Translations under genes and position numbers: made by a program | The notes under the pieces: generated by a model | What the model was told of the DNA's origin: nothing | Databases searched by the model: none | Seen by the model: only the letters and a program-made list of their open reading frames with translations | Source of the DNA: Thermoplasmata archaeon | Lineage (GTDB): Archaea > Thermoplasmatota > E2 > JACPAO01 > JAHFTW01 | DNA length: 64,000 nucleotides | Reading direction: 5' to 3' | Assembly: GCA_034667745.1 (NCBI GenBank) | Contig: JAXDQP010000062.1 | Location: 958 to 64,957 of the forward strand | Part shown: positions 1 through 64,000 of the stretch, piece by piece | Numbering within the stretch: position 1 is the stretch's first letter | How the letters are laid out: each line of letters opens with the position of its first letter

Positions 1-1008
1 GCGCCCGTCCTCGCGGGTGAGGATTTGGATGGGGTTGGCGAGCATGAGGAACTTGATGTTCTCGTCGCGCGCCTGCACCACCTCCTCGGGGCTCGCCGTC
101 ATCTCGCGGCGGCCGCGGCGGTAGACGATATGGACCGACTTGGCCCCGAGGCGGATGGCGTTGCGGGCGACGTCCATCGCGGTGGAGCCGCCGCCGATGA
201 TGACGATGCGCTGCCCCGTGAGGTCGTCCTTCTGGCCAAGCTCCAGGCGGCGCAGCCAGTCGACGGCGTGCGTGACGCCCTTGCTGCGCTCGCCGGGGAC
301 GCGGATCTCCTTGGGGCTGTGGCAGCCGACGCCGAGGAACACGAGGTCGTGCGCCTTCTCCAGCTCGTCCAGGGTGTGGCCCTCGCCGAGGCGCCAGTTG
401 GTGGCGAACTGCACGCCCCACTCGCGCAGCTTCTCCAGCTCGCGCTCCACCACGTCGCGGGGGAGGCGGTACTCGGGGATGCCGACGGTGAGCATGCCGC
501 CCAGCTTGGGCAGCGCCTCGTAGACGGTGACGGCGTGGCCGAGGCGCGCGAGGTCGTAGGCGACCTGGAGGCCGGCGGGGCCGGAGCCGACGACGCCGAC
601 GCTCCTGCCGGTCGGCGGCGGGCGCTCGATGGCGGGCCACTGGCCGTAGTCGAAGGCGGCGCGCTTGAGGGTGCAGATGGCGATGGGCTCGCCCTTGAAG
701 CCGACGACGCAGGAGTCCTCGCACGGGTGGAAGCAGGTGCGGCCCAGCGTGCCCGGCAGCGGGTAGGTCTCCAGCGCGATGGCGAGCGACTTGTCGAAGT
801 CCGCGTTCGCGATGGCCTGGATGTACTCTGGCGCCCGCGTTAGGGCGGGGCAGGCGTAGGTGCACGGCTTGGTCTTGCAGTCGATGCAGCGCATCGCCTC
901 CGCGATGGCCAGCTTGCGCGTGTAGCCCAGGACGGCCTCGTCGTAGGTCTTGACGCGCACCGCCGGCTGCAACTCGGGAATCTTGACCCGCTCGAGAGAG
1001 ACCGCCAT
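1..1008 (-). CDS. NADPH-dependent glutamate synthase small-subunit-like (GltD/SudA family) oxidoreductase; C-terminus cut by window start
   Basis: Manual minus-strand translation from ATG at 1008 gives MAVSLERVKIPELQ..CIDCKTKPC..CP (Fe-S Cys motifs) followed by GSGPAGL Rossmann motif; continuous ORF to position 1. Not in ORF track because no stop inside window. Confidence 0.65.
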   Translation of the reverse strand, partial: MAVSLERVKIPELQPAVRVKTYDEAVLGYTRKLAIAEAMRCIDCKTKPCTYACPALTRAPEYIQAIANADFDKSLAIALETYPLPGTLGRTCFHPCEDSCVVGFKGEPIAICTLKRAAFDYGQWPAIERPPPTGRSVGVVGSGPAGLQVAYDLARLGHAVTVYEALPKLGGMLTVGIPEYRLPRDVVERELEKLREWGVQFATNWRLGEGHTLDELEKAHDLVFLGVGCHSPKEIRVPGERSKGVTHAVDWLRRLELGQKDDLTGQRIVIIGGGSTAMDVARNAIRLGAKSVHIVYRRGRREMTASPEEVVQARDENIKFLMLANPIQILTREDGR

Positions 1009-1082
1009 GCTTCCTGAGTCCAGTGGACGGCTCGCGCGATATGAGGGTGTCGTCTGGAGAGGCATCAGACGGGAGAAGGAGC

Positions 1083-1281
1083 GGAGGCCTGGGATTTCGG
1101 CGATTGAGGGGATTTGGGGAGCGTGGCGCCCACTCGCTCCACATGCAGGGATGGTTCGCCAAAGTTCAAGAGCAGGCCCGTTGGCCGCTGGGTGGCCCGC
1201 AGGTAGTGGGCGAGTTGGCTTTGACTGCGTGGTGGGTGAACGTTCCCCGAAATCTGGAAATCGCCGAAATCCCAGGCCTCC
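1083..1281. repeat. MITE-like palindromic element, type A (copy A1, ~199 bp), 23-bp terminal inverted repeats GGAGGCCTGGGATTTCGGCGATT / AATCGCCGAAATCCCAGGCCTCC
   Basis: Exact inverted repeats read at 1083-1105 and 1259-1281; related copies at 8625-8702 and 24059-24145; intergenic. Confidence 0.8.
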
Positions 1282-1285
1282 CACA

Positions 1286-1789
1286 CTAGCCAGAGAGGCC
1301 CAACTCCCACTCCTGCTCGTGCGCCCAGGGTGCCCACGGGCAGGGCTCCGGCGACTCTTCCACGAGCCGGAAGCCTGCGCGTTCGTACATCTTGCGCGCC
1401 TCCACCAAATCGCTGACGGTGTGCAGGTGGACGCCCTGGTAGCCGGCCTGCCGCGCGAAGGCCAGGGACGCGTCGAACAGCCTCCGGCCCAGGCCGGTGC
1501 CGCGTGCCCGCCTCTCGACGAGGAACCACCGGAGCTTGGCCCACCCGGGCCGGTCGGCGTCGTGGTGGATGGCGACGAAGCCCGTGATGCCCTCCGGGTC
1601 CTCGGCGACCCAGGTGCGGTCCTTGGCGGGGTCGAGGCCGTGCAGGAAGGGCGGGATGGTCTCGGCGACGTACTTGCCGAAGACGGGGCCGTAGCCGAAC
1701 TCCTCCGCATACACGGTGACCTTGCGGGTGCGCACCCACTCCATGTCGGCGGGGGTGCCGGGACGGATGCGCGCCTCGGCGGGTGTCAT
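1286..1789 (-). CDS. GNAT family N-acetyltransferase
   Basis: 167 aa; acetyl-CoA binding-like motif RRARGTGLGRRL, typical GNAT length and pattern. Confidence 0.75.
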   Translation of the reverse strand: MTPAEARIRPGTPADMEWVRTRKVTVYAEEFGYGPVFGKYVAETIPPFLHGLDPAKDRTWVAEDPEGITGFVAIHHDADRPGWAKLRWFLVERRARGTGLGRRLFDASLAFARQAGYQGVHLHTVSDLVEARKMYERAGFRLVEESPEPCPWAPWAHEQEWELGLSG

Positions 1790-1995
1790 GCCTGGACGCG
1801 GAGGGCCCGCTCCAGGCGGCGGCGCATCTTGTCGTGGCGGCGGACGGAGCCCTTGGCCTGCGCCAGCGCGCGGCTGCGCTCCTTCGAGTCGTGATGGGTG
1901 AGGAGCTTCTTCTGGTGCTCCTCCAGGCGGCGCAGCAGCTCCTGCTCCTCGGCCAGCAGTTGGCGCAGGTGCGCGTTCATCGCTTCGGGGTCCAT
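1786..1995 (-). CDS. small coiled-coil protein (DUF465/YdcH-like guess)
   Basis: Internal ATG at 1995 gives 69 aa MDPEAMNAHLRQLLAEEQELLRRLEEHQKK..; ATGA overlap with GNAT gene; longer ORF to 2118 possible. Confidence 0.4.
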   Translation of the reverse strand: MDPEAMNAHLRQLLAEEQELLRRLEEHQKKLLTHHDSKERSRALAQAKGSVRRHDKMRRRLERALRVQA

Positions 1996-2042
1996 GCCGG
2001 CGGCAAGGCCGCCTCGCTCATAACCAAGTCGGGGGCAAGGAT

Positions 2043-2446
2043 TCATCGCTTGCGCTGCGCGGCCATGCGCCCGGCCTTGAGACGCTGGTATGCGGGGTCG
2101 GCGCGCACCTTGTCCCACGCCGCCTTGAACGCCTCGGCGCTCGCCTGCTTCTGCGCGTCGGGGTCAAGCGGAAGCTCGCTCCCGTCCGCCGCCTTCTTGC
2201 GGCCGCTGCGGTGGCGCGCGTAGCGGCGGCTGCGGGTGTAGCCCATTTGTAGGAACTTGCGGCACATGTCCATCCCCGCGAAGTCCCCTTCCTTGCGATA
2301 GGCGCGGTAGCGGGCGAGGATTGCCTTGGCGCTGCGCTTGGCGATGGCTGGCGTGCGGAAGCGCCACAGTGGCAGGATGGCTTGCGTGTACGGGGGCGTG
2401 CTGAGGACGCCTTCCTCCCCGCGGCCGATGCGGTAGGCGCGCATCA
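2043..2446 (-). CDS. hypothetical basic protein (possibly DUF3253-like)
   Basis: 133 aa starting [12 protein letters not shown]; its ATG overlaps the hutU stop codon by 1 nt (TGATG), implying translational coupling; motif MCRKFLQMGYTRSRRYARHRSGRK. Confidence 0.5.
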
Positions 2447-4156
2447 CATCAGCGGCGTGCGGACCTTCTCCCTCTTCGCGACGGCCTTGGCCTTGGCGTA
2501 CCCCGCGTCGGCGTGGCGGACGATGCCCATGCCGGGGTCGGCGCGGAAGACGCGCTTGGCCTTCTCGCGCGCGAGCTTGGTGCCGTCGAGGACGACGACG
2601 ACGCCGGCGTGGGTGCTGTAGCCGATGCCGACGCCGCCGCCGTTGTGGATGTGGACCGAGTCCGCGCCCGCCGCGACGTTGAGCATGGCGTTGAGCAGCG
2701 GCCAGTCCGCGATGGCGTCGCTGCCGTCCAGCATGCCCTCGGTCTCGCGGTAGGGGCTCGCCACGCTGCCGCAGTCGAGGTGGTCGCGCGTCACGGCGAT
2801 GGGGCCAATCTCGCCCTTGCGCACGAGGTCGTTCATGGCGAGGGCGAAGCGGTCGCGCTCGCCCATGCCGAGCCAGCAGACGCGCGCCGCGAGGCCCTCC
2901 CACGGCAGGTGCTTCCCGGCGAGGTCGAGCCAGTTGTTGAGGGTGCGGTTCCTGGGGAACATCTCGCGCACGAGCTGCTCGGTGCGGCGGATGTCTTCGG
3001 GCCGGTTCTGCAGGCTGAGCCAGCGGAAGGGGCCGCGGCCCTCGCAGAACATGGGGCGGATGTAGGCTGGGACGAAGCCCGGGAAGCTGAACGCCGTGTC
3101 GCGGGCCAGGCCCCCGAGCCGCGCTCCCTCGCGGATGTTGTTGCCGTAGTCGAACACGTGGCTGCCGGCGCGGGCGAAGCCGACCATGGCCTCCACGTGG
3201 CGGGCCATCGACTCCTGCGCGAGCCTCGTGTGCTTGGCGGGGTCCTTCTGCCGCAGCGCAGCCGACGCCGCGACGGTGAGGCCGGCGGGGACGTAGCGCA
3301 GGGGGTCGTGCGCGCTCGTCTGGTCGGTCACGAGGTCCGGCTTGAACCCGGCCGCGAGCAGCGCGGGGAACGCCTCGGCCGCGTTGGCGAGGAGACCGAC
3401 CGAAAGGGGCTGCTTCGCGGCGGCGGCCTTCTCCACGAGGTCGAGCGCGAGGTCGAGGTCCTCCACGACCATGCCGAGGAAGCCGGACTCCAGGCGGCGC
3501 TGGGCGCGGGCCGGGTCCACCTCGACGCAGAGGGCGACGCCGCCGTTCATCGTGACGGCCAAGGGCTGCGCGCCCCCCATGCCGCCCAGCCCACCCGTCA
3601 GCACGGTGCGGCCGCGCAGGTCGGACTTGAAGTGGGTGCGCGCGGCGGCCGCGAACGTCTCGTAGGTCCCCTGGATGATGCCCTGCGTCCCGATGTAGCA
3701 CCAGGAGCCGGCCGTCATCTGGCCGTACATCGTGAGCCCCTCCGCCTCCAGCTTGTTGAACTCCGTCCAGTTGCTCCAGTGCGGCACGAGGTGGCTGTTG
3801 GCGATGAGGACGCGCGGCGCCTGCTCCCAGGTCGGGAAGATGGCGACCGGCTTGCCCGACTGGATGAGCAGCGTCTCGTCGTCGCCGAGCCCCGCGAGCG
3901 CCTTCTTGATGGCGGCGAGCGCCTTGGGGTTGCGCGCCGCCTTCCCGGTGCCGCCGTAGACGATGAGCTTGTCCGGCTCCTCCGCGTTGTGCAGGTTGTT
4001 CTCCAGCATCCGCAGGATGGCCTCGGTGCGCCACGACTTGCAGCGCAGCGGCGTGCGGGGGCCGGCCACGGCGGGGCGGGAGGTCGTCTTGGCGGGGCTC
4101 TTGGCGCCGGGCACGCGGTGGGGACCGGAGGCGGGCGCATAGCGGTTTCGTGCCAT
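2444..4156 (-). CDS. hutU: urocanate hydratase
   Basis: 570 aa; conserved urocanase blocks [10 protein letters not shown], DPx[15 protein letters not shown]; N-terminal start may be internal. Confidence 0.9.
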
Positions 4157-4278
4157 TCCCGGCGTCGCCCCCGAGCGCGCTGGGCCACTTGTCCGATTTG
4201 GGACACGCGTGCCCGGCGTTGTTCCCCCGTCGCCACCACCCCTATATTGTCAGCCACGCAGTTCGGGTCCCGTCGTTC

Positions 4279-5259
4279 ATGGTGGACGTTGCCGTTGTCG
4301 GCGCCCGGGGCTACCTGGGCCGGGAATTGATGCGCTGGCTGCTCCTGCACCCCGAGGTCACCTCGGTCGCGCCCATCACGAGCGGCGCGCCGGGCACGCC
4401 CTACGGCGACTCCGTGCCCGCGTTCCGGCACCGCACCGACCTCGTCATGGCGGGGCCCGCCGCCGCGCAGGACGCCGACGTCGTGTTCCTGGCCACCGAC
4501 GGCGAGGAGGCGCGCCACCACGCCGCCAGCCTCGCCGACGCCCCGCTCCTCGTCGACCTCAGCCGCGCCCACCGCGCCCAGGCCCTCGACGGCCGGGACG
4601 GCTGGACCTACGGCCTGAGCGAGTTCCTGCCGGTCCCCAAGGGCAGCCGCCGCATCGCCAACCCCGGCTGCTACCCCACCGCGACCCTGATTGCCGCCGG
4701 CCCCGCACTGAAGGCGGGCCTCTGCGAGCCCGGCCCTCTCATCAGCGACGGCAAGAGCGGCGTCTCCGGCGCCGGCGCCACGCCGCGCGGCGACCTGCAC
4801 TACCCCGAGGCCCACGACGCCGTGCGCGCCTACAAGGTCCTCGGCCACGACCACCTGGGCGAGATCCGCGGCGCCGCGGCCCGCATCGAGGGCAAGCCTC
4901 TCGCCGCTGCCCGCCCCGTCCGCTTCACGCCCCACCTCGTGCCCATGAACCGCGGCCTCCTCGCCACCGTCTACCTGCCGGTCAGCGCCTCCGCCGAGTC
5001 CGTCAAGGCGACCTACGCGCAGCACTACGCCGGCAACCCGTTCGTGCGCACCGTCGCCGAGCCCGACACGACCCACGTGCGCGGCAGCAACTACGCCGAC
5101 GTCGCCGTCGATGTGGACCCCGCCAGCGGCCTGCTGGTGGCGCGCTGCGCCATCGACAACCTCGTCAAGGGCGGCAGCGGCGCCGCCATCCAGAACATGA
5201 ACCTCGCCCTCGGCCTCGCGCCCACGCTCGGCCTCGACCGCGTCGCGGGAGGGCCCTGA
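4279..5259 (+). CDS. argC: N-acetyl-gamma-glutamyl-phosphate reductase
   Basis: Start MVDVAVVGARGYLGREL (NAD-binding GxxGxxG), catalytic GCYPT motif; upstream in-frame extension from 4150 judged spurious. Confidence 0.85.
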   Translation: MVDVAVVGARGYLGRELMRWLLLHPEVTSVAPITSGAPGTPYGDSVPAFRHRTDLVMAGPAAAQDADVVFLATDGEEARHHAASLADAPLLVDLSRAHRAQALDGRDGWTYGLSEFLPVPKGSRRIANPGCYPTATLIAAGPALKAGLCEPGPLISDGKSGVSGAGATPRGDLHYPEAHDAVRAYKVLGHDHLGEIRGAAARIEGKPLAAARPVRFTPHLVPMNRGLLATVYLPVSASAESVKATYAQHYAGNPFVRTVAEPDTTHVRGSNYADVAVDVDPASGLLVARCAIDNLVKGGSGAAIQNMNLALGLAPTLGLDRVAGGP

Positions 5260-5323
5260 TGCTGGCCAGCCGCAGCGAAGGTGCGGGTGCGCCCCGCTCG
5301 GGCAGCGCCGCAGGCGGTGCCTG

Positions 5324-6658
5324 ATGCTCCTCGGCTGGCGCCGCACGGTCGCCAAGCTTCAAGGCGACGAGCCGGCATCCCCGGCCCCGTCCGTGCCCCC
5401 GCAACGCGTCGAGGCGACCGCCGTGCCGCAGACCTACACGCTCACCGTCGTGCCCGACCGGCACCTCAACCACGTGCCCGGCTTCCGCGCCCAGGGCGTG
5501 TGGGCGCAGATCAAGAAGAAGAGCAAGGACGTCTGCCTCATCGTCAGCGACCGCCCCTCCAAGGGCGCCGCCGTCTTCACGCAGAACGCCTTCTGCGCCG
5601 CCCCCGTCACCGTCAGCCGTGAGCACGTCGAGAACGGCGACATCCGCGCCATCGTCTGCAACGCCGGCAACGCCAACGCCGTCACCGGCGAGCAGGGCCT
5701 GGCGGACGCCCGTGCGATGGCCGCCCACGCCGCCAAGGCGCTCAACCTGTCGCCCGACCAGATGATTGTGTGCAGCACCGGCATCATCGGCCGCCCGCTC
5801 CCGCTCGACAAGGTCACGAAGGGCATCGACGAGTGCGCCCGCACCCTCTACCAGGCGCAGGGCGGCGAGGCGGCCGAGGCCATCACCACGACCGACAGCC
5901 ACCCCAAGCACGTCTTCGTCGAGGTCAGCGTCGGCGGCCGCCACTTCCACATCGCCGGCATCGCCAAGGGCGCCGGCATGATTCACCCCAACATGGCCAC
6001 GATGCTGTCGTTCCTCGTGACCGACGCGCCGTTCAACGCCACGCTGCTGCAGGCGCAGCTCAAGCAGGCGGCCGACGCGACGTTCAACATGATCACCATC
6101 GACGGCGACCAGAGCACGAACGACACCTGCGCCATCATCGCCAACGGCGCCGCCGGCGGCCCGAACCTGCGCAAGGGCACCGTCGAGGCGGACGCGTTCC
6201 AGGCCGGCCTCCAGCTCGCCTGCAAGACGCTCGCCAAGCACATCGCCGGCGACGGCGAGGGCGCGACGGCCCTTCTCGAGGTGCGCGTCGAGGGCGCCAA
6301 CACCCTCCAGGACGCCCGCCTCATCGCGCGCAGCGTCGCCAAAAGCAGCCTCGTCAAGTCGGCGCTGCACGGCAAGGACCCCAACTGGGGCCGCATCGTG
6401 GCCGCCGTGGGCGCCTGCGGCGCGACCGTGGACCCCGGCAAGGTGAGCGTCCGCTTCGAGTCGAGCAAGGGCAGCGTCCCCGTCATGGACGACGGCGAGC
6501 CCCTGGGCGGCGCGAGCCTGAAGGAGGCCAACGCGGTCCTGCAGGACCACGAGGTCCGCATCCTCGTCCAGCTCGGCCTCGGCCAGCACAGCGCCGAGGC
6601 GTGGGGCTGCGACCTCTCCGAGGAGTACGTCACGTTCAACAGCGCGTACACGACGTGA
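5324..6658 (+). CDS. argJ: bifunctional glutamate N-acetyltransferase / amino-acid acetyltransferase
   Basis: 444 aa; ArgJ autoproteolysis site region ATMLSF (ATML motif), family length. Confidence 0.9.
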   Translation: MLLGWRRTVAKLQGDEPASPAPSVPPQRVEATAVPQTYTLTVVPDRHLNHVPGFRAQGVWAQIKKKSKDVCLIVSDRPSKGAAVFTQNAFCAAPVTVSREHVENGDIRAIVCNAGNANAVTGEQGLADARAMAAHAAKALNLSPDQMIVCSTGIIGRPLPLDKVTKGIDECARTLYQAQGGEAAEAITTTDSHPKHVFVEVSVGGRHFHIAGIAKGAGMIHPNMATMLSFLVTDAPFNATLLQAQLKQAADATFNMITIDGDQSTNDTCAIIANGAAGGPNLRKGTVEADAFQAGLQLACKTLAKHIAGDGEGATALLEVRVEGANTLQDARLIARSVAKSSLVKSALHGKDPNWGRIVAAVGACGATVDPGKVSVRFESSKGSVPVMDDGEPLGGASLKEANAVLQDHEVRILVQLGLGQHSAEAWGCDLSEEYVTFNSAYTT

Positions 6659-6662
6659 CCCC

Positions 6663-7430
6663 ATGGCCCAGGTCGTCCTCAAGCTCGGCGGCGCCGTCGT
6701 CCTCGACGCGGAGCAGGTGCGCATGGTGGCGCGCGACATCGACGCGCTCCTCGACGAGGGCCACACCCTCGTGCTGGTGCACGGCGGCGGCCCGCAGCTC
6801 GACAAGGCCCTCGCGGCGGCGGGCGAGCCTGCGTCCAAGATCGACGGCCTCCGGGTCACGAGCAAGAGCGCCGCCGGCATCGTCCAGACGGTGATGGATA
6901 GCATCGGCGCCGACCTCGCGGACCTGCTGGAGGACGAGGGCATCCAGGCCGAGCACGTGAACTCCGGCGAGGAGCGCCTCGCGGCGGTGGCAAAGAAGAT
7001 TCCGAACGGCGACCTCGGCCGCGTCGGCACCGTCCAGAAGTTCTCGGCGCGCGACCTGCCGGACGGCATCCCGGTCATCACCCCCGTCGGCTTCGACGGC
7101 AAAGGCCCCCTGAACGTCAACGCCGACGAGGGAGCGTGCGCCGTCGCCGCCGCGCTCAAGGCGGACTGGCTCGTCCTGGGCACCGACGTCTCCGCCGTAC
7201 GCGACCACCTGGGCGCCAGCATCGAGGAGCTGACCCCCGCCAAGGCGCGCGAGCTGATTGCGTCCAGCGCGGCGACCGGCGGCATGATTCCCAAGCTCAC
7301 GAGCGCCATCGCCGCCCTCGACGCTGGCGTCGGCCGCGTCCTCATCACCCGCCTGCAGCCCGGCACCCTGGCCGGCGCCATCCTCGACGGCAAGTGCGAG
7401 GGAACCCTCCTGCGCGGAGACGCCGCATGA
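6663..7430 (+). CDS. argB: acetylglutamate kinase
   Basis: 255 aa; amino-acid kinase fold motifs LKLGGAV, VHGGGPQ. Confidence 0.9.
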   Translation: MAQVVLKLGGAVVLDAEQVRMVARDIDALLDEGHTLVLVHGGGPQLDKALAAAGEPASKIDGLRVTSKSAAGIVQTVMDSIGADLADLLEDEGIQAEHVNSGEERLAAVAKKIPNGDLGRVGTVQKFSARDLPDGIPVITPVGFDGKGPLNVNADEGACAVAAALKADWLVLGTDVSAVRDHLGASIEELTPAKARELIASSAATGGMIPKLTSAIAALDAGVGRVLITRLQPGTLAGAILDGKCEGTLLRGDAA

Positions 7431-8623
7431 CCTACAGCCCCGCCCGCTGGGAGGCCGCCATGGCCCCCAACTACCCGACGCCCGCCCTCCAGCTCGTGAG
7501 CGGCAAGGGAGCGAAGGTCACCGACAGCGAGGGCCGCACCTACACGGACCTGCTGGCGGGCATCGCGGTCAGCAGCCTCGGCCACGCCCACCCCGCCCTC
7601 GTCCGCGCCGTCACCACGCAGGTCGGCCTCATCGCGCACACGAGCAACCTCTACGCCAACGCGCCCAGCCTGCGCCTCGCGGAGCGGTTGCAGGAGCGCA
7701 CGCGCGGCTTCTCGGCCGGCCACAAGGTCATCTTCCAGAACTCGGGCACGGAGGCCAACGAGGCCGCGCTGAAGCTCGTGCGCCGCCACGCCCACGCCCA
7801 AGGCATGCCGGACGCCGTGGTGCTGTCGTTCCAGAACTCCTTCCACGGCCGCACGGCCGGAGCCGTCCGCCTCACCGGGCAGGCGCACTATCAGGAAGGC
7901 TTCACGCCGCTGCCGGAGCAGATTGTCCACGTTCCCTTCAACGACGCGGCCGCGCTGGAGCAGGCGTTCGCGCGGCACCGCGTCTCCGGCGTCTTCTTCG
8001 AGGCCGTCCAGGGCGAGGGCGGCGTCCTCCCGCTCACGGCGGACGCGGCGCGCACGATGCAGAGGCTCTGCACGGACAACAACGCGCTCCTCGTCGCGGA
8101 CGAAATCCAGACCGGCGTCGGCCGCACGGGCAAGTTCTTCGGCTTCGAGCACGACGGCCTCGCCCCCGACGCCATCACCCTCGCCAAGGGGTTGGGCGGC
8201 GGCCTGCCGATTGGCGCCATCCTCATCCGCCCCGACCGCGCCGCCCTCCTGCCGGCCGGCACCCACGGCACCACGTTCGGCGGCAACCCCGTGGCCTGCG
8301 CCGCCGGCAACGCCGTCCTGGACGTCGTGGAGTCGGAGAACCTGGTCGGCCGCGCGACGGCGCTGGGGCGCACGTTCCAGTCCGCGCTGGCTGAGTCCGG
8401 CGTGCAGAGCCGTGGCCGTGGCCTCCTGCTGGGGCTGCCGCTTGCCGGCCCGACCGCGCCGGACGCTGTGAAGACGATGCGCGAGGCAGGCTACCTCGTC
8501 GGCCAGGCGGGGAAGTCGGTGGTCCGCATCGCGCCGCCGCTCATCATCCCCGAGGCGGACCTGCTGGGCGCCGTGCCTCACCTTGCCAAGGCGGTTCAGT
8601 CAGTCCCTGCGCCGGCCCAGTAA
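7427..8623 (+). CDS. argD: acetylornithine aminotransferase (class III PLP aminotransferase)
   Basis: ATG at 7427 overlaps argB stop (ATGA); PLP-lysine context DEIQTGVGRTGK; 398 aa. Confidence 0.9.
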   Translation: MTYSPARWEAAMAPNYPTPALQLVSGKGAKVTDSEGRTYTDLLAGIAVSSLGHAHPALVRAVTTQVGLIAHTSNLYANAPSLRLAERLQERTRGFSAGHKVIFQNSGTEANEAALKLVRRHAHAQGMPDAVVLSFQNSFHGRTAGAVRLTGQAHYQEGFTPLPEQIVHVPFNDAAALEQAFARHRVSGVFFEAVQGEGGVLPLTADAARTMQRLCTDNNALLVADEIQTGVGRTGKFFGFEHDGLAPDAITLAKGLGGGLPIGAILIRPDRAALLPAGTHGTTFGGNPVACAAGNAVLDVVESENLVGRATALGRTFQSALAESGVQSRGRGLLLGLPLAGPTAPDAVKTMREAGYLVGQAGKSVVRIAPPLIIPEADLLGAVPHLAKAVQSVPAPAQ

Positions 8624-8624
8624 G

Positions 8625-8702
8625 GGAGGCCTGGGATTTCGGCGATTTGGGGAGGTGTGGGGGATTCCTAAAATCTGGGAATCGCTGGAATCCCAGGCCT
8701 CC
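8625..8702. repeat. MITE-like palindromic element, type A (copy A2, 78 bp)
   Basis: Left arm GGAGGCCTGGGATTTCGGCGATT 8625-8647; right arm AATCGCTGGAATCCCAGGCCTCC 8680-8702; between convergent argD and regulator gene ends. Confidence 0.8.
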
Positions 8703-8712
8703 CACACTCGCC

Positions 8713-9378
8713 TTAACCGGTCTTGATGAGCCCGTTGAGGACCTCGAACGCCGGAAACAAATCGGCCTCGTCGATGAGGAAGATGTTGTCCTTGTAGCAG
8801 GAGACGACCTCGTTGAAGTTGATGCCCTTGCCCGCGAGGCTGCTGGCGAGGAACGCGAGGATGCCGGGAACGTCCTCGATGGAGTCCGGACTGCGGATGT
8901 TCAGTTCCACGAGCCCCTTGCGCGTCTTGAACGCCTCGTCGGCCATGATGGCCTCCATCTCTCCCAGGAGCGCCTCGTCGGTGATGATGGTGATGGACTC
9001 GCTGCCGTGCAGGACGTGGATGGGGTGGCTGCGGCCCTGGATGGCGGCGAGCGCCTTCTCCAGGCGCGCGAACGTCTTCCAGTTCGGGTGCGCCGTCAGC
9101 GTGGCGACCTTGGTGCGGACCTCCAGCTTCGACTTGTCCAGCACGCGCCGGATGGCGGCCTGGTAGTCGGGGCCCGCGGTCTGCGGCTTGTAGCGTCGGC
9201 ACGCCACCAGGACCGCCTCCTCGGAGCCGAGGCCGGTCTCGTCCTGGATGCGCCGCGTCAGCGCGCTCAGGTTGACGATGCCGAGGCTGAGGGCGTCGCG
9301 GACGACGGGGCGGGCGTCGATGTAGGCGCGCACCGACTGGGCGACGCTCCGGGTCTCCGGGCGCTTGCGCTTGGGCAC
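8713..9378 (-). CDS. putative transcriptional regulator, N-terminal wHTH plus C-terminal ACT-like ligand-binding domain
   Basis: 221 aa; N-terminal helix-turn-helix-like segment, C-terminal GILAFLASSLAGKGINFNEVV ACT-like pattern; embedded in arg cluster. Confidence 0.5.
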   Translation of the reverse strand: MPKRKRPETRSVAQSVRAYIDARPVVRDALSLGIVNLSALTRRIQDETGLGSEEAVLVACRRYKPQTAGPDYQAAIRRVLDKSKLEVRTKVATLTAHPNWKTFARLEKALAAIQGRSHPIHVLHGSESITIITDEALLGEMEAIMADEAFKTRKGLVELNIRSPDSIEDVPGILAFLASSLAGKGINFNEVVSCYKDNIFLIDEADLFPAFEVLNGLIKTG

Positions 9379-9392
9379 CGGTCCGGGAGCGG

Positions 9393-10790
9393 TTGTCCGA
9401 TTTTAGTCATGCCTGCCCAGGCGCGCCGAGGAATCGCCACGCGCTTCATATCCTCTCTCCCGGGATTCCGGGTGTGCCCAAGCACATCGTCCTCGCCTAC
9501 TCCGGCGGCCTCGACACCTCCGTGATGGTCCACTGGCTCAAGACCCGCCACGGCGCGAAGGTCACCTGCGCCATGCTGGACCTCGGCCAGGGCAAGGAGG
9601 CGCTCGCGGAGGCCAAGGCGCGCGCCATGGCCAACGGCGCCGCCGCCTGCATCGTGCTGCCCGCGAAGGAGGAGTTCGCCAGCGACTTCCTGGCCCCCTC
9701 CATCCGCGCCAACGCCATCTACGAGGGCGTCTACCCGCTCGCGACCGCCATCGGGCGCCCCCTCATCGCCAAGAAGCTCGTCGAGGCCGTCCAGCAGGTC
9801 GGCGGCGACGCCGTCGCGCACGGCTGCACCGGCAAGGGCAACGACCAGGTCCGCATCGAGGCCGGCGTCAAGGCGCTCCTGCCCGGCATGGTCTGCCTCG
9901 CCCCGCAGCGCAGCCACCCCATGACCCGCGTCGCGACCGTCGAGTACGCGGCCAAGCACAAGCTCCAGGTGCCGCAGCTCAAGCGCAGTACCTACTCCAC
10001 GGACGAGAACCTGTGGGGCCGCAGCATCGAGGGCGGCGACACCGAGGACCCGGCGCACGCCGTCCACGAGGACGCCTACCTGTGGACCGTTTCGCCCCAG
10101 AAGGCCCCCAACACGCCCGCCGAGATGAGCATCCAGTTCGAGGCGGGCCTCCCCGTCGCGGTCGACGGCAAGCGCATGGCCCTGTGGGACCTCGTCGCCC
10201 ACGTCGGCAAGCTCGCCGGCGCGCACGGCGTCGGCCGCATCGACCACGTCGAGAACCGCCTCGTCGGCATCAAGAGCCGCGAGATCTACGAGGCGCCCGC
10301 CGCCGTCACCATCCTGTTCGCCAAGAAGGCGCTGGAGGCGCTCACCCTCACGAAGGAGGAGATGAAGCTCAAGCCCTTCCTGGAGCAGCAGTTCGCGCAG
10401 AACGTCTACGACGGCCTCTGGTACGCGCCGGTCATGCAGGCCCTCCGCGCCGGCATCGACACCATGCAGCAGCACGTCTCCGGCACGGTCAAGGTCCAGC
10501 TCTACAAGGGCAACGTCAGCCTGCTCGGCCGCACCAGCCCGCTGTCGCTGTTCAAGGACAACCTCGCCACCTACGGCACGAAGGACGCCTTCAACCACGG
10601 CGCCAGCGAGGGCTTCATCGAGATCTGGAGCCTGCCGACCGAGACCGCGAACGCGGTGCGCCAGGGCCAGAAGAAAGCCGTCGGCGCCAAGCCGAAGGGC
10701 GCCCAGGCGGCCGTCAGCGTGGGCAAGCCCGGCAAGGACATCACCGGCGTCGTGGCCAAGGCCAAGGTGGCCCTCAAGGCGAAGGCATGA
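9393..10790 (+). CDS. argG: argininosuccinate synthase
   Basis: AYSGGLDTS PP-loop, full-length family match; true start probably the GTG at 9474 (VPKHIVLAYSGG), the 27 upstream codons look like an over-extension. Confidence 0.95.
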   Translation: MSDFSHACPGAPRNRHALHILSPGIPGVPKHIVLAYSGGLDTSVMVHWLKTRHGAKVTCAMLDLGQGKEALAEAKARAMANGAAACIVLPAKEEFASDFLAPSIRANAIYEGVYPLATAIGRPLIAKKLVEAVQQVGGDAVAHGCTGKGNDQVRIEAGVKALLPGMVCLAPQRSHPMTRVATVEYAAKHKLQVPQLKRSTYSTDENLWGRSIEGGDTEDPAHAVHEDAYLWTVSPQKAPNTPAEMSIQFEAGLPVAVDGKRMALWDLVAHVGKLAGAHGVGRIDHVENRLVGIKSREIYEAPAAVTILFAKKALEALTLTKEEMKLKPFLEQQFAQNVYDGLWYAPVMQALRAGIDTMQQHVSGTVKVQLYKGNVSLLGRTSPLSLFKDNLATYGTKDAFNHGASEGFIEIWSLPTETANAVRQGQKKAVGAKPKGAQAAVSVGKPGKDITGVVAKAKVALKAKA

Positions 10791-12223
10791 GCACGGCAGT
10801 CTGGCAGGCGCGTACCGGCTCCGGGCTGCACCCCGACCTCCTGGCCTACTCGCAGACCATCGCGGAGGACCGTCCGTTCCTGGTGCACGACCTCGCCGGC
10901 AGCAGCGCCCACGTCCTCGGCCTCGCCAAGGCGGGCCTGCTGACGAAGGACGAGGCGAAGCAGCTCCTCGCGGGCCTGCGGCTCGTGCTGCGCGACCACG
11001 AGGCCGGCACCTTCGCCCTCGACGTCGAGCTGGAGGACGTCCACATGAACGTCGAGGCCCGCCTCACCGCGCAACTCGGCGACGTGGGCCGCCGCCTGCA
11101 CACCGGGCGCTCGCGCAACGACCAGGTCGCCACCTGCATCGTCCTCTACGCGCGCGCCGGCTTGGCCCGCCTCGCCCAGGGCCTCAACGCCCTCGGCGAC
11201 GCCGTCGCCCGGCAGGCCGAGGCCAACCTGGAAACGCCGTGGGTCGCCCGCACGCACGGGATGCCCGCGCAGCCCGCCACGGTCGGCTTCCTGCTCGCCG
11301 CGCACGCGCACCGCCTCCAGGACGCGGCCAAGGCCACCCTCGCCGCGTTCGAGGCCGTCGGCGAGTCACCGCTCGGTTCCGGCGCCATCGGCGGCTCCAC
11401 GCTGCCGCTCGACCCGGCCTACACGGCGCGCCTCATGGGCCTGCGCCCGCCGCGCAGCGCGCTGCTGGCCACCGGCACCCGCGACGCCGTGCTCCTGCCG
11501 TGCCTTGCGGCGCAGCAGGCCGGCCTCGCGCTCGCCAGCCTCAGCCAGGACCTCATCGACCTGTTCAAGGAGGGCGCCCTCAAGCTGCCCCCTGGCTACA
11601 CGACGGGCTCCAGCCTGATGCCGCAGAAGCGCAACCCAGACGCGTTGGAGTTGGCGCGCGGCCGCAGCAAGGCCCTCGCAGGCCCCGCCGCCGCGGTGTC
11701 CGCCATCCTGTCGGGGCTGGGGCTGGGCTACCAGCGCGACTTCCAGCTCACCAAGCCCTACCTGGTGGCCGCCCTGGGGGACGCCGCCGCGACGGCCGAG
11801 CTTCTCGCGCCGCTCGTGGACGGGATGCAGTGCCTTCCTGCCGGCGCCGAGTGGGGCAAGCCGGGCATCGTCGCCACCGACGTCGCCGAGGCCCTCGTGC
11901 GCGCGGGCCAGCCGTTCCGCACCGCCTACGCCACCGTCGCGCAGGCGTTCGCCAAGGTGGAGTCCGGCATGACGTTCCAGGCCGCGCTTGAGGCCCAGGG
12001 CCTCTCCGCCGAGCACCTGGAGGCCGCGCTCTCGGCCTTGCAGCCGGACCCCTCCCGCCGCGCCACCGTCGGCGGCCCCGCGCCGGTCGCCGTCAAGGCC
12101 AGCCTTTCCCACTTCACTGCACAGTCCCGCGAGGTCGCCGCGCGCGTCGCCGCCGCGCAGAAGGCAGCCGAGTTGCCCCTCGACCTCCTGACCCGACCGA
12201 CCGACACCCTCCTGGAGAGCTAG
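10787..12223 (+). CDS. argH: argininosuccinate lyase
   Basis: ATG at 10787 overlaps argG stop (ATGA); fumarate-lyase signature GSSLMPQKRNPD. Confidence 0.9.
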   Translation: MSTAVWQARTGSGLHPDLLAYSQTIAEDRPFLVHDLAGSSAHVLGLAKAGLLTKDEAKQLLAGLRLVLRDHEAGTFALDVELEDVHMNVEARLTAQLGDVGRRLHTGRSRNDQVATCIVLYARAGLARLAQGLNALGDAVARQAEANLETPWVARTHGMPAQPATVGFLLAAHAHRLQDAAKATLAAFEAVGESPLGSGAIGGSTLPLDPAYTARLMGLRPPRSALLATGTRDAVLLPCLAAQQAGLALASLSQDLIDLFKEGALKLPPGYTTGSSLMPQKRNPDALELARGRSKALAGPAAAVSAILSGLGLGYQRDFQLTKPYLVAALGDAAATAELLAPLVDGMQCLPAGAEWGKPGIVATDVAEALVRAGQPFRTAYATVAQAFAKVESGMTFQAALEAQGLSAEHLEAALSALQPDPSRRATVGGPAPVAVKASLSHFTAQSREVAARVAAAQKAAELPLDLLTRPTDTLLES

Positions 12224-13237
12224 ATGACCACGACCGTCACGAAGGCCCGCGCCGCGACCGCCGCCCCCACCCCCATCCGGGCCGCCGCCGTCCCCGGCGC
12301 CCGCAGCGTCTTGGGCATGCAGGACGTCGCGCCCTACCTCGGCGAGCTGCTGGAGGACGCGATGGCGCTCAAGGCGCAGGGCCGCAAGGGGCCGCTGCCG
12401 CAGAGCCTCGCCGGCAAGGCCATCCTCATGATCTACGAGAAGAACTCGACGCGCACCCGCGTCAGCTTCGAGGTCGGCGTGCAGCGCCTGGGCGGCATCG
12501 CCATCAACCTCGACAGCCAGACCTCGCAGCTCTCGCGCGGCGAGTCGATGGAGGACACTGCACAGGTGCTGTCGCGCTACGGCCACGCGCTGGTCTACCG
12601 CGCCAACCGCCACGACTCGCTGGAGGCGCTCGCGCGCTACGCGACGGTGCCGGTCGTGAACGCGCTCACCGACAAGGAGCACCCGTGCCAGATCCTGGCC
12701 GACTGGATGACGCTGGCCGAGCACTACGGCGGCGTGGCCAAGCTCAGGGGCAAGGTGTTCTGCTACGTCGGCGACGGCAACAACATGCTCCACTCCTACC
12801 TCCTGGGCGCGGCGATGGCGGGCATGCACGTGCAGGCCGCCTGCCCCAAGGGCTACGAGCCCGACCCCGACGTCCTCGAACAGGCCAAGGCCATCGCGGC
12901 CGCCAACGGCACCCGCATCGTGGTCTTCCGCAAGCCCGAGCAGGCCCTCGACGGCGCCGACGTCGTCGCGACCGACACTTGGGTCAGCATGGGCGACGAG
13001 GCGGAGATGGTGCAGCGCCAGAAGGCGTTCGCCGGCTACACCCTCACCGAGGAGTTGCTGGCCGCCCACGCCGCGCCCGGCGCCGTCTTCCTGCACTGCC
13101 TGCCCGGCCACTGGGGCGAGGAGGCCACCTACGAACTGGCGCACGGCCCGCGCAGCCTCATCTACGACGAGGCCGAGAACCGCATGTGGGCGCAGATGGC
13201 CCTCCTGGTGCGGCTGGTCGGCGACGGGCAAGCCTAA
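12224..13237 (+). CDS. argF: ornithine carbamoyltransferase
   Basis: STRTR carbamoyl-phosphate motif, HCLP motif; starts directly after argH stop. Confidence 0.9.
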   Translation: MTTTVTKARAATAAPTPIRAAAVPGARSVLGMQDVAPYLGELLEDAMALKAQGRKGPLPQSLAGKAILMIYEKNSTRTRVSFEVGVQRLGGIAINLDSQTSQLSRGESMEDTAQVLSRYGHALVYRANRHDSLEALARYATVPVVNALTDKEHPCQILADWMTLAEHYGGVAKLRGKVFCYVGDGNNMLHSYLLGAAMAGMHVQAACPKGYEPDPDVLEQAKAIAAANGTRIVVFRKPEQALDGADVVATDTWVSMGDEAEMVQRQKAFAGYTLTEELLAAHAAPGAVFLHCLPGHWGEEATYELAHGPRSLIYDEAENRMWAQMALLVRLVGDGQA

Positions 13238-13262
13238 TCCGGCGCGGCGGGGTGGAACGCGC

Positions 13263-13895
13263 GTGCGGGTCCTGGACCTGGGGCGCATGGAATACGGCGA
13301 GTGCCTCCAGCTCCAGCACCGTCTGCGCGACGAGCGGCAGCGCGGCGAGGGCGAGGACACGCTGCTGATGGTGGAGCACCCCCCCGTGGCGACGCTGGGG
13401 CGGCGCGGCAGCCCCGACGAGGTCTTCGACAAGACGCTGCCCGTGTTCACCATCGAGCGCGGCGGCAAGGCCACTTACCACGCGCCGGGGCAACTGGTCC
13501 TCTACCCCATCGTCCACCTCGGCGAGGGGAACCGCGACGTGCGCGCCTGGGTGCAGCACCTGGAGCGCTTCGTCATCGGACTGCTGGCGGCGCACGGCAT
13601 CGCGGCGCGCATCGAGCCCGACCTGCCGGGCGTGTGGACGGGGCCGCGCAAGGTCGCGAGCATCGGCATCGCCATCCAGCACTGGGTCAGCTTCCACGGC
13701 ATCGCCGTCAACGTGACGCTGGAGCCGAAAGAGTTCGAGCGCATCGACCCCTGCGGCCTGGGCGCGCAGGTGATGACGAGCATGGCGCGCGAAGGCAGCC
13801 CAGCGACGCTTCAGGATGTGAAGCAATGGGTCGTGCAGCACGCGCCAGGGCATTTCGGTAAGTTTGTTTCAAATCGCAATCAAATCACGAATTAA
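13263..13895 (+). CDS. lipB: lipoyl(octanoyl) transferase
   Basis: 210 aa; LipB-like core (ATYHAPGQLVLYP, GIAVNV); last ~12 codons lie in an AT-rich patch. Confidence 0.8.
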   Translation: MRVLDLGRMEYGECLQLQHRLRDERQRGEGEDTLLMVEHPPVATLGRRGSPDEVFDKTLPVFTIERGGKATYHAPGQLVLYPIVHLGEGNRDVRAWVQHLERFVIGLLAAHGIAARIEPDLPGVWTGPRKVASIGIAIQHWVSFHGIAVNVTLEPKEFERIDPCGLGAQVMTSMAREGSPATLQDVKQWVVQHAPGHFGKFVSNRNQITN

Positions 13896-14079
13896 CGATT
13901 CTTAGTGATTGATTGCTCAATTGCAGTATTTTACTAAATGAATGTATAGCTCATATAGTATTTAAGATTCAAATTGACGCATGGGAAATGCGCATTGCGA
14001 TAAATTGAAGCTAAATCCAGAACAAGCGAGAACAAATCGCGCAGAAGAAAAATCTAAGGAGTGAACCTGACGGTTTCTT
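13896..14079. promoter_or_regulatory. AT-rich (~30-35% GC by eye) non-coding patch with near-palindrome CAATCAAATCAC..GTGATTGATTG; left boundary of island and upstream region of recombinase gene
   Basis: Strong compositional contrast with the surrounding high-GC DNA; palindrome read directly. Confidence 0.5.
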
Positions 14080-14104
14080 GTGGAGATTCCAGGAGTGCAG
14101 TGCA

Positions 14105-14928
14105 TGGTCCGGGTTGCGCTCTACACCCGCGTCTCGACGGAGGACCAGGCGAAGGAGGGCTTCAGCCTGGACGCCCAGCTCGACCGCCTCCGCTTCTACT
14201 CAAAGGCGCAGGGATGGGACGTCGCGGGCGAGTACGTCGACGAGGGGCACAGCGGCCGCACGACGAAGCGCCCAATGTACCAGAAGATGATGGCCGAGCG
14301 CGCCGCGTGGGATGTCCTCTTGGTCCTCAAGATGGACCGCATCCACCGCAACAGCCGCAACTTCATGGCGATGATGGACGAGCTGCGCAAGGAGCAGAAG
14401 GAGTTCGCCAGCGTCACGGAGAGCCTGGACACCGGCACCGCGATGGGCCGCTTCGTCATGGACATCATCCAGCGCATCGCGCAGCTGGAGTCGGACCAGA
14501 TTGGGGAGCGCACCTACGTCGGGATGGAGCAGAAGGCCAAGACCCGCGCCGGCAACCTGGGCAAGCCCGCGCCGTTCGGCTACCGCTACACGCCGGAGGG
14601 CCCGTTTGCCATCGTTCCAGAGGAAGCTACGTTTGTCAGGATTATGTTCGATTCATACGCGAAAGGCGAAAAAAGAGGCGATATAGCGCAAAAGTTGGTC
14701 GAAATGGGGTCGAGGACCCGGTCCGGAAAGGAGTGGGACCGCTGGGCCGTCGCTGACATTCTGCTCAACCCCACCTATGCCGGCGCCACGCAGTGGGCGG
14801 ACCAGGTGCAGCTCGACACCCACCCCGCCATCATCCCGCCGGAGCAGTTTGACGCCGTGCAGGAACGCACGAAAATGGACAGTCCGAAGGCAAACGTGAC
14901 CTTCCTGACCCGGCTCACGGTCAACTGA
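14105..14928 (+). CDS. serine recombinase (resolvase/invertase catalytic domain plus partial 'recombinase' domain; short, ~274 aa)
   Basis: N-terminus MVRVALYTRVSTEDQ (catalytic Ser in the YxRVST motif), DRIHRN; C-terminal part resembles the recombinase domain of large serine recombinases but lacks zinc ribbon and coiled coil. Confidence 0.85.
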
Positions 14929-14956
14929 AGCGACTCGGCTTGGTTAGACCATTTTG

Positions 14957-14982
14957 GTGCCATACGGGCTCCCGTATGGCAC
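14957..14982. other. perfect 26-bp palindrome GTGCCATACGGG-CT-CCCGTATGGCAC (12-2-12), candidate serine-recombinase crossover site
   Basis: Read directly; 29 bp downstream of recombinase stop; geometry matches hix/gix/res-type sites with a central dinucleotide. Confidence 0.6.
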
Positions 14983-14994
14983 TCGGAGAGAACC
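14969..14994. repeat. direct repeat copy 1 CTCCCGTATGGCACTCGGAGAGAACC (pairs with 20745-20770)
   Basis: 26 bp, 25/26 identical to the second copy, same orientation; overlaps the right half of the palindrome. Confidence 0.8.
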
Positions 14995-15083
14995 AGGGGT
15001 CCTGCCGATTGCCATACGGGGTTCCGTGCCACGTGCGGCACGACGTCCGGTATATTTGACATATTCCGGCGGCCGCGCCGGAG

Positions 15084-15090
15084 ATATTTT
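15084..15090 (+). promoter_or_regulatory. TATA-box-like element (ATATTTT) about 25-30 nt upstream of small ORF 15115
   Basis: AT-rich heptamer in GC-rich context; a second TATATTT at 15051-15057. Confidence 0.3.
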
Positions 15091-15114
15091 CTCCAGCTCG
15101 GCCGTGCAGGGGGC

Positions 15115-15207
15115 ATGGACAAGCCGTTCGGCTGGAAGGCGTGGGTCGCGTTCGGGGCCTGCTCCGTGTTTGGGCTCGGCGCCCTCGCCTGGATCTTAGT
15201 GTCCTAG
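15115..15207 (+). CDS. putative 30-aa hydrophobic peptide MDKPFGWKAWVAFGACSVFGLGALAWILVS
   Basis: ATG..TAG ORF below the ORF-track size cutoff; single predicted TM helix; TATA-like box upstream. Confidence 0.3.
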   Translation: MDKPFGWKAWVAFGACSVFGLGALAWILVS

Positions 15208-15299
15208 GCAGTGGACCGCGACGGTGACGACCCCGAGGACGGCGGTCGACGCGAGGCCGAAGGCCCAGGACGCTAGGCGGGCGACGAGCCTCTGGTTCG

Positions 15300-16255
15300 T
15301 CATTCCCACTTCCTCCAGGGCTGGAGCCAGTCGCGGAAGGTGGCGAGGCCGTAGGGGTCGCGCTTCGTCTTCTCGACCTGCTCGGCGGACCACTCGCGGA
15401 CCGCGCGGTCGGGGGCGTCCCCGGCGCCGGGCGTGGCTGCGTTGACGAGCCAACGGGTGATGCCGGAAACGATGCCCGCAGACCCGGACGCGGCCTCGAC
15501 GCCCGTGACGATGGTGTGCCGGGCCGCGTAGTCGACGCCCCCGATGAACTCGTGCCCGACCGCGCTGCCGGTGTCGGCGCTGCCAGGCCAGATGATGGGC
15601 TCGAACGGGACCTTGACCCAGTCGCCCAGGTCAAGCTGCTTCTTCTCCGTCAGTCCGTCCCATCCTACGCCTGCGCCCCAGCCGGAGCTGGAGGATTTAT
15701 CGCCCTCGAGCGGGAGATATTCTTGCGAGCTGGGTGGGGGCGGGGCGACGTCGGCGTAGTGGGCGCCTGCGGGGTCGCGGCCGAGGTCGGCGGGTGGCGC
15801 GTCGAGGAAGTCCCAGTGTCCGTCCTTGGCGTCGTCGCGCAGGCGGAGGTTCAGGTCGAGGCGCGTCTGCGCTTCGGCTGCGGCCTGCTCGGGGTCGGCG
15901 TAGGTGCCGCGCACGTAGTTGGGGCCGCGGATGAAGTCGAGGATGCCGCGCGACTGCTCCACTTGAGCGTCAATCTGCGGGAGCCACTTGGACGCGTCCT
16001 CGCTGCTGCGAACGGAGTCGGCGAGGCGGCCCGCGTTCGGGGTCCACTTGAGCAAGTCGCTCCACGAGATGCGGGACGGCGCCGGAGCGGGCCCAGGAGC
16101 GGAGGCGGGCGTGGGCTCCGGCGCAGGAGTCTCTGGCGAGGGGGAGCTCCCAGGCGCAGGAGCGGGAGGGTGTTTCTTGCGCCACCAGAGCCACCCGCCC
16201 CAGCCCGCGAGGGCGGCCGCGCCGAGGGCGGCGGCTGCGACGTCGTCGCGCTGGG
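15300..16255 (-). CDS. island protein: N-terminal TM helix, Pro-rich linker, ~250-aa C-terminal domain of unknown function; no methionine anywhere in the 318 aa, start codon unresolved
   Basis: Long in-frame ORF immediately after the stop of the 16256-16750 gene; no ATG/GTG/TTG near its 5' end, first TTG is ~70 codons in; possible non-canonical start or -1 frameshift fusion with the upstream gene. Confidence 0.45.
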
Positions 16256-16750
16256 TCAGGTGAACTTCAACTCCCCGCTGACGGCGACGCCGTTGATGCC
16301 TGCGTCGGTGCTGACGACCTGGATGGTGATGCGGTCGCCGAGGGCGGCGACAGGTTCGTTCACGGTGTCGGCTTGCGCGTCGTTGGCAGCGGCCAGGGCG
16401 GGGTGCGTCACGGTGAGCGCGGACGCCACGCCGTTGATGAAGACCGTGACGACGACGGTCTCGCCTGCGCCCAGGGCGGTGCGCAGGACGCTGCGCAACT
16501 GGCGGATGCTGCCGGCGCGCGGCATGACGTAGCTGGATACGACGCTGACGGCGCCGAAGCCGCCGAGGCTGGCGTCCGTGTAGCCCTGCGGGTGGATGTA
16601 GCAGGTGGCGGCGGCCTGGAGCAGGGCGCCGCACCCGAAGGGCTTGCCGCGCTGCGAGTTGCCGAGCTTCGGCGCAGTGACGGCCTGGTCGTCTATCTCG
16701 GCGGTCTGGATGGTCTGGCCGACGCCAGCGCCGCGCCCGATGGTGGTCAC
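16256..16750 (-). CDS. island protein, 164 aa, beta-rich, unknown function
   Basis: ATG start; overlaps next gene by 4 nt (operon-like). Confidence 0.5.
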   Translation of the reverse strand: MTTIGRGAGVGQTIQTAEIDDQAVTAPKLGNSQRGKPFGCGALLQAAATCYIHPQGYTDASLGGFGAVSVVSSYVMPRAGSIRQLRSVLRTALGAGETVVVTVFINGVASALTVTHPALAAANDAQADTVNEPVAALGDRITIQVVSTDAGINGVAVSGELKFT

Positions 16751-17073
16751 TCGTAGGCCTCCAGTTCCTCAACATAGAGGTTGCCCGAGGCGGCATCCAA
16801 GTTGACCCAGAACTCGCCTTGGATGCTCTTGCCGTCGTGCTCGTAGTCCTTCACGATGCTGCCGCCGACGGCGTCGAGGCGGACGCCGCCAGTCAGGCTG
16901 CCGCCGGGGCGGCGGCGCAGGTGCGCGGCGTTGGCCTCGTTGTTGACCACGACGAGCGCGACCCGCAGGGGGTTGAAGGGGAGAAGGAGGGTGTCGACCG
17001 TGCCGACGGCCACGTTGCCCTCGGTCTTGATGCGCACGTTGCCCTTGGCGATGAGCGCGCGGACGTCGGGCAT
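16747..17073 (-). CDS. island protein, 108 aa, unknown function
   Basis: ATG start, 4-nt overlap with downstream gene. Confidence 0.5.
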   Translation of the reverse strand: MPDVRALIAKGNVRIKTEGNVAVGTVDTLLLPFNPLRVALVVVNNEANAAHLRRRPGGSLTGGVRLDAVGGSIVKDYEHDGKSIQGEFWVNLDAASGNLYVEELEAYE

Positions 17074-17076
17074 GGC

Positions 17077-17880
17077 TTACACCTTGGTGTTGACCGGGCG
17101 GACGTAGAGGTCCACGATTTGGACCTCATTGTCGGCGGCGTCGACCAGGAAGTCCGCCGTCGGCATGACCTGGGTGCTGAAGCGCCCGAGGACGCCCAGC
17201 TGGCCCGGCTCGAACATGGCGTGCGCGACGTCGGTGCGGGTGTCGTAGCACAGCACGCCGGGGCGGTGCGTCTGGCCCGCGAAGGCGAGGCGCATGGCGA
17301 TGCCGCTCGTGCTGATGGGGAACGCGGCCAGGACGTCGTAGACGCCCTCCAGCAGCGACTCGTCGGGGGTCAGCGCGCGGTTGTTCCAGTCGTTCGCGTT
17401 CATCGCGGCGGCGGCCGTGACGGTGCGAATCCAGAACCCGCCCTTGGGGTCCACGGCCTGCACGGGGCCGTCGCAGAACTGGGTCACGATGAACTGGTCC
17501 GTGGCGGCGGCCGGGTTGTTGACGGTCTCGTAGCCGACGAGCTCGCCGGGGCGCAGGCGGATGGGCTCGCGGCGGAAGTCGTTGACGACCGGCGGGGAGC
17601 CCGGCTCGACGGTGCTGGAGAGCTTGGGGACCTCGATGGCGCTGCGCTTGTAGGTGTCGCGCAGGCTGGGGGCGACGATGCGGCAGCGGGGCTGCACGGT
17701 GGCGTCGATGCCCGCGAACACGAACGCGACGCCGGGCAGTTCGCCGGGGACGCGGTAGAAGTCGCCGCTGCTGTCGCGCTGGAACAGCGGGGACAGGGTC
17801 TCCGCGATGGCGGCGAGCGGCTGGAGCGTGGCGGCGCCGTCCTGGTTCTCGAACCAGGCGACCATGTGCTGCCGCGTCAC
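17077..17880 (-). CDS. island protein, 267 aa, beta-rich (candidate structural/capsid-like protein; speculative)
   Basis: GTG start overlapping stop of upstream 50-aa gene (GTGA); no recognisable motif. Confidence 0.5.
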   Translation of the reverse strand: MTRQHMVAWFENQDGAATLQPLAAIAETLSPLFQRDSSGDFYRVPGELPGVAFVFAGIDATVQPRCRIVAPSLRDTYKRSAIEVPKLSSTVEPGSPPVVNDFRREPIRLRPGELVGYETVNNPAAATDQFIVTQFCDGPVQAVDPKGGFWIRTVTAAAAMNANDWNNRALTPDESLLEGVYDVLAAFPISTSGIAMRLAFAGQTHRPGVLCYDTRTDVAHAMFEPGQLGVLGRFSTQVMPTADFLVDAADNEVQIVDLYVRPVNTKV

Positions 17881-18029
17881 GCGAGCACCTCCAGGGCGGC
17901 GACCACTTCAGCGGGCGCGAGGGGCTGGAGGCGGGTCAGGCCGGGGCGCTTGACGGTGCCGTCCGCGTTGTAGACGAAGCCGGTCTCGGGGTCCCAGGCC
18001 TCGCGGTCCTTGTTGAGGATGACGGGCAT
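17877..18029 (-). CDS. small island protein, 50 aa (MPVILNKDREAWDPETGFVYNADGTVKRPGL...)
   Basis: ATG..TGA ORF found by manual translation, tightly packed between neighbours (3-nt gap upstream, GTGA overlap downstream). Confidence 0.45.
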   Translation of the reverse strand: MPVILNKDREAWDPETGFVYNADGTVKRPGLTRLQPLAPAEVVAALEVLA

Positions 18030-18032
18030 GGT

Positions 18033-18329
18033 TCACCAGATTTTGCGGCCGAACACCTTCGGCGAGCGGATTTTCAGGGCGCTGGCGATGCGCTTCTGGA
18101 GGCCGCGCCCCATCACGGGGATGGCCATCTGGGCGATGTTCCGGGCGGACACGGCCTCCTTGAGGGCGGGCTTGGCGGCGTTCATGGCGCCCTGCATGTC
18201 GCCGTTCATCGCCGCCTGGACGGCAGGGGTGAACGGCTCGACGGCCTGGACGACGATGTTCGTGGCGACGGCGAGGTCGCTCCAGGACTGCTTCGGCTTG
18301 CGGGGCTTGCTGTTCTTGGGCTTGGTCAT
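18033..18329 (-). CDS. small basic island protein, 98 aa (Lys/Arg-rich N-terminus, possible nucleic-acid binding)
   Basis: MTKPKNSKPRKPKQSW..; ATG start. Confidence 0.5.
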   Translation of the reverse strand: MTKPKNSKPRKPKQSWSDLAVATNIVVQAVEPFTPAVQAAMNGDMQGAMNAAKPALKEAVSARNIAQMAIPVMGRGLQKRIASALKIRSPKVFGRKIW

Positions 18330-18351
18330 GTCAGTGGTCTCCTTGGGTGTC

Positions 18352-18457
18352 TTACTTGCCCCACGTGGGGCGGGGGGCGAGGCGGCGCTTGCACTTGTTG
18401 TAGGCGCTCTTCTTGCGGTGCAGCCCGTGGCAGTACGGGCACTTCTTCAGTTGGGCC
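18352..18457 (-). CDS. 35-aa zinc-ribbon peptide MAQLKKCPYCHGLHRKKSAYNKCKRRLAPRPTWGK
   Basis: CPxC...C spacing typical of a zinc ribbon; ORF below track cutoff, found manually. Confidence 0.4.
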
Positions 18458-18460
18458 ATG

Positions 18461-18913
18461 TCAGGCGGGTCTCCAGGTGTTTTCCTTCGTTGCGTCGTTC
18501 ATGTGGGGGACAGTGCGGAGGAACGGTTCGAGGATGGGCTTCCAGCGGGCGCCGGACTCGTAGACGCCTTGCATGGTGTCCGGGCCGAGGAAGGCCTCGA
18601 TGCGCGCCACGTTGTCCGGGCCGAAGCGCTGCGCGATGAGCGTCTTGACCTCGACCTTCGTGGCGAGGGCGGTCAGGCGCTTCTCTTCGGCCTTCTGCCA
18701 GCGCAGGGCGGCGGCGTCCGTGGGGTCCACGCCGCCGCGCATGACGCCGGGCTTCAGCAGCGCATCCAGCCGAGCGCCTAGACGCGTCTCGGCGGCTGCA
18801 ATGTCGCGGTTGACGCGGGGGATGGTGTGCAACGTGGCGATGCAGGTGTCGGTGACGCACTGGGCGAACAGGCCGATGATGAAGGCGCCGATGGTCAGCA
18901 AAACCTGGTCCAT
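18461..18913 (-). CDS. island protein, 150 aa, N-terminal hydrophobic segment (membrane-associated)
   Basis: MDQVLLTIGAFIIGLFAQCV.. hydrophobic N-terminus. Confidence 0.45.
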   Translation of the reverse strand: MDQVLLTIGAFIIGLFAQCVTDTCIATLHTIPRVNRDIAAAETRLGARLDALLKPGVMRGGVDPTDAAALRWQKAEEKRLTALATKVEVKTLIAQRFGPDNVARIEAFLGPDTMQGVYESGARWKPILEPFLRTVPHMNDATKENTWRPA

Positions 18914-19339
18914 GTTTCACAGCAAGGATTGAACAGCATTTAGCTAGCGAGGTTTTCGGCTAAACGAGCGAATACATGTGGCGAGCTTGCGCTAAACAGC
19001 GTCCCAAATGCGTTCCGTGCGTTGACCTTAAGGGGAAACGCCAGCGTTGGGGGGTTTGGGGGGCGTAGGATGGAGCACAGGATTACCTGGGCGCACAGGC
19101 GCACAAGGCGACCGGACAAGGCGGCATCCTCAGCGGCCGGACAAGGGGGAGGTATGGAGGGGGAGCACCCCTTACGGCACGGTGCTCGCTTCGCTCGCGC
19201 CCCGTCATCTTGGGCGCGCTGCTGCGCGCACCCCCGACCGAGAGGAATCCCCCGGACCCCAGCCCGGAATCGACGGCAAGGCCCCTAGGCGCGCGTCCCT
19301 TGGCTCAGAAAAGGGAAGAAGGGGGAAGAGGCGACCGGG

Positions 19340-19549
19340 CTAGGATTCGAGCCAGCGCGCGCCCTGCGGAAGGGGCTCGTTGGCGGGCCACCACCCGGCG
19401 CGGCCGTCCACGCCCGCGGCGTAGCGCACGTGGGTGTGGCTGCCGTCAGGCCAGCTGACGCGCATGGTGCGCGCCCGAGGCGTAGGGCGGGCCGGTCGGA
19501 AGTCTCGGCGGGCGAGTTGGCAGCGGCAGCTAGTCGTCTTCTTGGCCAT
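19340..19549 (-). CDS. possible small Cys-containing protein, 69 aa
   Basis: ATG ORF MAKKTTSCRCQLARRD..; weak support. Confidence 0.25.
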   Translation of the reverse strand: MAKKTTSCRCQLARRDFRPARPTPRARTMRVSWPDGSHTHVRYAAGVDGRAGWWPANEPLPQGARWLES

Positions 19550-19775
19550 CGGGGGCCTCCACTCCAGACCTAGCCGAGCTGGCGGATTTATTCCGTGCCG
19601 ACGTCGCCTTGCCCAGCTGGAGCTCCGCGAGGCGGCCCAGGCGCGAGCTCACCGAGTGATAGCTCCAGGGGCGGTCCTTGAACGCGGGGTGCTTGTAGGC
19701 GTCGAGCTTGCGGATGCGCTCGGCCAGGCTGACCGGGATGCTGATGGTGGTGCGAGGCTCCTTGCTCACCGTCAC
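19530..19775 (-). CDS. ribbon-helix-helix (CopG/Arc-like) DNA-binding protein, ~80 aa
   Basis: GTG start overlapping upstream stop (GTGA); beta-strand TTISIPVSL followed by helices LAERIRKL..; the longer 117-aa ORF is probably an over-extension. Confidence 0.45.
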   Translation of the reverse strand: MTVSKEPRTTISIPVSLAERIRKLDAYKHPAFKDRPWSYHSVSSRLGRLAELQLGKATSARNKSASSARSGVEAPDGQEDD

Positions 19776-19903
19776 ACCACCGTGGGCGCGCGGGGACAGG
19801 TGGCGTGGTAGCAGGCGCTGCACACCACGGGCTTGCTGTCGGGGTCGAGCCAGCCCGGGTGTCCGCCCCGGCAGCCAGGGCACGAGTCGCAGAAGCCGCT
19901 CAC
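19772..19903 (-). CDS. small zinc-finger protein (~43 aa: VSGFCDSCPGC...CSACYHATCP)
   Basis: Two CxxC pairs; GTG start overlapping upstream stop (GTGA). Confidence 0.4.
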   Translation of the reverse strand: MSGFCDSCPGCRGGHPGWLDPDSKPVVCSACYHATCPRAPTVV

Positions 19904-20079
19904 GCGATAGCCCCCCGGCCGATGGCGTCGAGGATGCCGGGCTTGTCGAGGAGCTTCTCGACGCGGTCGAGGAGCCGGACGCAACTGGTGAGGGTTCCTC
20001 GACACTCGACCTCGACCTGTCCGATGCGGACGGAGATGCTGTTCCCGTAGTCCGGGCGGAGCCGGGCGGCGCGGCCCAT
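19900..20079 (-). CDS. small island protein, 59 aa
   Basis: ATG at 20079 immediately after upstream stop (TGACGATG); manual translation MGRAARLRPDYGNSISVRIGQVEVECRG.. Confidence 0.4.
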   Translation of the reverse strand: MGRAARLRPDYGNSISVRIGQVEVECRGTLTSCVRLLDRVEKLLDKPGILDAIGRGAIA

Positions 20080-20081
20080 CG

Positions 20082-20249
20082 TCAGGCCCCCGGCTTGCGC
20101 CAGCTGTTGCCGCCGTGCTGGCGGCAGTCGTTGTAGCTCAGGAGCTCGTAGGTCTCCGAGTTGCGCGACCAGGTGCAGCCGCAGGGCGCGGTGACCTGCT
20201 CCTCCTTGGCGGCCTTGGGGTGGAACGCCTTGCGCAGCAGGCCCTTCAC
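20082..20249 (-). CDS. small Cys-containing island protein, 55 aa
   Basis: GTG start overlapping stop of 20246 gene (GTGA); VKGLLRKAFHPKAAKEEQVTAPCGCTW.. Confidence 0.35.
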   Translation of the reverse strand: MKGLLRKAFHPKAAKEEQVTAPCGCTWSRNSETYELLSYNDCRQHGGNSWRKPGA

Positions 20250-20719
20250 TGCGACGCCCCCGGCACAGGGAGGTCCGAGTCCGAGTCCGTCAGGGGTCGT
20301 GCGACGCTCACGACTGTGAGGTGGAACGTCTTCTTCAGGCCCCGGCCTTCGCTGTGGATATCCAGGACGACGTTGCCGCTCCAGTCGGGGCCGCTGCGCA
20401 CGATGACGTCACGCAGGGAGACGGCCGCCGGGAGGCTCAGGATTTCCCAGACGCTCTCACGGGCGGTGCCTACTTCCAGGAAGGTCGCCACCGCGTACTT
20501 GGTGACGGCCTTCGAGCTCACGATGTTCCCGTTGTCGTCGTGGTTGGCGATGGTGTGCGGGATGCCCTGGGGGCCGTAGCCCTTCACGTCCACCAGGACG
20601 ACGCGCTGGGGCGTGCTCTCCGGCTGGAAGAACGTGGGCTTCGCCTTGTCGGGGAGGTTCAGGCCCGCGAGCCACGCGCCACGGTCAAGGGTCTTCTGTT
20701 CAGGGGTCGTCTCTTGCAT
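20246..20719 (-). CDS. island protein, ~157 aa (ATG at 20719; alternative GTG at 20758 lies inside the direct repeat)
   Basis: MQETTPEQKTLDRGAWLAGLNLP..; unknown function. Confidence 0.5.
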   Translation of the reverse strand: MQETTPEQKTLDRGAWLAGLNLPDKAKPTFFQPESTPQRVVLVDVKGYGPQGIPHTIANHDDNGNIVSSKAVTKYAVATFLEVGTARESVWEILSLPAAVSLRDVIVRSGPDWSGNVVLDIHSEGRGLKKTFHLTVVSVARPLTDSDSDLPVPGASQ

Positions 20720-20744
20720 ACGGTTCGCTCCAAATTGGCTCGAA

Positions 20745-20770
20745 CTCCCGTATGGCACTCGAAGAGAACC
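20745..20770. repeat. direct repeat copy 2 CTCCCGTATGGCACTCGAAGAGAACC
   Basis: 25/26 identity with 14969-14994, same orientation; the sequence to its left does not match the left palindrome half. Confidence 0.8.
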
Positions 20771-20792
20771 GCATTTTTCCCGTAGATTTTGC

Positions 20793-21176
20793 TCATTTTT
20801 GTGCAGAACTGGCCAAAATCATCAGGATGTCCGCTTCCAACTGGCTCAGCAGCCGGGTGAGGAACAGGTAGACCAAGGTGAGGAGGCCGGTGAGCGCGCC
20901 GGCCACGCGAACGGCGGCGGTGACGACCGGGGTTGCCTGTGAGAGTCCGGGGACGAAGTTGGCCGCCAGGCCGACGACGGTGCCGGCGAAGCCCAGGTAG
21001 AGCAGCACGAGGGCGCCGGTGCGGACGCGGTCCCAGCGGCGCAGGCTTGCGGCGCGCTCGTGCAGGAGGCTGTCGCGGCCGCGGCTGCCCAGCTCGAGGG
21101 CCTGCAGGATGTGCCCATAGCGGCTGTGCAATAGCCACTGGAGGCGGGACTCGTAGGGGTACACGCGGCCGGCAAG
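20793..21176 (-). CDS. small membrane protein (two predicted TM helices); start uncertain (TTG/GTG)
   Basis: C-terminal part GALVLLYLGFAGTVVGLAANFV..VVTAAVRVAGALTGLLTLVYLFL hydrophobic; no internal ATG. Confidence 0.4.
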   Translation of the reverse strand, partial: LAGRVYPYESRLQWLLHSRYGHILQALELGSRGRDSLLHERAASLRRWDRVRTGALVLLYLGFAGTVVGLAANFVPGLSQATPVVTAAVRVAGALTGLLTLVYLFLTRLLSQLEADILMILASSAQK

Positions 21177-21399
21177 GGGGGCGCGGAGATGGGGTTGCCG
21201 CTCCGTTGCGTCGGGAGCAAAAGGGGGAGAAGGGGGAAGATTGGGGTGGTCACGCCAGGCGTTCGGTGTATTCCCATTCGCTGGTGACCACACGGATCCA
21301 GACGTAGCTGTCCATGCGATGCCTCCCATTTCCTTGGGGCGCCGACGGCCTCCCAGCCGTGCGACAGAGTCGCGGGGCGTCCCGAGGGAAACCGGACTA

Positions 21400-21596
21400 T
21401 GCGTTGCGTGATTTAAGGCGTTCCAAGCGAAGCGACGGTGCCGATGCAACACCACCCAGAAATGTTCCCGTGCAGTTATAAGATTTATAAATAAATGGGA
21501 GCAACTTTGCATCAAAGCATTTGATTCGCGCAAAAGCGCAACGACACGACTGATTCTCAATCAGCGAAATTCAATCTGAATCCGCAAATCTGTTCA
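21400..21596. promoter_or_regulatory. AT-rich patch with TTTATTTATAAATC TATA-like box on the minus strand; right boundary of island
   Basis: Composition contrast; TATA-like sequence read directly. Confidence 0.45.
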
Positions 21597-21863
21597 TCAG
21601 TCGAGCAGCGTGAACAGGACGTCATCCTGCCCCACGTCGAACACGCCCAGCCGCGCGCCCGCGTCGAGCCAGCCGTGCGCGTAGTTGACCTGCGCGAACG
21701 CGTTCACGAAGTCGCCCTGGGCGTGGAAGTGCTGCGCGTCGGCGTAGTAGCGCTTGGCCATGTCGAGGAAGTTGTCGGCGATCTTGGCCGCGAAGGACTT
21801 CGGCGGCGCCACGACCTTGACCTTCTCGAAGGCGCGCCGCGTGGTGTCGAGGTACTTCCCCAT
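21597..21863 (-). CDS. small conserved archaeal protein, 88 aa (DUF357-like guess)
   Basis: MGKYLDTTRRAFEKVKVV..YYADAQHFHAQGDFVNAFAQVNYAHGWLDAGARLG; 29-nt gap after the HerA-like gene, same strand. Confidence 0.5.
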   Translation of the reverse strand: MGKYLDTTRRAFEKVKVVAPPKSFAAKIADNFLDMAKRYYADAQHFHAQGDFVNAFAQVNYAHGWLDAGARLGVFDVGQDDVLFTLLD

Positions 21864-21892
21864 CTTCTCCGCGGAAATCTCCCTCTGCGGGG

Positions 21893-23992
21893 TCAACGCC
21901 ACAGCCGGCGCAAGGTGGAGCGGGTCTTTTGCCGTTCCTGCTGCAGCAGGCGGTGGTAGGTGCAGCCCGCCTGCTCGGGGCAGCGGATGCAGGCCGGTCC
22001 CTCCGGCAGGCAGGCGTTCTCCGCGATCTCCAGCAGCAGCCGCAGGCGGGCGTCGGGGTCGCGGTGGTGTGACGCCTCGAGGTCGCCGACGATGGCGACG
22101 GTGCGCGCGGGGTCCTGGTCTGGCCCCACGAGGCCGATGCGGGAGGCGACGCGGTGGATGTCCTTGGCGTCCCCGGCGGTCCAGCTCTTGCGGACCTTGT
22201 GGGCGAGGAACGCGTCGTCCGGGATGAGGCGGCGCGGGGAGCGGGGCAGCGTCTGGAACTCGACCTCGGGCGCCTGGACCGGGAGGACCGGCTTGGGGCG
22301 CGCGGGCGGCGCGATGGCCGGGGCAGCGGGCGAGGCAGCGGGAGCCGGTGGGACGGGCGCAGGCGGGGGTTGGAACGCGCTGGGCGGCGTCCACACCGGC
22401 GCCACGGGCTTCGGCGGGTCAACACTCGGGGCCGGGTTCAGGGGCGCGCGGGGCGCAGGGGGCGGCAGAACGGGCGCCTGGGGCGCTTCGCCATCGTCCT
22501 CCTCTTCGTCCTCGTCCGACTCCTGGTGCAGCACGGACACGGAGCGGCCGCCGTGGCGCGTCAGGCGGGGGCGCACCGACACGAAGACCGGCTGCGTGAG
22601 GCCGCCACCCGCCACGAGGGCCTCCCCCACGGCGAGGCGCTGGATTTCATCGGCGACCTCCGCCGAGATGCCCTCGACGCTCTGGACGATGGCCTTGAGG
22701 TCATTCGGGTTCGTGACCTTCAGCACGACCTGGGTGTTGCACTGCGACAGCACGTTCTTGTCGATCTTCGCCGGGCGCTGGCTCACGATGACGAGGCCCA
22801 TGCCGAATTTGCGGCCCTCCGAGGCCACGGTGCGGATGATGGCTCCGCTCACGGCGTTGCCCACGTTCCTTTCCGGGCAGAAGTTGTGCGCCTCCTCCAC
22901 CACGAGGATGTGCGCGGGAATCTCGCCGCGCTTGCGCGCCTCCCAGAGCATGTTCGCGATTCGCGTGACGACGATCTCCTGGATGTCGGGGTTGACACCC
23001 TTGAGGTTCACGATGGTGCACTGGCCCGGCGCGACCAGCTCCTTGACGGGGGTGCCGCGGATGTCGAAGACCTTCGTGGACTCCAGGACCTCGAGGGCGT
23101 TGAGGACGTTCCACTTGGCGTTCGATTTGTTGCGCGCGACGCCGTCCATGATGTCGCGCAGCGTGTAGGCGGGGAGATGCTCCTTGATCTCCTTGATGGC
23201 CTGGTAGAGCACGCCCACCTGGCCGCCGGAGAGCTTGCCGCCCAGCAGGTCCACGATGTCGCGGCCCTCCAGGTTCATGCCCTCCAGCACCAGGCGCTGC
23301 GCTTCGGGGTTGAGCTGGACGTCGAGGGCGTACTCCTTGACCTGCTTGGCGAACGACTTGGGCTTCACCTTGTAGCGCGCCATCGCCTCCAGCTCGCCCT
23401 CGTCGAGGTTGGGGCTCCGCAGGGAGCCGTACTCGCCGTGCGGGTCGAGGATGACCAGCGGCACGTTGGCCTTGATGAGCTCCTCCAGGATGACCGCGAC
23501 GGTGTAGGATTTGCCGGCGCCGGTCTTCGCCAGCACCGAGAGGTGCTTCTGCGCCACCGTGTCCATGGAGAGCGCGACGGGAATCTTGCTGCCCTTGACG
23601 AAGCCGAGGTAGGCGCCGCCCTCCGCCGACTGCTCCAGCCCCAGCACGGTCGTGACGAGGCGGTCGTCGGCGTTGTAGACCGGCACCCCGGCGCGGAACG
23701 GCGTGCGCGGCGTCTGGATGCGGCCCTGCTGGTCCTGGTAGCCGATGACGCGCACGCCGGCCGAGAGCTGGTCCTCGGCATCGGCGGCCAGCCCCTCGGG
23801 AATCGCGACGGCCTGCTCGTAGCTCAGGCTGCTGCGCCGCAGGACGGCGTCGACCTGCGCCAGGACGCGGTGGCCCTCGGACTCCACCTCGACGTAGTCC
23901 AGGCGCTTGAGCCCGGAGTCCCCCACGGCGATGTCGAACGCGGTGCTCGACACGTTGCCGTAGATGATGCCGACCTGGCGGCGCAGGGCCAT
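21893..23992 (-). CDS. HerA-like (DUF87/FtsK-HerA superfamily) ATPase with N-terminal HAS-barrel-like region, Pro-rich linker and C-terminal Cys-cluster domain
   Basis: Walker A LAKTGAGKS, Walker B HILVVEEAH; acidic patch DEDEEEDDGE then ~80 aa Pro-rich; C-terminus ..ACLPEGPACIRCPEQAGC.. Confidence 0.8.
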   Translation of the reverse strand: MALRRQVGIIYGNVSSTAFDIAVGDSGLKRLDYVEVESEGHRVLAQVDAVLRRSSLSYEQAVAIPEGLAADAEDQLSAGVRVIGYQDQQGRIQTPRTPFRAGVPVYNADDRLVTTVLGLEQSAEGGAYLGFVKGSKIPVALSMDTVAQKHLSVLAKTGAGKSYTVAVILEELIKANVPLVILDPHGEYGSLRSPNLDEGELEAMARYKVKPKSFAKQVKEYALDVQLNPEAQRLVLEGMNLEGRDIVDLLGGKLSGGQVGVLYQAIKEIKEHLPAYTLRDIMDGVARNKSNAKWNVLNALEVLESTKVFDIRGTPVKELVAPGQCTIVNLKGVNPDIQEIVVTRIANMLWEARKRGEIPAHILVVEEAHNFCPERNVGNAVSGAIIRTVASEGRKFGMGLVIVSQRPAKIDKNVLSQCNTQVVLKVTNPNDLKAIVQSVEGISAEVADEIQRLAVGEALVAGGGLTQPVFVSVRPRLTRHGGRSVSVLHQESDEDEEEDDGEAPQAPVLPPPAPRAPLNPAPSVDPPKPVAPVWTPPSAFQPPPAPVPPAPAASPAAPAIAPPARPKPVLPVQAPEVEFQTLPRSPRRLIPDDAFLAHKVRKSWTAGDAKDIHRVASRIGLVGPDQDPARTVAIVGDLEASHHRDPDARLRLLLEIAENACLPEGPACIRCPEQAGCTYHRLLQQERQKTRSTLRRLWR

Positions 23993-24058
23993 CAGGAGAC
24001 CACTCCTGGAGGTCCTATATCAGGCCGCCCAAATGGACCTAGGAGGGCCGCCGGGAAC

Positions 24059-24145
24059 GGAGGCCTGGGATTCCAGCGATTTCAGAGTTTAGGAAACCTG
24101 GGCCAAGTCTTCGCAATCCCAAATCACCGCAACCCTCCGGCCTCC
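24059..24145. repeat. MITE-like palindromic element, type A (copy A3, degenerate right arm)
   Basis: Left arm GGAGGCCTGGGATTCCAGCGATT is the exact reverse complement of the A2 right arm; right arm only partially conserved (..CCGGCCTCC). Confidence 0.6.
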
Positions 24146-24171
24146 CCGCACGCGGGAGGAAAAACCTCGCG

Positions 24172-24420
24172 TTAGGCGAGCGTCTCGAGCTGGGACATGA
24201 TGTTCCAGACGAGGGTGCGGCCGTGCAGGGGGATGTTGGGGTCGTTGGCCATGTCGTCCAGGGTGCCGATGGCCTTGGCCTTGCGGACGTCGAGGGGCTC
24301 GCCCTGGTTGGTGAGGAGGGCCTTGATCTGCTCCGCGGCGCGGCGGATGTTGCGGGGGACGCTGGTGTCCTCGACGAGCATGTCCAAGCCGGTCGTGATG
24401 TTCTGGATGCGCGACGCCAT
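24172..24420 (-). CDS. small conserved archaeal protein, 82 aa (UPF0147-like guess)
   Basis: MASRIQNITTGLDMLVEDTSVPRNIRRAAEQIKALL..; located 56 nt downstream of hef. Confidence 0.45.
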   Translation of the reverse strand: MASRIQNITTGLDMLVEDTSVPRNIRRAAEQIKALLTNQGEPLDVRKAKAIGTLDDMANDPNIPLHGRTLVWNIMSQLETLA

Positions 24421-24476
24421 GAAAACGACCCCAGGAGCGGATGCCCCTTGACGGGTCGCGCGACGGAAGGGGCCTC

Positions 24477-26786
24477 TTAAGCCGTTTCGGTGTGCCGACC
24501 CGTTGCCGCGCGCACGCGGCGGCCCTCCAGCTCCAGGATGCGGCGCATCTCGCTGGCCTTCGCGCCGCCGATGCCCTCGACCTCGGCGAGCTCGGCGACG
24601 GTGGCGGCGAAGACGCGGTGGGCGCTGCCGAAGTGGTCGAGCAGGCGCTGCGCCAGCACCTCGCTGACGCCCGGCAGCCCCGCGACCAGGAAGATGCGCA
24701 GGTCGTCGTCGCTCGCGGGCTTGCCGGGACGGACCGCGATCTTGCGCCCCTCGCGCTCCTGCTCGCGCTTGGCGGCGGCGTGCAGGAAGCGCGCGGTCTC
24801 GAGGCCGTCGCGGGTCTGGAGGACGGGGATGCCGTAGTCCACGCTGACGGAGGCGAGGGCGCCCAGGATGGCCTCCGGGCTGAGGTTGCGGTGGCCGTGC
24901 AGCGACTCGCCCTCCAGGATGAGGAATGGGCGCGGGTAGGCCTTGAGCTGCCGCAGCTGCTCGAAGAGGCGGCCGTCGACGAGGGACTCCACGAAGTCGG
25001 CGCAGGTCTTGCGCTCGACGGCGACGCGGTCGCTCAGGATGAAGTCCGCGACGTCCAGTTGCCGCGCCTCCAGGGCGCACCCAAGCTCGTGCAGGTGGCG
25101 GACGACCGCGCCGGACTGCTCGCGGTGGTCGAACAGCACCTTGGGGCCGGGCGGCATGGAGGCGGATGCGGGGGGGGCGTGCTGCTGGCCGAGTGTCGTC
25201 TGGCCGGTGGGGCGGGCGGGCAGCGGCGGCAGGGGCGCGATGGGGACGCGGGCGATGGTGCCCCGCAGGGAGTGCAGTTCGCGCACCATCTCCTGCTCCT
25301 TGCGGCGGGCGGACCAGTGCGCGGCCTCGTCCTGCGTGCCCTTCGTCATCAGCACGACGACGCGGCCCTCGCGCTGGCGCCCGGTGCGGCCGCGGCGCTG
25401 GATGGCCCGGATTTCGCTCGGGATGGGCTCGAAGAAGACCACGAGGTCCGTCTCGGGGATGTCGAGCCCCTCCTCCGCGACGCTGGTGGCCACCAGGACG
25501 TTGTGCCCGCCGGCGCGGAAGCGGTCGAGGGTCTCCTTCTGCTCCTTCTGGGTCATGCCGTCCTGGCCGCCGCGCTTGCCCTGCCCGACGAACAGGACGG
25601 GCTTGACGCCAGGGAGCTTGGAGAGCGCGTCCACGACGGCCTCGCAGGTGGAGCGGTAGTGCGTGAAGACGATGCAGCGCGCGGTGGGCGCCGCCTCGAT
25701 GTACTCCTTGACGAGGACGCCGGTGCGCGCCAGCTTGGGGTTCTCCGAGGTGTCGAAGCGCGCGATGTGGTACGCCTCGTTGACGCGCGGGTCCTCCGCG
25801 ATGGAGCGGCTGGCCTTCGTCGCCTTGGGGCCTTGCGCCTCGCCGCGCATCCCCTCGACGTACTCGATGAACGCGGCCGAGCCCTGCGTCTCGACCTGCT
25901 CGATGGCGTGCTGGAGCTTGAGCGCCTGCGCCTGGAGACTCATGGCTTGGAACAGGGAGGGGTCCGGGTTCGGCAACTGGCTCAGCTTGCCCTGGAGGAT
26001 GCCGGCCAACTCCAGCAGCTCGCGGCGGTTGGGCTTGCTGCCGATGGTCTTGAGGACGCCGAGCCCCTTCAGCGTCCGCACGCGCTCGGCGAGGGCCTCG
26101 TGCAGCTTGCCGCTGACCCGCGCCATCGCGGGCGGCAGGGGCAGCGTCTCCCACTCCATCTGCACCGTCTGGACGTAGGGGGCGACGTCGGCGTCGGCGG
26201 GGGTGCGGATCTCGACGAAGGGAAGCCCGAGGTTCTGGCGCACCTCGTCGATCTTGCGCACGTCGTGGCCGGGGCTCGCGGTGAGGCCGAGGCGGCGGCC
26301 CTTGGGGTGCCGGCGCTGCAGCTCCTGGCCGATGAAGGCATACGGATAGTCGCCGACAGCGCGGTGGGCCTCGTCGAACACCACCCAGTCGAGCGCGGCG
26401 AGGTCGAGGCGGCCGCCCACGAGGTCGTTCTGCACGACCTGGGGCGTGGCGCACACGAGCCCCTCGTCCCTGTAGGCCGCGGCGCGCCTGTCGGGTGACT
26501 GGGTGCCGGTGAGGCCGTGCACGCGGCCGGCCCACGGCTCGGCCAGGACGGAGGCGAAGAACCGTTGGTGCTGCTCGACCAGGGGCCGCGTCGGGGCAAG
26601 CAGGAGCACGCGCTTGGCGCCGGCCTGGAGCGCGTCGGCGATGGCCAGCAGCGCGACGATGGTCTTGCCCATCCCCGTCGGCAGCACGACGAGCGTGTCG
26701 CCTTTCTGCGCGATGCGGGCCAGGTTCGCCTGGTAGCCGCGGAACTCCACCGTCTCCGCCTTAAGGAGGGGGTGGACCACATGCAC
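24477..26786 (-). CDS. hef: Hef helicase/nuclease (SF2 helicase + XPF/ERCC4 nuclease + HhH2)
   Basis: 769 aa; helicase motifs PTGMGKT, DEAH-like VFDEAHR, C-terminal ERCC4 nuclease block VAVERKTCADFV and HhH region. Confidence 0.9.
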   Translation of the reverse strand: MHVVHPLLKAETVEFRGYQANLARIAQKGDTLVVLPTGMGKTIVALLAIADALQAGAKRVLLLAPTRPLVEQHQRFFASVLAEPWAGRVHGLTGTQSPDRRAAAYRDEGLVCATPQVVQNDLVGGRLDLAALDWVVFDEAHRAVGDYPYAFIGQELQRRHPKGRRLGLTASPGHDVRKIDEVRQNLGLPFVEIRTPADADVAPYVQTVQMEWETLPLPPAMARVSGKLHEALAERVRTLKGLGVLKTIGSKPNRRELLELAGILQGKLSQLPNPDPSLFQAMSLQAQALKLQHAIEQVETQGSAAFIEYVEGMRGEAQGPKATKASRSIAEDPRVNEAYHIARFDTSENPKLARTGVLVKEYIEAAPTARCIVFTHYRSTCEAVVDALSKLPGVKPVLFVGQGKRGGQDGMTQKEQKETLDRFRAGGHNVLVATSVAEEGLDIPETDLVVFFEPIPSEIRAIQRRGRTGRQREGRVVVLMTKGTQDEAAHWSARRKEQEMVRELHSLRGTIARVPIAPLPPLPARPTGQTTLGQQHAPPASASMPPGPKVLFDHREQSGAVVRHLHELGCALEARQLDVADFILSDRVAVERKTCADFVESLVDGRLFEQLRQLKAYPRPFLILEGESLHGHRNLSPEAILGALASVSVDYGIPVLQTRDGLETARFLHAAAKREQEREGRKIAVRPGKPASDDDLRIFLVAGLPGVSEVLAQRLLDHFGSAHRVFAATVAELAEVEGIGGAKASEMRRILELEGRRVRAATGRHTETA

Positions 26787-26858
26787 GGCCGTTCCAAGAC
26801 CGGCGCCGGGATGAAGGATTCGCCTCGGGGAGAAAATGCGGCGAAACCATTCCTGGGC

Positions 26859-27854
26859 TCAGGGCTGGAGGCGGTCCAGGTTCGCCGGGTCCGGCCGCAG
26901 CCTCCCCTCCTCGATGCGGTGCACCAGCTCGACAAGCGCCTCGTTGACCGGCGCCTCCAGGCCGTGCTCCCGCGCGGTGGCGACGATGTGGCCGTTCAGG
27001 AACTCCACCTCGGTCCTCTGGCCGCGCTCCAGGCTCTGCAGGCTGCTCGACTTGTGCCGCCCCTGCCGCCGCCCGATGGCGCGCAGCATCAGGTGGCGGC
27101 CGGGGAGGGGCGTGGCGAACATCCAGGGCCGGAACCCCGCGACGGGCTCGAACCTGACGCCCGCCGCGTGGCCCGCGCGGTGGCCCTCCTCCACGATGGC
27201 GAGGAAGGCGGCGCGGGCGCGGCGGTCCTCCAGCAGCCTCGCCAGCTGCTCGCCGGCGGCCACGCCCAGGGTCGAGATGCAGCTGTTGATGAGCAGCTTG
27301 CTCCACTTGACGCCCAGCATGTTCGCGCTGACCGACACGGGCGCCGCGGGGGCCAGCAAGGTTGCCGCCGAGCGCACGGCCTGGCTTGGCGCGCCGCGCG
27401 GCCAGGGTCCCAGGATGAGGTGGCCCGCGCCGGTCTGGGCGCTCATGCCTGGGCCCAGCAGGGTCGCGGGGAGGCTGACGGTGCACTCCACGTGTCGCGC
27501 GCCGGCGATGGCGGCAAGCTTGTCGCCAAGCACGCCGTTTTGGAGTGTGACGACGGGCGCGTCGGGCCGCACCGCCGCCAGCCAGTGCCGCAGCGCGGGC
27601 GCGGCGTCGGCGCACTTGGTGGCCAGCACCAGCGCGCGGGCCTGGGCCCGGACGTCGCCGGGGTGGGCCACCGTGGGGACCGTGGCGCGCAGGACGGCGC
27701 CGCGCTCGTCCGTCGCCTCCAGCCCCGAGGCGGCGAGGTGGGCGGCGGCCTCCTCGGTGCGGCAGGCGAGCAGGGTGGGGGTGCCCGCTGCGTGCAGGCG
27801 CGCCGCCACGAGGACGCCGAGCGCGCCGGGGCCGACGACGAGCACGGGGTCCAC
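26859..27854 (-). CDS. 2-dehydropantoate 2-reductase family (ApbA/PanE-like) oxidoreductase
   Basis: 331 aa; N-terminal Rossmann VLVVGPGALG, family-typical length. Confidence 0.65.
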   Translation of the reverse strand: MDPVLVVGPGALGVLVAARLHAAGTPTLLACRTEEAAAHLAASGLEATDERGAVLRATVPTVAHPGDVRAQARALVLATKCADAAPALRHWLAAVRPDAPVVTLQNGVLGDKLAAIAGARHVECTVSLPATLLGPGMSAQTGAGHLILGPWPRGAPSQAVRSAATLLAPAAPVSVSANMLGVKWSKLLINSCISTLGVAAGEQLARLLEDRRARAAFLAIVEEGHRAGHAAGVRFEPVAGFRPWMFATPLPGRHLMLRAIGRRQGRHKSSSLQSLERGQRTEVEFLNGHIVATAREHGLEAPVNEALVELVHRIEEGRLRPDPANLDRLQP

Positions 27855-28013
27855 GCCGCCGCAGCCCGCGCGCGGGGGAAAAGGGCGCCGACCCGCGTCG
27901 ACCCCCCCTTGATTTCACTTCGAACGGTCAAGTAGGGGAGGCCAGTCCGACGGTCGTTGACGGTCGTTTCACCCCTCCCGGGCCAAGGATTCTCCCCCCA
28001 GGACGGCATCTAG

Positions 28014-30128
28014 ATGCAGCCGATGGCCCCCGTCCAGCTCACCGTCCAGGACGCCCAGCTCGCGGCGAAGTGGGACTCGTTCCTGCAGGACTACACGAAG
28101 TCCCAGATCCAGCAGGCGGCGCTCGACTTCCCGGAGACCCGCAGCGTCACGGTCGCCTTCAACGACATCCAGCTGCGCGACCCCGACCTCGCCAACTACC
28201 TCCTGCACAAGCCCACCCAGTCCCTCCGCCTCGGCGCCCAGGTCCTGCACCAAGTGGACGTCACCGTGGACCCGCGGCCCAAGCTGCACCTGCGCATCAA
28301 CGGCCTGCCGGACTCGCAGCGCATCATCCCGCGCAACCTGCGGGCCGAGCACCTGGGGAAGTTCCTCGCCGTCGAGGGGCTCGTCAAGAAGGTCACCGAG
28401 GTGCGCCCCACCGTGCAGGAGGCGGTCTTCGAGTGCAAGGTGTGCACCACCCAGGTCCGCATCCTCCAGGACGACGAATTCCTCCAGGAGCCGGTCCTCT
28501 GCGAGACCTGTGACGCGCAGCGGCCGTGGCGCTTCGTCGAGGAGGACAGCCGCTACCTGGACCACCAAAAAGTCGAGATCCAGGAGGCGCCCGAGGGATT
28601 GCGCGGCGGCAGCCAGCCCGAGCGCCTCACCATCCACCTCACCGACGATTTGGTGCACAAGGTCGCGCCCGGCGACCGCATCCGCATCAACGGCATCCTC
28701 ACGACGCAGGCGCGCCGCCAGGGCAGCCAGAAGCGCGTCGAGTTCAACAAGATCCTGAACGGCGTCAGCATCGAGGTGCAGCAGCAGGAGTTTAGCGAGG
28801 TGCAGTACACCGCCGAGGAGGAGGACGAAATCTGCACCCTCGGCGAGGACCCGCGCATCTACGACCGCCTGCGCGCCAGCTTCGCCCCGACCATCTACGG
28901 CCTCGACGTGGAGAAGGACGCGCTCATCCTGAGCCTGTTCGGCGGCGTCGAGAAGACCTACAAGGACGGCAGCCGCAGCCGTGGCGACATCCACGTCCTC
29001 CTGGTCGGCGACCCCGGTGTCGCCAAGTCGCAGCTCCTTCGCTACCTCTCCAAGCTCGCCCCGCGCGCCATCTTCACGAGCGGCAAGGGCGCGAGCGCGG
29101 CCGGCCTCACCGCCGCCGCCGTGAAGGACGAGTTCGGCGAGGGCCAGTGGACCCTGGAGGCCGGCGCGCTCGTTCTGGCCGACAAGGGCATCGCCTGCAT
29201 CGACGAACTGGACAAGATGGACAAGAACGACCAGTCTTCGATGCACCAGGCGATGGAGCAGCAGGAAATCTCCATCGCGAAGGCCGGCATCTCGGCCACC
29301 CTGAAGTCGCGCTGCGCGGTCATCGGCGCCGCGAACCCCAAGCTGGGCCGCTTCGACGAGTTCACCCCCATCCACGAGCAGATCAACATGCCGCCGGCCC
29401 TCCTGAGCCGCTTCGACCTCATCTTCAGCCTGCTCGACAAGCCCGGCCGCGACAAGGACAGCCAGCTCGCGGGGCATCTCCTGAAGACCCACCAGGCGGG
29501 CGAGGTGCGCGAGCACCGCATGGCCCACCCCGGCGGCGCCTACACGATGGAGGACGAGGAGCGGCTGATGCAGCGCGTCAAGCCGGACCTCAGCGCGGAG
29601 CTGCTGCGCAAGTACGTCGCCTACGCCAAGCGCAACGTCTTCCCCGTCCTCTCGGAGGAGGCGCTCGAGACCATCAAGCAGTACTACGTCAACCTCCGCA
29701 ACAGCGGCGACGGCAGCATCCCCTTCACCGCCCGCCAGCTCGAGGCGTTCGTGCGCCTCGCCGAGGCAAGCGCCCGCATCCGCCTCAGCCAGGAGGCCGG
29801 CCTGGAGGATGCCCAGCGCGCCATCCGCATCGTCGAGTCCTACCTGCGCAGCGTCGGCGTGGACCGCGAGACCGGCAAGTTCGACATCGACGTCATCGCC
29901 ACCGGCGTCAGCCACAGCCAGCACGACCGCATGCGCATCCTCCTGGACGTCGTGCGGACCCTGGCCAAGAACGACAAGGGCTACGCGGCGGAGGACGACA
30001 TCGTGCGCGAGGCGAGCAAGCAGGGCATCGCGCCCGACCTGGCCCGCAAGAGCCTGGAGACGATGCACCGCAACGGCACCATCTTCGCGAAGGGCGGCGC
30101 CGGCAAGTACGCTCCCCTCAGCAACTGA
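28014..30128 (+). CDS. mcm: minichromosome maintenance (MCM) replicative helicase
   Basis: 704 aa; Walker A DPGVAKSQ, Walker B CIDELDKM, arginine finger SRFDL, zinc motif C..C..C..C in the N-terminal domain. Confidence 0.95.
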   Translation: MQPMAPVQLTVQDAQLAAKWDSFLQDYTKSQIQQAALDFPETRSVTVAFNDIQLRDPDLANYLLHKPTQSLRLGAQVLHQVDVTVDPRPKLHLRINGLPDSQRIIPRNLRAEHLGKFLAVEGLVKKVTEVRPTVQEAVFECKVCTTQVRILQDDEFLQEPVLCETCDAQRPWRFVEEDSRYLDHQKVEIQEAPEGLRGGSQPERLTIHLTDDLVHKVAPGDRIRINGILTTQARRQGSQKRVEFNKILNGVSIEVQQQEFSEVQYTAEEEDEICTLGEDPRIYDRLRASFAPTIYGLDVEKDALILSLFGGVEKTYKDGSRSRGDIHVLLVGDPGVAKSQLLRYLSKLAPRAIFTSGKGASAAGLTAAAVKDEFGEGQWTLEAGALVLADKGIACIDELDKMDKNDQSSMHQAMEQQEISIAKAGISATLKSRCAVIGAANPKLGRFDEFTPIHEQINMPPALLSRFDLIFSLLDKPGRDKDSQLAGHLLKTHQAGEVREHRMAHPGGAYTMEDEERLMQRVKPDLSAELLRKYVAYAKRNVFPVLSEEALETIKQYYVNLRNSGDGSIPFTARQLEAFVRLAEASARIRLSQEAGLEDAQRAIRIVESYLRSVGVDRETGKFDIDVIATGVSHSQHDRMRILLDVVRTLAKNDKGYAAEDDIVREASKQGIAPDLARKSLETMHRNGTIFAKGGAGKYAPLSN

Positions 30129-30137
30129 CCAGTCTGA

Positions 30138-30242
30138 ACAGGGATTTCGGGGATTCCGGGGACCTTCGGTCATCCCTGTGCGATGTAAATAGGGAATTCA
30201 GTGGTTCCAGGAAACTCTCCCCGGAATCCCCGAAATCCCTGT
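30138..30242. repeat. MITE-like palindromic element, type B (copy B1, 105 bp), perfect 25-bp inverted repeats ACAGGGATTTCGGGGATTCCGGGGA
   Basis: Arms at 30138-30162 and 30218-30242 are exact reverse complements; 10 nt after MCM stop. Confidence 0.85.
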
Positions 30243-30318
30243 CCGGCTGGGGGGAGGGACCCGGCCTCATCCCTCCCCGTTATGTAGGGGTCCCTCGTAG
30301 GAAAAACCGAAGGAAACC

Positions 30319-30621
30319 GTGTTCGCCGTCAAGAACTACCAGCAAGGGCTCCAGCGCCTCCTGGCCGCGTGCGACGAGGAGCTTCTCGGCACCCGCCACA
30401 GCGAGGGCAAGTTCCGGCTGGACGTGGCGCCGAACTTCTACGACGGCATGCGCGTGGGGGCGCCCGAGCTGGGCCACTACCTGAAGTCCTGCACCGTGGC
30501 GAACCTGGTGGGGCCGCGCACCGTCGGCGTCGCGGTCGAGCTGGGCCTCGTGGACCCCGGCAACGTCCTCACCGTGGGGGGCGTCCCGCACGCGCAGGTG
30601 CTGGTGATGGACCTCTCATGA
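30319..30621 (+). CDS. hypothetical protein, 100 aa, co-transcribed with NMD3
   Basis: ATG ORF whose stop overlaps the NMD3 start (ATGA). Confidence 0.4.
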   Translation: MFAVKNYQQGLQRLLAACDEELLGTRHSEGKFRLDVAPNFYDGMRVGAPELGHYLKSCTVANLVGPRTVGVAVELGLVDPGNVLTVGGVPHAQVLVMDLS

Positions 30622-31679
30622 TGCAGACCTGCGTGGAGTGCGGCGCCCAGGTGCCCAAGCTCATCGGCGGCTGCTGCCCGGACTGCTTCGTCAAGAAGGA
30701 GGCCCTCCTGATGGTCCCCGAGGTGCTGGACGTGGAGCTGTGCGCGCACTGCGACGCCCGCCACGTCGGCGCCCACTGGTTCGACCCCGACGAGGGCGTG
30801 CCGCTGTCGCACATCCGCGAGGAGGCCCTGCGGGGCTCCGTGCGGGTGCATCCCCTGGTGCGCAGCGCCGACGTGGAGATCGTGGAGCGGGTGCAGGACG
30901 AGCGCAACTTCCAGCACACCGTCCGCCTCGCGGGCGACGTCGAGGGCGTGCCCGTCCACGGCGAGTCGAAGGCCCTGGTGCGGATGCGCAAGAGCGTCTG
31001 CGACCGCTGCAGCCGCATGTTCGGCGGCTACTACGCGGCCATCATCCAGCTGCGCGGCAACCAGCGCGACGCGCGCCCCGAGGAGATCAAGCGGGCGCAC
31101 AAGGTCATCGGCGACGAGATGGACCGCCTGCGCGCCTCCGGCAACCGGCAGGCGTTCCTCACCAAGTCCGGCCCCGTCCCGGGCGGCTTCGACTACTACA
31201 TCGGCGACATCGAGGCGGCGCGCATCATCTCCAAGCTCATCGCCTCCCGCCTCTTCGCCACCGTGCAGGAGACGGCCAAGCTGGCGGGCCGCAAGGAGGG
31301 CGAGGACATCTACCGCGTCACCTTCCTGGTCCGCATCGCCCTCTACTCGACCGGCGACTTCGCCCGGCGCGGCGCCGAGGGCCTCGTGCAGGTGCTCCAG
31401 ATCGACAAGGGCAAGGTCCTGGTCTACGACATGGGCACCCACCGCCGCGACAAGGTCCCGGAGGAGGAGTTGCGCCGCCTGGGCGGCCCGGAGCTCCTGA
31501 AGGAGGCCGTCCTGGTGAGCCAGGACTCGGGAAACCTGCAGGTCTTGGACCCGGTGTCCCTCCATACCGTGGACCTGCCCCGGCCAGAAGGCTACGTGGC
31601 CGATGGAGCCACAATTTGGGTGCTTCGGCACGAGGAACGGCTGTTCGTTCCCCCGGTCCTGCCTGCACACCTGAAATGA
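30618..31679 (+). CDS. NMD3 family protein (ribosomal large-subunit export/biogenesis factor homolog)
   Basis: N-terminal double zinc ribbon CVECG..CCPDC..CAHCD and later CDRC; family length ~350 aa; upstream in-frame extension from 30369 rejected. Confidence 0.75.
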   Translation: MMQTCVECGAQVPKLIGGCCPDCFVKKEALLMVPEVLDVELCAHCDARHVGAHWFDPDEGVPLSHIREEALRGSVRVHPLVRSADVEIVERVQDERNFQHTVRLAGDVEGVPVHGESKALVRMRKSVCDRCSRMFGGYYAAIIQLRGNQRDARPEEIKRAHKVIGDEMDRLRASGNRQAFLTKSGPVPGGFDYYIGDIEAARIISKLIASRLFATVQETAKLAGRKEGEDIYRVTFLVRIALYSTGDFARRGAEGLVQVLQIDKGKVLVYDMGTHRRDKVPEEELRRLGGPELLKEAVLVSQDSGNLQVLDPVSLHTVDLPRPEGYVADGATIWVLRHEERLFVPPVLPAHLK

Positions 31680-31730
31680 TTTATATAGGTCTGGCAGCAA
31701 ACCAAGCTCGTCCCTGGGAGTCCGCCGCTT

Positions 31731-32120
31731 TTGACCCAACGAATCCTGACCCTCGAAGACTTGGCAATGGCTGTCTCCAACCGAATCGGCATCGACGAGG
31801 AGGACGCCATGCGCGACGCGAACTTCGTGATGGACATCTTCGGCTTCGACGACCGCGTCATCGACAACGTCCTGGAGCCCGAGGACCGCCAGCTCTTCTA
31901 CATCCTCGAGGAGGAGGGCATGCTCACCACCGAGCGCGAGGAGACCACCCTCTACGACGGCCGCGAGTGGCGCACCCACTACTGGCTGTTCAAGAAGAAC
32001 CAGGTCTTCCTCATGTCGGAGGAGGAGCGCGAGGTCCGCCGCCGCAAGAAGGCGCAGCCGACCGAGGCCACCGTCTACACCCAGATCCCTGACGAGATGT
32101 GGGCCAGCCGGCAAATCTGA
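31731..32120 (+). CDS. conserved hypothetical acidic protein, 129 aa
   Basis: ATG ORF; unknown function. Confidence 0.4.
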   Translation: MTQRILTLEDLAMAVSNRIGIDEEDAMRDANFVMDIFGFDDRVIDNVLEPEDRQLFYILEEEGMLTTEREETTLYDGREWRTHYWLFKKNQVFLMSEEEREVRRRKKAQPTEATVYTQIPDEMWASRQI

Positions 32121-32193
32121 GCCCGCGCCCGCGCTCCCACTTTCACCCCTCTCCCCAACATCCCTTTTTCGCTCCAATCCCTGCCGGGTCCCG

Positions 32194-34176
32194 GTGCGAC
32201 TTCCCTACGCCCCCCGGCCCGGCCAGGAGGAGATGGGCGCCGCCATCGAGGCCGCCCAGAAGGAGGGCATGCACCTCCTGGTGGAGGCGGGCACCGGCAC
32301 CGGCAAGACCATCATCGCCCTCAGCGCCACGCTCGCCACGACGGACCGCGACGCCCGTCGCCTCGTCTACGCCACCCGCACCAACAGCCAGCAGAGCCAG
32401 GTCGTGGCCGAGCACAGCGCCCTCCAGGACGCCGGCCAGGCGCCCGGCCTTCTCATCCCCTTCATGGGCCGGCGCCAGTACTGCCCGCTGCTGCGGCTCA
32501 AGGACGAGTTCAAGGACGGCACCCCCGAGGAGCTGGGCCGCCTCTGCCGCGACGCCAAGCGCAAGGCGCTCCAGCAGCACGAGACCGGCAAGCCCGTCGA
32601 CGGCCACTGCCCCTTCTACCTCAAGCTGCTCCAGGACGGCCCCGACCCCGTCGAGGCGCTCCTCTCGGAGGGCGGCCTGGACGGCGGCCGGCTGGCGGCG
32701 CGCATCGAGCAGGCGGGCTCCTGCCCCTACGAGGCCCTCAAGCTCCTGATGCCCAAGGCGCGCACCGTCGTCGTGCCCTACATCTTCCTCCTCGACGACC
32801 GCCTGCGCGGCACGCTCTTCGAGTGGATGGGGACCAGCGCAACCGAGTGCCACCTCATCGTCGACGAGGCGCACAACCTCCCCGACGCGGCGCGCAGCCA
32901 CCACAGCCCGAAGCTCACCCGGGGCACGCTGCAGAGGGCGCAGAAGGAGGCCGAGGAGTACGGCGACCCGCAACTGGCCAAGCTGACCCTCACGACCAGC
33001 GTCCTCGACGCCCTGCTCGGCGCCCTGCACGACCTCGCGGACGAGCACGTGCGCGACGGCGAGGACGGCCTCGTCCCCCCCGACGGCCTCGACGAGGCCC
33101 TGATGCGCCGCCTGCGCCTGCCGACCCCCGCCATCCAGCGCATCGCCACCGACCTGGAGCGCTGGGGCGAGACCATCCGCGAGGACCGCCGCGCCAAGGG
33201 CCGCCTGCCCCGCAGCCACCTCGGCGCCATCGGCGCGTTCCTGAGCTTCTGGATGGCCAGCCGCGACGAGCCCTACGTCCAGCTCGTGGCGGGCGGCGAC
33301 AACCCCAGCCTGGAGATGTTCCTGCTCGACCCCGCCGCCGTCCTCGGCTGGCTCGGCGAGTTCCACAGCACGACCCACATGAGCGGCACCCTCGCCCCGC
33401 TGGAGGACCACCGCACCCTCTGCGGCCTCGACGCCGCGGGCACCACGCAGAAGGTGCTGCCCAGCGCGTTCCCCGCCGGCAACCTGCGCATCTACGGCCT
33501 CGAGGGGGTGCACCGCCGCTTCGAGGCCATCCAGCGCGACCCCGGCCTCGTGGCGCGGCAGCAGGAGGTCGCCCGCGAGGCGCTGCGCCGCTGCCCCGGC
33601 CGCACGGCCCTCTTCTTCCCGAGCCACCAGATGCTGCACGACTACCTCGAGGAGGGGTTCCTGCACGGCACCGGGCGCCAGCTCCACGTCGAGGAGCCGG
33701 AGGCCAGCACCGCCGACCTCGTCCGCCTCGTCGGCCGCTTCAAGGAGGACCCGTCGGGCAAGGCGCTGCTGCTCGGCGTCCTGGGGGGCCGCCTGTCCGA
33801 GGGCATGGACTTCCCGGGCAAGGCGATGGAGCACCTGCTCATCTTCGGCATCCCCTACCCGCGGCCGTCGGCGCGCGGCCAGGCGCTCATCCACCACTAT
33901 GACCGCAAGGCCGGCAACGGCTGGCAGGTCGCCGTCCACAACCCGGTCGGGCGGACGCTGCGGCAGGCCGTCGGGCGCCTGATTCGCGGCCCTGACGACA
34001 CCGGGACGGCCATTGTCCTTGACGACCGCGTCGTGCGGTTCCACGCCCACCTGAAGGGGCTGCGGATGGTCGCGGAGGTCGGGCAGATGGAGCCGCCGGG
34101 GGCCTCTTCCGATGCCGGCGATTCCTACCGCACCGCCGACACCCTCGCCAGGAAGGCCCCTCCTGGAGTGACATAA
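32194..34176 (+). CDS. xpd: XPD/Rad3-family 5'-3' DNA helicase with Fe-S cluster domain
   Basis: GTG start; Walker A EAGTGTGKT, DEAH box VDEAHNL, four Cys (YCPLL, CRDAK, CPFY, CPYEAL). Confidence 0.9.
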   Translation: MRLPYAPRPGQEEMGAAIEAAQKEGMHLLVEAGTGTGKTIIALSATLATTDRDARRLVYATRTNSQQSQVVAEHSALQDAGQAPGLLIPFMGRRQYCPLLRLKDEFKDGTPEELGRLCRDAKRKALQQHETGKPVDGHCPFYLKLLQDGPDPVEALLSEGGLDGGRLAARIEQAGSCPYEALKLLMPKARTVVVPYIFLLDDRLRGTLFEWMGTSATECHLIVDEAHNLPDAARSHHSPKLTRGTLQRAQKEAEEYGDPQLAKLTLTTSVLDALLGALHDLADEHVRDGEDGLVPPDGLDEALMRRLRLPTPAIQRIATDLERWGETIREDRRAKGRLPRSHLGAIGAFLSFWMASRDEPYVQLVAGGDNPSLEMFLLDPAAVLGWLGEFHSTTHMSGTLAPLEDHRTLCGLDAAGTTQKVLPSAFPAGNLRIYGLEGVHRRFEAIQRDPGLVARQQEVAREALRRCPGRTALFFPSHQMLHDYLEEGFLHGTGRQLHVEEPEASTADLVRLVGRFKEDPSGKALLLGVLGGRLSEGMDFPGKAMEHLLIFGIPYPRPSARGQALIHHYDRKAGNGWQVAVHNPVGRTLRQAVGRLIRGPDDTGTAIVLDDRVVRFHAHLKGLRMVAEVGQMEPPGASSDAGDSYRTADTLARKAPPGVT

Positions 34177-34284
34177 AAGACAACCCCTTTATATGCACGA
34201 GAAATGGAGGTCAATACGGAAGCGGTGTGCTGGAACTTTTGAGTGCATCCCATCCCCTCCTCGTGAGGCCAGTGCCCCTTCCTC

Positions 34285-34320
34285 GGTGAGTGTGCCGGCG
34301 TCAAACCCGGCACACTCACC
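34285..34320. terminator. perfect 14-bp stem hairpin GGTGAGTGTGCCGG-(8 nt)-CCGGCACACTCACC followed by T-rich tract on + strand; candidate terminator for xpd, possibly bidirectional with pyrI
   Basis: Read directly; followed by TTAATTCTCTCTCGCAATTTTCT. Confidence 0.5.
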
Positions 34321-34430
34321 GTTAATTCTCTCTCGCAATTTTCTAAGCGTCGCTACGCAACTTTCTGAACGAGGTCCGCAGGACACAGGCGCCTCGCCGA
34401 AGGGCTGCATCCAAGTGCGGGACGCACCCG

Positions 34431-34721
34431 CTACCAGCGCTTCTTCTCCGCGATGTCGTAGTTGCGGATGACGCTCAGGGTGCCGCGCTTGCTGATGGCC
34501 TGCACCTTGCGGATGTCCTCGGGGCTCAGCTCGACGTCCTCGAACTTCAGCACGTCCTTCTGGCCGCTGCGGCCGCTGGGAAGGTTCATGCTGAGGCTGA
34601 CGACCTTGCTGCTGCCCTGCACGGGGTGGCCGAGCGCCTGGATGATGGCGAGCGCCTTGCCGGGCTCGATGTGGTCGAGGACGGTCCCGTTGCGGATGGG
34701 GACGATCTTGAACTCCTTCAT
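34431..34721 (-). pseudogene. pyrI: aspartate carbamoyltransferase regulatory chain, allosteric domain only (zinc domain missing)
   Basis: 96 aa aligning to the PyrI N-terminal domain (IRNGTVLDHI, NLPSGRSGQKDVLKFE, IRNYDI) and terminating where the C4 zinc domain should begin; no Zn-domain coding sequence in any frame downstream. Confidence 0.6.
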
Positions 34722-35602
34722 GCGTCACCCAGGAGCGCGGAGAGGACTGCCATGCGGACGGGCACGGCATTCCGGGCTTGGTCAAAATACTTGGCCGCGG
34801 GGTGGGCGTCCACGTCGGCGGCAATCTCGTCGATGCGCGGCAGCGGGTGCATGACGATGGCCCGGCTCTTCGTGCGCTGCAGCAGCGCCGCGTCGATGCG
34901 CAGGGTGCCCTTGACCTGCTCGTAGGCGGCGGCGTCGGGGAAGCGCTCCTTCTGGATGCGCGTCATGTACAGCACGTCGCAGGTGGCCGCGGCCTCCTCC
35001 AGGGTCATCGTGCGGATGCCCTTGCCGACCTCGGCCGGCAACTCCAGGCCTGGCGCGGCGACGGAGACCGGGTGGGCGCCGAGGCGGCGCAGCGCGGGGA
35101 CGAGGCTGTGGACGGTCCGGCCGAACTTGAGGTCCCCCACGAGCGCGACCTCCAGGTCCTCGATGCCGCCCTTGCACTCCTCCATCGTGTAGAGGTCCAG
35201 CAGCGTCTGCGTCGGGTGCTCGCCGGGGCCGTCGCCGGCGTTGACGATGGGGACGCTGCTCACGGCGGCCGCGCGCTTGGCCGCGCCCTCGACGGGGTGG
35301 CGCATCACGATGAGGTCGGAGTAGCCCGCCAGCATCCGGATCGTGTCCTCCAGCGTCTCGCCCTTCGCGCTGCTCGTCGTCGCCGGGTCGGAGAAGCCGA
35401 TGACGCGGGCGCCGAGGCGGTGCGCGGCGGCCTCGAAGCTCAGCCGCGTGCGGGTGCTCGGCTCGAAGAATGCCGTGCAGACGATGCGGCCGTCCAGGAC
35501 GTGCCGCTGCTCCCGCATCCCCTTCTGCATCTCGCGGGCCCGGCGGATGAAGGAACGCAGGTCCTCGTCGCTCAGGTCATGGATGCTGGCGAGGTGCTTC
35601 AT
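34718..35602 (-). CDS. pyrB: aspartate carbamoyltransferase catalytic chain
   Basis: STRTR motif, HPLP motif; ATG at 35602; ATGA overlap with pyrI. Confidence 0.9.
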   Translation of the reverse strand: MKHLASIHDLSDEDLRSFIRRAREMQKGMREQRHVLDGRIVCTAFFEPSTRTRLSFEAAAHRLGARVIGFSDPATTSSAKGETLEDTIRMLAGYSDLIVMRHPVEGAAKRAAAVSSVPIVNAGDGPGEHPTQTLLDLYTMEECKGGIEDLEVALVGDLKFGRTVHSLVPALRRLGAHPVSVAAPGLELPAEVGKGIRTMTLEEAAATCDVLYMTRIQKERFPDAAAYEQVKGTLRIDAALLQRTKSRAIVMHPLPRIDEIAADVDAHPAAKYFDQARNAVPVRMAVLSALLGDA

Positions 35603-35627
35603 GGCCCACCCGGTTGCGTTTGCGCGA

Positions 35628-35700
35628 TAGCCCCGACCGGATTCGAACCGATGCCAAAAGCTCCAGAGGCTCCTATCCTTGACCACTAGACTACGGGGCT
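35628..35700 (-). tRNA. tRNA-Gln (anticodon CTG)
   Basis: Manual cloverleaf: A1-U72 acceptor AGCCCCG/CGGGGCT, anticodon loop CTCTGGA, T-loop TTCGAAT; 73 nt, CCA not encoded. Confidence 0.75.
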
Positions 35701-35907
35701 TTGTATCTCGTTTCGGTGCTGACCCACCGGCTTTGGGATAGGAACACGTGGAGCTTGGAGGACCAAGTCCAGTGGTCAACTTCGGCCACACAAGACCCCC
35801 ATATAAGGAAAATGGACCTGTGAACGACGCCCGCGCCGTCCACCGCCCCCTTGCCCAGATGCGGCATGGCCATCGCTAGGCAGGAGATGTCATCCAGGTG
35901 CGACAAC

Positions 35908-36300
35908 TTAGGGCGCTGTGCCGACTTGGCGCAAGACAATCTCCTCGGTTTGGCCCACCAGTAGGCAGACGGACCATCCGCAGGAAATGATGGCGCAGAT
36001 GCCATTGAACGTCCATGTGCCGCTGCCGACGCTGAAGTTCGGCACCCAGACATGCGCGCCGATGCCAAACCGGCTCGACTCGGGCCGAACCGGGACCAGG
36101 GGAAGAGGCTCGCTGCCCTCCGTCTTCAGGACACAAGGTCCGCTCACCACGCAGATGTCCACACCATAGCTTTGGCATTCCACGGCGACCGTGATATGGT
36201 CGATGATGTCCGACGGGTTGGGCAGGGGAGGCGTTTCCGCGGAGACGGAGGGGAGGAAGACAATGAGTCCGACCAAGGCCATGCAGGCAGAGCCACGCAT
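35908..36300 (-). CDS. small secreted protein, 130 aa, with signal peptide
   Basis: MRGSACMALVGLIVFLPSVSA signal; Cys-containing. Confidence 0.45.
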   Translation of the reverse strand: MRGSACMALVGLIVFLPSVSAETPPLPNPSDIIDHITVAVECQSYGVDICVVSGPCVLKTEGSEPLPLVPVRPESSRFGIGAHVWVPNFSVGSGTWTFNGICAIISCGWSVCLLVGQTEEIVLRQVGTAP

Positions 36301-36350
36301 GGTTCTGCATCAAATGCACTCAGACCTTAAGCTTACGCTGGCGGATTTTG

Positions 36351-37226
36351 TCAAGTCCTAAGGGAAAACTCTCTGACTTCCCTTCCCTGAACAATCCCCG
36401 TCTGGACCGCCATCGTCCCGCCGCTGGATGACTGCATCACCGCACCTCCATGTGCGGCAAGGGTGCCCGCGTTCCCAACGTAGCTCAACAGGACGGTGTC
36501 GGTGACGTTGGCCCAGACGGAGTGGCCCGCGTTGACCTGATGCAAACGGCCGGGTTCCGTGAACGCGCCCGGCTGGGACGCCGTTGCTTCGCCGCCTCCG
36601 ATGTAGTCGTACACATCCATGCCCCCGCGGAAAACGTGGTATTGGACAGCTGGAGGGGAAGATTGGTCGTCAATCTGGCCCATCAGCGCGCTGAAACCCA
36701 ACTGGGCAAACGCGTCGGCAACGGTCTGGCTGTTGACAATCAGTTCAAGGACGTAGAAGTCGGGTCGGGTGGTGGGGTCTGGCGACGCGACGCTGCTGGG
36801 GACCAGCGCAGGAACCCAGAACTCGGAAATCTGGAAGTTCTTCACGACGGTTTGATTGTCGAGCACGATGGAATCGCAGGAGAACAGGTTAAGGTTGCCT
36901 TGCACGAAGCTGCTGCCCGCCACAGGGTTGGGCGAGTAGCCTTCGGGGAGCAGTGCCTTCACCTTCGATGCCTCTGCCGTGACGTGCGTGGCGTAGCCGA
37001 AGCAATCGTTCATCTCGAATCGGTGCGGAACCGGGGGCGGGAGCGAACAGGTGGGCACGCCGGCCTCCGGACATTTCGGCGGCGTTGTGGTGGGGGACGT
37101 CGTCGGCGTGGGGCCGCTGGACATGGTCTGCGTCGGGTCCGGCTTGGCGTGGTTCGTGCAGCCGGCAAGCAGTACGACAGTGGCCAGCAGCAGGGAAGTG
37201 ATATGGCGGGGAGGAGGGCTGATCAC
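36351..37226 (-). CDS. lipoprotein with Thr/Pro-rich linker
   Basis: Signal plus lipobox LLAGC, then PTPTTSPTTTPP linker. Confidence 0.55.
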   Translation of the reverse strand: MISPPPRHITSLLLATVVLLAGCTNHAKPDPTQTMSSGPTPTTSPTTTPPKCPEAGVPTCSLPPPVPHRFEMNDCFGYATHVTAEASKVKALLPEGYSPNPVAGSSFVQGNLNLFSCDSIVLDNQTVVKNFQISEFWVPALVPSSVASPDPTTRPDFYVLELIVNSQTVADAFAQLGFSALMGQIDDQSSPPAVQYHVFRGGMDVYDYIGGGEATASQPGAFTEPGRLHQVNAGHSVWANVTDTVLLSYVGNAGTLAAHGGAVMQSSSGGTMAVQTGIVQGREVREFSLRT

Positions 37227-38950
37227 GTTAGGCCTCGGGAGCCGGCGGATTGGGTGCTGGCGGCGCTGGCAAAACGGGGATTGGTTTGCGGCAATAAACC
37301 CGCTTCCGCTTGAAGGGGCATGGCTTCACCGCCGGGCTTGCCCGTGAGCGCCCTGCGGGCATCCAGGAGCGCCATCGCCTGGGCGCGGATGGCCCAAAAT
37401 GTTTGGCGTCCGGCAGGAACGCGTTCGAGGACCCCTTGGCGTTCCATCAGGTGGATGTGGTAAGAAAGTCCACTCCTACCTGAGGTGTGCGGGATCTGGG
37501 CAACCAAGTCCCGGAAGGCAACGGGTCGACCGGCGTCCCGCAAGATGTCCAGGAGCGCCCCCCGCAGCGGATGGTTGGCGTGCGCCAGCACCACCTGGTG
37601 GAGCTCAGACACTTTGGCGGTCGCGCCGACGCCAAGGGGCGCGAAATGCTGGCGGTGGCCTTGCTGGTAGACTTGGATATGGCCACCTTTTTGGAGGATG
37701 GCGATGTGGAAGGCGAGCGTGGTCTTCCGGATGCCGAATTCCGCGGCAAGCTGCGTCGCGGTTGTCCCAGGGGATTCCTGAATCTTGCGCAGCATGCAAA
37801 CCCGCGTGGGATGATGCAGGGCTTGGGCGCGGTTGCGGCCCAGTACGACCAACCGAAGGTCACGGCCCAGGGATGTGAAGGCCAAAGTCAGCCACGCGAC
37901 GAGGCCGATTCCGCCCACGACTGCAAGGCCTTCTCCCAAGCGGGAACCGAGGACGCGCAATCCGTCGATGCCAAGGAACGTCGCGGTTCCGTTAAGGCGC
38001 CAATGGGAGCCGGCTCCATCGTAGGTTCCCTTCATGTGGAAGTCGCCAACAGCCTGGACGAGGCCAATGCGGGAGGAGTACCTGGCATCGACATCGGTGC
38101 GAGTCACATCTGTGAAGGCCATGTCGCCTCGGATTGCGCCGTCGAAGTCGCCCAGAAGAAGGTTCCACAGGCTTCCGCGGTCCTGATGGAGTTGCAGTGT
38201 CACCGCATTCGGCGAAGCAATCACCACATAGGTTTGGTCATAGACGCCCCCCGCCGTGTAAACGGTGGGTTCGTCGGCCGTGAGGCCTGAGCGCGGGGAA
38301 AAACCGGTGGAGATCTCGCGGTGGAGTTGGCCATTGTCGAGGATAACCCGAGCGCCGTAGGTAATGCCAAGGAAGGCTCCGGCAAGGGACTGGGGGCCCG
38401 GCTGGTCGCGGTGGAGACGTCCGAATGGAGCCTGGGCACGGGCCAAGGTGACGGGTTCATGGAGATGGTGGGGGAAGCCAGGTGGAATCTCAACGGACTG
38501 CATTCCGTTCAGGTTTAGCTGGAGGTCTTGGGCATCGGCCTGATAGGGCCGGAATTCGATGGTGGCGGGCGTCTGCTCAGAGAGGATTGTGACGTTCCCG
38601 GTGAATGGGAAATCCTCCAGCATTTGTTCCGGCAATGGAGCGTTTGCCTCCGAGTTTCCAATGGGGTTTTGGCGCGAGGTGGTGACCTGGAGGATGGGGT
38701 CTGTCACGACCTGGACGCGGGCGCCTTGCACGGCAAACGCGGCGGTGACAGTGCCGTTGTGCCAAGCCGAGTTGTAGATGACACCGTGCAGGGAAGCACG
38801 GCCTTGCAGGGTGCCAGTGAGGGTGAAGGTGCCCGTTGAATCGACCGTCCCAGCCAGGGGAAAATGGGACTCGGACGCGCCGTTCGCAGGCAAGGCCACC
38901 GCCAGGATGGCCAGCAGGAGCAAGGTGGACGACCAATGGTTGCCCGTCAT
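37223..38950 (-). CDS. membrane-anchored regulator: N-terminal signal/anchor, ~420-aa extracytoplasmic beta-rich domain, one TM helix, cytoplasmic tandem winged-helix DNA-binding domains
   Basis: Start MTGNHWSSTLLLLAILAVALPANG; TM GLAVVGGIGLVAWLTLAFTSLG; wHTH-like segments ..TTATQLAAEFGIRKTTLAFHIAILQKGGHI.. and ..LLDILRDAGRPVAFRDLVAQI..LSYHIHLMERQGVLERV; TATA-like box about 19-25 nt upstream of the ATG. Confidence 0.55.
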   Translation of the reverse strand: MTGNHWSSTLLLLAILAVALPANGASESHFPLAGTVDSTGTFTLTGTLQGRASLHGVIYNSAWHNGTVTAAFAVQGARVQVVTDPILQVTTSRQNPIGNSEANAPLPEQMLEDFPFTGNVTILSEQTPATIEFRPYQADAQDLQLNLNGMQSVEIPPGFPHHLHEPVTLARAQAPFGRLHRDQPGPQSLAGAFLGITYGARVILDNGQLHREISTGFSPRSGLTADEPTVYTAGGVYDQTYVVIASPNAVTLQLHQDRGSLWNLLLGDFDGAIRGDMAFTDVTRTDVDARYSSRIGLVQAVGDFHMKGTYDGAGSHWRLNGTATFLGIDGLRVLGSRLGEGLAVVGGIGLVAWLTLAFTSLGRDLRLVVLGRNRAQALHHPTRVCMLRKIQESPGTTATQLAAEFGIRKTTLAFHIAILQKGGHIQVYQQGHRQHFAPLGVGATAKVSELHQVVLAHANHPLRGALLDILRDAGRPVAFRDLVAQIPHTSGRSGLSYHIHLMERQGVLERVPAGRQTFWAIRAQAMALLDARRALTGKPGGEAMPLQAEAGLLPQTNPRFASAASTQSAGSRGLT

Positions 38951-38965
38951 GTTCCGGGGCTTCCA

Positions 38966-38978
38966 CCCGTCAGTCCGT
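38966..38978 (-). promoter_or_regulatory. TATA-box-like element (AAATATA on minus strand) about 19-25 nt upstream of the 38950 start; suggests a leaderless transcript
   Basis: Read directly from sequence. Confidence 0.35.
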
Positions 38979-39111
38979 ATATTTGTCTTGGCGTGACGGG
39001 ACTCCGATGGCGACAGCATGTGGCAAAAACCACCAGGCTGTGGTATTATGCCACTGACCCTTGGCTTGGCTTTGGATGTCTGGCCTCGCGACCGACACGG
39101 AGACCCAAACC

Positions 39112-40251
39112 ATGCATCGACCCAACACCCCACAAACCCCCCGGACCGCCGCCAAGGTTGGCGCCGCCATCTTTTTGGCCGCCACCCTGGCCGCCATTCC
39201 GACCTCGCAAGCGTTCCAAACTGTGCAGGCCAGGGACCAGGCGCTCGTCAAGGTCTGGAACACGCTTTGCAACCCAGTCCAGATTGCCGCCGCGCCGCCG
39301 AACGGGCCGCCAACTCCTGGAAACGGCCCACCTCCGCCGGGCGCGAACGCCCTTGGTGCAGGCTACCGTCCCGTCTATTGCCAGAACACGAATGACCTCA
39401 TCCGCTTCCTCCGTGGCGGCGGCGGGCCAGGCCCATGCCAAGGTGACTTGGCAGTGTCGAACCTCTGCGGCCTGGACGCGGACCCCCTTGTTGCCTTCGC
39501 AGGTGGCCTCGTTGGCAGCGGCCTAGGCTGCGCCCAAAACGCGCCTGGCCCCGACGGGGGAGAGGGCAACCTCGGTCTTCTTGATGGCATGGCGCAATAC
39601 AGTGTGGGCGGCTTCGTCACCTACAAGAATCCCTGCGGCGACCTAACCCTCCCCACACCGCTCATTCCAGCCGGGTTTGACTTGGGCACCATCACTACGC
39701 CCCCGTTTGGGGCGCCCCGATTCACTCTTGACACGGGGTGCCAACACGAGCCCGGGAAGGCGTTTGCGTGGGACTACAACTTCAACATGGCCTTGGACGT
39801 TGGGCTTGCGGTCTATTCCGGCCAAGCCCCGTTCTACCTGGCCGGCTCCTCGGTCACTCTCCACATCACGCCGACGACGTTCTCCGTCAACGGAGGCGGC
39901 GGTGGGGACACGGAGGAAGGCTGCGTGGGCACGGAGCTTGCAGACCAAGCCATCAAGGCCAACCTCCTGATGACCCAGGCCAACGCGTACGTGAAGGCCA
40001 AGGCATGGCCCGTTGACGGGGATGTCCGCTACCTCAAACTCTCGACGGGTGACTGGCTGCTGGACTTTCCCGGGCACGGCCTCGGCACCCTGGACTTTTC
40101 GGAGACGATTGCGTCCGACGTCATCCACGTGGGCACGACCAAGTTCAGCTTCGAGGCGACCTGGGTCGTGCTGCAGACCTGCCCGGCCACCACCACGGTT
40201 TGCGCCGGTGGCGTGGTTTGGGAACGCGGCGACAGCCTCGTGACAACGTAG
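39112..40251 (+). CDS. secreted Cys/Gly-rich protein, 379 aa
   Basis: Signal peptide ..AAIFLAATLAAIPTSQA; many Cys; no recognisable catalytic motif. Confidence 0.5.
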   Translation: MHRPNTPQTPRTAAKVGAAIFLAATLAAIPTSQAFQTVQARDQALVKVWNTLCNPVQIAAAPPNGPPTPGNGPPPPGANALGAGYRPVYCQNTNDLIRFLRGGGGPGPCQGDLAVSNLCGLDADPLVAFAGGLVGSGLGCAQNAPGPDGGEGNLGLLDGMAQYSVGGFVTYKNPCGDLTLPTPLIPAGFDLGTITTPPFGAPRFTLDTGCQHEPGKAFAWDYNFNMALDVGLAVYSGQAPFYLAGSSVTLHITPTTFSVNGGGGGDTEEGCVGTELADQAIKANLLMTQANAYVKAKAWPVDGDVRYLKLSTGDWLLDFPGHGLGTLDFSETIASDVIHVGTTKFSFEATWVVLQTCPATTTVCAGGVVWERGDSLVTT

Positions 40252-40388
40252 GCCGAGAGGGGTTCAACTCTTTTCCTTCTTTTCCGAAAATCTGGAGTTC
40301 CATGCTGCACCGTGAAGCCATTGTCCGCACGCCAAAGCCTCTGCCGCAGCGAAGCAAGCTTTATCTTCCTGCTTCGGAAACGCGGTTC

Positions 40389-41258
40389 ATGCGGGAATCG
40401 TCGTGGCGTTTCGGCGTTCCCTTGCTTTTTCTGACGCTTGCCGTCTCGGGATGCGCGGGCGCCCCGCACGTCAATTCCGGCGCTCGTTCCTCTCCCCTGA
40501 ACGAATGGGACTACATCCTCCCCCATCAGCACGGGGCCTATGCGCTTCGTTACGAAATCAGTGGTCCCAAAGACCAAGAGTGCCGTGGGCACCAGGTCTG
40601 GTACCAGGCGAACAACCACTATGGCATCGATCAGTTGGTCTACCAGGAAGGCGGGGACTTGGGCGGCTCCTACGGCGAGCCTGCCGTCCACGCCCAGGTT
40701 GGGCCGTTGCTTGACACGCGCGATGACACCGGGACGGGAACCATCAACGTCAACCAGACGCTGACCTTCAGGCTCGACCCGGCCCGCGGCGCCTACGTCT
40801 CCTATTTCGGCAACCTCACGGCTGCGGACCCCGCGTTCGCCGCCAACTTCAATCTCCCCAACTCGCTTGAGCTCCACGTCCGTTGCCCCGCGGGAACCAC
40901 CATCAAGCTGCTGGGCGTTGGAACGGAGTCCATGCCGGTCCTGCTTGGGACCCTGAAAGGCGCTGCAACCGCGTCCCAGAGGGAACGGTTCGGCAGTGAC
41001 GTGGTTGTCCAAGGCAGCGCAAGCAAGACGTTCACCTCCGCGATGGTTTCTTTCCGGCTCGAGAGCGTCTCTGGGCTGAACGGTGCCGGGCTTGTCATGA
41101 TGAACCACCCAGCGCGGCAAGAAGCCTGGCCGATGTACAGCCTCCTTTCCAAGGAGTTCACGGACGGGCCGGGCGACTATTCCATCACAATCAATGATGC
41201 GCGGCCTGAAGGCCATTTCTTTGCCATTGCCATCGGGTTCAACCCGCCTGAAAGGTGA
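40389..41258 (+). CDS. lipoprotein, 289 aa
   Basis: Signal plus lipobox LTLAVSGC. Confidence 0.5.
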   Translation: MRESSWRFGVPLLFLTLAVSGCAGAPHVNSGARSSPLNEWDYILPHQHGAYALRYEISGPKDQECRGHQVWYQANNHYGIDQLVYQEGGDLGGSYGEPAVHAQVGPLLDTRDDTGTGTINVNQTLTFRLDPARGAYVSYFGNLTAADPAFAANFNLPNSLELHVRCPAGTTIKLLGVGTESMPVLLGTLKGAATASQRERFGSDVVVQGSASKTFTSAMVSFRLESVSGLNGAGLVMMNHPARQEAWPMYSLLSKEFTDGPGDYSITINDARPEGHFFAIAIGFNPPER

Positions 41259-41314
41259 CCGGAAGTTGTTGGTGGCCACAATCGGTTCTTGGAGGTCGTG
41301 TGTGGCCGCTTCGA

Positions 41315-41388
41315 TGGGCCTGGCCGGAATCGAACCGGCGACCTGCGCTTTGTAAGAGCGCCGTCATGAACCCCTAGACCACAGGCCC
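41315..41388 (-). tRNA. tRNA-Val (anticodon TAC)
   Basis: Manual cloverleaf: acceptor GGGCCTG/CAGGCCC, anticodon stem GCGCT/AGCGC with loop CTTACAA, T-arm GCCGG-TTCGATT-CCGGC; 74 nt. Confidence 0.85.
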
Positions 41389-41442
41389 GGGGCATGGGCC
41401 ACGCGGGGGACGCGATAAGCCATCCGCTGCCCGGGCGTCCGC

Positions 41443-42132
41443 CTAGTTGCCGGTGGGGCGCACGACGCCCTGCGTGTAGAGCAGGACGAGGAACGTGATG
41501 CAGAGCGTGAGGGCGATGCCGTAGGCGACCTTGCTCCAGCGCAGCACCTTGCGGCCGTCGAGCTGGCCGAACGGGAGGAGGTTGAGCAGGCAGAGGCCGC
41601 CGTTGGCGGTCGCGACGAGCGCCATCATGCGGGGCAGCGGGGCGTCGGGGTTGACGGCGAGGGCGAAGGGGAAGGCGATGGCGCCGATGAGGAGGTTGGT
41701 GCCGGGGCCGACGAGGCTGATGATGCCGTTCTCGCGGCGCGTCACCTGGCCCTGGATGACGACGGCGCCGGGGGCGGCGGCGAGCACGCCGATGCCCATG
41801 GCGAGCAGGAGGCTGATGATGAGGCCGGTGAACTGCGCGCGGAACTCGGCCCAGTGGCCGTAGCGCTGCGCGACGACCTTGTGCGCCAGCTCGTGCAGGA
41901 CGAAGCCGGAGCCGATGGCCATCAGCGAGTCCAGCAGGAGGGCGGGGGAGGGGAGGTTGTCGAAGCGGTAGGGGTTGCCGAAGCCGTCCTTGAGGACGAG
42001 GGCGAGGCACACGGTGAGGATGGCGATGGCGCCCGCGATGTGCAGCACCTCCTGCAGGCTGAACGTGATGCGGGGGCGCCCCGCGTGGGGCTTGGGCTGC
42101 GGGACGTAGAAGGGGTTGTAGGCGGGCCTCAC
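41443..42132 (-). CDS. M50-family (site-2-protease-like) membrane zinc metalloprotease
   Basis: HELAH zinc motif within TM region, multiple TM helices, LDG motif. Confidence 0.8.
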   Translation of the reverse strand: MRPAYNPFYVPQPKPHAGRPRITFSLQEVLHIAGAIAILTVCLALVLKDGFGNPYRFDNLPSPALLLDSLMAIGSGFVLHELAHKVVAQRYGHWAEFRAQFTGLIISLLLAMGIGVLAAAPGAVVIQGQVTRRENGIISLVGPGTNLLIGAIAFPFALAVNPDAPLPRMMALVATANGGLCLLNLLPFGQLDGRKVLRWSKVAYGIALTLCITFLVLLYTQGVVRPTGN

Positions 42133-43280
42133 CCGAACACCCGGAAGATGTAGAGGCCGGTCAGGAAGTTGCCGACGATGGCGCCGAGGTTGGTCAGCGC
42201 CGTCACGAGGAGGATGCGCACGACGCCGTTGCGCCAGAACTCGCCTAGGGTCTCAATCTGCTTGATGGCCTGGAAGTCGGCCACCTTCGGGGTGCGGACC
42301 TTCGCCTCGACGAGGCCCGCGAACCAGCCGGAGGCCAGCACGGGGTGGAAGATCTTGGTGGGCGCCGCGACGGCCGCCGTCAGGATGGAGAGGGGGTGGC
42401 CGAACGCGATGGCCGCGCCCGCGGCCGCGCCGATGCTGGTGAACAGGATGTAGGCGAGCAGGCTGCTCTTGAGGTGCTCGACCTGGCTCGTCACCAGCAG
42501 GTAGGCGAGGCCGGCGGCCAGGATGAGCGGCAGGGCGTAGGCGAAGACGCGGCCGAACGTGACGCGCTTCTTCGGCAGCGTGAGCAGGCCCTCGCGGGGG
42601 GGAATCCTGCTCGGGGACTCCAGCAGCCTGCGGATGCCGGCGAGGTGCCCGGCCCCCACCACGGCCACGAGGGGGCCGAAGGCGGCGCGCTCCTTGATGT
42701 GGCTCGCCATGAAGGAGTCGCGCTCGTCAATGAGGGCAATCTTGACCACGGGAGCGAACTTGGCGAACTGCTCCGTCATCTCCGTGATGGCGTCCTGCTC
42801 CAGCAGCTTCTCGACGTCCACGGGCTCGCGCTGGCCCGGCGTCAGGACCTGCCGCATGACGTTCCAGAACAGGCGCAGCTTGGCCCAGCCGCCCATCGCG
42901 CCGAAGCCGCGCTTGAGGGTGATGGCGACCTCGCGGTCGATGAGGACCACCTCGGCGCCGACCTCCTCCGCCACCTCGACGGCGCGCAGCAATTCGGTGC
43001 CGGGGGGGACGCCGGTCTCGCGGCCCATGCTGCCCTGCATCGCCGACAGGTAGAGCTGGAGCAGGAAGAGGTGCTGCTTCTTCTGGCGGATGACCTGGAT
43101 GATGTCGGTGTTCTGCCACGCCTCGGGGTCGCGCAGGGCCTTGAGGCGGCCCGGGTCGAGCTCGACCAGGACCTGCTTGGGGCGCTGCGCGCGGATGGTG
43201 CCCTCGACCTCGGCCACGCTGGTGGCGCTGACGTGGGCGGTGCCGACGACGGTGACGCCGCCCGGCAAGGTCTCAATCAC
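42129..43280 (-). CDS. TraB/PrgY-family protein
   Basis: GTG at 43280; GTAHVS motif, C-terminal TM helices; the upstream part of the long ORF (to 43889) is antisense junk. Confidence 0.7.
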   Translation of the reverse strand: MIETLPGGVTVVGTAHVSATSVAEVEGTIRAQRPKQVLVELDPGRLKALRDPEAWQNTDIIQVIRQKKQHLFLLQLYLSAMQGSMGRETGVPPGTELLRAVEVAEEVGAEVVLIDREVAITLKRGFGAMGGWAKLRLFWNVMRQVLTPGQREPVDVEKLLEQDAITEMTEQFAKFAPVVKIALIDERDSFMASHIKERAAFGPLVAVVGAGHLAGIRRLLESPSRIPPREGLLTLPKKRVTFGRVFAYALPLILAAGLAYLLVTSQVEHLKSSLLAYILFTSIGAAAGAAIAFGHPLSILTAAVAAPTKIFHPVLASGWFAGLVEAKVRTPKVADFQAIKQIETLGEFWRNGVVRILLVTALTNLGAIVGNFLTGLYIFRVFG

Positions 43281-43405
43281 GGACAGCGCACGCAAACGGG
43301 GGCACGATATGACGGTGTTGGATGGATGGCCGGCGCTGGCGGTCCACGCCACAACGCGCGCCGCCGTTGCCCATCCTTTAAGACCGGGCCTTCTGTCCGC
43401 GACGC

Positions 43406-44012
43406 CATGGGAGCCATCATCGTGACCGGGATCCCCGGCGTGGGGAAGACCACGGTCATGGAGGCCGCCGCCAAGGCGCGCGACCTGCGCATCGCCGTCT
43501 ACGGCAGCGTCATGTTCGAGGTCGCGAGCGCCAAGGGAATCGTGCAGTCGCGCGACGAGATGCGCAAGCTCCCCGCCGAGACGCAGAAGGCCATCCAGAA
43601 GGACGCCGCCAAGCGCATCGCCGGCATGGGCGACGTCATCGTGGACACCCACTGCTCCATCAAGACGCCCACCGGCTACCTCCCCGGCCTGCCCGCCTGG
43701 GTCCTCACCGAGCTTGAGCCGACCGCCATCGTCCTCGTCGAGGCGGACCCGAAGGAGATCCTGCGCCGCCGCCAGGGGGACGCCACCCGCAAGCGCGACG
43801 ACGACACCCTGGAGGCCATCGCGGAGCACCAGGAGTACAACCGCCGCTTCGCCGCCGCCTACGCCACCCTCACCGGCGCCACCGTCCACACCGTCCAGAA
43901 CAAGGACGGCGGCGTCGAGGCGGCGCTGGCGCAGATGATGCCCGTCCTCGGCTCCGCGCCCAAGCCCGGCGCCAAGGCGAAGGCCAAGCCCGCCACCGTG
44001 GGGGCGCGCTGA
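43406..44012 (+). CDS. adk: adenylate kinase, archaeal type
   Basis: P-loop GIPGVGKTT; archaeal AdkA-like length ~200 aa; part of the conserved adk-DUF106-cmk block. Confidence 0.85.
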
Positions 44013-44701
44013 TGGCGGCGGCTCCGGCCCGCAAGGGCGGCGCGGGGAACTTCCTGAACATCATCGGCATCGTCGCCGTGTTCTTCGTCCTCTTCAACGC
44101 CGGCCTGCGCAACCAGCTCGGCACCTGGGCCGGCTACGCCCTCGACCCCGCCATCGGCTTCGGCGGGCGCTTCCCCGTCCTCACCATCCTGCTGGCGGGC
44201 GCCATCCTGGTGGCCGCGACGACGGTGCTGCGCCACTTCACCACCGACTGGATCGAGACCGCGCGCACGCAGGCGTTCAGCCGCCACTACCAGAAGGAGA
44301 TGATGGCGGCGCGCAAGGAGAACAACACCTACAAGATCAAGAAGCTCACGGAGGCGCAGCCGGAGATGATGAAGCGCAGCCAGGAGATGAACAGCAAGCA
44401 GCTCAAGACCATGCCCATCACGATGCTGGTCGCGGTGCCGCTGTTCGCCTGGGTCAGCACCTTCCTCGGCCGCCTCGACTACACGTGGTACTCCGCGCCG
44501 TGGAACCCGAGCGTGGACATGTTCACCACCAACGGCATCCTGCCGTTCGGCGCGCACGGCTCCAGCCTGTTCCAGCACTGGATCCTGCTCTACATGACGC
44601 TCAGCATCCCGCTCGGCGCGCTCATCCAGAAGACGATGAAGTACTTCGCCTGGAAGGAGCGCTGGCAGAAGCGGCACCAGCACGGGGCCGCCAGCCCATG
44701 A
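44012..44701 (+). CDS. DUF106-family membrane protein (archaeal YidC/Oxa1-like insertase homolog)
   Basis: ATGA overlap with adk; three TM helices, KKL..AQPEMMK..Q amphipathic region; conserved position between adk and cmk. Confidence 0.7.
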   Translation: MAAAPARKGGAGNFLNIIGIVAVFFVLFNAGLRNQLGTWAGYALDPAIGFGGRFPVLTILLAGAILVAATTVLRHFTTDWIETARTQAFSRHYQKEMMAARKENNTYKIKKLTEAQPEMMKRSQEMNSKQLKTMPITMLVAVPLFAWVSTFLGRLDYTWYSAPWNPSVDMFTTNGILPFGAHGSSLFQHWILLYMTLSIPLGALIQKTMKYFAWKERWQKRHQHGAASP

Positions 44702-45255
44702 GCGGCGCCCACGCCGCCACCGTCACCGTCGGGGGCCTGCCCGGCACCGGCACCAGCACGCTGTGCAAGCTGCTGGAGCAGGAGCTTGGCCTGCCCTACC
44801 ACTACGCGGGCGCCCTGTTCCGCGCGGAGGCGCAGCGCCGCGGCATGAGCCTCGCCGAGTTCGGCGCCCTCAGCCAACGCGACCCCAGCATCGACGAGGC
44901 GCTCGACGACCGCCAGATTGGCCTCCTGCGCAAGGGCGGCATCGTCCTGGAGGGCCGCCTGTCGGGCTGGCTCGCGCACCGCCACAAGATTCCCGCCTTC
45001 AAGGTCTGGGTCACCTGCGAGCCGAAGGAGCGCATCCGCCGCATCGTGCAGCGCGACGGGGGCGACGAGACGGCGCAGCAGGCATCCACGGAGAAACGCG
45101 AGGCCAGCGAGGCGGACCGGTACCGCCGCTACTACGGCGCCGACCTGAACGACCTCGCGCGCTACGACCTCGTGCTGGACTCCACGACGGCGACCCCGCA
45201 GGAGCTGGCCGCGCAGGTCAAGCAGGCCCTCGCGCGGCAGGTGGCCAAGGCGTGA
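44698..45255 (+). CDS. cmk: cytidylate kinase, archaeal type
   Basis: P-loop GLPGTGTST; ATGA overlap with upstream gene. Confidence 0.85.
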   Translation: MSGAHAATVTVGGLPGTGTSTLCKLLEQELGLPYHYAGALFRAEAQRRGMSLAEFGALSQRDPSIDEALDDRQIGLLRKGGIVLEGRLSGWLAHRHKIPAFKVWVTCEPKERIRRIVQRDGGDETAQQASTEKREASEADRYRRYYGADLNDLARYDLVLDSTTATPQELAAQVKQALARQVAKA

Positions 45256-45265
45256 CCGAACTGAA

Positions 45266-45349
45266 ACAGGGATTCCGGGGATTTCGGGGACGCTCGTCCA
45301 CCTGCCTAGAGAGAGGCGCCAAGCTCCCCGAAATCCCCGGAATCCCTGT
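45266..45349. repeat. MITE-like palindromic element, type B (copy B2, 84 bp), perfect 25-bp inverted repeats ACAGGGATTCCGGGGATTTCGGGGA
   Basis: Arms 45266-45290 and 45325-45349 are exact reverse complements; the two 10-mers are in swapped order relative to B1. Confidence 0.85.
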
Positions 45350-45367
45350 TTCGTCGGGGGTCAGGGC

Positions 45368-46393
45368 GTGAGCGCCATGCCCCCCGGTCCCGTCCGCTCG
45401 GGGATGCTCCCGGCCGAGCGCCCGCGCAAGCGCCTCGTCCGGATGGCCGCCGAGACCGACGACAAGTACGGCAAGCGCCCCGAGGACCGCACCATGGCCG
45501 AACTCATGGCCGCAGGGGTCGTCCCGCTCGACAAGCCCGCAGGCCCCACGAGCCACCAGGTCGCGGCCTGGATGAAGGGCGTCCTGGAGGTCGAGGAGGT
45601 CGGCCACGGCGGCACGCTCGACCCCAACGTGACGGGCGCGCTGCCGGTGACCATCAACGGCGCCGTCAAGTCCGTCGGCGCTCTCCTGTCGGCCGGCAAG
45701 GAGTACGTCAGCCTGCTGCGCCTGCACGAGCCGCGCCCCGAGTCGGAGGTGCGCCGCGTCGCCGCCCAGTTCGTCGGGAAGATCAACCAGACGCCGCCCG
45801 TGCGCTCCGCCGTCGCGCGCAAGCCCCGCATCCGGCGCGTGTACTACCTCGACGTCCTGGAGTGCACCGAGCGCGACGTCCTGTTCCGCGTCGGCTGCCA
45901 GGCGGGCACCTACATCCGCAACCTCTGCGTGGACATGGGCCGCTCGCTCGGGACGCGGGGCCACATGCAGGAGCTGCGCCGCACCCGCACCGGCCTCTTC
46001 ACCGAGCAGGACCTCGTGACGCTGCACGACTGCCTCGACGCGCGCATCTTCTGGCAGCAGGACCCCAGCGACGAGGTCGCCCTGCGCCGCTGCGTGAAGC
46101 CCGTCGAGGCCGTCACGGCGCACCTCAACAGCATCACCCTGCGCGACTCCGCGGTGGACGCCGTCTGCCACGGCGCGCCGCTCGCGGTCATCGGCGTGGC
46201 CAGCCTGGACGCCGGCATCGAGGCGGGCGAGCCCGTCGCGCTCCTGAGCCTCAAGGGCGAACTGGTCGCGCTGGCGGAGGCCAAGATGACGAGCCGGCAG
46301 GTGCTGGACGAGGAGAAGGGCATCGCCGCCACGCCCAGCCGCGTCGTGCTGCGCAAGGGCACCTACCCGCGCACCTGGAAGAGCAAGGAGTAG
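45368..46393 (+). CDS. cbf5: tRNA/rRNA pseudouridine synthase Cbf5 (TruB family, with PUA domain)
   Basis: Catalytic GTLDP motif (HGGTLDPNVTG), C-terminal PUA-like region. Confidence 0.9.
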   Translation: MSAMPPGPVRSGMLPAERPRKRLVRMAAETDDKYGKRPEDRTMAELMAAGVVPLDKPAGPTSHQVAAWMKGVLEVEEVGHGGTLDPNVTGALPVTINGAVKSVGALLSAGKEYVSLLRLHEPRPESEVRRVAAQFVGKINQTPPVRSAVARKPRIRRVYYLDVLECTERDVLFRVGCQAGTYIRNLCVDMGRSLGTRGHMQELRRTRTGLFTEQDLVTLHDCLDARIFWQQDPSDEVALRRCVKPVEAVTAHLNSITLRDSAVDAVCHGAPLAVIGVASLDAGIEAGEPVALLSLKGELVALAEAKMTSRQVLDEEKGIAATPSRVVLRKGTYPRTWKSKE

Positions 46394-46400
46394 GCGCGCC

Positions 46401-47336
46401 GTGCTGGACTACGCCCAGGAGCACCTCGCGGCCTGGACGTTGGCGCTGCTCGCGGGCGCCGCCTGCCGCGTCACGGGCCGCTCCGGCTGGCGCGCCGTGG
46501 GCTTCGGCCTGATGACCGTCCCGCTGTGGCTGACGCTGCTCGGCATCCTCGCGTCCCTCGCGCCGCTGCTGCAGGGCGGCACCGTCCTGGGCGCGGCGAG
46601 CACCTTCGACCTGTCGAACCAGGCCATCTCCGCCATCCTCCGGAACATCGGCTATCTTGGCGCCGGGTTCATCCTGTGGGCGACGGAGGGCGACTGGCGG
46701 CGCGCCGACCTGCGGCCGCTGGCACGCGAGCTTGGCCAGATTGTGCCGACGTGGCGCACGGAGGGACGGTCCGCCGCCGTGGGCGCGGCGCTCATCCCGC
46801 TCCTGCTGCTGGGCAACTACATCGTCGTCCGGCTGACGAGCAACGTCCCGCAGATCAACAACGGCGACGACTCGCTCTACTTCACCAACATGACCCTCTA
46901 CCACGCGCTGCTCCTGAGCGCGGCGGCGGCGCTGGGGGAGGAGCTGCTGTTCCGGGGCCTCCTGCAGGGGCTCCTGCTCCATGGGATGCGCGGCCTCGGG
47001 CGCTGGCCCAGCGTCCTGCTCGCCATCGTGGGGCAGGCCCTCGTCTTCGGCTTCGCGCACGCCGGGTACGGCAACTTCGCGCACGTGCTGTTCCCCGCCT
47101 TGTTCGGCCTGCTGGCGGGGGCCTTGGCGCTGCGCTTCGGGCTGTGGAGCGCCATCGCGCTGCACTTCCTGGCGGACTTCTACATCTTCGGGCTGGAGGC
47201 CGGCAGCCGCTCGGCGTGGGTGCTGAACCTCGTCAACGGCGTCGCGTTCGCCAACCTGGCCCTCGCCATCGTCCTCGCCGTCGTTCCCCCCGTCCAATGG
47301 GTGCGCAGGTGGCTTGCGCGCAGGGCTTTGGGATGA
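46401..47336 (+). CDS. CPBP-family (CAAX protease / Abi) intramembrane metalloprotease
   Basis: EELLFRG motif, FGFAHAGY and HFLADF conserved His motifs, multi-TM. Confidence 0.8.
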   Translation: MLDYAQEHLAAWTLALLAGAACRVTGRSGWRAVGFGLMTVPLWLTLLGILASLAPLLQGGTVLGAASTFDLSNQAISAILRNIGYLGAGFILWATEGDWRRADLRPLARELGQIVPTWRTEGRSAAVGAALIPLLLLGNYIVVRLTSNVPQINNGDDSLYFTNMTLYHALLLSAAAALGEELLFRGLLQGLLLHGMRGLGRWPSVLLAIVGQALVFGFAHAGYGNFAHVLFPALFGLLAGALALRFGLWSAIALHFLADFYIFGLEAGSRSAWVLNLVNGVAFANLALAIVLAVVPPVQWVRRWLARRALG

Positions 47337-47453
47337 GCGCCGAGGGTCGTTGGGCGCGCAGCAGCGCGGCCGACGCCGAGCGAAGCGAGGGGACCTCGAA
47401 GCTCCACCTCCGCCGCGACGCACGCGCGGCGCGTGCGTCGCTGGCGGATGGAG

Positions 47454-47539
47454 CGCCGAGGGTGAGATTTGAACTCACGCGGGAGTTTCCCCCCACAAGC
47501 TTTCCAGGCTTGCGCCTTACCGGTCTAGACTACCTCGGC
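47454..47539 (-). tRNA. tRNA-Ser (anticodon GGA), class II with long variable arm
   Basis: Manual cloverleaf: acceptor GCCGAGG/CCTCGGC, anticodon stem CAAGC/GCTTG with loop CTGGAAA, 17-nt variable arm, T-arm GTGAG-TTCAAAT-CTCAC; 86 nt. Confidence 0.8.
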
Positions 47540-47618
47540 AACGGATGGCCAGGGGAGCGCCCCCGGACGCCGCGCGCACACCGCCCGGCTATTTAACGGG
47601 AAAGGGAGTCGGCGCGGC

Positions 47619-48299
47619 GTGGCTTGGCTCTGGCAGGCGATGCGGCCGTGGTCGATGCCCATCCTGCGCGCCGTCTTCCGCATCCGCGTGGAGGGGCGCA
47701 GGCACATCCCGAAGAAGGGCGCGGCCATCCTGGCCAGCAACCACCTGTCGGCGCTCGACCACGTCGTTCTGCCGGCGGTGACGCGGCGCACCATCATCAA
47801 CATCAGCAAGGCAGAGCACTTCGACAAGCCGTTCAAGGCGTGGTTCTTCCGCAACTGGGGCGTCATCCGCCTAGTGCGCGGCAGCGGCGACCAGGTGGCG
47901 CTGGAGGCGGCGAAGAAGGCGCTGCGCGAGGGCAACCTGTTCGCCATCTACCCCGAGGGCACGCGCAGCCTCGACGGCAAACTGCACAAGGGCCACACCG
48001 GCGTCGCGCGCCTCGCGCTGGAGCTGAAGGTCCCCGTCATCCCGGTCGCGATGGTCGGCACGTTCGAGGCTAAGCCGAAGGGCGGCAAGACGAAGTATTT
48101 CTCCAAGACGGCCGCCATCGTTGGCCCGCCGCTCGACTTCTCCGCCCACTGGGGCAAGCAGAACGACAAGGAGGTGTGCCGCAAGGTCACCGACGAGGTC
48201 ATGCGCGCCCTCCAGAAGCTTTCGGGGCAGGAGTACGTGGACGAGTACCAGCACAACCCTGCGGTCCCGAGCCACGCGGCGCCCGCCAAGGCGAAGTGA
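47619..48299 (+). CDS. plsC: 1-acyl-sn-glycerol-3-phosphate acyltransferase (PlsC/LPLAT family)
   Basis: HxxxxD motif NHLSALD, EGTR motif, 226 aa. Confidence 0.8.
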   Translation: MAWLWQAMRPWSMPILRAVFRIRVEGRRHIPKKGAAILASNHLSALDHVVLPAVTRRTIINISKAEHFDKPFKAWFFRNWGVIRLVRGSGDQVALEAAKKALREGNLFAIYPEGTRSLDGKLHKGHTGVARLALELKVPVIPVAMVGTFEAKPKGGKTKYFSKTAAIVGPPLDFSAHWGKQNDKEVCRKVTDEVMRALQKLSGQEYVDEYQHNPAVPSHAAPAKAK

Positions 48300-48647
48300 A
48301 TGGCCGTTACGTTCTGGGGCCGCCGGGGCGACCCGGAAACCTTGGACGCGCTGGCGTTCCTGCGGCAGCAGCGCTACGGCGCCGACCGGGTGCTGGACCT
48401 CGACCGCACGCCGCCGACCGCCGCCGAGATGGAGTTGCTTCGCAAAGGCCTGGGCGACCTGCGCGCCGCCGTGGACCCGAAGCATCCTGACGCGGCCGCC
48501 CCTCCCGACGAGGCCTTGCCCGCGTGGCTCGCCGCCGACCCGCGCCGCATCCGCTCGCCGCTGCTGCTGACGCCCAAGGGCGCCCTGGCCGGCTTCCGTG
48601 AGCAGAAGTGGCGCGCCTTCCTGGACATCGGCAAGGGCCGCTCCTAG
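48300..48647 (+). CDS. ArsC/Spx-like thioredoxin-fold protein (no catalytic Cys seen)
   Basis: 115 aa; family-like length and spacing; weak. Confidence 0.4.
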   Translation: MAVTFWGRRGDPETLDALAFLRQQRYGADRVLDLDRTPPTAAEMELLRKGLGDLRAAVDPKHPDAAAPPDEALPAWLAADPRRIRSPLLLTPKGALAGFREQKWRAFLDIGKGRS

Positions 48648-48648
48648 C

Positions 48649-49695
48649 CTACGTCGTCCCCAGGATATAGATGAGGATGAGGTCGAGGACGAAGAGGGCC
48701 ACGACCATCGCCTCCAGGAACGTCGAGCGGCGGTGGTGCGTCTCCTCCTCCGCCAACTGGAACATGTCCTCCAAGGTCCCCATCTTGCCCGCGACGGCGC
48801 GCTCCCAACTGTCGAGGTGGAACGCGGCACGCAGGTGGCCGTGCAGCTTGGCGAGGTACCAGTCGCCGAACATCTTGCCGGTGTCGTGCAGGTTGTCCGT
48901 CAGGCGCGCGAAGTCGACCCGCAGCGCCGACATCCCCTTCAGCGTCGAGCGGGCGGAGCGGAAGATGCCGCCGCGCGCCCACAGCCGGTCGAGGCTCAGG
49001 AACGCCTTGTCGAGCTGCTGGTCGAGGTAGGCGTCGTAGGTGCGGAACTCCAGCAGCTCCAGGTTCGCGAGCTCCATCACGTCGAGGGCGTCCTCGTAGC
49101 TTCCCTCGCGCCCCACCAGGACCGCGTTGTCCCACCCGATGATGGCGGCGTCGTTGTGGTAGTAGCGGAAGGTGTGCTTGAGCGCGGTGTCCACGATGGC
49201 GTCGCTGAGGCTTCCCTCGGGCTCGCCCGCGACGAGGGCCGCCAGCGCGGGGCGGTGCGTCCGGAGCAGCTCATCGGGCGGCGGCGCCTCCGACAGGCAG
49301 TAGACCGTGTAGCGCTCCGGCTCGATCTCCACCGGGTAGGGCTCGACGCGGGCGTCCTGCAGCCCGGCGCGCACCTTGCCGAACCACGCAAGGGCAGACT
49401 CCTCCAGCGACTTCCCGTCGATGCGGAGCGCGTGCGGCAGCGCGGCCAGGCCCGCCCAGTCGGTCTCGGGGACGAGGATGCGCAGCCGCAGGGCGACCAC
49501 GCCCACCTGGTGTACCCGCACCTCGACGCGGCAGCCCGGCTCGTCGAAGGCGACCTCCAGCGGCTCGGGGAAGCTGGCGTAGGGTGGCGCGGCGGAGCGC
49601 GTCACGAGCGGCGCGGGCGCGGGGGCGCGGCCCAGGAGGGAGGGGATGCGGGAGAGGTCCAGCTCGGAGCCGGCGTCGAACAGGGTGAAGTGCAC
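48649..49695 (-). CDS. DUF155/RMD1-like protein with C-terminal TM helix
   Basis: Coding part judged to begin at the GTG at 49695 (VHFTLFDAGSELDLS..); C-terminal hydrophobic FLEAMVVALFVLDLILIYILG; upstream part of the track ORF is antisense to nfo. Confidence 0.5.
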   Translation of the reverse strand: MHFTLFDAGSELDLSRIPSLLGRAPAPAPLVTRSAAPPYASFPEPLEVAFDEPGCRVEVRVHQVGVVALRLRILVPETDWAGLAALPHALRIDGKSLEESALAWFGKVRAGLQDARVEPYPVEIEPERYTVYCLSEAPPPDELLRTHRPALAALVAGEPEGSLSDAIVDTALKHTFRYYHNDAAIIGWDNAVLVGREGSYEDALDVMELANLELLEFRTYDAYLDQQLDKAFLSLDRLWARGGIFRSARSTLKGMSALRVDFARLTDNLHDTGKMFGDWYLAKLHGHLRAAFHLDSWERAVAGKMGTLEDMFQLAEEETHHRRSTFLEAMVVALFVLDLILIYILGTT

Positions 49696-49788
49696 CAGTT
49701 CGCCGCGCACGGGGGCGGGATGGGCGGGCGTGCCATCAAGGCATGGGTCGCCACATGCGCTTTGTAGGGCAGCGGGGCTGGCGGCGCG

Positions 49789-50652
49789 ATGATGCGCATC
49801 GGCGCCCACAACTCGATTGCCGGCGGGATGCACAACGCCGTCGCGGAGTGCCTCTCTATCGGCGGCGACGCGATGCAGGTCTTCTGCAAGAACCAGCGCC
49901 AGTGGACGGCCAAGCCGCTCGCGCCCGAGGACGTCAAGCTGTTCAAGGACGCCGTCGCCGCCGCCAAGATCGGCCCCGTCATGGTGCACGACTCCTACCT
50001 CATCAACATGGCCCACCCCGACCCCGCCAAGCGCGAGGCGAGCCGCCTGGCGTTCCTGCACGAGCTGGAGCGCACCGAGGCGCTGGGCATCCAGTACCTC
50101 AACTTCCACCCCGGCAGCCACGTGCACGAGGACAAGAAGATGCGCGACGACCGGGCCCACCGCGACACCTGCCTCGACAACCTCGCGGCGGCGATGGCGC
50201 AGTGCATCGACGAGACCAAGGGCTACAAGGCCAAGCTGGTCATCGAGAACGCGGCGGGCCAGGGCACCAACGTCGGCAACTCCTGGGAGGAGATTGGCCG
50301 CCTCGTGGACGCCGTGGCCAGCCCCCGCGTCGGCGTCACCGTGGACACGCAGCACTCGTGGGCGTGCGGCTACGACTGGCGCGACCACTACGACGAGTGC
50401 TGGGACGGCTTCGACTCCGCCATCGGCCTGAAGTGGCTCGTCGCGTTCCACCTCAACGACTCCAAGCAGCCGTGCGGCGCCCGCGTGGACCGCCACGACA
50501 CCGTCGGCGAGGGCCTGCTGGGCCTGGAGTTCTTCCGCACCCTGGTCAACGACCGGCGCTTCGACGACCGCGTCGGCTACCTGGAGACGCCGGAGGGGCC
50601 GGACTCCTGGCGCAAGGAGATTGCCCTGCTGCGCTCCCTCCGCGCGGCCTGA
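49789..50652 (+). CDS. nfo: endonuclease IV (AP endonuclease, TIM-barrel xylose-isomerase-like)
   Basis: 287 aa; metal-binding His/Asp/Glu pattern (HDSYLIN, NFHPGSH, ENAAGQG, HLNDS). Confidence 0.9.
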   Translation: MMRIGAHNSIAGGMHNAVAECLSIGGDAMQVFCKNQRQWTAKPLAPEDVKLFKDAVAAAKIGPVMVHDSYLINMAHPDPAKREASRLAFLHELERTEALGIQYLNFHPGSHVHEDKKMRDDRAHRDTCLDNLAAAMAQCIDETKGYKAKLVIENAAGQGTNVGNSWEEIGRLVDAVASPRVGVTVDTQHSWACGYDWRDHYDECWDGFDSAIGLKWLVAFHLNDSKQPCGARVDRHDTVGEGLLGLEFFRTLVNDRRFDDRVGYLETPEGPDSWRKEIALLRSLRAA

Positions 50653-50704
50653 CGCAGGCTCCCGGTCTGCGCGAGTGGGCCGCACCAGTCCGTCCCACAG
50701 CGCA

Positions 50705-51065
50705 CATGAAGACCCTTGGGTGCCAATCCACGGCCATGTCCCCCCAAGGCGACAAGTCCTCCTACACGTCGAAGCAGAAGCGCCAGGCCCGCCACATCGA
50801 GCAGTCGGTGAAGAAGCGCGGCGGGTCGTCCAAGAAGGCGGCCCGCATCGCCTACGCCACCGTCAACAAGCAGGACGGCGGCGGCAAGAAGTCGGGCGCC
50901 GGCCGCGGCAAGCGCCGCAGCACCGCCTCGTCGCGCAAGGGGGGCCGCAAGGGCGGCAAGGCGGCCAGCCGCAAGGCCTCGGGCCGCAGCACCCGCTCCA
51001 CCCGCACCTCGCGCTCGAGCCGCACCACCCGGCCGGCGCGCTCCAAGTCGTCCCGCTCGCGCTAG
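50705..51065 (+). CDS. highly basic Ser/Arg/Lys-rich low-complexity protein (~120 aa)
   Basis: ..KSSYTSKQKRQARHIEQSVKKRGGSSKKAARIAYATVNKQDGGGKKSG.. then an SR/K-rich tail; start ATG 50705 or 50735. Confidence 0.5.
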
Positions 51066-51108
51066 GCGTCCCTGAAGCCCCTAATGCCCCGGCGGCCAAG
51101 CGCTGCCC

Positions 51109-51465
51109 ATGGCAACCACCCGCAGGCTGTCCACCGCCAGCCGCAAGAAGAGCTCCCGCACCCCCTCGCGCAGCGCCCGCGGCACCCGCCCGGCGCGCCG
51201 CACCGCCAAGAGCGTCGGCAAGGGCAAGACGGCCAAGCGCGGCAACACGCGCCCGTCCCGCAAGAGCGCCAGCCGCAAGGCCTCCACGCGCCGTTCCCGC
51301 CCCGCCCAGCGCGAGCAGCTTGAGTTCATCGAGCTGCCCGCCTCCGGCTCCTCGGGGTCGTCGTGGGAGCCCGACTCCTACACCCCCAAGGCCGAGCTGG
51401 CGCCGGTCAAGGAGGAGCGCAAGGAGAGCAAGGGCTTCTTCGGCAGCCTCTTCGGCGGCCGGTAG
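51109..51465 (+). CDS. second basic Ser/Arg/Lys/Thr-rich low-complexity protein, 118 aa
   Basis: MATTRRLSTASRKKSSRTPSRSARGTRPARR..; C-terminal acidic/hydrophobic end ..KGFFGSLFGGR. Confidence 0.5.
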   Translation: MATTRRLSTASRKKSSRTPSRSARGTRPARRTAKSVGKGKTAKRGNTRPSRKSASRKASTRRSRPAQREQLEFIELPASGSSGSSWEPDSYTPKAELAPVKEERKESKGFFGSLFGGR

Positions 51466-51466
51466 C

Positions 51467-51934
51467 CTAAGCGTCGAACTTGACGCCCTGCTGGATGACC
51501 AACACGGTCAGAGCCGGCTCCGCCGTCGCGTTTGCGTAGATGGGAGAGGGCTCACCGCGCGCCCCCGGGCCGGGCGTGAGCGTGACCGCCAGCGTGCAGG
51601 TCTGCGTCCCGCCGACGGCGACCGTGGATGGACCCCAGACAGTGGCGTCCAATCCCGCGCGCAGCGCCCACGCGATGCCGACCTTCGTTCCCGCGGGCGC
51701 GCCGCGCGCGTCGAGATCGAACAGGGCCACCGAGGGCGCGGCCGGGTCCAGGTCAAGCCAACTGTGGCGCTCGCGTCCGTGCGCGAAGCCGTAGGTGTTG
51801 TTCACGCGCAGCACCAGGACCGCGTCGTGCGGCTCGTCGCCGTCGAGGGCATGGCACGCCACGCGCGGGTCGCTGGGGAGGGACGGGGCGGCGCAGCCTG
51901 CCAGCAGCAGCGCAAGCGCCGCCGCGCGCAGCAC
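51467..51934 (-). CDS. small lipoprotein (~155 aa), GTG start
   Basis: Lipobox LLLAGC near N-terminus after GTG at 51934 with upstream GGAG; longer track ORF N-terminus looks spurious. Confidence 0.4.
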   Translation of the reverse strand: MLRAAALALLLAGCAAPSLPSDPRVACHALDGDEPHDAVLVLRVNNTYGFAHGRERHSWLDLDPAAPSVALFDLDARGAPAGTKVGIAWALRAGLDATVWGPSTVAVGGTQTCTLAVTLTPGPGARGEPSPIYANATAEPALTVLVIQQGVKFDA

Positions 51935-51936
51935 GC

Positions 51937-52560
51937 CTACTCCTTCGGCTTCGTGGAGAGTTCGGCGAACGCCATCTTCCCGCTGAGGCGGTTGACCTTC
52001 GCCCACACGGTCTGGCCGACCTGGCCGCCGGGCACGATGAAGAAGTAGCCCTCGTAGGCGCCCTTGCCCTCGCCGCGCTGGCCGGGCTGCGTCAGGCGCA
52101 CCTCGTAGACGCCGCCCTCCTTGACGGCGGCCTCCTGGCGGCGCGCCTTGCGGGCCTTGATGGGGGTGTGCGCGCCGCACGCCTCGCAGCGCAGGATGGT
52201 GACGCGGCCGTCCTTCTCCAGGTGGGTGTCGGGGGCGCCGCACTCGACGCAGCGCACGTAGGTCTCGACGTAGTCCTCCAGCACGGCGCGCATCTTGCTC
52301 TCCGGCACCTTGCCGGTGAAGACGAGGCGGTCGCCGTCGACGCTGCCGGCCGTGCCGATCTGCGACAGCAGGAACTTGGCCATGTGGTCCTGGTCGCGGC
52401 GGGTCGCCGTCAGCATCTCCTTGAAGTTGCGCAGGAGGGTCATGCGGCCCTCGGGGATGACCTCGGGGCGGGGCAGCGCCCAGCGGTCCTTGTTGCCGAC
52501 GTTCTCCGGGAGCGTCGAGCGGGCCTTCTTCAGGAGCGCGAGGTAGTCGTTCTGGTCCAT
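51937..52560 (-). CDS. translation initiation factor aIF2 beta subunit with C-terminal TRAM-like domain extension
   Basis: aIF2-beta core (YLALLKKA.., C4 zinc finger CVECG..CEACGA) then ~60 aa ..GGVYEVRLTQPGQRGEGKGAYEGYFFIVPGGQVGQTVWAKVNRLSGKMAFAEL resembling a TRAM domain. Confidence 0.75.
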   Translation of the reverse strand: MDQNDYLALLKKARSTLPENVGNKDRWALPRPEVIPEGRMTLLRNFKEMLTATRRDQDHMAKFLLSQIGTAGSVDGDRLVFTGKVPESKMRAVLEDYVETYVRCVECGAPDTHLEKDGRVTILRCEACGAHTPIKARKARRQEAAVKEGGVYEVRLTQPGQRGEGKGAYEGYFFIVPGGQVGQTVWAKVNRLSGKMAFAELSTKPKE

Positions 52561-52606
52561 GCCGTGCGGACAGGACGCATCCCTATAAGGTGCGGGGTTG
52601 GCGTCT

Positions 52607-53170
52607 TCAGCAGGTCTTCAGCGTGAGCCCGGCGGGCGGCTCGCCCTGCCCCTGCGCGACCACCCAGAGCGCGAAGGCGCCGTGGAACGCCCCTTGCGGC
52701 CGGAGCCCGATGGCCCACGCCCCGGGCGCCGCGCCGGGGACGCTGATGACGGTGACGGCGTCGTGGGCGGCGTTGACGGGGACCGGCCCGGCCATCTGCG
52801 TGCCGGCCGGGAAGTGCGCGTCGCCGGAGGGCCCGCTGACGTCCATGGAGAGCCAGCCCTGGTCCGTGGAGGCGTTGAGCTGGAAGCGGATGGACGTCAC
52901 GCCCTTGGGCGCCGCCAGCATGGCCCCCGGGAACGGGCAGCGGGCGGGGTCGTCCGGGACCTTGAGCGCCCCCACGGCCGCCTGGCCTGCGGCGGTGAGG
53001 GTGCCGGCAAGGGTCGTGCTGGCGGACCACGCAGGCGGGATTTCGGCCGCGCCGGTGTCTTTGTCGGGGCTAGGCGTGGCGGTCGCGGACGGGGCGGGGA
53101 TGGGGGGCGGGGCGGCGCAGCCGGCCAGGAGGGCGGCAACCAGCAGAACCGCGGGCCATGCGGAGGGCAT
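52607..53170 (-). CDS. lipoprotein, ~188 aa
   Basis: MPSAWPAVLLVAALLAGC lipobox; Ala/Pro-rich linker. Confidence 0.45.
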   Translation of the reverse strand: MPSAWPAVLLVAALLAGCAAPPPIPAPSATATPSPDKDTGAAEIPPAWSASTTLAGTLTAAGQAAVGALKVPDDPARCPFPGAMLAAPKGVTSIRFQLNASTDQGWLSMDVSGPSGDAHFPAGTQMAGPVPVNAAHDAVTVISVPGAAPGAWAIGLRPQGAFHGAFALWVVAQGQGEPPAGLTLKTC

Positions 53171-53262
53171 GGTTCCAAAGCCGCCGGCACGCAACTTAAG
53201 GATTCAGGCCGCCCGGGGAAAGGATTGGCCCATTGCTTTGCCGAGCCGTCGCGAACCTTCGC

Positions 53263-54912
53263 TCAGGCGGCCGCGACCGGTTCGGGGCCCTCGTTCAGGA
53301 CGCCCTTCTCGGCGAGCGCGGCGCGGACCAGGCCCACGAAGAGCGGGCCTGGCTTCTGCGGGCGGCTGTTGAACTCAGGGTGGAACTGGCCGCCGATGAA
53401 GTACGGGTGCTGACTGCGCGGCAGCTCCATGACCTCCATGATGGGGCGGTCGGGCATGCGGCCCGAGAACACCATGCCCGCCTTCTCCATGCGCGCGACG
53501 TACTCGGGGTTCATCTCGTAGCGGTGGCGGTGGCGCTCGCTCACCACGTCGCTGCCGTACAGTTCCGCCGCGAGGCTGCCGGGCGCCAGGACGCACTCGT
53601 AGCTGCCCAGCCGCATCGTGCCGCCAAGCTCCGCGATCTCGTACTGCTCCGGCAGGATGCAGATGACGGGGTGCGCCGTGTTGACGTCCATCTCGGTCGA
53701 GTTGGCGCCGGGGAGGCCGCACAGGTTGCGCGCGAACTCCACGATGGCGAGCTGGAAGCCAAGGCAGATGCCGAGGAAGGGCACCTGGTTCTCGCGGGCG
53801 TGCTGCACGGCGCGCACCTTCCCCTCGGTGCCGCGGCTGCCGAAGCCGGGGCCGACCAGGATGGCGTCGGCCTCCTTCAGCTTCCGCCACGCCTCGCTGT
53901 CGTCGCTCTCCAGGTCCTCGCCCTCGACGTAGGCGATCTTGACCTTGGTGTCGAGGCTGGCGCCGGCGTGCCGGAGGGCCTCGTTGATGCTGAGGTAGGA
54001 GTCGCTCAGGTCGGTGTACTTGCCGACGAAGGCGACGGTGACGGTGTGGCTGGGGTTGACGATGCGGTCCACCAGCTCGCGCCACGCCTGCAGGTCGGGC
54101 GCCTTGGCCTTGACCTTGAGGCGCCTGAGGATGGTCTCGGGGACGCCCTGCTCCTCCAGGATGAGGGGGACCTCGTAGATGCTGCGCGCGTCGTGGGCCG
54201 AGATGACGGCGGCCTCGTCCACGTCGCAGAAGCTCGCGATTTTCTCGCGGATTTCGGGGTGGAGCGGCTGCGTGCTGCGGCAGACAATCATGTCCGGGTG
54301 CAGGCCGATGGACTTGAGGTCGCGCACGGTGTGCTGCGTTGGCTTGGTCTTCTGCTCCCCGACGGCGCCGACCACGGGCACCAGGCTCGTGTGGATGAGG
54401 AAGAGGTTCTCGTGGCCGACCTCACGGTGGAGCTGGCGGATGGCCTCCAGGAACGGGGCGCTCTCGATGTCGCCCACGGTGCCGCCGACCTCGACGAGGC
54501 AGACGTCTGCGCCGGAGGTCTTCGCCACGCGCTTGATCCACTCGCGAATCTCGTTCGTGATGTGCGGGACGATTTGGACGGTCTTGCCGAGGTAGTCGCC
54601 GCGGCGCTCCTTGTCGATGACTGACTTGTAGACCTTCCCGGTCGTGATGTTGTTGTCCCGCGTCAGCGGGATGTCGAGGAAGCGCTCGTAGTTTCCCAGG
54701 TCGAGGTCGGCCTCGCCGCCGTCGTTGAGGACGAACACCTCGCCGTGCTCGAACGGGTTCATGGTCCCCGCGTCCGAGTTGAGGTAGGGGTCAATCTTGA
54801 CGGCGGTGAGGCTCACGCCGCGGGCCTTGAGGAGCGTGCCGATGGAGCTGGTGGTGATGCCCTTGCCCAGCCCAGAAAGGACCCCGCCCGTGACGACGAT
54901 GTACTTCGTCAT
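53263..54912 (-). CDS. pyrG: CTP synthase
   Basis: 549 aa; N-terminal [13 protein letters not shown]-loop, glutamine amidotransferase Cys in GICLGFQ. Confidence 0.95.
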
Positions 54913-54988
54913 ACGCTACGGGAACCTCCCTACGCTAGCGCTCCATTTAGGGTTTGGCCAGGCGGCCGCCACGCCTGCGCCCACGGAA

Positions 54989-57900
54989 CTAGGGCGACCA
55001 CAGCGAGACCGTCCCCGGCAGTTGGCCCAGGCTGGCCTCGAAGCTGCCGCCGCCCGCCGGGAGGTCCAGCGCGCCGACGACGATGCGGCCGTCCGCGAGG
55101 GCCGCGCCGCCCAGGACGCCGCCTCCCGCGTCCAGCGAGACCGCCTCGCGGCCGGTGTGGAGGTCGTAGGCCTTGAGCTGCCCCGCGTAGGAGCCAATCC
55201 AGGCGAGGCCGTTGCCGATGGCCACCGGCGCGAAGGCCGTCGAGGGCAGGGACTGCTCCCACAGCAGGTCGCCGGTCGCCGCGTCGAAGCCGGCGATGCG
55301 GTCCGCGTCCGTGGAGCTGATGACCTCGACGCCGTCCGCGTAGCCGCCGGAGCCGACCAAGGCGGTGCGCATCTCCAGCAGGTGGCTGCCGTGCAGGAGC
55401 GCGCCGGTGCCGAGGTCCACCGCCCACGCGGGCCCGTGCTTCTCGGAGGCCAGGACGACGGGGCGGCCCGCCACGACGGCGAGGTGCGGGGTGCCGCTGA
55501 GGTCGCGGTTCATGGCGCGCGTCACCTCCGGCGTCGTCTCCTGGTTCGTGTCGTAGGGGAAGAAGCGGTGGCTCCAGACGAGGTGGCCGTCGGCGCGGTC
55601 GAGCGCGAGCAGGGAGTCCATCGTGGCGGGCTGGCCGGTGTCCGTGCCGGGGCTGGTGCCGACGACGACGAGGCCGCTGCCGCCGGGCGCAAGCGGCGAG
55701 GCCCAGACGCGGGCGCCGGAGTTCGGCTGCGGCGCGGTGGGCACTTGCCACACGAGCGCGCCGGTGGCGGGCACCAGGCGGGCGACGTAGCCACGGTCGG
55801 CATCGACGCCAACGAAGAGGTCGCCGCCCTGCACGGTGGGGCTGGCCCACAGGCGGCCGGTGAACGCGTGGCTCCACGCGATGGCGCCCGTGTCGGCGCG
55901 GAGCGCGTAGAGGGTGGGGCCGGCGCCCACGAGAACAAGGCCGTCGGACAGCGAGGCCGACCCGTCGACGGGCGCGGGCAGCGTGGTGCGCCACACGACG
56001 GCGCCGGTGGCGGCGTTGAGGGCGTACATCGACTTGCCCCAGGTGCCGACGTAGACGCGCCCGTCCACGACGGCGGGCGTGGCCGTGACGCTGCCGTCAA
56101 CGTGCGCGCGCCAGCGCAGGGTCACGCCGGGGGCGGTCGGGCTGGGCAGCGTCGGGTCGGGGTTGCTGCGGGTGTTCCAGCTGTCGCGCCCGTACTGCGG
56201 CCAACCGGTTGCCTCGGCAGGCGGGTCCACGGTTGCGATGGGAAGCGGTGAGGGGACGCTCGCGGAGGGCGTCACCGAGAGCGTGTCGAAGCGCGCCGTC
56301 GGCCCCGTGAACGGGTCCTCGAACGAGGCGCCAAGCGTGTAGCCGACGCCCGCGACAAGGTAGCGTTGCGCCGTGAGGTCGATGGTGGTTCCCTGCACGG
56401 CCTCCGCGACGACGGTGCGGTTGAGCCAGAGATGCACGAGCGGCCCCACTGTCGCGACGGTGCCGGCGCCCTGCACGCGCAGGTCGTACCAGCCGGACTC
56501 CTGCACCACGACGGGGGACTCCAGGAAGCCGAAGTCGGTGAACTTCCAGCCAGGGCCCTCCGCCGCGCCGCCCGAATGGACGCGGGCTGCGGCGCCGGTG
56601 AAGGTGAGCGGTGGCGGGCTGCCGTCGATGCGCAGGTCGGACAGGACGACGGGGCCGCCCACGGCGCGGTAGGTCACGGTGCGCTGGCCGCCGGGCAGGT
56701 CGAAGGGCGTGAGGCGGGGCCGCGCGACGGGTCCCGCCACGAGGGCGTCCTGCGCAAGCACCCCATCGACGTCCACCTGGACGCGCTGGCGCACGTTCAG
56801 CTCCGGCGGCGTGGCCACCATCGCGAGCAGGTCGCCGGGGCCGCCCATCCACGCGAACTGGAAGCTGCGCGACTGGCCCGCCGCCAGCGTGAAGGGGCCG
56901 CCGGGGAAGGTCGAGGCGGCGCCGGTGCGGACCACGTCGAGGATGAGGTTGCGGTCCTCGGTGCTGCTTGCGGCGTCGTTGGTGAACGAGATGCGCAGGA
57001 GGTGGTCGCCGCTGGGCAGGATGGGCGCCGCGTAGTCCGCGAACGCCGCACTGGCCACTGCCACCGTGTAGACGAGGGCGCCATCGACCCGGACCTGCAT
57101 CTGCGGCCAGGCGCCGCCAAGCGGGGTGCCGCGCGCCACGATGGTCAGCGGGTTGGTGCCGTCGCCGGCGACGTGGTCCTCGACGTAGCCGTTCGTCCAC
57201 AGGTTCCACGCCGCGCCTCCGCTGGCGCTGCCGGTGAGCACCTTGCCGCCCGTGCTCTTCACGGCGAACGCCTCGGCCTCGAGCGAGCCGGGGCTGCCGG
57301 GCGGCGGCGGGGGAGGGGGCGGTGGCGGAGGCGGCGAGCCGCTGCACGCCGTCGTCGGGGTCGCGGAGGGCCAGGTGTAGCCGCCGGAGAGCGCCGCGGC
57401 TCCGCCGGTGGAGCGGGCGCGGAAATCGACCTTGGAGCCGGGCGTCACGTGAAAGCTCGCGGCCCACCCGCCCCACGACTGCTTGGTGAGCGCGGTCCAG
57501 GTCGCAGGGCAGCCGGCGCGGGCATCGACGCCGGCGAGGGGCTGGTTGGCGTTGACGCTCGCCTGCACCCACCACTCGTTGCCCTGCACGCCCGAGAACG
57601 TGGCCGTGAAGTTGCCGCTGGGTGGCGGGGGCGGCGGTGGGGGTGGCGGAGGCGGGGGAGGCGTGCCGCACTGCTCTACGGCGCCGGGGTGCGTGAACCA
57701 GCAGCTCTCGAAGTTGCTCGCCCCGCCGGGGAACGAGGCGCGGAAGCGGACCTGGTTGCCGGGCTCGACGTGGAAGCTGCCGGCCCACCAGGTGTGGTCG
57801 CTGGTCCAGGCCTGGGGCGAGAGCGCGACCCAGGGGCCGCCGGTGTCCATCGCCTGCACGCTGGAGGCCGTCGCGCCGTCCATGCCGCCGAGGCGGACCT

Positions 57901-58049
57901 GCACCCACCACTCGTTGCCGCCGCCGTCCGCGAACGACACGGTGCGTCCGTTGGGCATCGCCTGCGGATGGTTGGCGGTGGCGGGGAACGCGAACGCCAG
58001 GAGGAGAAAAGCCAAGATGGCGGCCGCTGGGCGCGCGCGTCGTCCCCGC
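54989..58049 (-). CDS. large secreted multidomain protein: signal peptide, two related ~100-aa domains (GNEWWVQ..) separated by poly-Pro linkers, carbohydrate-binding-like module, C-terminal PQQ-type beta-propeller repeats
   Basis: Signal MRGRRARPAAAILAFLLLAFAFPATA; PPPPPPPPPPPPPP runs; repeated GNEWWVQ blocks; propeller repeats YALNAATGAVVWR / YALRADTGAIAWSH / LVWQV / LLWEQ; the ORF-track N-terminal extension rejected. Confidence 0.65.
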
Positions 58050-58161
58050 ATGCGCCCCGATTGGCGACCGCAGGCCGAATCCGCATCCCTATGGGCAACC
58101 CTAGGGCTGCAAAGGTGGGGGGTTCCGCAACCGTTTTCCACCACCGCGCCCGCTCTGCCCT

Positions 58162-58950
58162 GTGCGGGCCTTCCTCCTCGCGGCGCTCCTGCTGGCGGGC
58201 TGCCTGTCGCCGCCCGCCGCTCCCGCAGGCCCAGCAGCCGTGACGGGGCCGGCGACCCATGCGTGGGGCCTGTCGGAGTGCGCCTTCGCCATCGCGCGCG
58301 TCGCCGTGCCCGCGGCCGCCCTCCAGCAGCTCCTTCCAGAGGGGTTCGCGCCCGCGCCGTCCGACCTGCCCGGCGCCGCGGGGGCGCCCGGCGCGGAGCT
58401 GCACCTCGACGCCTACGTGTGCAAGGCCGGCGTGGGCCTCGACGGCTCACCGCTGCGGGAGGTGCAGTACGGCTCCTACTATGTTCCCGCGATTCCGCCG
58501 GCTGCCCTCAAGGAACCCGGCTACGACGCCTATTTCGTGAAACTCCAGCACCTCGTCCCCGACGCGGCCCGGCGCGAGGTCCTAGCGGCAGGCGGCCTGC
58601 CCGCGCTCAACGGCTCGGCCACGGTCACCTCTCTGGGGCCGCGTTGGACGGCCCACCTCGCTCTGGGCGGCGCCGGCGGCTTCTCGCTCGACGGCGTCGC
58701 GCAGCCCGCCACCCCGCAGGGTGCGCCGCTGCCCTTCATCGAGTACACGCCGCTCGCGAAGGGCGGCCTCGCCCGCTGGCACGCGCGGCTGCACGACGCC
58801 ACGCTGGCCTCCGGCGACGGCGTCCTCCGGCTGGCGCCCGGGAAGATGCGCGACCTGGTGGGCGCCGAAGAGGTCCCGGTGCGGTTCCTGGCGGGAACGT
58901 GGAACCTCGACCACGCGGACGTCACGTTCCCGCTGCCTTGGCCGCGCTGA
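58162..58950 (+). CDS. lipoprotein, 262 aa
   Basis: MRAFLLAALLLAGC lipobox. Confidence 0.5.
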   Translation: MRAFLLAALLLAGCLSPPAAPAGPAAVTGPATHAWGLSECAFAIARVAVPAAALQQLLPEGFAPAPSDLPGAAGAPGAELHLDAYVCKAGVGLDGSPLREVQYGSYYVPAIPPAALKEPGYDAYFVKLQHLVPDAARREVLAAGGLPALNGSATVTSLGPRWTAHLALGGAGGFSLDGVAQPATPQGAPLPFIEYTPLAKGGLARWHARLHDATLASGDGVLRLAPGKMRDLVGAEEVPVRFLAGTWNLDHADVTFPLPWPR

Positions 58951-58952
58951 GG

Positions 58953-59585
58953 TCAGTCGGCGGCGCGGCGCACCGGCGCGACCGGGCGGGCAGGCCGGTT
59001 GGCGCGCTCCTCGTGGCCCTCGCGTGCCGGCTCGCGCACCTGCTTCATGGCGTTGCTCCACGCCACGAGCTGGCCGAGCATCGTGTCGAGGATGCCCGCG
59101 TGGTGCGGCAGCGGCTTGAACGTGCGGTAGCTCTCGAAGTCCGTCGCGAGGCTAAGGGCGACCTGGGCGCGCACGGTGGCGACCTGGACCTCGGCCATGA
59201 CGAGGCGCAGGTGCTCGACGGCGCGGACGCCGCCCATGCTGCCGTACGAGACGAACCCCGCCGCCTTGTTGTTCCATTCCTTGTAGAGGAAGTCGATGGC
59301 GTTCTTGAGCGCGCCAGGGATGCCGTGGTTGTACTCGGGGGTCACGAAAACGAAGCCGTCGTACTGCGCGACCTTCGCGGCCCAGGCGATGGTGTGCGGC
59401 CGGTTGTGCTGGCCCAGCGACGGCGGCAGCGGCTCGTCCAGGAGGGGGAGGCCCTGCTCGGCAAGGTCGACCAACTCGAACTCGGCGTCGGTGCGCTGGC
59501 TGGCCAATTCGTGGACCCACCTGGCGACGGCCTCGCCATTGCGGCCGGGGCGCGTGCTGCCAAGGATGACTGCGATGCGGGGCAT
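58953..59585 (-). CDS. NADPH-dependent FMN reductase family flavoprotein
   Basis: MPRIAVILGSTRPGRNGEAVA.. flavodoxin-like N-terminus, TPEYNHGIPGALKNAIDF motif. Confidence 0.8.
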   Translation of the reverse strand: MPRIAVILGSTRPGRNGEAVARWVHELASQRTDAEFELVDLAEQGLPLLDEPLPPSLGQHNRPHTIAWAAKVAQYDGFVFVTPEYNHGIPGALKNAIDFLYKEWNNKAAGFVSYGSMGGVRAVEHLRLVMAEVQVATVRAQVALSLATDFESYRTFKPLPHHAGILDTMLGQLVAWSNAMKQVREPAREGHEERANRPARPVAPVRRAAD

Positions 59586-59642
59586 AGCCGGTGCCGAGCG
59601 GTTTCTTGAATTAAGGCTGCCACTCCCGGCAAGGGAAGCGGC

Positions 59643-60209
59643 TCAGGCCCGTGGGAGCCACGCCTCGACGAGCAGCGCGACGCCCGCGACGGCGAACGCG
59701 GTGGCCGCCGTCCAGCGCAGGGCCTTGGGCGGCAGCCGCGCCAGCACCTTGGCGCCGAGCAGCGCGGCCAGCAGGGCGCTCAGGGCGAGGGCGACGAACG
59801 CGCCGATGCCCACCAGCCAGGCGTTGCCGCTCGCCGCCAGCGTCGCGGTCGCTAACTGCGTCTTGTCGCCCATCTCGGCGAGCAGGATGGCGGCGAAGGC
59901 GCCCACGAACGAGGCCTTCGGCGTCGCGGCCTCCCCGCCGTCGCCCTTGTTGCGCAGCGCGAGCGCGGCCATCGCGAGGAACAGGAGGCCCGCCGCCGTG
60001 CGCAGGAGCCTCGCCGGCACGTAGGCGGCCAGCGCCGCGCCCAGCGTGCAGGCGAGGACGGTGAGGATGGCGAAGGCGGCCCACGCGCCCAGCACGACGC
60101 CGGTGGCGCGGCCGCGCGAGGCCAGGAGGGCCACGGCCAGCTGCGTCTTGTCGCCCAGCTCCGCCACGAAGACGACGGCGAAGGCGAGCAGCAGGTCGCT
60201 GGCGGCCAC
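59643..60209 (-). CDS. GDT1/TMEM165 (UPF0016) family cation transporter
   Basis: Two E-x-G-D-K-T motifs (ELGDKTQLA, EMGDKTQLA), 6 TM. Confidence 0.85.
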   Translation of the reverse strand: MAASDLLLAFAVVFVAELGDKTQLAVALLASRGRATGVVLGAWAAFAILTVLACTLGAALAAYVPARLLRTAAGLLFLAMAALALRNKGDGGEAATPKASFVGAFAAILLAEMGDKTQLATATLAASGNAWLVGIGAFVALALSALLAALLGAKVLARLPPKALRWTAATAFAVAGVALLVEAWLPRA

Positions 60210-60251
60210 GCTGCGGCCAGGGGGTGGCGCGGAAAGGCGCTTCGGCTAGGG

Positions 60252-60605
60252 CTAGCGGGAGTCGCGGGAGGAGTTGCGGCTGCGGCCGTTGCCTTCGCCA
60301 CTGTCCTCGTCGCTGTCGCGGCGCTCGACGCCGAACACGAGCTTGAGGTTCACCTTGTAGGAGGTGATGCGGCCGTCCTCGCACTGCACGCTCATCGCCT
60401 CGACGTGCGCGCCCGTGATGCCGCGCGTGGTCTGGCGGGCGTCCTCGAGGGCGTTCTGGACCGCCTCCTCGAAGCTGCGGCTGGAGCTGCTGACCAGCTC
60501 GACGACCTTGGCGGTGCGGTGGTCGTGCGTGGCGCTGTCGGACTGGCGGATGGTCTGCGTGGAGGGCATGGCGGTGACCGGCCCGGCGATGGGCGCCTCC
60601 GGCAT
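60252..60605 (-). CDS. dodecin-family flavin-binding protein with N- and C-terminal extensions
   Basis: Core KVVELVSSSSRSFEEAVQNALEDARQTTRGITGAHVEAMSVQCEDGRITSYKVNLKLVF matches the dodecin pattern; tail is Ser/Arg/Asp-rich. Confidence 0.7.
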   Translation of the reverse strand: MPEAPIAGPVTAMPSTQTIRQSDSATHDHRTAKVVELVSSSSRSFEEAVQNALEDARQTTRGITGAHVEAMSVQCEDGRITSYKVNLKLVFGVERRDSDEDSGEGNGRSRNSSRDSR

Positions 60606-60672
60606 GAATCCAGGAACGGGCCTGACATGTGGGGGCGGCGCCGTTTTCTACGCCACGCGCCTCGGCGCGGCC

Positions 60673-61113
60673 ATGCCAGTGACCGCCATCCAGCTGCGCT
60701 CCATCGAGGCGCGGCGCTTCAGCGACCCCGTCCCCAACCAGCAGATCCGCATCGACCACAACTCGACGCTGACACTGGTGGCGCGCGAGGCCGACGACCG
60801 CCTCCGGGTCGAGTTCGGCTACACCACGAGCTACGGGCCACTAGGCGTCATCAAGATCGAGGGCACGCTCTCCTTCACCGACCCCACGGCGGGCGCGGCG
60901 GCGGACGCGTGGGCGACCTCGCGCAACCTGCCGCCCGAGATGGCGCAGCAGGTGCACGGCGCCGTCATGGGCATGGCCGTCCCCGAGGCGGTCGGCCTCG
61001 CGAAGGAGCTGCGCCTGCCGCCCCCGATTCCCCTGCCGCAGATCCAGTTCCAGGCCCCCGCGGCGCCCGCCAAGCCCAAGGCGGACTCCTTCGGCTCGCC
61101 CGAAGTGGGATAG
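60673..61113 (+). CDS. hypothetical protein, ~146 aa, with Pro/Ala-rich C-terminus
   Basis: ATG at 60673; upstream part of the track ORF is antisense to the dodecin gene. Confidence 0.4.
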   Translation: MPVTAIQLRSIEARRFSDPVPNQQIRIDHNSTLTLVAREADDRLRVEFGYTTSYGPLGVIKIEGTLSFTDPTAGAAADAWATSRNLPPEMAQQVHGAVMGMAVPEAVGLAKELRLPPPIPLPQIQFQAPAAPAKPKADSFGSPEVG

Positions 61114-61171
61114 CCGCAGCAGACCGGAAACCCCTAAAGGCTCCACAGGAGTCGCCTTCCTGTAGATTCGC

Positions 61172-61711
61172 ATGGCGGAAACCGAGACGCTGCAAGCCGA
61201 CGACCCGCGCGCCGAGCTGCGCCGCGAGCAGGACCGCCTCGCCAAGCTCTGGCAGGCGTACAAGAACCAGGAGGACGAGCTGGAGCAGCTGCGCCGCGAG
61301 CGCCCCGTCCTGGTCGAGACCGTCGCCGAGCAGGACCGCGCCATCGCCGGCCTCCGCCGCGAGCAGGCCGCCCTCAAGGAGGCCGCCGGCTTCAAGGACC
61401 GGCACGAGGAGTCCGACCGCCGCAACCGCGTCCTCCTGATCGAGGTCGAGAACCTGAACCGCGAGGTGCGCGCCGCCAACCAGGCCGTCGCCGCCCACCA
61501 GAAGGACCTCGCCGACAAGACCGCGCAGCTCGAGGCGGACCTCCGCAAGGAGCAGGAGCGCCTCGCGAAGCTGTTCAAGGTCTACGAGGAGCAGGAGCAG
61601 GAAGTCGCGGCTGCCAAGGCCCGCCTGGAGAAATGGGAGTCCTGGTTCAGCCGCATGGAGCCCGCCATCGTCGCGCTCCCCAAGTTCTTCGCCGACGCGC
61701 CGCGCGCCTGA
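61172..61711 (+). CDS. coiled-coil protein, 179 aa
   Basis: Heptad-like charged repeats (ELRREQDRLAKLWQAYKNQEDELEQLRRE..). Confidence 0.5.
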   Translation: MAETETLQADDPRAELRREQDRLAKLWQAYKNQEDELEQLRRERPVLVETVAEQDRAIAGLRREQAALKEAAGFKDRHEESDRRNRVLLIEVENLNREVRAANQAVAAHQKDLADKTAQLEADLRKEQERLAKLFKVYEEQEQEVAAAKARLEKWESWFSRMEPAIVALPKFFADAPRA

Positions 61712-61801
61712 CGCCCAACCAGACGGGTGGAGTCGGCAGGAGCAGCGAGAAGGACGGCTCCTTCTAGGCCGTGCCTCGCTCGCTCGCTTGGCAGCGCTGT
61801 C

Positions 61802-62338
61802 CTACTTTCCGTTGGCAGCGCGCTCCAAGGCGGCGACGTCGAGTTTCTTCATGTCCATCATGGCCGCGTACGCCCGCGCCGCCCTCTTGGGGTCCGGGTC
61901 CACGAGGAGCTCGAACATGCGGGTGGGGACAATCTGCCACGAGGCGCCGAACTTGTCCTTGAGCCAACCACACTGCTCGGCATCCGGCACCGCGGAGAGG
62001 GCCTTCCAGTAGCGGTCGACCTCGGCCTGGTCCTTGCAGGGAACGTAGAAGGAGACGGCCTCGTTCAGGTGGAAGTAGGGGCCGCCGTTGAGGGCCATGA
62101 ACTTGCGCCCCATGAGGGTGAACTCGACGAGGACCGTGTCCCCCTTCTTGCCAGCCGGGTAGTCGCTTGGCGCCGGCACAACGCGGTCGAGGCTGGACTC
62201 CGGGAAGACGGAGACGTAGAACCTCGCCGCCTTCTCGGCCTGGCCGTCGAACCACAGGCAAGGGGTGACGGTGTCCAAGCCTTGGGACGGCTTGGTCTGC
62301 TTGGCCTGCGTCGTGGACGCCGTCTTGGTTGGAGCCAT
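61802..62338 (-). CDS. VOC-family protein (PhnB-like / 3-demethylubiquinone-9 3-methyltransferase-domain family)
   Basis: ..VTPCLWFDGQAEKAARFY..MGRKFMALNGGP..QCGWLKDKFGASWQI pattern typical of this glyoxalase-fold family; start ATG 62338 chosen. Confidence 0.75.
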   Translation of the reverse strand: MAPTKTASTTQAKQTKPSQGLDTVTPCLWFDGQAEKAARFYVSVFPESSLDRVVPAPSDYPAGKKGDTVLVEFTLMGRKFMALNGGPYFHLNEAVSFYVPCKDQAEVDRYWKALSAVPDAEQCGWLKDKFGASWQIVPTRMFELLVDPDPKRAARAYAAMMDMKKLDVAALERAANGK

Positions 62339-62445
62339 GGGGGTCGCCGGGCGGCGATTCATTGGGCGGCGATAAGCCCGAGGGTTGCGACCGGCCGTGG
62401 AAGAGAGGTAAATAGAACGCGACCTTCGGCCCCGCGGCACACGTC

Positions 62446-62919
62446 ATGGCTTCAAAGAAAGAAGGCACCACCTCATCGAAGAAAGCACGGGACGACGGGG
62501 ACGGCGCTCGGACACGCAAGCCGGCCAAGGCGGCGACGCCCAGCGACCACGCCACAGTCAACGCCTGGATTGCCGCGGTGGCCCCTGAGCGCCGCGCCAT
62601 CATCAAGCGCATCGACCGAATCCTGCGCGACGAGATTCCGGACGTCGTGCGCACCACGAAATGGCGCAAGCCCAGCGAACCCCTGGGCACCCCCTTCTAC
62701 GGGCGCCCCGGCCACGGGTGGGTCGCGATGGTCCACTCCCTCAAGCACGAGATGCGCGTGACGTTCTTCGACGGCGCCAAGCTGGACCCGCCGCTGCCCG
62801 TGGCGGGCAACGCGGGCACGCGCCGCGTCGACATCACGGGCCCGGACGACTTCGACGAAGACCAACTCCGCTCGTGGGCAAGGCAAGCCGCGAAGCTAGA
62901 GGGTTGGGCGCACGTGTAG
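62446..62919 (+). CDS. DUF1801 (YdhG-like) domain protein with basic N-terminal tail
   Basis: 157 aa; TKWRKPSEPLGTPFYGRPGHGWVAMVHSLKHEMRVTFFDGAKL pattern. Confidence 0.7.
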   Translation: MASKKEGTTSSKKARDDGDGARTRKPAKAATPSDHATVNAWIAAVAPERRAIIKRIDRILRDEIPDVVRTTKWRKPSEPLGTPFYGRPGHGWVAMVHSLKHEMRVTFFDGAKLDPPLPVAGNAGTRRVDITGPDDFDEDQLRSWARQAAKLEGWAHV

Positions 62920-62953
62920 TGGGGGAGGCCTATTTGCGGGCAAATCCGTCAGG

Positions 62954-64000
62954 CTAGCGAATCTTCGAGCCGGGCGGCACCTTGCGCTGCGGCTCCAGCA
63001 CCGCGACGGTGGTGCCGTCGTCGGCGGCGAGGACCATGCCCTGCGACTCGACGCCGCGCAGCAGCGCAGGCTGGAGGTTGGCGACGAACGCCACCGTCTT
63101 GCCCACCAGTTCGTCGGGCTTGTAGTGGGCCTTGAGGCCCGCGACGACCTGACGCTCGCCCAGTTCGCCCACATCGAGCTTGAGGACGTAGAGCTTGTCT
63201 GCCTTCGGGTGCGGCTCGACGGACTTCACGGTGGCCAGGCGAAGTTGGACGCGCTGAAACTCGTCGATGGTGATGGTGGCGGGCGCTGCGGCCGGACCAT
63301 CCGCGGATTTTGCGGAGGGTGCGGATTTTGCGGGGCTCTGCGGGCTCGGCGCGCCCTGCGGTTGGGCGGGGGTGGATTCTTGCGGGATGTCGGTCGCCTC
63401 CAGTTTGCGGAAGAGGGCCTTGGGCTCCGCGAGGGGCTTGCCCGATTGGAGGGGGAGCCCCGCGGCGGACCAGGGCTGGTCGTGGACGCTGCCGGACTCG
63501 CCGAGCATCTCCCACAGTTGCTGCGCGGCGGTCGGGAGGTAGGGCGCCATGTAGACGCTGAGCGCCTTCAGCAGGCGCAGGAGGCTGTGCAGGTTGGCCT
63601 CGGCCTCGGGGCGGTCGGTCTTGAACTTCGCCCACGGCTGCTGCTCCTGCATCCACTGGTTGCCCTGCGCGGCGAGCGCCATGATGCGCCGCATGCCGGG
63701 GCGGAGCTGGACGGAGCCGAGGTGGAGGGCGAGGTCGTCGCCGCAGGCGTGGATGGCAGCCGTCACCTTGCCGTTGAACGGGTCGGCGGGGGCGGCCGGC
63801 GGGTCGGGGATGCGGCCGACGTTCTTCTGCGTGAAGCTGAGGACGCGGTGCGCGAGGTTGCCGAGGGTGCCGACCAGCTCGTCGTTGACCTTGGCGAGGA
63901 AGTCCTCCCACACCCAGTCGGCGTCGCGGCCCTCGGGCATGTTGATGCTGAGGTAGTAGCGCACGGCGTCGGCCTGGAAGCGGTCGAGGATGTCGTGCAC
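62954..64000 (-). CDS. metG: methionine--tRNA ligase, C-terminal portion (anticodon-binding domain plus EMAP-like tRNA-binding domain); N-terminus beyond window end
   Basis: ..LGNLAHRVLSF.. anticodon-binding region, C-terminal OB-fold block VLKLDVGELGERQVVAGL..; ORF runs to position 64000 without a start. Confidence 0.85.
   Translation of the reverse strand: MHDILDRFQADAVRYYLSINMPEGRDADWVWEDFLAKVNDELVGTLGNLAHRVLSFTQKNVGRIPDPPAAPADPFNGKVTAAIHACGDDLALHLGSVQLRPGMRRIMALAAQGNQWMQEQQPWAKFKTDRPEAEANLHSLLRLLKALSVYMAPYLPTAAQQLWEMLGESGSVHDQPWSAAGLPLQSGKPLAEPKALFRKLEATDIPQESTPAQPQGAPSPQSPAKSAPSAKSADGPAAAPATITIDEFQRVQLRLATVKSVEPHPKADKLYVLKLDVGELGERQVVAGLKAHYKPDELVGKTVAFVANLQPALLRGVESQGMVLAADDGTTVAVLEPQRKVPPGSKIR

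Follow-up and report, generated by a model that had tools for sequence, protein, structure and literature searches.

Three short non-coding stretches between the genes of an uncultured soil archaeon carry the same inverted termini, and they raise the question of whether such hairpins are copies of a mobile element or structures kept for the genes beside them. The DNA analyzed (64,000 nucleotides, hereafter the window) comes from a JGI metagenome contig of a Candidatus Thermoplasmatota archaeon with about 70% GC. The three intergenic non-coding hairpin repeats are genuine. It is fairly probable that they represent a small non-coding foldback-type repeat family, here called type A, that is mobile or was so recently in this archaeon, and type A is one branch of a wider, previously undescribed group of small palindromic elements that also appear mobile. 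The kind of element is already known, namely MITE-, REP-, or foldback-like repeats in an archaeal counterpart of the bacterial MITE and REP, and it involves no new kind of biology.

The 23-nt arm of type A, GGAGGCCTGGGATTYCRGCGATT, occurs five times in the window, with none expected by chance. With up to three mismatches, the 23-mer GGAGGCCTGGGATTTCGGCGATT was matched at 1083–1105, 8625–8647, and 24059–24081 on the plus strand and at 1259–1281 and 8680–8702 on the minus strand, dinucleotide shuffles gave no match, and the 14-mer core of the arm returned the identical five sites. An arm profile ranked the six type A arms first, the arms of a second type (type B, below) next, and noise after them. 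The sequence-only reading had reported three copies of 199, 78, and 87 nt with 23-nt arms, and these dimensions proved exact. The long form c1 (1083–1281, plus strand) has perfect arms at 1083–1105 and 1259–1281, and extended arms of 42 nt with 81% complementarity around a unique center of 115 nt; the 153 nt between its 23-nt arms (1106–1258) have no other match among all loci compared. The short form c2 (8625–8702, plus strand; 78 nt) pairs at 21 of 23 arm positions, its right arm carrying two transitions that are G.U-compatible on the plus strand. The 87-nt c3 (24059–24145, minus strand), inverted relative to c1 and c2, is decayed, as had been stated: its far arm is degenerate, yet still matches the arm profile at E = 0.0036. 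Its left arm is identical to the right arm of c2, both being the variant GGAGGCCTGGGATTCCAGCGATT, which bears out the earlier claim. No gene was called by JGI within the type A copies (78–199 nt), and six-frame translations of type A, used to look for spurious ORFs annotated over other copies, had no match in the protein database.

JGI gene calls agree that all three copies are intergenic, at gene 3′ ends or between convergent genes. The c1 copy follows the stop of a GNAT gene (1286–1789, minus strand) by 4 nt and precedes by 74 nt the next gene on the minus strand, which starts at 1008. The c2 copy separates two convergent genes, standing 1 nt past the stop of argD (8623) and 10 nt before that of the ACT-domain gene (8713), and c3 is located 26 nt past the stop of UPF0147 (24172) and 66 nt ahead of the HerA start (23992). 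With respect to transcription, c1 is inverted compared with c2 and c3. The intact copies c1 and c2 bear an unpaired AGTGTG tag at one end, written as CACACT on the plus strand at 1282–1287 and 8703–8708, respectively, whereas c3 is without it. In c1, the tag reads AGTGTG on the minus strand, 5′ of the hairpin, and shares bases with the GNAT stop codon, TAG. The same 6-mer flanks the c2 ortholog in a related strain (L100), and AGTGT stands beside both elements of a further family, type D, in another species, so the tag is common to type A and a second family.

Misassembly in one data set does not explain the elements, because c2 was assembled independently in a second JGI sample (L100) and a short-read Logan contig with the GNAT gene (L002) reaches c1, terminating within its arm. 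The flanks of c1, c2, and c3 are mutually unrelated, placing the copies at three unrelated loci. Among relatives, c3 is absent from the orthologous site in L109, where the UPF0147 protein is 100% identical and the HerA promoter is conserved; c2 is absent from the orthologous site in L102; and the type B element B1 is absent from the closest relative, L095, where MCM is 96% identical and the flanks align. An empty orthologous site could also reflect deletion instead of insertion, and the spacers around the empty sites are too diverged to give exact junctions. In L100, where argD is 98% identical, c2 is kept. The spacer bearing it is 95.6% identical to that of the window and the third codon positions of argD are 94.2% identical, so c2 has diverged at about the synonymous-site rate, which fits vertical inheritance once it had inserted. 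Element density is also uneven, with six elements in 72.7 kb here, seven in 39 kb in the sister species Ga0467070, and none intact over 40 kb from GCA_035526765.1, for which the Poisson P(0) is 0.037 under one assumed rate and 0.0008 under the other; sister species differ sharply in this respect. Small size (below about 600 bp) without coding capacity, terminal inverted repeats (the 23-nt arms), dispersal over the c1–c3 loci, and presence/absence polymorphism (the absences of c3, c2, and B1), all of them features of MITEs, were thus found. The proposal of a non-autonomous mobile or REP-like family is upheld by the unrelated loci, the empty orthologous sites in relatives, and the inheritance of c2 in a near-identical strain. 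The short-read contig that breaks off inside the c1 arm also speaks for a mobile family. Three type A copies and one ortholog were counted, and the genome-wide multiplicity of type A, like any genome-wide number of elements, is an extrapolation and not an observation.

The arms are built from tandem 9-nt units of the form C-W-S-R-R-A-T-T-N. An element starts with a GC-rich clamp, GGAGGCC, followed by two or three such units per arm, each with a conserved 8-nt motif (CTGGGATT, CGGCGATT), then a variable center of 15–153 nt and the inverted copy of the arm. Position 9 of the unit accounts for 12 of the 13 arm-to-arm mismatches (P = 5e-12), transversions included. Since mismatches fall almost only at this position, the pattern points to an 8-nt motif that is read by a recognizer rather than to selection for a perfect hairpin. 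The same plan with different 8-nt motifs is found in types B, C, and D, which are sisters of type A. Two type B elements lie in the window: B1 (30138–30242, 105 nt), with perfect 25-nt arms ACAGGGATTTCGGGGATTCCGGGGA, is located 9 nt past the MCM stop codon, and its arms are matched by the type A arm profile at E about 0.13; B2 (45263–45352, 90 nt), with perfect 28-nt arms, lies between cmk and cbf5/truB. A type C copy is found immediately outside the right end of the window, and one type C copy sits between divergent gene starts. The sequence-only reading had missed this larger group of 9-nt-unit elements, including the two further elements in the window, as well as the inversion of c3 relative to c1 and c2. 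Versions with CACGAATT, CACAGATT, and CACGGATT were found in related species, elements of the plan also occur in L094, L091, L101, L104, and L098, and the motif variants are specific to each species; 1.46 Mb of control loci contained no element of this plan. Inverted termini made of short tandem sub-repeats around a variable center are also typical of eukaryotic Foldback (FB) transposons, in which the termini are long. This likeness is an analogy of architecture only, between different domains of life and on different size scales.

Database searches placed the elements in no known family, in agreement with the earlier statement that none could be assigned. The exact type A arm had no match among species-representative genomes (185,579 in all), JGI metagenomes (a collection in which the source sample is evidently not included), or IMG/VR viral contigs. 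A pattern scan of metagenomes for type A and B palindromes detected one additional type B copy (L094), and neither this pattern nor the D-type pattern was matched in viral contigs. Matches there to the 9-mer tandem pattern were only coding Ser-Gly-Asp repeats and were discarded as irrelevant. Neither c1 nor the phage hairpins mentioned below had a BLAST match in phage and plasmid collections, and the unit strings gave nothing in a literature search. Rfam recognized only three tRNAs in the whole window, nothing for c1 at E ≤ 1, only generic miRNA-hairpin matches far under threshold for c2, and nothing for L094, L100, L112, and L113. The argD search in species-representative genomes gave only matches of ≤48% identity, which were of no use for synteny. 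A full-text literature search for MITEs of Thermoplasmatota found none, and a MITE review has no example from this phylum among archaeal MITEs (PMC10969869). Two hairpins of CACGAAT units are present in bacterial phage contigs; they hint at an architecture that crosses domains, but could also be convergent.

Prokaryotic MITEs, such as Sulfolobus SM1–SM4, Neisseria Correia/NEMIS, ERIC, and RUP, resemble the elements in being small, non-coding, hairpin-forming, intergenic, and dispersed, with terminal inverted repeats, with presence varying between relatives, and with long and short forms (here c1 and c2). They differ in that MITEs have a single inverted repeat whereas the arms here are tandem 9-nt units, and in that no target-site duplication and no parent IS with matching ends is known here. 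Direct repeats were sought at each copy, following the sequence-only reading, and none was found at any of the 17 elements; comparison of filled and empty sites for B1 and c3 showed no duplication either, at junctions that have diverged. No transposase is present on the 88-kb contig, none with matching ends was found, and no Y1 transposase is among the genes called in the loci compared. GTAG- and CGTC-tagged REP palindromes are mobilized by tyrosine (HUH) transposases, either RAYT or TIRYT, and the papers cited here describe REP/RAYT systems from bacteria only. Like the present elements, such palindromes are intergenic hairpins located mostly downstream of genes; one genome carries several families of them, the stems are specific to the species but share a single unpaired end tag, target-site duplications are absent, and abundance is uneven among close relatives (PMC3733652; PMC3116915). 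The AGTGT(G) shared by two families recalls these tagged REPs. It is conceivable, although we regard it as rather unlikely, that the elements are the archaeal equivalent of REP/REPIN-RAYT (or TIRYT), in which case a domesticated enzyme that binds hairpins, HUH or other, would process the tagged hairpins in the form of single-stranded DNA. In contrast to REPs, the tag here is neither GTAG nor CGTC, and each arm is a tandem repeat that is not self-complementary, whereas a REP is an imperfect palindrome of 20–40 nt; a RAYT/TIRYT gene was also not seen among the loci compared.

For a mobile foldback-type family, the gene for a trans-acting enzyme would lie elsewhere in the genome. This enzyme would recognize the repeated 8-nt motifs of both arms, and probably the tag as well, and would move or copy the element without leaving a visible target-site duplication. 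The surviving copies would be those at harmless sites only, just past stop codons and ahead of the next promoter. An element that is transcribed would fold, within a 3′ UTR or an operon spacer, into a very stable hairpin, which we regard as a side effect rather than as the reason for its existence.

The sequence-only reading also suggested that the elements may be transcribed as a stable RNA hairpin or may act as a terminator or insulator, and these suggestions were not supported. If the elements existed for the sake of their RNA, they would be kept as 3′-UTR or intercistronic hairpins that end transcription or block 3′–5′ decay of the upstream mRNA, as has been put forward for REPs and Correia elements of bacteria; we consider this improbable. 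The hairpins are indeed very stable (z of −4.5 to −11; c1 folds at −122 kcal/mol with z = −6.6), most copies begin 1–30 nt past a stop codon, and the arm differences of c2 and c3 are G.U-compatible on the sense strand of the upstream gene; for c2, the RNA fold is −58.6 kcal/mol on the plus strand versus −45.3 kcal/mol on the minus strand. However, the compensatory changes sought across copies were absent from the 23-bp stem, where the covariation term is 0 and changes are one-sided or pair-breaking; unit position 9 is mismatched freely, even by transversions; and the c2 ortholog in L100 is mispaired, as A.C, on the sense strand. Intrinsic and archaeal oligo-T terminators share the stable GC-rich stem near a stop codon, but no T-run or U-tract follows the hairpin at any element, the T5 run at c3 lying ahead of it, between the UPF0147 stop codon and c3. 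The orientation of c1 to transcription opposite to that of c2 and c3, the type C copy between divergent gene starts, the orthologous sites of relatives that manage without an element, and the roughly synonymous rate of c2 all argue against this role as well.

The conservation of the 8-nt motif beside a free ninth base and a free center would equally be expected if the elements were binding-site arrays for a host nucleoid, insulator, or regulatory protein, with the mirrored GATT motifs at 9-bp intervals being functional and the spread secondary. The variation from two to three units per arm fits such arrays, as do the species-own motif variants, which are expected with a co-evolving binding protein. 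This proposal appears doubtful to us, even more so than an RNA role, as no candidate protein was identified, 3′ ends and operon spacers are not regulatory hot spots, close relatives lack the elements at orthologous sites, and an end-recognizing transposase predicts the same motif conservation. That there is no family at all, and that the similarity stems from duplication of one intergenic segment or from a palindrome arisen by chance, might be suspected from just three type A copies, all inside 24 kb, but is very improbable and was rejected: chance predicts no arm match, c1, c2, and c3 have unrelated flanks, which speaks against the single duplicated segment considered in the earlier reading, and related elements occur in further species and samples. 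Several specific identities were also discarded: a CRISPR remnant (no repeat-spacer array), a C/D-box sRNA (both boxes absent), att sites of the two integrated islands (sequences differ), an IS200/IS605-type PATE (no separate subterminal hairpins at each end), and a Tn3-type TIME (no GGGG...TAAG inverted repeat or 5-bp duplication).

Dispersed palindromic repeats have been much studied in bacteria as REPs, REPINs, and MITEs, and only sparsely in archaea, and the elements described here add a new archaeal repeat group from a phylum without an entry in the MITE review (PMC10969869). In practice, they break short-read assemblies and mark strain-level differences, and at core genes (the arg operon, MCM, and cmk-cbf5) they place very stable hairpins in 3′ UTRs and operon spacers. 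If the equivalence with REPs were true, the novelty would lie in the AGTGT tag and in a modular code of the stem, with 8-nt motifs set on a 9-nt repeat; within a clade of soil Thermoplasmatota, this code would have split into families particular to each species. Taken together, the 9-nt modules, the free ninth base, and the common unpaired tag suggest a candidate recognition code for a trans-acting enzyme.

The three type A palindromic elements, c1 (1083–1281), c2 (8625–8702), and c3 (24059–24145), have the sizes given in the sequence-only reading (199, 78, and 87 nt), and its 23-nt arm (the inverted-repeat half of an element) was recovered in the window with up to three mismatches at 1083(+), 1259(−), 8625(+), 8680(−), and 24059(+), with no match in shuffled sequence. 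The 14-nt arm core returned the same five sites, and the left arm of c3 does match the right-arm variant of c2, GGAGGCCTGGGATTCCAGCGATT. The extended arms of c1 reach 42 nt, and the decayed far arm of c3 is still detected by the arm profile (E = 0.0036). Alignment revealed that c1(+), c2(+), and c3(−) share one orientation, the first arm type continuing as ...GATTTGGGGAG and the second as ...GATTYCCAGATTT, and c2 seems to have arisen from the c1 form by deletion. Every copy forms a strong hairpin when folded as RNA or as DNA, z being about −6 for c1 and c2; the hairpin of c3 is not distinguishable from shuffles.

Gene calls were taken from the JGI metagenome contig to which exact protein matches assign the window (3300044739/Ga0467042_0000140, 88,032 bp; no transposase genes). 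The elements lie among an archaeal gene set (MCM, NMD3, Hef, HerA, XPD, and DUF424) with 69.7% G+C, and the nearest MCM and argD homologs are labelled Candidatus Thermoplasmatota or Thermoplasmata archaeon. c1 lies 4 nt past a GNAT gene's stop codon and 74 nt ahead of the next same-strand gene start, c2 lies 1 nt past the argD stop and 10 nt from where a convergent ACT-domain gene stops, and c3 lies 26 nt past the UPF0147 stop and 66 nt ahead of the HerA start. One Logan short-read contig includes the GNAT gene and breaks off 16 nt inside the arm of c1, which is what a repeat or strong palindrome would be expected to cause. No T-run follows the hairpin at any element; at c3, the sequence separating the element from the stop codon includes a T5 run.

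A short-range inverted-repeat scan detected two further perfect palindromes in the window, here called type B: B1 (30138–30242), which begins 9 nt past the MCM stop, and B2 (45263–45352), between cmk and cbf5. Their arms, ACAGGGATTYCGGGGATTYCGGGGA, have the core GGGATTYCGGSGATT in common with type A (13 matches observed versus 0.4 expected) and rank directly below the type A arms in the type A arm profile (E 0.07–0.14; noise E > 7). Every arm is built of tandem 9-nt units, C-W-S-R-R-A-T-T-N, and a generic detector run on control loci totalling 1.46 Mb found no mirrored 9-nt units. About 1.1 kb beyond the right end of the window, the same contig carries a type C element with CACGAATT units (L091, 13955–14014); it lies between the divergent MetRS and DUF488 starts and is the sole member of the group not adjoining a gene 3' end. 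Loci L101 and L104 of a sister species (JGI 3300044834, Ga0467070; argD 90%) contain seven elements in 39 kb with CACGAATT and CACAGATT units, one nested inside another, a relative with 82% MCM identity has one CACGGATT element, and another JGI soil-type sample (L094) yielded one additional type B copy. Half-elements that are degenerate or rearranged, consisting of CACAGATT-type arms that lack a proper partner, were observed in L104 (10330–10470), in L107 of the same species, and in L102 (11553–11600), where a GGTTCGG...CCGAACC mini-hairpin abuts the solo arm beside the stop of the ACT-domain gene; such half-elements could represent footprints or products of decay. Intergenic hairpins were also observed in two IMG/VR tailed-phage contigs (L112, 4535–4615; L113, 4046–4103; 54–57% GC; tape-measure/baseplate and HK97-capsid genes), their arms comprising three CACGAAT units on the type C plan, a likeness that could reflect homology or convergence.

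When 11 elements from four families were compared, 12 of the 13 arm-to-arm mismatches, transversions among them, fell at unit position 9 (binomial P = 5e-12), and in the L094 copy the left arm is of B2 type and the right arm of B1 type, indicating that the 8-nt motif is conserved and the pairing of the ninth base is not. No compensatory changes were found across the four type A sequences (covariation term 0). The mismatch pattern is more consistent with recognition of repeated motifs at the two ends than with selection to keep an RNA stem perfect. An unpaired tag, CACACT, directly adjoins the outside of one arm in c1, c2, and the ortholog from a near-identical strain (L100); on the opposite strand it reads AGTGTG, directly 5' to the foot of the hairpin. 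c3 is without it. Both CACAGATT-type elements of L104 start AGTGT|GGGCRAAC and finish ...GCCC|TTGCC, and four of the six AGTGTGGG/CCCACACT 8-mers in ~180 kb lie at element ends. A conserved unpaired tag common to families with different stems resembles the GTAG- and CGTC-tagged REPs (PMC3733652). The GNAT TAG stop (1286–1288) overlaps the c1 tag (minus strand C-TAG-TGTG-GGAGGCC), so the insertion of c1 may have supplied or replaced this stop codon.

Occupancy differs between relatives. B1 is missing between MCM and DUF424 in GCA_035526765.1, the closest relative (MCM 96% identical); there the flanking sequences can be aligned, and the spacer measures 65 nt versus 190 nt in the window. c3 is missing in L109, although UPF0147 is identical as protein (93% as DNA) and the region of the HerA promoter can be aligned; the window is 118 nt longer at this site. 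c2 is replaced in L102 by an unrelated 409-nt spacer. In L100 (argD 98%), c2 is kept at the same site, differing by a single substitution in an arm and the loss of 1 nt from the loop, and its change looks neutral, given a spacer identity of 95.6% compared with 94.2% at argD third codon positions. Elements number six in 72.7 kb here and seven in 39 kb of Ga0467070, and none is intact in 40 kb of GCA_035526765.1; the Poisson P(0) for the last is 0.037 or 0.0008, depending on the assumed rate. The 3' end of the ACT-domain gene is a site used repeatedly, a different family being present in each of three species (type A in the window, type C in L101, and half a type D arm in L102). The UPF0147–HerA spacer seems to take insertions repeatedly; a vapBC-like pair (MazE-type antitoxin and PIN) occupies the exact place of c3 in L104, L106, L107, and L108.

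At window positions 14104–20770, a serine recombinase gene (14104–14928) adjoins a 5.8-kb insert whose small ORFs are unannotated and which lies between two copies of a 26-nt direct repeat, CTCCCGTATGGCACTCGRAGAGAACC (14969–14994 and 20745–20770); the same recombinase occurs with different cargo or none in relatives, and the insert is therefore likely an integrated plasmid or provirus. A 5.6-kb island of lower GC (61–65%; 35876–41279), encoding an HTH protein and ORFs without Pfam match, lies between tRNA-Gln (35628–35700) and tRNA-Val (41315–41388), with no flanking direct repeat found; GCA_035526765.1 lacks it, its flanking pyrB and M50-protease genes being 362 nt apart.

Archaeal MITEs have been reviewed in Sulfolobus, Halobacterium, Haloquadratum, Desulfurococcus, and unnamed other genomes (PMC10969869), and IS200/IS605 is the commonest IS family in archaea (PMC13343696). 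The elements showed no target-site duplications and matched no Rfam family, no match was found in phage and plasmid collections, and a literature search for the unit strings found none. Type A is best read as a new family belonging to a group, also new, of non-autonomous foldback/REP-like mobile repeats of soil Thermoplasmatota. The data show that the repeats are dispersed, how they are built, that their presence differs among relatives, and which positions are constrained. We infer that such repeats would be moved by a putative enzyme reading the 8-nt motifs and the tag, that any effect of their RNA would be hypothetical, and that they would be tolerated only in positions immediately 3' of genes.

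What the first reader, a model, noticed from the sequence alone, without database searches (positions are those of the whole stretch)
13850..21600. ~7.7 kb foreign island bounded by AT-rich patches and fused to the 3' end of lipB
Two sharply AT-rich segments (13896-14079 and 21400-21596) bracket a region whose genes are all unannotatable. It contains a serine recombinase, a run of tiny overlapping genes with zinc-ribbon and RHH motifs, and a non-coding iteron-like region. The last ~12 codons of lipB (..FVSNRNQITN) are encoded by the AT-rich DNA, the signature of an element that inserted into the gene's 3' end and supplied a new C-terminus. The overall look is an integrated plasmid or provirus of an unrecognised type: no capsid, terminase, Rep or packaging-ATPase motif was recognised inside it.
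Basis: partly seen in the sequence, partly recalled or inferred. Interest (0 to 1): 0.8.

Follow-up and report, generated by a model that had tools for sequence, protein, structure and literature searches.

The report
Small archaeal provirus at recombinase landing pad
The "7.7 kb island" is really a 5.8 kb circular virus-like element with no integrase of its own, inserted into a palindromic site just downstream of a serine recombinase gene that related archaea carry in their chromosomes even when the element is absent.

Summary
The AT-rich patches, the serine recombinase and the block of unannotatable genes are all present, but the island boundaries are wrong. The mobile DNA is 5,776 bp, between crossover centres at 14969/70 and 20745/46. 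It sits in a 12-2-12 palindrome, GTGCCATACGGG-NN-CCCGTATGGCAC, that starts 28 nt after the recombinase stop codon.

Related Thermoplasmatota genomes keep lipB, the AT-rich patch, the recombinase, the palindrome, g1, a 21-aa microORF, the second AT-rich patch and DUF357-HerA, with nothing inserted. I found at least eight such empty frames. One related genome (L001) carries a diverged relative of the element at the same site in the opposite orientation. The central dinucleotides of its junctions predict that orientation.

Free relatives occur as circles of 6,021 bp and 6,245 bp and as a 5.8 kb contig not shown to be circular. The element encodes a 267-aa all-beta protein (AlphaFold pLDDT 95). 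Its best structural match is the capsid protein of an archaeal virus, with weaker matches to double-jelly-roll capsids. Its family has at least 1,402 clusters in metagenomes.

The element has no recognisable recombinase, replication protein or packaging ATPase. The best reading is an undescribed small archaeal provirus that uses a chromosomal recombinase, a truncated form of the large-serine-recombinase type.

The parts
13263..13895 (+). lipB (context, host gene). Its C-terminal tail runs into the AT-rich patch in every related genome, occupied or empty.
   Evidence: Pfam LplA-B_cat E=2e-37, residues 11-193 of 210; alignment of the lipB end in 7 genomes.
13896..14103 (.). Left AT-rich patch: the conserved upstream region of the recombinase gene, part of the host module.
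   Evidence: Minimum GC 0.26-0.28. It is present with shared motifs in the empty frames L081, L083, L084 and L085.
14104..14928 (+). Chromosomal serine recombinase, 274 aa. It has a catalytic domain (RVSTEDQ) and a 'Recombinase' domain, and no zinc-ribbon or coiled-coil domain.
   Evidence: Pfam PF00239 and PF07508. It covers positions 86-356 of the 651-position phrog_95 profile. Best PDB match is the TP901-1 integrase catalytic domain, E=9e-29. There are 3,368 homologues; the top 120 are 270-345 aa (most 272-300) and at least 63% identical. It sits in the same frame in the empty genomes.
14957..14982 (.). attL: GTGCCATACGGG-CT-CCCGTATGGCAC, with the crossover centre CT at 14969-14970.
   Evidence: It is the only 12-2-12 palindrome with at most 1 mismatch in the 64 kb. 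Comparison with empty attB sites.
15009..15034 (.). An extra site inside the element: TTGCCATACGGG-GT-TCCGTGCCACGT, one consensus half-site inverted relative to the attL arm. Possibly an accessory or operator site.
   Evidence: Motif search, inverted repeat I15, coordinates.
15115..15207 (+). Possible 30-aa membrane peptide ORF (MDKPFGWKAWVAFGACSVFGLGALAWILVS) after a TATA-like stretch. Uncertain.
   Evidence: Read from the sequence; the GC3 phase agrees.
15196..15303 (-). g16, a 35-aa hydrophobic peptide and the last gene of the structural operon.
   Evidence: Translation. L001 has a 31-aa gene in the same place.
15300..16259 (-). g15, 319 aa: N-terminal membrane anchor, proline-rich linker and a conserved C-terminal domain. 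Candidate spike or membrane protein. Its start codon is CTG where L001 has GTG.
   Evidence: Translations and junction comparison; weak similarity to L003 and L001.
16256..16750 (-). g14, 164 aa, a variable protein next to the capsid-like genes.
   Evidence: GC3 0.91; no family match apart from a weak tail-fibre hit, E=0.004.
16747..17073 (-). g13, 108 aa, a conserved small protein predicted all-beta, directly after the capsid-like gene. Candidate minor capsid or vertex protein.
   Evidence: Homologues in L001, L003, L004, L005, L092 and L094. The single-sequence model was unusable, pLDDT 39.6.
17077..17880 (-). g12, 267 aa, a candidate major capsid protein built from two jelly-roll-like beta domains.
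17877..18029 (-). g11, 50 aa, conserved in L001 and L003.
   Evidence: tblastn, 63-64% identity.
18033..18329 (-). g10, 98 aa, with a basic N-terminus and helical hydrophobic body. Conserved in all the circles.
   Evidence: tblastn hits in L001, L003, L004 and L005.
18352..18459 (-). g9, a 35-aa basic peptide with a single CxxC pair (CPYC). It is 97% identical in L001.
   Evidence: Translation; tblastn.
18461..18913 (-). g8, 150 aa, with an N-terminal membrane helix. First gene of the conserved module.
   Evidence: Homologues in L001, L003, L004 and L005.
18914..19339 (.). Conserved non-coding region between the two operons: candidate origin and/or promoters. It contains GAAGGGGGAAGA at 19318-19329.
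   Evidence: No coding periodicity. About 71% nucleotide identity to L001. Conserved blocks shared with L001 and L005. Only weak repeats.
19340..20249 (-). g7 to g3, five small overlapping ORFs of 43-81 aa. g5 has CxxC pairs and g6 has an RHH-like N-terminus. This is the variable 'early' region.
   Evidence: GC3 phases; translations; Pfam only a weak zf hit, E=0.002; no similarity in other elements.
20246..20719 (-). g2, 157 aa, first gene after attR. Conserved in L001 (52%) and in the 6,021-bp circle L005 (40%). Function unknown.
   Evidence: tblastn; no family match; only itself found in the word-indexed search.
20733..20758 (.). attR: AATTGGCTCGAA-CT-CCCGTATGGCAC, with the centre CT at 20745-20746.
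   Evidence: Direct repeat D11 with attL, 26 nt, one mismatch, spacing 5,776; coordinates.
20793..21164 (-). g1, a 123-aa membrane protein of the host module, convergent with the recombinase gene.
   Evidence: Present in all empty frames at 33-73% identity.
21250..21315 (-). Conserved 21-aa microORF (MDSYVWIRVVTSEWEYTERLA) of the host module, preceded by GGAGG.
   Evidence: Alignment of 7 genomes; 73-100% identity.
21377..21596 (.). Right AT-rich patch: the upstream region of the microORF-g1 unit, part of the host module.
   Evidence: Partly conserved in empty frames.
21597..21896 (-). DUF357 gene (host context).
   Evidence: Pfam E=8e-28. It lies next to HerA in about 30 other archaeal genomes.

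Best explanation
The locus has two layers. The outer layer is a conserved chromosomal module of one Thermoplasmatota lineage. In order, it holds an AT-rich upstream region, a 274-aa serine recombinase gene, a 26-bp palindromic site starting 28 nt after its stop codon (12-bp arms around a 2-bp non-palindromic centre), a convergent small membrane-protein gene (g1), a 21-aa microORF and a second AT-rich region. The inner layer is a 5,776-bp circular element that recombined with that palindrome (attB) through its own attP. The attP has one arm like the attB arm and one unrelated arm, and exchange took place at the central dinucleotide. Because the two attB arms are symmetric, only the central dinucleotide sets the direction of insertion. 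The element carries no recombinase of its own. The most likely catalyst is therefore the chromosomal recombinase encoded next to the site; this step is inferred. The element is most likely a small temperate virus. It has a conserved module with a two-jelly-roll capsid-like protein, a small beta protein, a membrane-anchored proline-rich protein and small basic or membrane proteins. It also has a variable set of tiny regulators and a conserved non-coding region that probably holds its origin and promoters. How it replicates is unknown; it presumably uses host enzymes.
Confidence: 0.72

Rival explanations
1. One reading: one 7.7-kb element (13850-21600) that carries its own serine integrase, inserted into the 3' end of lipB and giving lipB a new C-terminus.
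For: The AT-rich patches are the most extreme of the few sub-50% GC stretches in 64 kb, all of which lie in this locus, and they bracket the region. The lipB tail lies in AT-rich DNA. In L084 and L095 one of the module's neighbours differs, so the module may once have moved.
Against: At least eight independent genomes keep the patches, recombinase, g1 and lipB tail with nothing in between. The hybrid att sites lie at 14957-82 and 20733-58, not at the patches. The recombinase diverges in step with host genes.
Confidence: 0.04
2. The outer module is not a host gene set. It is the decayed remnant of an older integrated element whose integrase still works in trans, and the 5.8-kb element is a relative that reuses the remnant's site, as a helper and hitch-hiker pair.
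For: The flanks are AT-rich and compositionally odd. The module's neighbours vary: DUF4442 instead of lipB in L084, DUF7839/PKD instead of DUF357-HerA in L095. The GAAGGGGGAAGA motif is shared between the module and the element's non-coding region, 2 copies where 0.02 are expected. Some free circles carry serine recombinases (L003, L004).
Against: The module sits at the same place in lineages down to 65% recombinase identity, and its divergence is host-like. The recombinases on the circles are a different type (PF00239 only) and give no tblastn match to this one. The three 5-6 kb contigs examined that carry this recombinase were all chromosomal fragments.
Confidence: 0.2
3. The 5.8-kb element is an integrative plasmid or vesicle-borne element, not a virus. 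On this view g12 is a surface or adhesion protein.
For: No packaging ATPase, portal or replication gene was found. The g12 fold also matches TNF/C1q-like and PNGase-like cellular proteins. Whole-chain superposition on capsid proteins is poor. The similar marine Charybdis elements remain of uncertain nature (bioRxiv 10.1101/2025.08.03.668216).
Confidence: 0.25
4. The segment is a host invertible DNA switch flipped by the neighbouring recombinase, which would explain the opposite orientation in L001.
For: Opposite orientation between identical frames; palindromic sites at both ends.
Against: The central dinucleotides at the two ends are in direct, not inverted, orientation, so recombination would excise rather than invert. 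The inner segments are 38-70% identical in protein where the flanks are 83-96%. Empty sites and free circles exist.
Confidence: 0.03
5. Assembly chimera: a free circle was joined to the chromosome through a shared short repeat.
For: The window comes from a metagenome assembly, and the repeat is 26 nt.
Against: The two copies differ at one base. A different variant is integrated at the same site in two other samples. The junctions have the exact hybrid structure expected from site-specific exchange.
Confidence: 0.02

Closest known systems
IMEX elements (integrative mobile elements exploiting Xer, such as CTX-phi, which uses host XerCD at dif), and single-recombinase modules where the site lies next to the gene (XerS/difSL, XerH/difH). 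From general knowledge.
   Same: A small circular element without its own recombinase inserts into a short, nearly palindromic chromosomal site that belongs to a conserved host recombinase. That recombinase gene lies right beside its site.
   Different: The recombinase here is a serine recombinase, not a tyrosine one. The host is an archaeon. No cellular role for the recombinase-site pair, such as dimer resolution, has been shown. Use of the host enzyme is inferred, not demonstrated.
Large serine recombinase (phage integrase) systems: phiC31, Bxb1, TP901-1.
   Same: The catalytic domain is closest to TP901-1 integrase, and a 'Recombinase' domain is present. Short attB and attP sites differ from each other, attL and attR are hybrids, and a 2-bp non-palindromic centre sets the orientation.
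   Different: The protein stops after the Recombinase domain at 274 aa and lacks the zinc-ribbon/coiled-coil domain that controls direction in known integrases. The gene is chromosomal and stays behind at empty sites. The arms are 12 bp, shorter than the half-sites of known large serine integrases (general knowledge).
Charybdis elements (Kirchberger and Luque, bioRxiv 10.1101/2025.08.03.668216).
   Different: Charybdis elements are about 4.6 kb and exclusively marine. The integrated ones carry their own integrase, and several lie next to tRNA genes. Here the elements are 5.8-6.2 kb and about 69% GC, and the five short contigs that matched the module's conserved microORF are labelled, from my memory of JGI project names, as soil metagenomes. 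The element has no integrase, and the target lies beside a host recombinase gene. Sequence homology between g12 and Charybdis Gp3 could not be tested because no Gp3 sequence was available.
Small membrane-containing icosahedral viruses with jelly-roll capsid proteins: Portogloboviridae SPV1, sphaerolipoviruses such as HHIV-2, Corticoviridae PM2, Tectiviridae PRD1.
   Different: The genome is about half the size of PM2's, which is roughly 10 kb (general knowledge). There is no packaging ATPase. No whole-chain superposition was obtained, and there is no sequence similarity to any described family.

Membership tests
Serine recombinase superfamily | Resolvase-type catalytic domain with the nucleophilic serine in a Y-x-R-V-S-T-x-x-Q motif | tested here: met
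   PF00239 E=4e-36, residues 12-154. ALYTRVSTEDQ can be read in the translation. TP901-1 catalytic domain E=9e-29.
Large serine recombinases (phage-type integrases) | 'Recombinase' DNA-binding domain (PF07508) after the long helix | tested here: met
   PF07508 E=3e-18, residues 180-264.
Large serine recombinases (phage-type integrases) | C-terminal zinc-ribbon domain with an embedded coiled coil; total length of about 400-700 aa | tested here: not met
   The protein ends at residue 274 and covers only positions 86-356 of the 651-position phrog_95 profile. The top 120 homologues are 270-345 aa, most 272-300. The tail contains no cysteines.
Large serine recombinases (phage-type integrases) | attP x attB exchange at a 2-bp centre that yields hybrid attL and attR | tested here: met
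   Hybrid junctions with identical centres, CT/CT in the window and TT/TT in L001. Empty attB sites were found, and L095 matches the attB predicted for L001. That this protein is the catalyst was not tested.
Small resolvases/invertases (Tn3, gamma-delta, Hin/Gin) | About 180-200 aa with a C-terminal helix-turn-helix; res sites with accessory subsites, or inverted sites plus an enhancer | tested here: not met
   There is no HTH_7 hit and the C-terminal half is PF07508. The sites at the two ends are in direct orientation, and empty frames hold a single palindrome.
IMEX-like elements (exploiting a host recombinase) | The element encodes no recombinase | tested here: met
   Pfam was searched for g2-g16, and PHROGs or PADLOC for the larger element ORFs; none matched a recombinase. 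A novel recombinase among the orphan ORFs cannot be excluded.
IMEX-like elements (exploiting a host recombinase) | The target is the cognate site of a conserved, vertically inherited chromosomal recombinase | tested here: inconclusive
   The site starts 28 nt from the recombinase stop codon, is conserved with paired arm changes in empty genomes, and the recombinase follows host divergence. Binding and catalysis were not tested, and the enzyme is not a Xer-type tyrosine recombinase.
Double-jelly-roll capsid viruses (Varidnaviria, Bamfordvirae) | Major capsid protein with two vertical jelly rolls that superposes on PRD1 P3, PM2 P2 or STIV B345 | tested here: inconclusive
Double-jelly-roll capsid viruses (Varidnaviria, Bamfordvirae) | FtsK/HerA-type packaging ATPase and a single-jelly-roll penton protein | tested here: not met
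   No ATPase domain in any element ORF. g13 is a penton candidate by position only, because its model failed.
Charybdis elements | Circular genome of about 4.6 kb, marine, with a Gp3 double beta-sandwich hallmark protein | not testable with these tools
   Size (5.8-6.2 kb) and habitat differ. The Gp3 sequence or model was not available for comparison.
Pleolipoviridae and Rep-Arvir replicons | Rolling-circle Rep (HUH or DUF7845) and a spike/VP4-like gene set | tested here: not met
   No Rep or DUF7845 match. Rep-Arvir proteins are about 470 aa, and no ORF of that size exists here.

The most novel reading that the evidence does not exclude
The recombinase-palindrome pair may be a housekeeping site-specific recombination system of this Thermoplasmatota lineage. 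It could, for example, resolve chromosome dimers with a serine recombinase, in the way XerS/difSL does with a tyrosine one. On this reading the 5.8-kb elements are the first archaeal, serine-recombinase counterpart of IMEX phages, and also the smallest integrating viruses with a double-jelly-roll-like capsid gene.
Probability: 0.15. Interest if true: 0.9.

Novelty: new variant of a known kind. Interest (0 to 1): 0.74.

Why it matters
Standard pipelines find almost no proviruses in Thermoplasmatota: a 2026 census reports 30 provirus regions for Thermoplasmatota (5,041 genomes) and Nanobdellota (2,275 genomes) combined (PMC13573593). An element like this one, with no hallmark gene and host-like composition, is invisible to them. 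Three points follow.

- **A large hidden family.** The capsid-like gene belongs to at least 1,402 clusters at 50% identity. The members examined sit on contigs of 2-10 kb; complete circles of 6.0, 6.2 and 8.8 kb are shown, and an 8.4-kb contig carries a protein-primed polymerase. This points to a large, undescribed group of very small archaeal viruses or virus-like elements.
- **A fixed place to look.** The conserved frame of recombinase, palindrome and g1 gives a defined locus where such elements can be found by synteny alone.
- **A minimal recombination system.** The frame offers a natural minimal serine-recombinase system: 274 aa, no zinc-ribbon domain, and a 26-bp symmetric site whose 2-bp centre sets the orientation. 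This is directly testable in vitro and may be useful as a compact integration tool. It also raises the question of why a host lineage keeps a recombinase and its target site when the site is usually empty.

Tried and rejected
**Searches that found nothing**
- IMG/VR scan with g12: no relatives.
- Exact search for the att core in JGI metagenome contigs: nothing, not even the source contig.
- Search for the microORF core: five short contigs of 1-1.8 kb, none with a recognisable att half-site.
- g2 homologue search: returned only g2 itself.
- tblastn of g12 against GenBank phages: only chance hits.
- Rfam over the locus and over the whole window: only the three tRNAs.
- PADLOC on module and element proteins: only generic HerA matches.

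**Structure predictions that failed or could not run**
- The single-sequence g13 model was unusable, pLDDT 39.6.
- The afdb50 fold library was not available.

**Ideas considered and dropped**
- Inversion switch: rejected on site orientation and inner-segment divergence.
- Replication terminus or dif-like position: GC skew and gene orientation simply alternate gene by gene across the window, so there is no support.
- Candidate attP half-site in the 6,021-bp circle: at chance level and in the wrong intergenic region.
- 'Iterons' in 18914-19339: only one weak 25-nt pair.
- Rep-Arvir rolling-circle protein: no ORF of the right size or family.

Full report
**1. The observation**

The window is about 70% GC. 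All stretches below 50% GC (120-nt windows) lie in this locus. The two most extreme are 13790-14127 (minimum 0.28) and 21377-21638 (minimum 0.38).

Between them lie a serine recombinase gene on the plus strand and a run of minus-strand ORFs with strong third-position GC periodicity. The recombinase has Pfam Resolvase and Recombinase domains. None of the other ORFs matches Pfam, PHROGs or PADLOC. lipB ends inside the left AT-rich patch.

So the raw observation holds. Two details do not. The 'iteron-like' region has only one weak 25-nt tandem pair. The region as a whole is not compositionally foreign: the tetranucleotide distance of the inner 5.8 kb to the rest of the window has z=-0.21, and GC is 69.2% against 70.1%.

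**2. Where the mobile DNA really begins and ends**

A repeat search found a 26-nt direct repeat with one mismatch at 14969-14994 and 20745-20770, spaced 5,776 bp apart. It also found a local inverted repeat at the left copy.

The 267-aa protein g12 (17077-17880) has 32 close homologues, and eleven of them lie on contigs of 5.2-6.3 kb. One of these contigs closes on itself into a 6,245-bp circle. Three independent assemblies give one and the same 6,021-bp circle, which has no recombinase gene.

A related chromosome (L001, with flanks 83-85% identical in DNA) has the same frame: lipB, recombinase, g1, DUF357 and HerA. Its inner segment is inverted and only about 71% identical where it aligns at all.

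Other relatives have the frame with nothing inside it:
- L010
- L081, L082 and L083
- the more distant L084 and L085
- L091, which stands for 24 contigs with the same neighbours
- L095-98

All of these keep the AT-rich patch upstream of the recombinase, and those with lipB upstream also keep a variable lipB tail of similar length. They also keep g1, a strongly conserved 21-aa microORF and the second AT-rich region. The AT-rich patches and the recombinase therefore belong to a conserved chromosomal module. Only the inner 5,776 bp is an insert.

**3. The attachment sites**

In empty frames the recombinase and g1 stop codons are 100-440 nt apart, with a 12-2-12 palindrome between them. The sites are:
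- L083: GTGCCATACGGG-AG-CCCGTATGGCAC, a perfect palindrome
- L095: GTGCCATTCGGG-TT-CCCGTATGGCAC
- L091: ATACCATTCGGG-CT-CCCGAATGGGAT
- L085: GGGCAATCCGGG-AG-CCCGGATTGCCT
- L010: GTCCTGTCCGGT-AG-ACCGAACAGGAC
- L084: GTGAGGTTCGGG-TT-CCCGTCCATCAC, with three arm mismatches
- L081 and L082: a degenerate left arm

The arms change between lineages but stay complementary, which is the signature of a site bound by a protein dimer.

In the window, attL (14957-14982) is GTGCCATACGGG-CT-CCCGTATGGCAC and attR (20733-20758) is AATTGGCTCGAA-CT-CCCGTATGGCAC. In L001, attL is GTGCCATTCAGG-TT-CCCCAACGACCG and attR is GTGCCATTCGGG-TT-CCCGTATGGCAC.

Each genome has the same centre at both junctions. The repeated block lies to the right of the centre in the window and to its left in L001. 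The only stretch common to both blocks is the centre plus CCC, so that is where exchange took place.

Each element's attP has one arm that copies the attB arm and one unrelated arm, and the unrelated arm always lies next to g2. Read in the element's own orientation, the attP centre is AG in the window and TT in L001. The corresponding attB centres, read from the recombinase towards g1, are CT and TT. Matching the centres forces the window's element to be transcribed towards the recombinase and L001's element away from it. That is what is observed.

L095 is an empty site with the attB predicted for L001. The attL palindrome is the only 12-2-12 palindrome with at most one mismatch in the whole window. 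A short symmetric site, hybrid junctions and a 2-bp non-palindromic centre that sets polarity are what established knowledge of serine recombinases predicts.

**4. The recombinase**

The true start is probably the ATG at 14104, which gives 274 aa, the commonest length among the closest homologues. The catalytic domain is closest to that of TP901-1 integrase, and the second half is the Recombinase domain of large serine recombinases.

The protein covers only positions 86-356 of the 651-position integrase profile and lacks the zinc-ribbon/coiled-coil part. This is not a truncation. There are 3,368 homologues; the top 120 are 270-345 aa (most 272-300) and at least 63% identical, and the named ones are nearly all labelled Thermoplasmatota.

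Its identity to the window copy falls in step with neighbouring host proteins: 92% in L001, 83-84% in L081 and L083, 67% in L010 and 65% in L091. The three 5-6 kb contigs I examined that carry it were all chromosomal fragments with the empty frame. The recombinases on the free circles L003 and L004 are of another type and give no match to it.

I therefore treat the recombinase as a chromosomal gene, and infer that it acts on the palindrome that starts 28 nt downstream of its stop codon. The 12-bp arms fit a protein that has the Recombinase domain but no zinc-ribbon domain.

**5. The element**

The genes run on the minus strand in this order:
- g2 (157 aa, conserved in L001 and in the 6,021-bp circle)
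- five tiny variable ORFs, g3 to g7
- a conserved 426-nt non-coding region
- the conserved block g8, g9, g10, g11, g12 and g13
- the variable g14
- g15, with a membrane anchor, a proline-rich linker and a conserved C-terminal domain
- g16

A profile search finds 1,402 clusters at 50% identity. The distant members I sampled sit on contigs of 1.8-9.8 kb, six of them 6.5-9.8 kb. One is an 8,802-bp circle, and another lies beside a protein-primed family-B polymerase.

A conserved structural block joined to interchangeable replication or integration genes is typical of viruses. No packaging ATPase, replication protein or vertex protein was identified, and the g13 model failed. I rate 'virus' as likely but not shown.

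**6. Comparison with known systems**

The closest working analogy is the IMEX strategy, in which small circles without a recombinase use a host recombinase and its site. Here the enzyme is a serine recombinase and the host is an archaeon.

The chemistry and site logic are those of large serine integrases, but membership fails on the missing zinc-ribbon domain and on where the gene resides.

The closest described elements are the marine Charybdis elements of Poseidoniales: about 4.6 kb, a two-domain beta hallmark protein and no replication gene. Homology could not be tested, and the integrated Charybdis elements carry their own integrase. Rep-Arvir and pleolipovirus replicons do not fit.

**7. 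Verdict**

The corrected picture is a small provirus of an undescribed family, inserted at a conserved recombinase-and-site 'landing pad', with empty sites, an inverted sibling and free circles as evidence. That is more interesting than the original claim.

The main gaps are direct evidence for excision, proof that the chromosomal recombinase is the catalyst, and the particle nature of the element.

Noticed in passing
window 21250-21315 (-): A 21-aa microORF (MDSYVWIRVVTSEWEYTERLA) preceded by GGAGG. It is 73-100% identical across eight genomes whose recombinases are only 65-92% identical. A conserved GC-rich leader lies upstream of it, and g1 lies downstream. Its function is unknown and Rfam has no match.
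   Followed up: partly
window 19318-19329 and 21229-21240: The 12-mer GAAGGGGGAAGA occurs exactly twice in 64 kb, where 0.02 copies are expected. One copy is just 3' of element gene g7 and the other is just 3' of the host microORF. On the transcribed strand both read TCTTCCCCCTTCT.CCC.TTTT. The motif is conserved in other host frames and in elements L001 and L005. It could be a terminator-like tract or a shared regulatory site linking the element and the host module.
   Followed up: partly
window ~35700-41300: A second compositionally deviant block. GC is 61-65% against 70%, and it has the largest tetranucleotide distance in the window. It lies between tRNA-Gln (35628-35700) and tRNA-Val (41315-41388). 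Its ORFs are mostly unannotatable, apart from one 636-aa protein with an HTH_20 domain. It may be another integrated element.
   Followed up: partly
window 16257-16259 (-): g15 has no ATG, GTG or TTG at the position where the L001 homologue starts with a GTG overlapping the upstream stop codon (GTGA). The window has CTGA there. This is either a CTG start by translational coupling or a weakened gene.
   Followed up: partly
window 18352-18459 (-) and L001 9406-9513: The 35-aa basic peptide g9, which has a single CxxC pair (CPYC), is 97% identical between the window's element and L001's. The neighbouring genes are 40-70% identical.
   Followed up: no
window 15009-15034: A further consensus half-site (TTGCCATACGGG) lies 26 nt inside the element from attL and is inverted relative to the attL arm. 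The attP side therefore carries a long interrupted palindrome. It may be an accessory recombinase-binding site or an operator.
   Followed up: partly
L092 (NCBI SDBT01029508.1, 8,414 nt) and L094 (8,832 nt, circular): Distant relatives of the capsid-like protein (23-34% identity) sit in larger small genomes. One has a protein-primed family-B DNA polymerase and a 766-aa protein. The other is an 8.8-kb circle with a 950-aa protein. This shows exchange of modules within the wider family.
   Followed up: partly
L003 4805-5299 and 3725-4468; L004 4802-5572: Two free contigs of the family (L003, a closed circle, and L004, circularity not shown) carry their own small serine recombinases (Resolvase domain only, 247-256 aa), convergent with the structural operon. 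L003 also has a Dam-like methyltransferase. These recombinases are unrelated to the chromosomal one at tblastn level.
   Followed up: no
L084 and L095: The unit of recombinase, palindrome, g1 and microORF keeps its internal order but has different neighbours. L084 has DUF4442 instead of lipB. L095 has an extra 142-aa gene before the recombinase, and DUF7839 and a PKD protein instead of DUF357-HerA. The unit may have moved, or the region may have been rearranged.
   Followed up: no

Follow-up and report, generated by a model that had tools for sequence, protein, structure and literature searches.

A small provirus likely integrated by a host serine recombinase at a palindromic chromosomal site in Thermoplasmatota

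We identified a serine recombinase gene (rec), a palindrome just downstream of it, and an inserted 5.8 kb element in a 64,000-nucleotide stretch of DNA from a Thermoplasmata archaeon (the window; Table 1). The rec protein matches the Resolvase (Pfam accession PF00239, 4e-36) and Recombinase (Pfam accession PF07508, 3e-18) domains across residues 12–264 of a 282-aa ORF. The Resolvase domain is complete (profile positions 1–141 of 145), and inspection shows the catalytic motifs YTRVS (Arg, Ser) and MDRIHR (Asp, Arg, Arg). The nearest solved structure is the catalytic domain of TP901-1 integrase. A match to the ‘integrase’ profile phrog_95 covers only the first half of that profile (positions 86–356 of 651). 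We found no zinc-ribbon or coiled-coil domain in rec: the protein ends at residue 274, and the Pfam domains extend to about residue 264 of the 282-aa ORF.

Table 1. Features of the rec locus and the inserted element (positions in the window).
Feature	Position	Strand	Description
rec	14104–14928	+	Chromosomal serine recombinase, 274 aa from ATG (Pfam)
Site 1	14957–14982		Perfect 12-2-12 palindrome GTGCCATACGGG-CT-CCCGTATGGCAC: host left half; CT at 14969–14970 (inferred crossover dinucleotide); right half is the element ‘a-end’ half-site
Direct repeat copy 1	14969–14994	+	CTCCCGTATGGCACTCGGAGAGAACC
Inserted element	14971–20746	-	5776 bp; segment missing from syntenic relatives
Degenerate second dyad	15009–15034		TTGCCATACGGG GT TCCGTGCCACGT; inside the element, centre 52 bp from the site 1 centre
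AT-rich palindromic box	15047–15069		CCGGTATATTTGACATATTCCGG; element a-end, by inspection
Small membrane ORF	15115–15207	+	In the element; sole plus-strand ORF noted
g8	17077–17880	-	Jelly-roll protein, 262–267 aa; signature gene of the element family
Site 2 (hybrid)	20733–20758		Element degenerate ‘b-end’ arm AATTGGCTCGAA, CT at 20745–20746, host right half-site CCCGTATGGCAC
Direct repeat copy 2	20745–20770	+	CTCCCGTATGGCACTCGAAGAGAACC
Host membrane-protein gene	20793–21131	-	Right host flank; convergent with rec in the empty-site arrangement

The palindrome starts 28 nt past the final base of the rec stop codon (14928). An earlier note on this DNA had claimed a flawless 12-2-12 palindrome beside the recombinase and a 26-bp direct repeat 5.8 kb away. 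Both held, with the qualification that the two repeat copies are identical at 25 of 26 positions; they are in direct orientation and lie 5776 bp apart, start to start. Copy 1 runs from the central CT through the right half-site and then 12 nucleotides more (TCGGAGAGAACC), everything beyond the CT being element sequence. Copy 2 comprises CT, the host right half-site and host flank (TCGAAGAGAACC). With up to three mismatches allowed, nothing else in the 64 kb window matches the repeat, and 100 shuffles yielded no match; the repeat is not a chance expectation. The further claim of a hybrid, attL-like second copy is also supported; the sequence to its left (AATTGGCTCGAA) bears no relation to the left half of the palindrome. 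The earlier note missed a third, degenerate half-site (TTGCCATACGGG, 15009–15020). The dyad to which it belongs is possibly an accessory binding site, a function inferred by inspection in the absence of binding data. As RNA, the palindrome itself is predicted to form a strong hairpin (72-nt region, −30.5 kcal/mol, z = −3.2); an extra role as a terminator cannot be excluded.

The element contains about 14 small ORFs on the minus strand, from g1 (20246–20719) to a 35-aa membrane ORF (15196–15303). Only two ORFs exceed 170 aa: g8 and the membrane/Pro-rich g11. The jelly-roll protein g8 is a possible capsid protein. None of the element ORFs tested had a Pfam or PHROG match, the element showed no sign of a tyrosine recombinase, and a search for a recombinase in a related element (L001, described below) found no match. 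The element encodes no recombinase, with the reservation that very divergent enzymes are not fully excluded. The operon start codon (ATG, 20719–20717, minus strand) lies 25 nt inside the crossover. The AT-rich box at the a-end could serve as an archaeal TATA region in both directions, and circularisation would place it about 100 nt upstream of the operon start codon. Both suggestions are inferred from sequence alone. The 5.8 kb segment is likely a small virus-like element, or provirus.

We identified at least 20 species-level Thermoplasmatota genomes that share the gene order OTCase-LipB-rec-membrane gene-DUF357-HerA and lack the 5.8 kb segment. Most of them have a recognisable 12-2-12 palindrome (0–3 mismatches) roughly 14–220 nt from the rec stop codon. 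Homologues of the membrane-protein gene on the right host flank directly follow rec and the palindrome in several loci (L085, L087, L091-L097, L100 and L103), and the host flank from position 20796 on aligns with L001 and with the empty-site genomes. In silico removal of 14971–20746 leaves a sequence that is collinear with the empty sites, and the same is true for L001. The insertion is intergenic, between convergent genes, and its occurrence and exact position are established.

Comparative data show that rec and the palindrome are inherited vertically as one chromosomal module, which lies between LipB and DUF357/HerA and is widespread in Thermoplasmatota. In the element-free genomes rec is syntenic and 62–92% identical, and in other clades it sits among housekeeping genes. 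Since its identity tracks that of LipB (r = 0.76, 20 loci) and no rec locus is on a circular contig, rec is a conserved, vertically inherited host gene. A search of IMG/VR gave no match, and only one contig carrying this rec was found. We came across no account, in the literature searched, of Thermoplasmatota hosts encoding a serine recombinase that has a site of its own.

The 12-2-12 geometry follows rec in 61 of 157 loci (two mismatches at most), as against 3.6% of random segments. Across 35 distinct sites, dyad symmetry is held through two-sided changes at 9 of 12 positions, and the 2-bp spacer is fixed. Mismatches between the arms are A-A or T-T in 16 of 41 cases. Central dinucleotides, compared at 34 distinct sites, are CT (15), AG (14), TT (2), AC (1), GT (1) and AA (1), and not one of the 34 is self-complementary. 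A separate conserved hairpin overlaps the rec stop codon. The locus presents the geometry of a crossover site, a pair of inverted half-sites, each about 12 bp long, that flank a 2-bp centre, next to a cognate recombinase with its catalytic residues. These comparative data support the claim that the palindrome is a serine-recombinase crossover site; the likeness to res and hix sites extends to geometry only.

We identified a second occupied site, L001, at the same position of the palindrome. Its element is about 70% identical to the window element at the nucleotide level and lies in the opposite orientation; the flanks are 83–86% identical. The L001 junctions read GTGCCATTCAGG-TT-CCCCAACGACCG and GTGCCATTCGGG-TT-CCCGTATGGCAC. 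In each case the element splits the palindrome at its central dinucleotide, and two copies of that dinucleotide stand in direct order: CT/CT in the window and TT/TT in L001. The block of identity stops at the central dinucleotide in the window and 3 bp past that dinucleotide in L001, and the arm of each element matches the half-site variant of its own host. Because the elements have diverged well beyond their flanks, they appear to be separate acquisitions, and we regard L001 as a second, independent insertion. Independent occupied sites number only these two.

Other members of the element family are found free. L004, L166 and L168 are circular contigs of 6.0–8.8 kb, indicating that the family is mobile. 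The free relatives L003, L004 and L166 each encode their own, different small resolvase, which is convergent with the structural operon in a layout like that of the window; these resolvases share 25–32% identity with rec over part of the N-terminal domain only. A further relative, L167, is integrated elsewhere, beside a PAC2 gene and with no rec nearby.

The remaining claims of the earlier note concerned excision and the placement of the recombinase. That the 5.8 kb between the repeats is an excisable unit is supported by the empty sites and by L001; present-day excision is unproven. That the recombinase lies, unusually, outside the repeats is likewise supported, and rec is kept in genomes without the element. 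The distinction drawn from skin- and fdxN-type elements, in which the recombinase is internal, held too: developmental excision of the skin/SpoIVCA or fdxN/XisF type is rejected for an intergenic insertion whose recombinase is outside the element. What the earlier note did not contain is the evidence that rec is a conserved host gene and that the segment is a virus-like element without a recombinase.

We consider it likely that the segment is a small provirus integrated by the host serine recombinase at that enzyme's own palindromic site, and probably excisable by it. Catalysis by rec, crossover at CT and present excision are inferred. The element has no integration enzyme and sits in the middle of the palindrome beside a conserved rec, which suggests that it borrows the host recombinase. 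In this model the element would have entered by site-specific recombination at the centre of the 26-bp palindrome, the putative cognate site of the rec gene upstream. The reconstructed attB would read GTGCCATACGGG-CT-CCCGTATGGCAC, followed by TCGAAGAGAACC, and the reconstructed attP AATTGGCTCGAA-CT-CCCGTATGGCAC, followed by TCGGAGAGAACC. One arm of this attP would copy the host half-site and the other would be degenerate. If both sites were cut with a stagger at their central CT and exchanged, the two observed junctions would result, with site 1 a perfect palindrome once more and site 2 the hybrid. The half-sites are symmetric, and insertion orientation would therefore be set only by the non-palindromic central dinucleotide. 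Since CT is in direct order at both junctions, excision by the same enzyme is possible: recombination of site 1 with site 2 would release a 5776-bp circle and restore attB.

Several observations sit uneasily with this model. Neither an excision junction nor a circular form of the element was seen, and the population offered no empty-site variant. The small number of occupied sites, the separate resolvases of L003, L004 and L166, the location of L167 and the possible terminator hairpin also weigh against it. The arm shared by attP and attB is 24–26 bp long (25 of 26 nt), longer than a serine recombinase needs; identity of this length is seen more often in the att cores of tyrosine integrases. 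Of the 12 half-site positions, the second attP arm matches only about 2 in the window and 7 in L001, and this poor relation leaves binding of a recombinase dimer there uncertain. Finally, rec lacks the zinc-ribbon/coiled-coil domain that governs directionality in phage serine integrases, so the control of integration versus excision is unexplained.

The strongest rival, which we nevertheless think unlikely, holds that another recombinase acted in trans, such as a helper tyrosine integrase or XerA, with the 26-bp identity as its att core and rec as a bystander. A direct repeat of 25/26 bp around an insert is the usual signature of a tyrosine integrase, and the position of L167 beside a PAC2 gene, with no rec in view, implies that the family can use other routes. 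Against this, each of the two independent insertions has identity that ends at the central dinucleotide of the dyad (window) or 3 bp beyond it (L001), the target, a 12-2-12 dyad whose halves covary, is tied to rec across the phylum, and the element has no detectable tyrosine recombinase. Still less likely is that the palindrome is mainly a terminator or operator hairpin, where the element landed by microhomology or by homologous recombination with a chance-similar 24-bp stretch. The site does lie between convergent genes, folds strongly and is followed by oligo-T runs in the host flank, and 24–26 bp of identity could allow rare homology-driven integration. However, a strict 2-nt spacer does not give a workable hairpin loop, nor would an RNA function conserve it; as a terminator, the hairpin over the rec stop codon is the better candidate; and the A-A and T-T pairs among the arm mismatches also speak against it. 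Nor would this account fit homology that ends at the dyad centre in two independent insertions, with arms that match each host's own half-site variant.

Two further readings are all but excluded. In one, the segment is a Gin/Hin/Cin-type invertible cassette with its recombinase outside, and the window and L001 represent two switch states. The segment is indeed inverted between the two genomes, rec borders it on the outside, much like gin beside the Mu G segment, and an operon that starts 25 nt from the junction would change its upstream promoter context with orientation. Yet the central dinucleotides are in direct order in both genomes, not inverted as such a switch demands. Antiparallel pairing of direct-order dinucleotides gives mismatched overhangs, which blocks inversion by serine recombinases. 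The segment is also missing from about 20 relatives, and its lower identity than the flanks points to separate acquisitions. The other reading assigns rec to the provirus, so that the virus would comprise rec plus the 5.8 kb and the ‘empty’ sites would be decayed remnants. Its support is the window-like, convergent layout of recombinase and structural operon in L003, L004 and L166. It is contradicted by the low and partial similarity of those viral resolvases to rec, by the synteny of rec, palindrome and membrane gene in at least 20 species with zero virus genes there, by the divergence of rec in step with LipB, by the inversion of the L001 element relative to rec, and by the housekeeping neighbours of rec in other clades.

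Integration by the host recombinase, the reading we prefer, most resembles that of IMEX, which use Xer at dif and include CTX-phi, VGJ-phi and TLC-phi of Vibrio and the gonococcal genetic island (Das, Martinez, Midonet and Barre 2013). Both systems involve an element without a recombinase that enters at the site belonging to a conserved, chromosomally encoded site-specific recombinase, an attP that mimics the host site with one good and one degenerate arm, and regeneration of the host site at one junction. Unlike IMEX, the window has a serine enzyme rather than tyrosine XerC/D or XerA, a 12-2-12 dyad with an inferred 2-bp crossover rather than a dif-like 11-6-11 site, and an archaeal host, and the cellular role of its module is unknown (dimer resolution is not shown). 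The integron, with intI beside attI, also has a resident recombinase gene with an adjacent primary site at which recombinase-less circular elements insert, and the window operon, starting 25 nt inside the junction, has host flank as its upstream sequence when integrated. Integrons differ in their tyrosine recombinase, folded single-stranded attC sites and cassette arrays, whereas the window has a single virus-sized insert.

Among serine enzymes, the phage large serine integrases (phiC31, Bxb1, TP901-1 and A118) are alike in the catalytic N-terminal domain, closest to that of TP901-1, in the Recombinase domain, in an inferred crossover at a central non-palindromic dinucleotide that fixes polarity, and in a site beside the recombinase gene. 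They differ in that rec has only 274 aa without the C-terminal zinc-ribbon/coiled-coil region and is chromosomal, outside the integrated element rather than carried by it. Their attP and attB have little in common, whereas the window attB is a perfect palindrome and shares a 24-nt arm with attP, not just the dinucleotide. The ccr-less SCC and pseudo-SCC cassettes of staphylococci are mobilised in trans by CcrAB serine recombinases. They too are recombinase-less elements served by a serine recombinase in trans at a fixed chromosomal site, with short flanking direct repeats, but Ccr proteins are full-length large serine recombinases on another mobile cassette, not inherited host genes, and the SCC target lies inside rlmH. 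The Mu Gin/gix, P1 Cin/cix and Salmonella Hin/hix systems share a recombinase gene immediately outside the segment and dyads of 26 bp in which two 12-bp half-sites flank a 2-bp centre. In contrast to these, the window dinucleotides are in direct order, the segment was acquired and is absent from relatives, and rec carries a Recombinase domain in place of a short C-terminal helix-turn-helix.

A bolder reading, against which we lean slightly on present evidence, is that rec and its 26-bp site are an ancient inherited module of Thermoplasmatota that serves as a docking platform for recombinase-less viruses. In this reading two tandem recombinase paralogues flank the site in many lineages, and the fast-varying, never self-complementary dinucleotide would be a lock on which elements enter and in which orientation. 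If it is true, the module would be a serine-recombinase counterpart of Xer/dif with IMEX or of integron attI and the first integration system of the serine type to be described in archaea, and the element would be the first virus to exploit a serine recombinase encoded by its host.

If integration by the host enzyme is confirmed, genome engineering would gain an attractive and simple tool in this short serine recombinase, which has two domains and a minimal, symmetric site of 26 bp; its polarity could be set via the central dinucleotide. Host-recombinase parasitism would be extended beyond tyrosine enzymes to serine ones, and beyond bacteria to archaea. Thermoplasmatota proviruses could then be integrase-free, and provirus finders that rely on integrases would miss them. 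The cellular role of a phylum-wide recombinase-plus-site module, whether dimer resolution, a landing pad for mobile elements or defence, would become a defined, testable question.

The earlier note had described a perfect palindrome beside a serine recombinase gene (rec) together with a 26-bp direct repeat 5.8 kb away, and both were confirmed in the sequence. The palindrome starts 28 nt past the rec stop codon. The 26-mer occurs twice; with as many as three mismatches allowed, the 64 kb holds no further copy, and shuffled sequence yielded 0 matches. The note's reading of these repeats as recombinase sites bounding an excisable segment was supported in substance; the predicted circle junction was sought in IMG/VR and was not found there. 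One caveat is that the arm identical between the repeats is 24 nt long, 12 nt of them outside the palindrome, which exceeds the length expected for a serine recombinase. Possible reasons for the long arm are a recognition site that extends past the palindrome, gene conversion from one repeat to the other, or some other mechanism.

Coordinates and sequences of features at the insertion locus and at related loci (positions are those of the window unless a locus is named)
Feature	Coordinates	Sequence or remark
Arginine-biosynthesis operon (last gene ornithine carbamoyltransferase), then LipB	left of rec	
rec	14104-14928 (+)	274 aa
rec segment of lower G+C	14600-14720	
Stop-codon inverted repeat	14925-14950	TGAAAGCAA-N3-6-TTGCTTTCA; weaker in the window
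Site 1 (palindrome)	14957-14982	GTGCCATACGGG-CT-CCCGTATGGCAC
26-mer, both copies	14969-14994, 20745-20770	CTCCCGTATGGCACTCGRAGAGAACC
Repeat extension past the palindrome		TCGRAGAGAACC, 12 nt
Element	14971-20746	5776 bp
Extra half-site	15009-15020	TTGCCATACGGG
Degenerate second dyad	15009-15034	centre 52 bp from site 1 centre
Inverted repeat in a-end	15026-15041	GTGCC...GGCAC
AT-rich palindromic box in a-end	15047-15069	CCGGTATATTTGACATATTCCGG
Element operon (minus strand)	ATG 20719 to near 15196	
Possible pairing at site 2 (minus strand)	20717-20758	CATACGG with CCGTATG
Site 2 (hybrid junction)	20733-20758	
Small membrane-protein gene (minus strand), DUF357, HerA-type ATPase	right of 20770	
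Flanks collinear with L001	11001-14929, 20796-24024	83-86% identity
Segment inverted relative to L001	15567-20656	about 70% identity
Region of lower G+C	34000-41500	G+C 0.61-0.67
tRNA-Gln; tRNA-Val	35628-35700; 41315-41388	
L001 junction beside rec		GTGCCATTCAGG-TT-CCCCAACGACCG
L001 distal junction		GTGCCATTCGGG-TT-CCCGTATGGCAC
Empty site, L005		GTGCCAAACGGG CT CCCGTATGGCAC
Empty site, L086		GTGCCATACGGG AC CCCGTATGGCAC
Empty site, L089		GTGCCATACGGG TT CCCGTATGGCAC
Empty site, L088		GTGCCATATGGG AG CCCGTATGGCAC
Empty sites, more distant lineages		TTGATATTCGGA CT ACCGAATGTCAA and similar
Palindrome consensus, L009-L164		GTTACCTTCGGW CT/AG WCCGAAGGTAAC
Palindrome upstream of rec, L131 (also L037)	L131 5919-5944	GTGTCCATCGGT TT ACCGTTAGACAC
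rec family locus, L075	L075 10001-11665	
LipB-rec gap, L102	L102 2817-10001	~7 kb
LipB-rec gap, L086	L086 495-1995	~1.5 kb
Related element, L167	L167 1415-7100	imperfect CCTAGNCCAAG repeats in flanks
Predicted attB		...TTTTGGTGCCATACGGGCTCCCGTATGGCACTCGAAGAGAACCGCATTTTTCCC...
Predicted circle junction (attP)		...CCAAATTGGCTCGAACTCCCGTATGGCACTCGGAGAGAACCAGGGGTCC...

With rec as the query against GTDB genomes and JGI metagenomes, the host was identified as a Thermoplasmatota archaeon. About 20 further species-level genomes retain the gene order LipB-rec-membrane gene-DUF357-HerA without the 5.8 kb segment. Across 20 of these loci, rec identity (62-92%) tracks LipB identity (r = 0.76), and rec is thus a vertically inherited chromosomal gene. 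No circular contigs were found among the rec loci, and an exact look-up of the rec protein returned only the window's own contig and no population variant. The gap between LipB and rec, usually ~0.2 kb, is much wider in two loci (L102 and L086), where other insertions upstream of rec are possible.

Empty loci carry a 12-2-12 palindrome ~14-220 nt past the rec stop, at about 30 nt in the closest relatives. When the window is joined in silico from 14970 to 20747, the product can be aligned with these empty sites over its whole length, and the same is true of the corresponding join in L001, a 29.8 kb contig from a second genome whose site is occupied. The genes on either side of the element are shared by L001 and the window; the flanks are collinear by blastn and the rec proteins are 92% identical. 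The inserted segment aligns only in inverted orientation and at lower identity.

In both genomes the palindrome is broken at its central dinucleotide, and each junction retains this dinucleotide in direct order. From TT to TT, the L001 element measures 5574 bp. At the element end beside the small membrane genes (a-end), the host half-site is well reproduced. The opposite end (b-end), proximal to the promoter, is degenerate, and its arm makes a poor half-site; the reconstructed attP regions of both elements were compared by eye, as global alignment was uninformative. The elements of the two genomes are oppositely oriented, differ in the central dinucleotide and have diverged far more than their hosts, and we read them as separate integration events. 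We searched for further split palindromes in 160 rec loci (the best 80 of 479 metagenomic and the best 80 of 260 genomic). The strict search returned only the window's pair and one candidate in L131/L037, which was rejected because its distal copy falls within a 529-aa ORF; in less strict searches of these loci, chance matches dominated.

The rec family and its 12-2-12 palindrome are widespread in Thermoplasmatota (loci L009-L164, among them L075, L127 and L020), including the complete chromosome CP070836.1, and in these loci the consensus palindrome lies about 11 nt past the stop. A palindrome with at most two mismatches was found within 250 nt of the rec stop in 61 of 157 loci, versus 3.6% of random segments of 260 nt. 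The consensus half-site reads (G)TNANNTWCGGN. Among distinct sites the centre is CT (15), AG (14), TT (2), AC, GT or AA (one each) and never self-complementary. In more distant clades, the upstream neighbours of the rec module are housekeeping genes in ~50 loci (SRP19 and ribosomal protein S8e, recognised by eye). In 47 loci, the stop of the first recombinase gene is followed ~37 nt later by the start of a paralogue of about 250 aa, and the palindrome is thus flanked by tandem recombinase genes. The good palindrome of L131 and L037 is located ~15 nt upstream of the rec start codon, so the site does not keep a fixed place with respect to the gene.

Dyad symmetry of the site survives two-sided changes at 9 of 12 positions, with a covariation score of 0.52 versus 0.12 for shuffles and 0.08-0.14 for slid registers, although the sites had been selected as palindromic. 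From sequence, this symmetry would fit a dimeric DNA-binding protein, and an RNA hairpin would fit too. A recombination site is favoured because the 2-nt spacer is invariant and two insertions fall at the centre. A second conserved inverted repeat, variable in loop length, overlaps the rec stop codon in L005, L085-L089 and L001 (first ~25 nt past the stop) as well as in the window, and we infer that a role as terminator or RNA hairpin suits it better than the 12-2-12 site. No Rfam family matched in 13800-21700. Alternatively, the opposite orientations in the window and L001 could represent two states of an inversion switch. Inversion would set CT against AG, or TT against AA. Established serine-recombinase chemistry does not religate these pairs, making an inversion switch unlikely.

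The proposed recombination site lies beside the gene of a two-domain enzyme. The rec product has Pfam hits to Resolvase (4e-36) and Recombinase (3e-18), and its catalytic domain is closest to TP901-1 integrase (8.9e-29). It shares the Recombinase domain with large serine recombinases but ends at 274 aa, without a zinc-ribbon or coiled-coil domain. In large serine integrases the Recombinase domain touches the inner part of each half-site, and a two-domain protein would fit the compact 26-bp site. G+C falls markedly in the region of rec encoding this domain, relative to the remainder of the gene and the genome. Elsewhere in the window, where G+C is ~70% overall, a region of lower G+C contains a tRNA-Gln and ends at a tRNA-Val; it is possibly another integrated element or island.

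The segment bounded by the repeats holds a minus-strand operon of ~14 small ORFs, whose third-position GC resembles that of the host; the operon starts 25 nt inside the second copy and ends by the palindrome, convergent with rec. No Pfam or PHROG match was obtained for any of the ORFs, and 13900-21600 had no blastn match among 50,697 phage records. The largest conserved ORF, g8 (267 aa), has 31 homologues, one of them in L001; most lie on contigs of ~1-9 kb, with many in the 5-6 kb range. A BFVD Foldseek search with the g8 model gave weak jelly-roll matches only, and an IMG/VR scan with g8 found no relative. Three g8-bearing contigs (L004, 6.2 kb; L166, 6.0 kb; L168, 8.8 kb) overlap at their termini by 27-30 bp, as circular genomes would. 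Two distant family members differ from the others in their replication modules: L169 (8414 bp) encodes a protein-primed family B DNA polymerase, and the circular L168 (8832 bp) encodes a 950-aa protein without a known domain. Given the circular relatives and the L169 polymerase, the element is most probably a virus of small size; failing that, it would be a plasmid-like replicon.

Three relatives (L003, L004 and L166) encode their own resolvase (247-256 aa), with 25-32% identity to rec over part of the catalytic domain only, and no 12-2-12 site comparable to the host's was found beside these genes. A resolvase gene of this kind is absent from the window and L001 elements. A related element, L167, whose g8 is 47% identical, occupies a site downstream of a PAC2 proteasome-chaperone gene in another host. 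It shares with the window element the a-end/b-end point of linearisation, its flanks differ (including a hairpin with 14-bp arms), and no recombinase gene is visible on the contig; a different integration route appears likely. From these arrangements, we conclude that the g8 family uses more than one integration strategy.

In the proposed mechanism, the empty site would be attB (P-CT-P', where P and P' are host half-sites) and the element would carry attP (X-CT-P', where X is the b-end arm). Exchange at CT would restore the palindrome as site 1 (P-CT-P') and create site 2 (X-CT-P'), and the reverse reaction would free a 5776-bp circle, although no junction or circle sequence has been seen. The dyad, inverted repeat and AT-rich box in the a-end may provide accessory sites for a recombinase together with an archaeal promoter that works in both directions. 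At site 2, a half-site motif can pair with a complementary stretch containing the start codon of g1, an element ORF, 24 nt downstream, with a GGAG ribosome-binding motif in the loop; this could be a translational control hairpin existing only at that junction.

In the circular form, the AT-rich box would lie ~100 nt upstream of the operon start codon. Integration would part the operon from this box and place host flank before it, so that, speculatively, integration may silence the structural genes. We found no prior description of this arrangement in the literature searched, the coverage of which was incomplete. Site-specific integration that exploits a resident recombinase is an already-known type; with catalysis by rec and excision both inferred, the window likely presents a case in which the resident enzyme is a host-encoded serine recombinase, in an archaeon.
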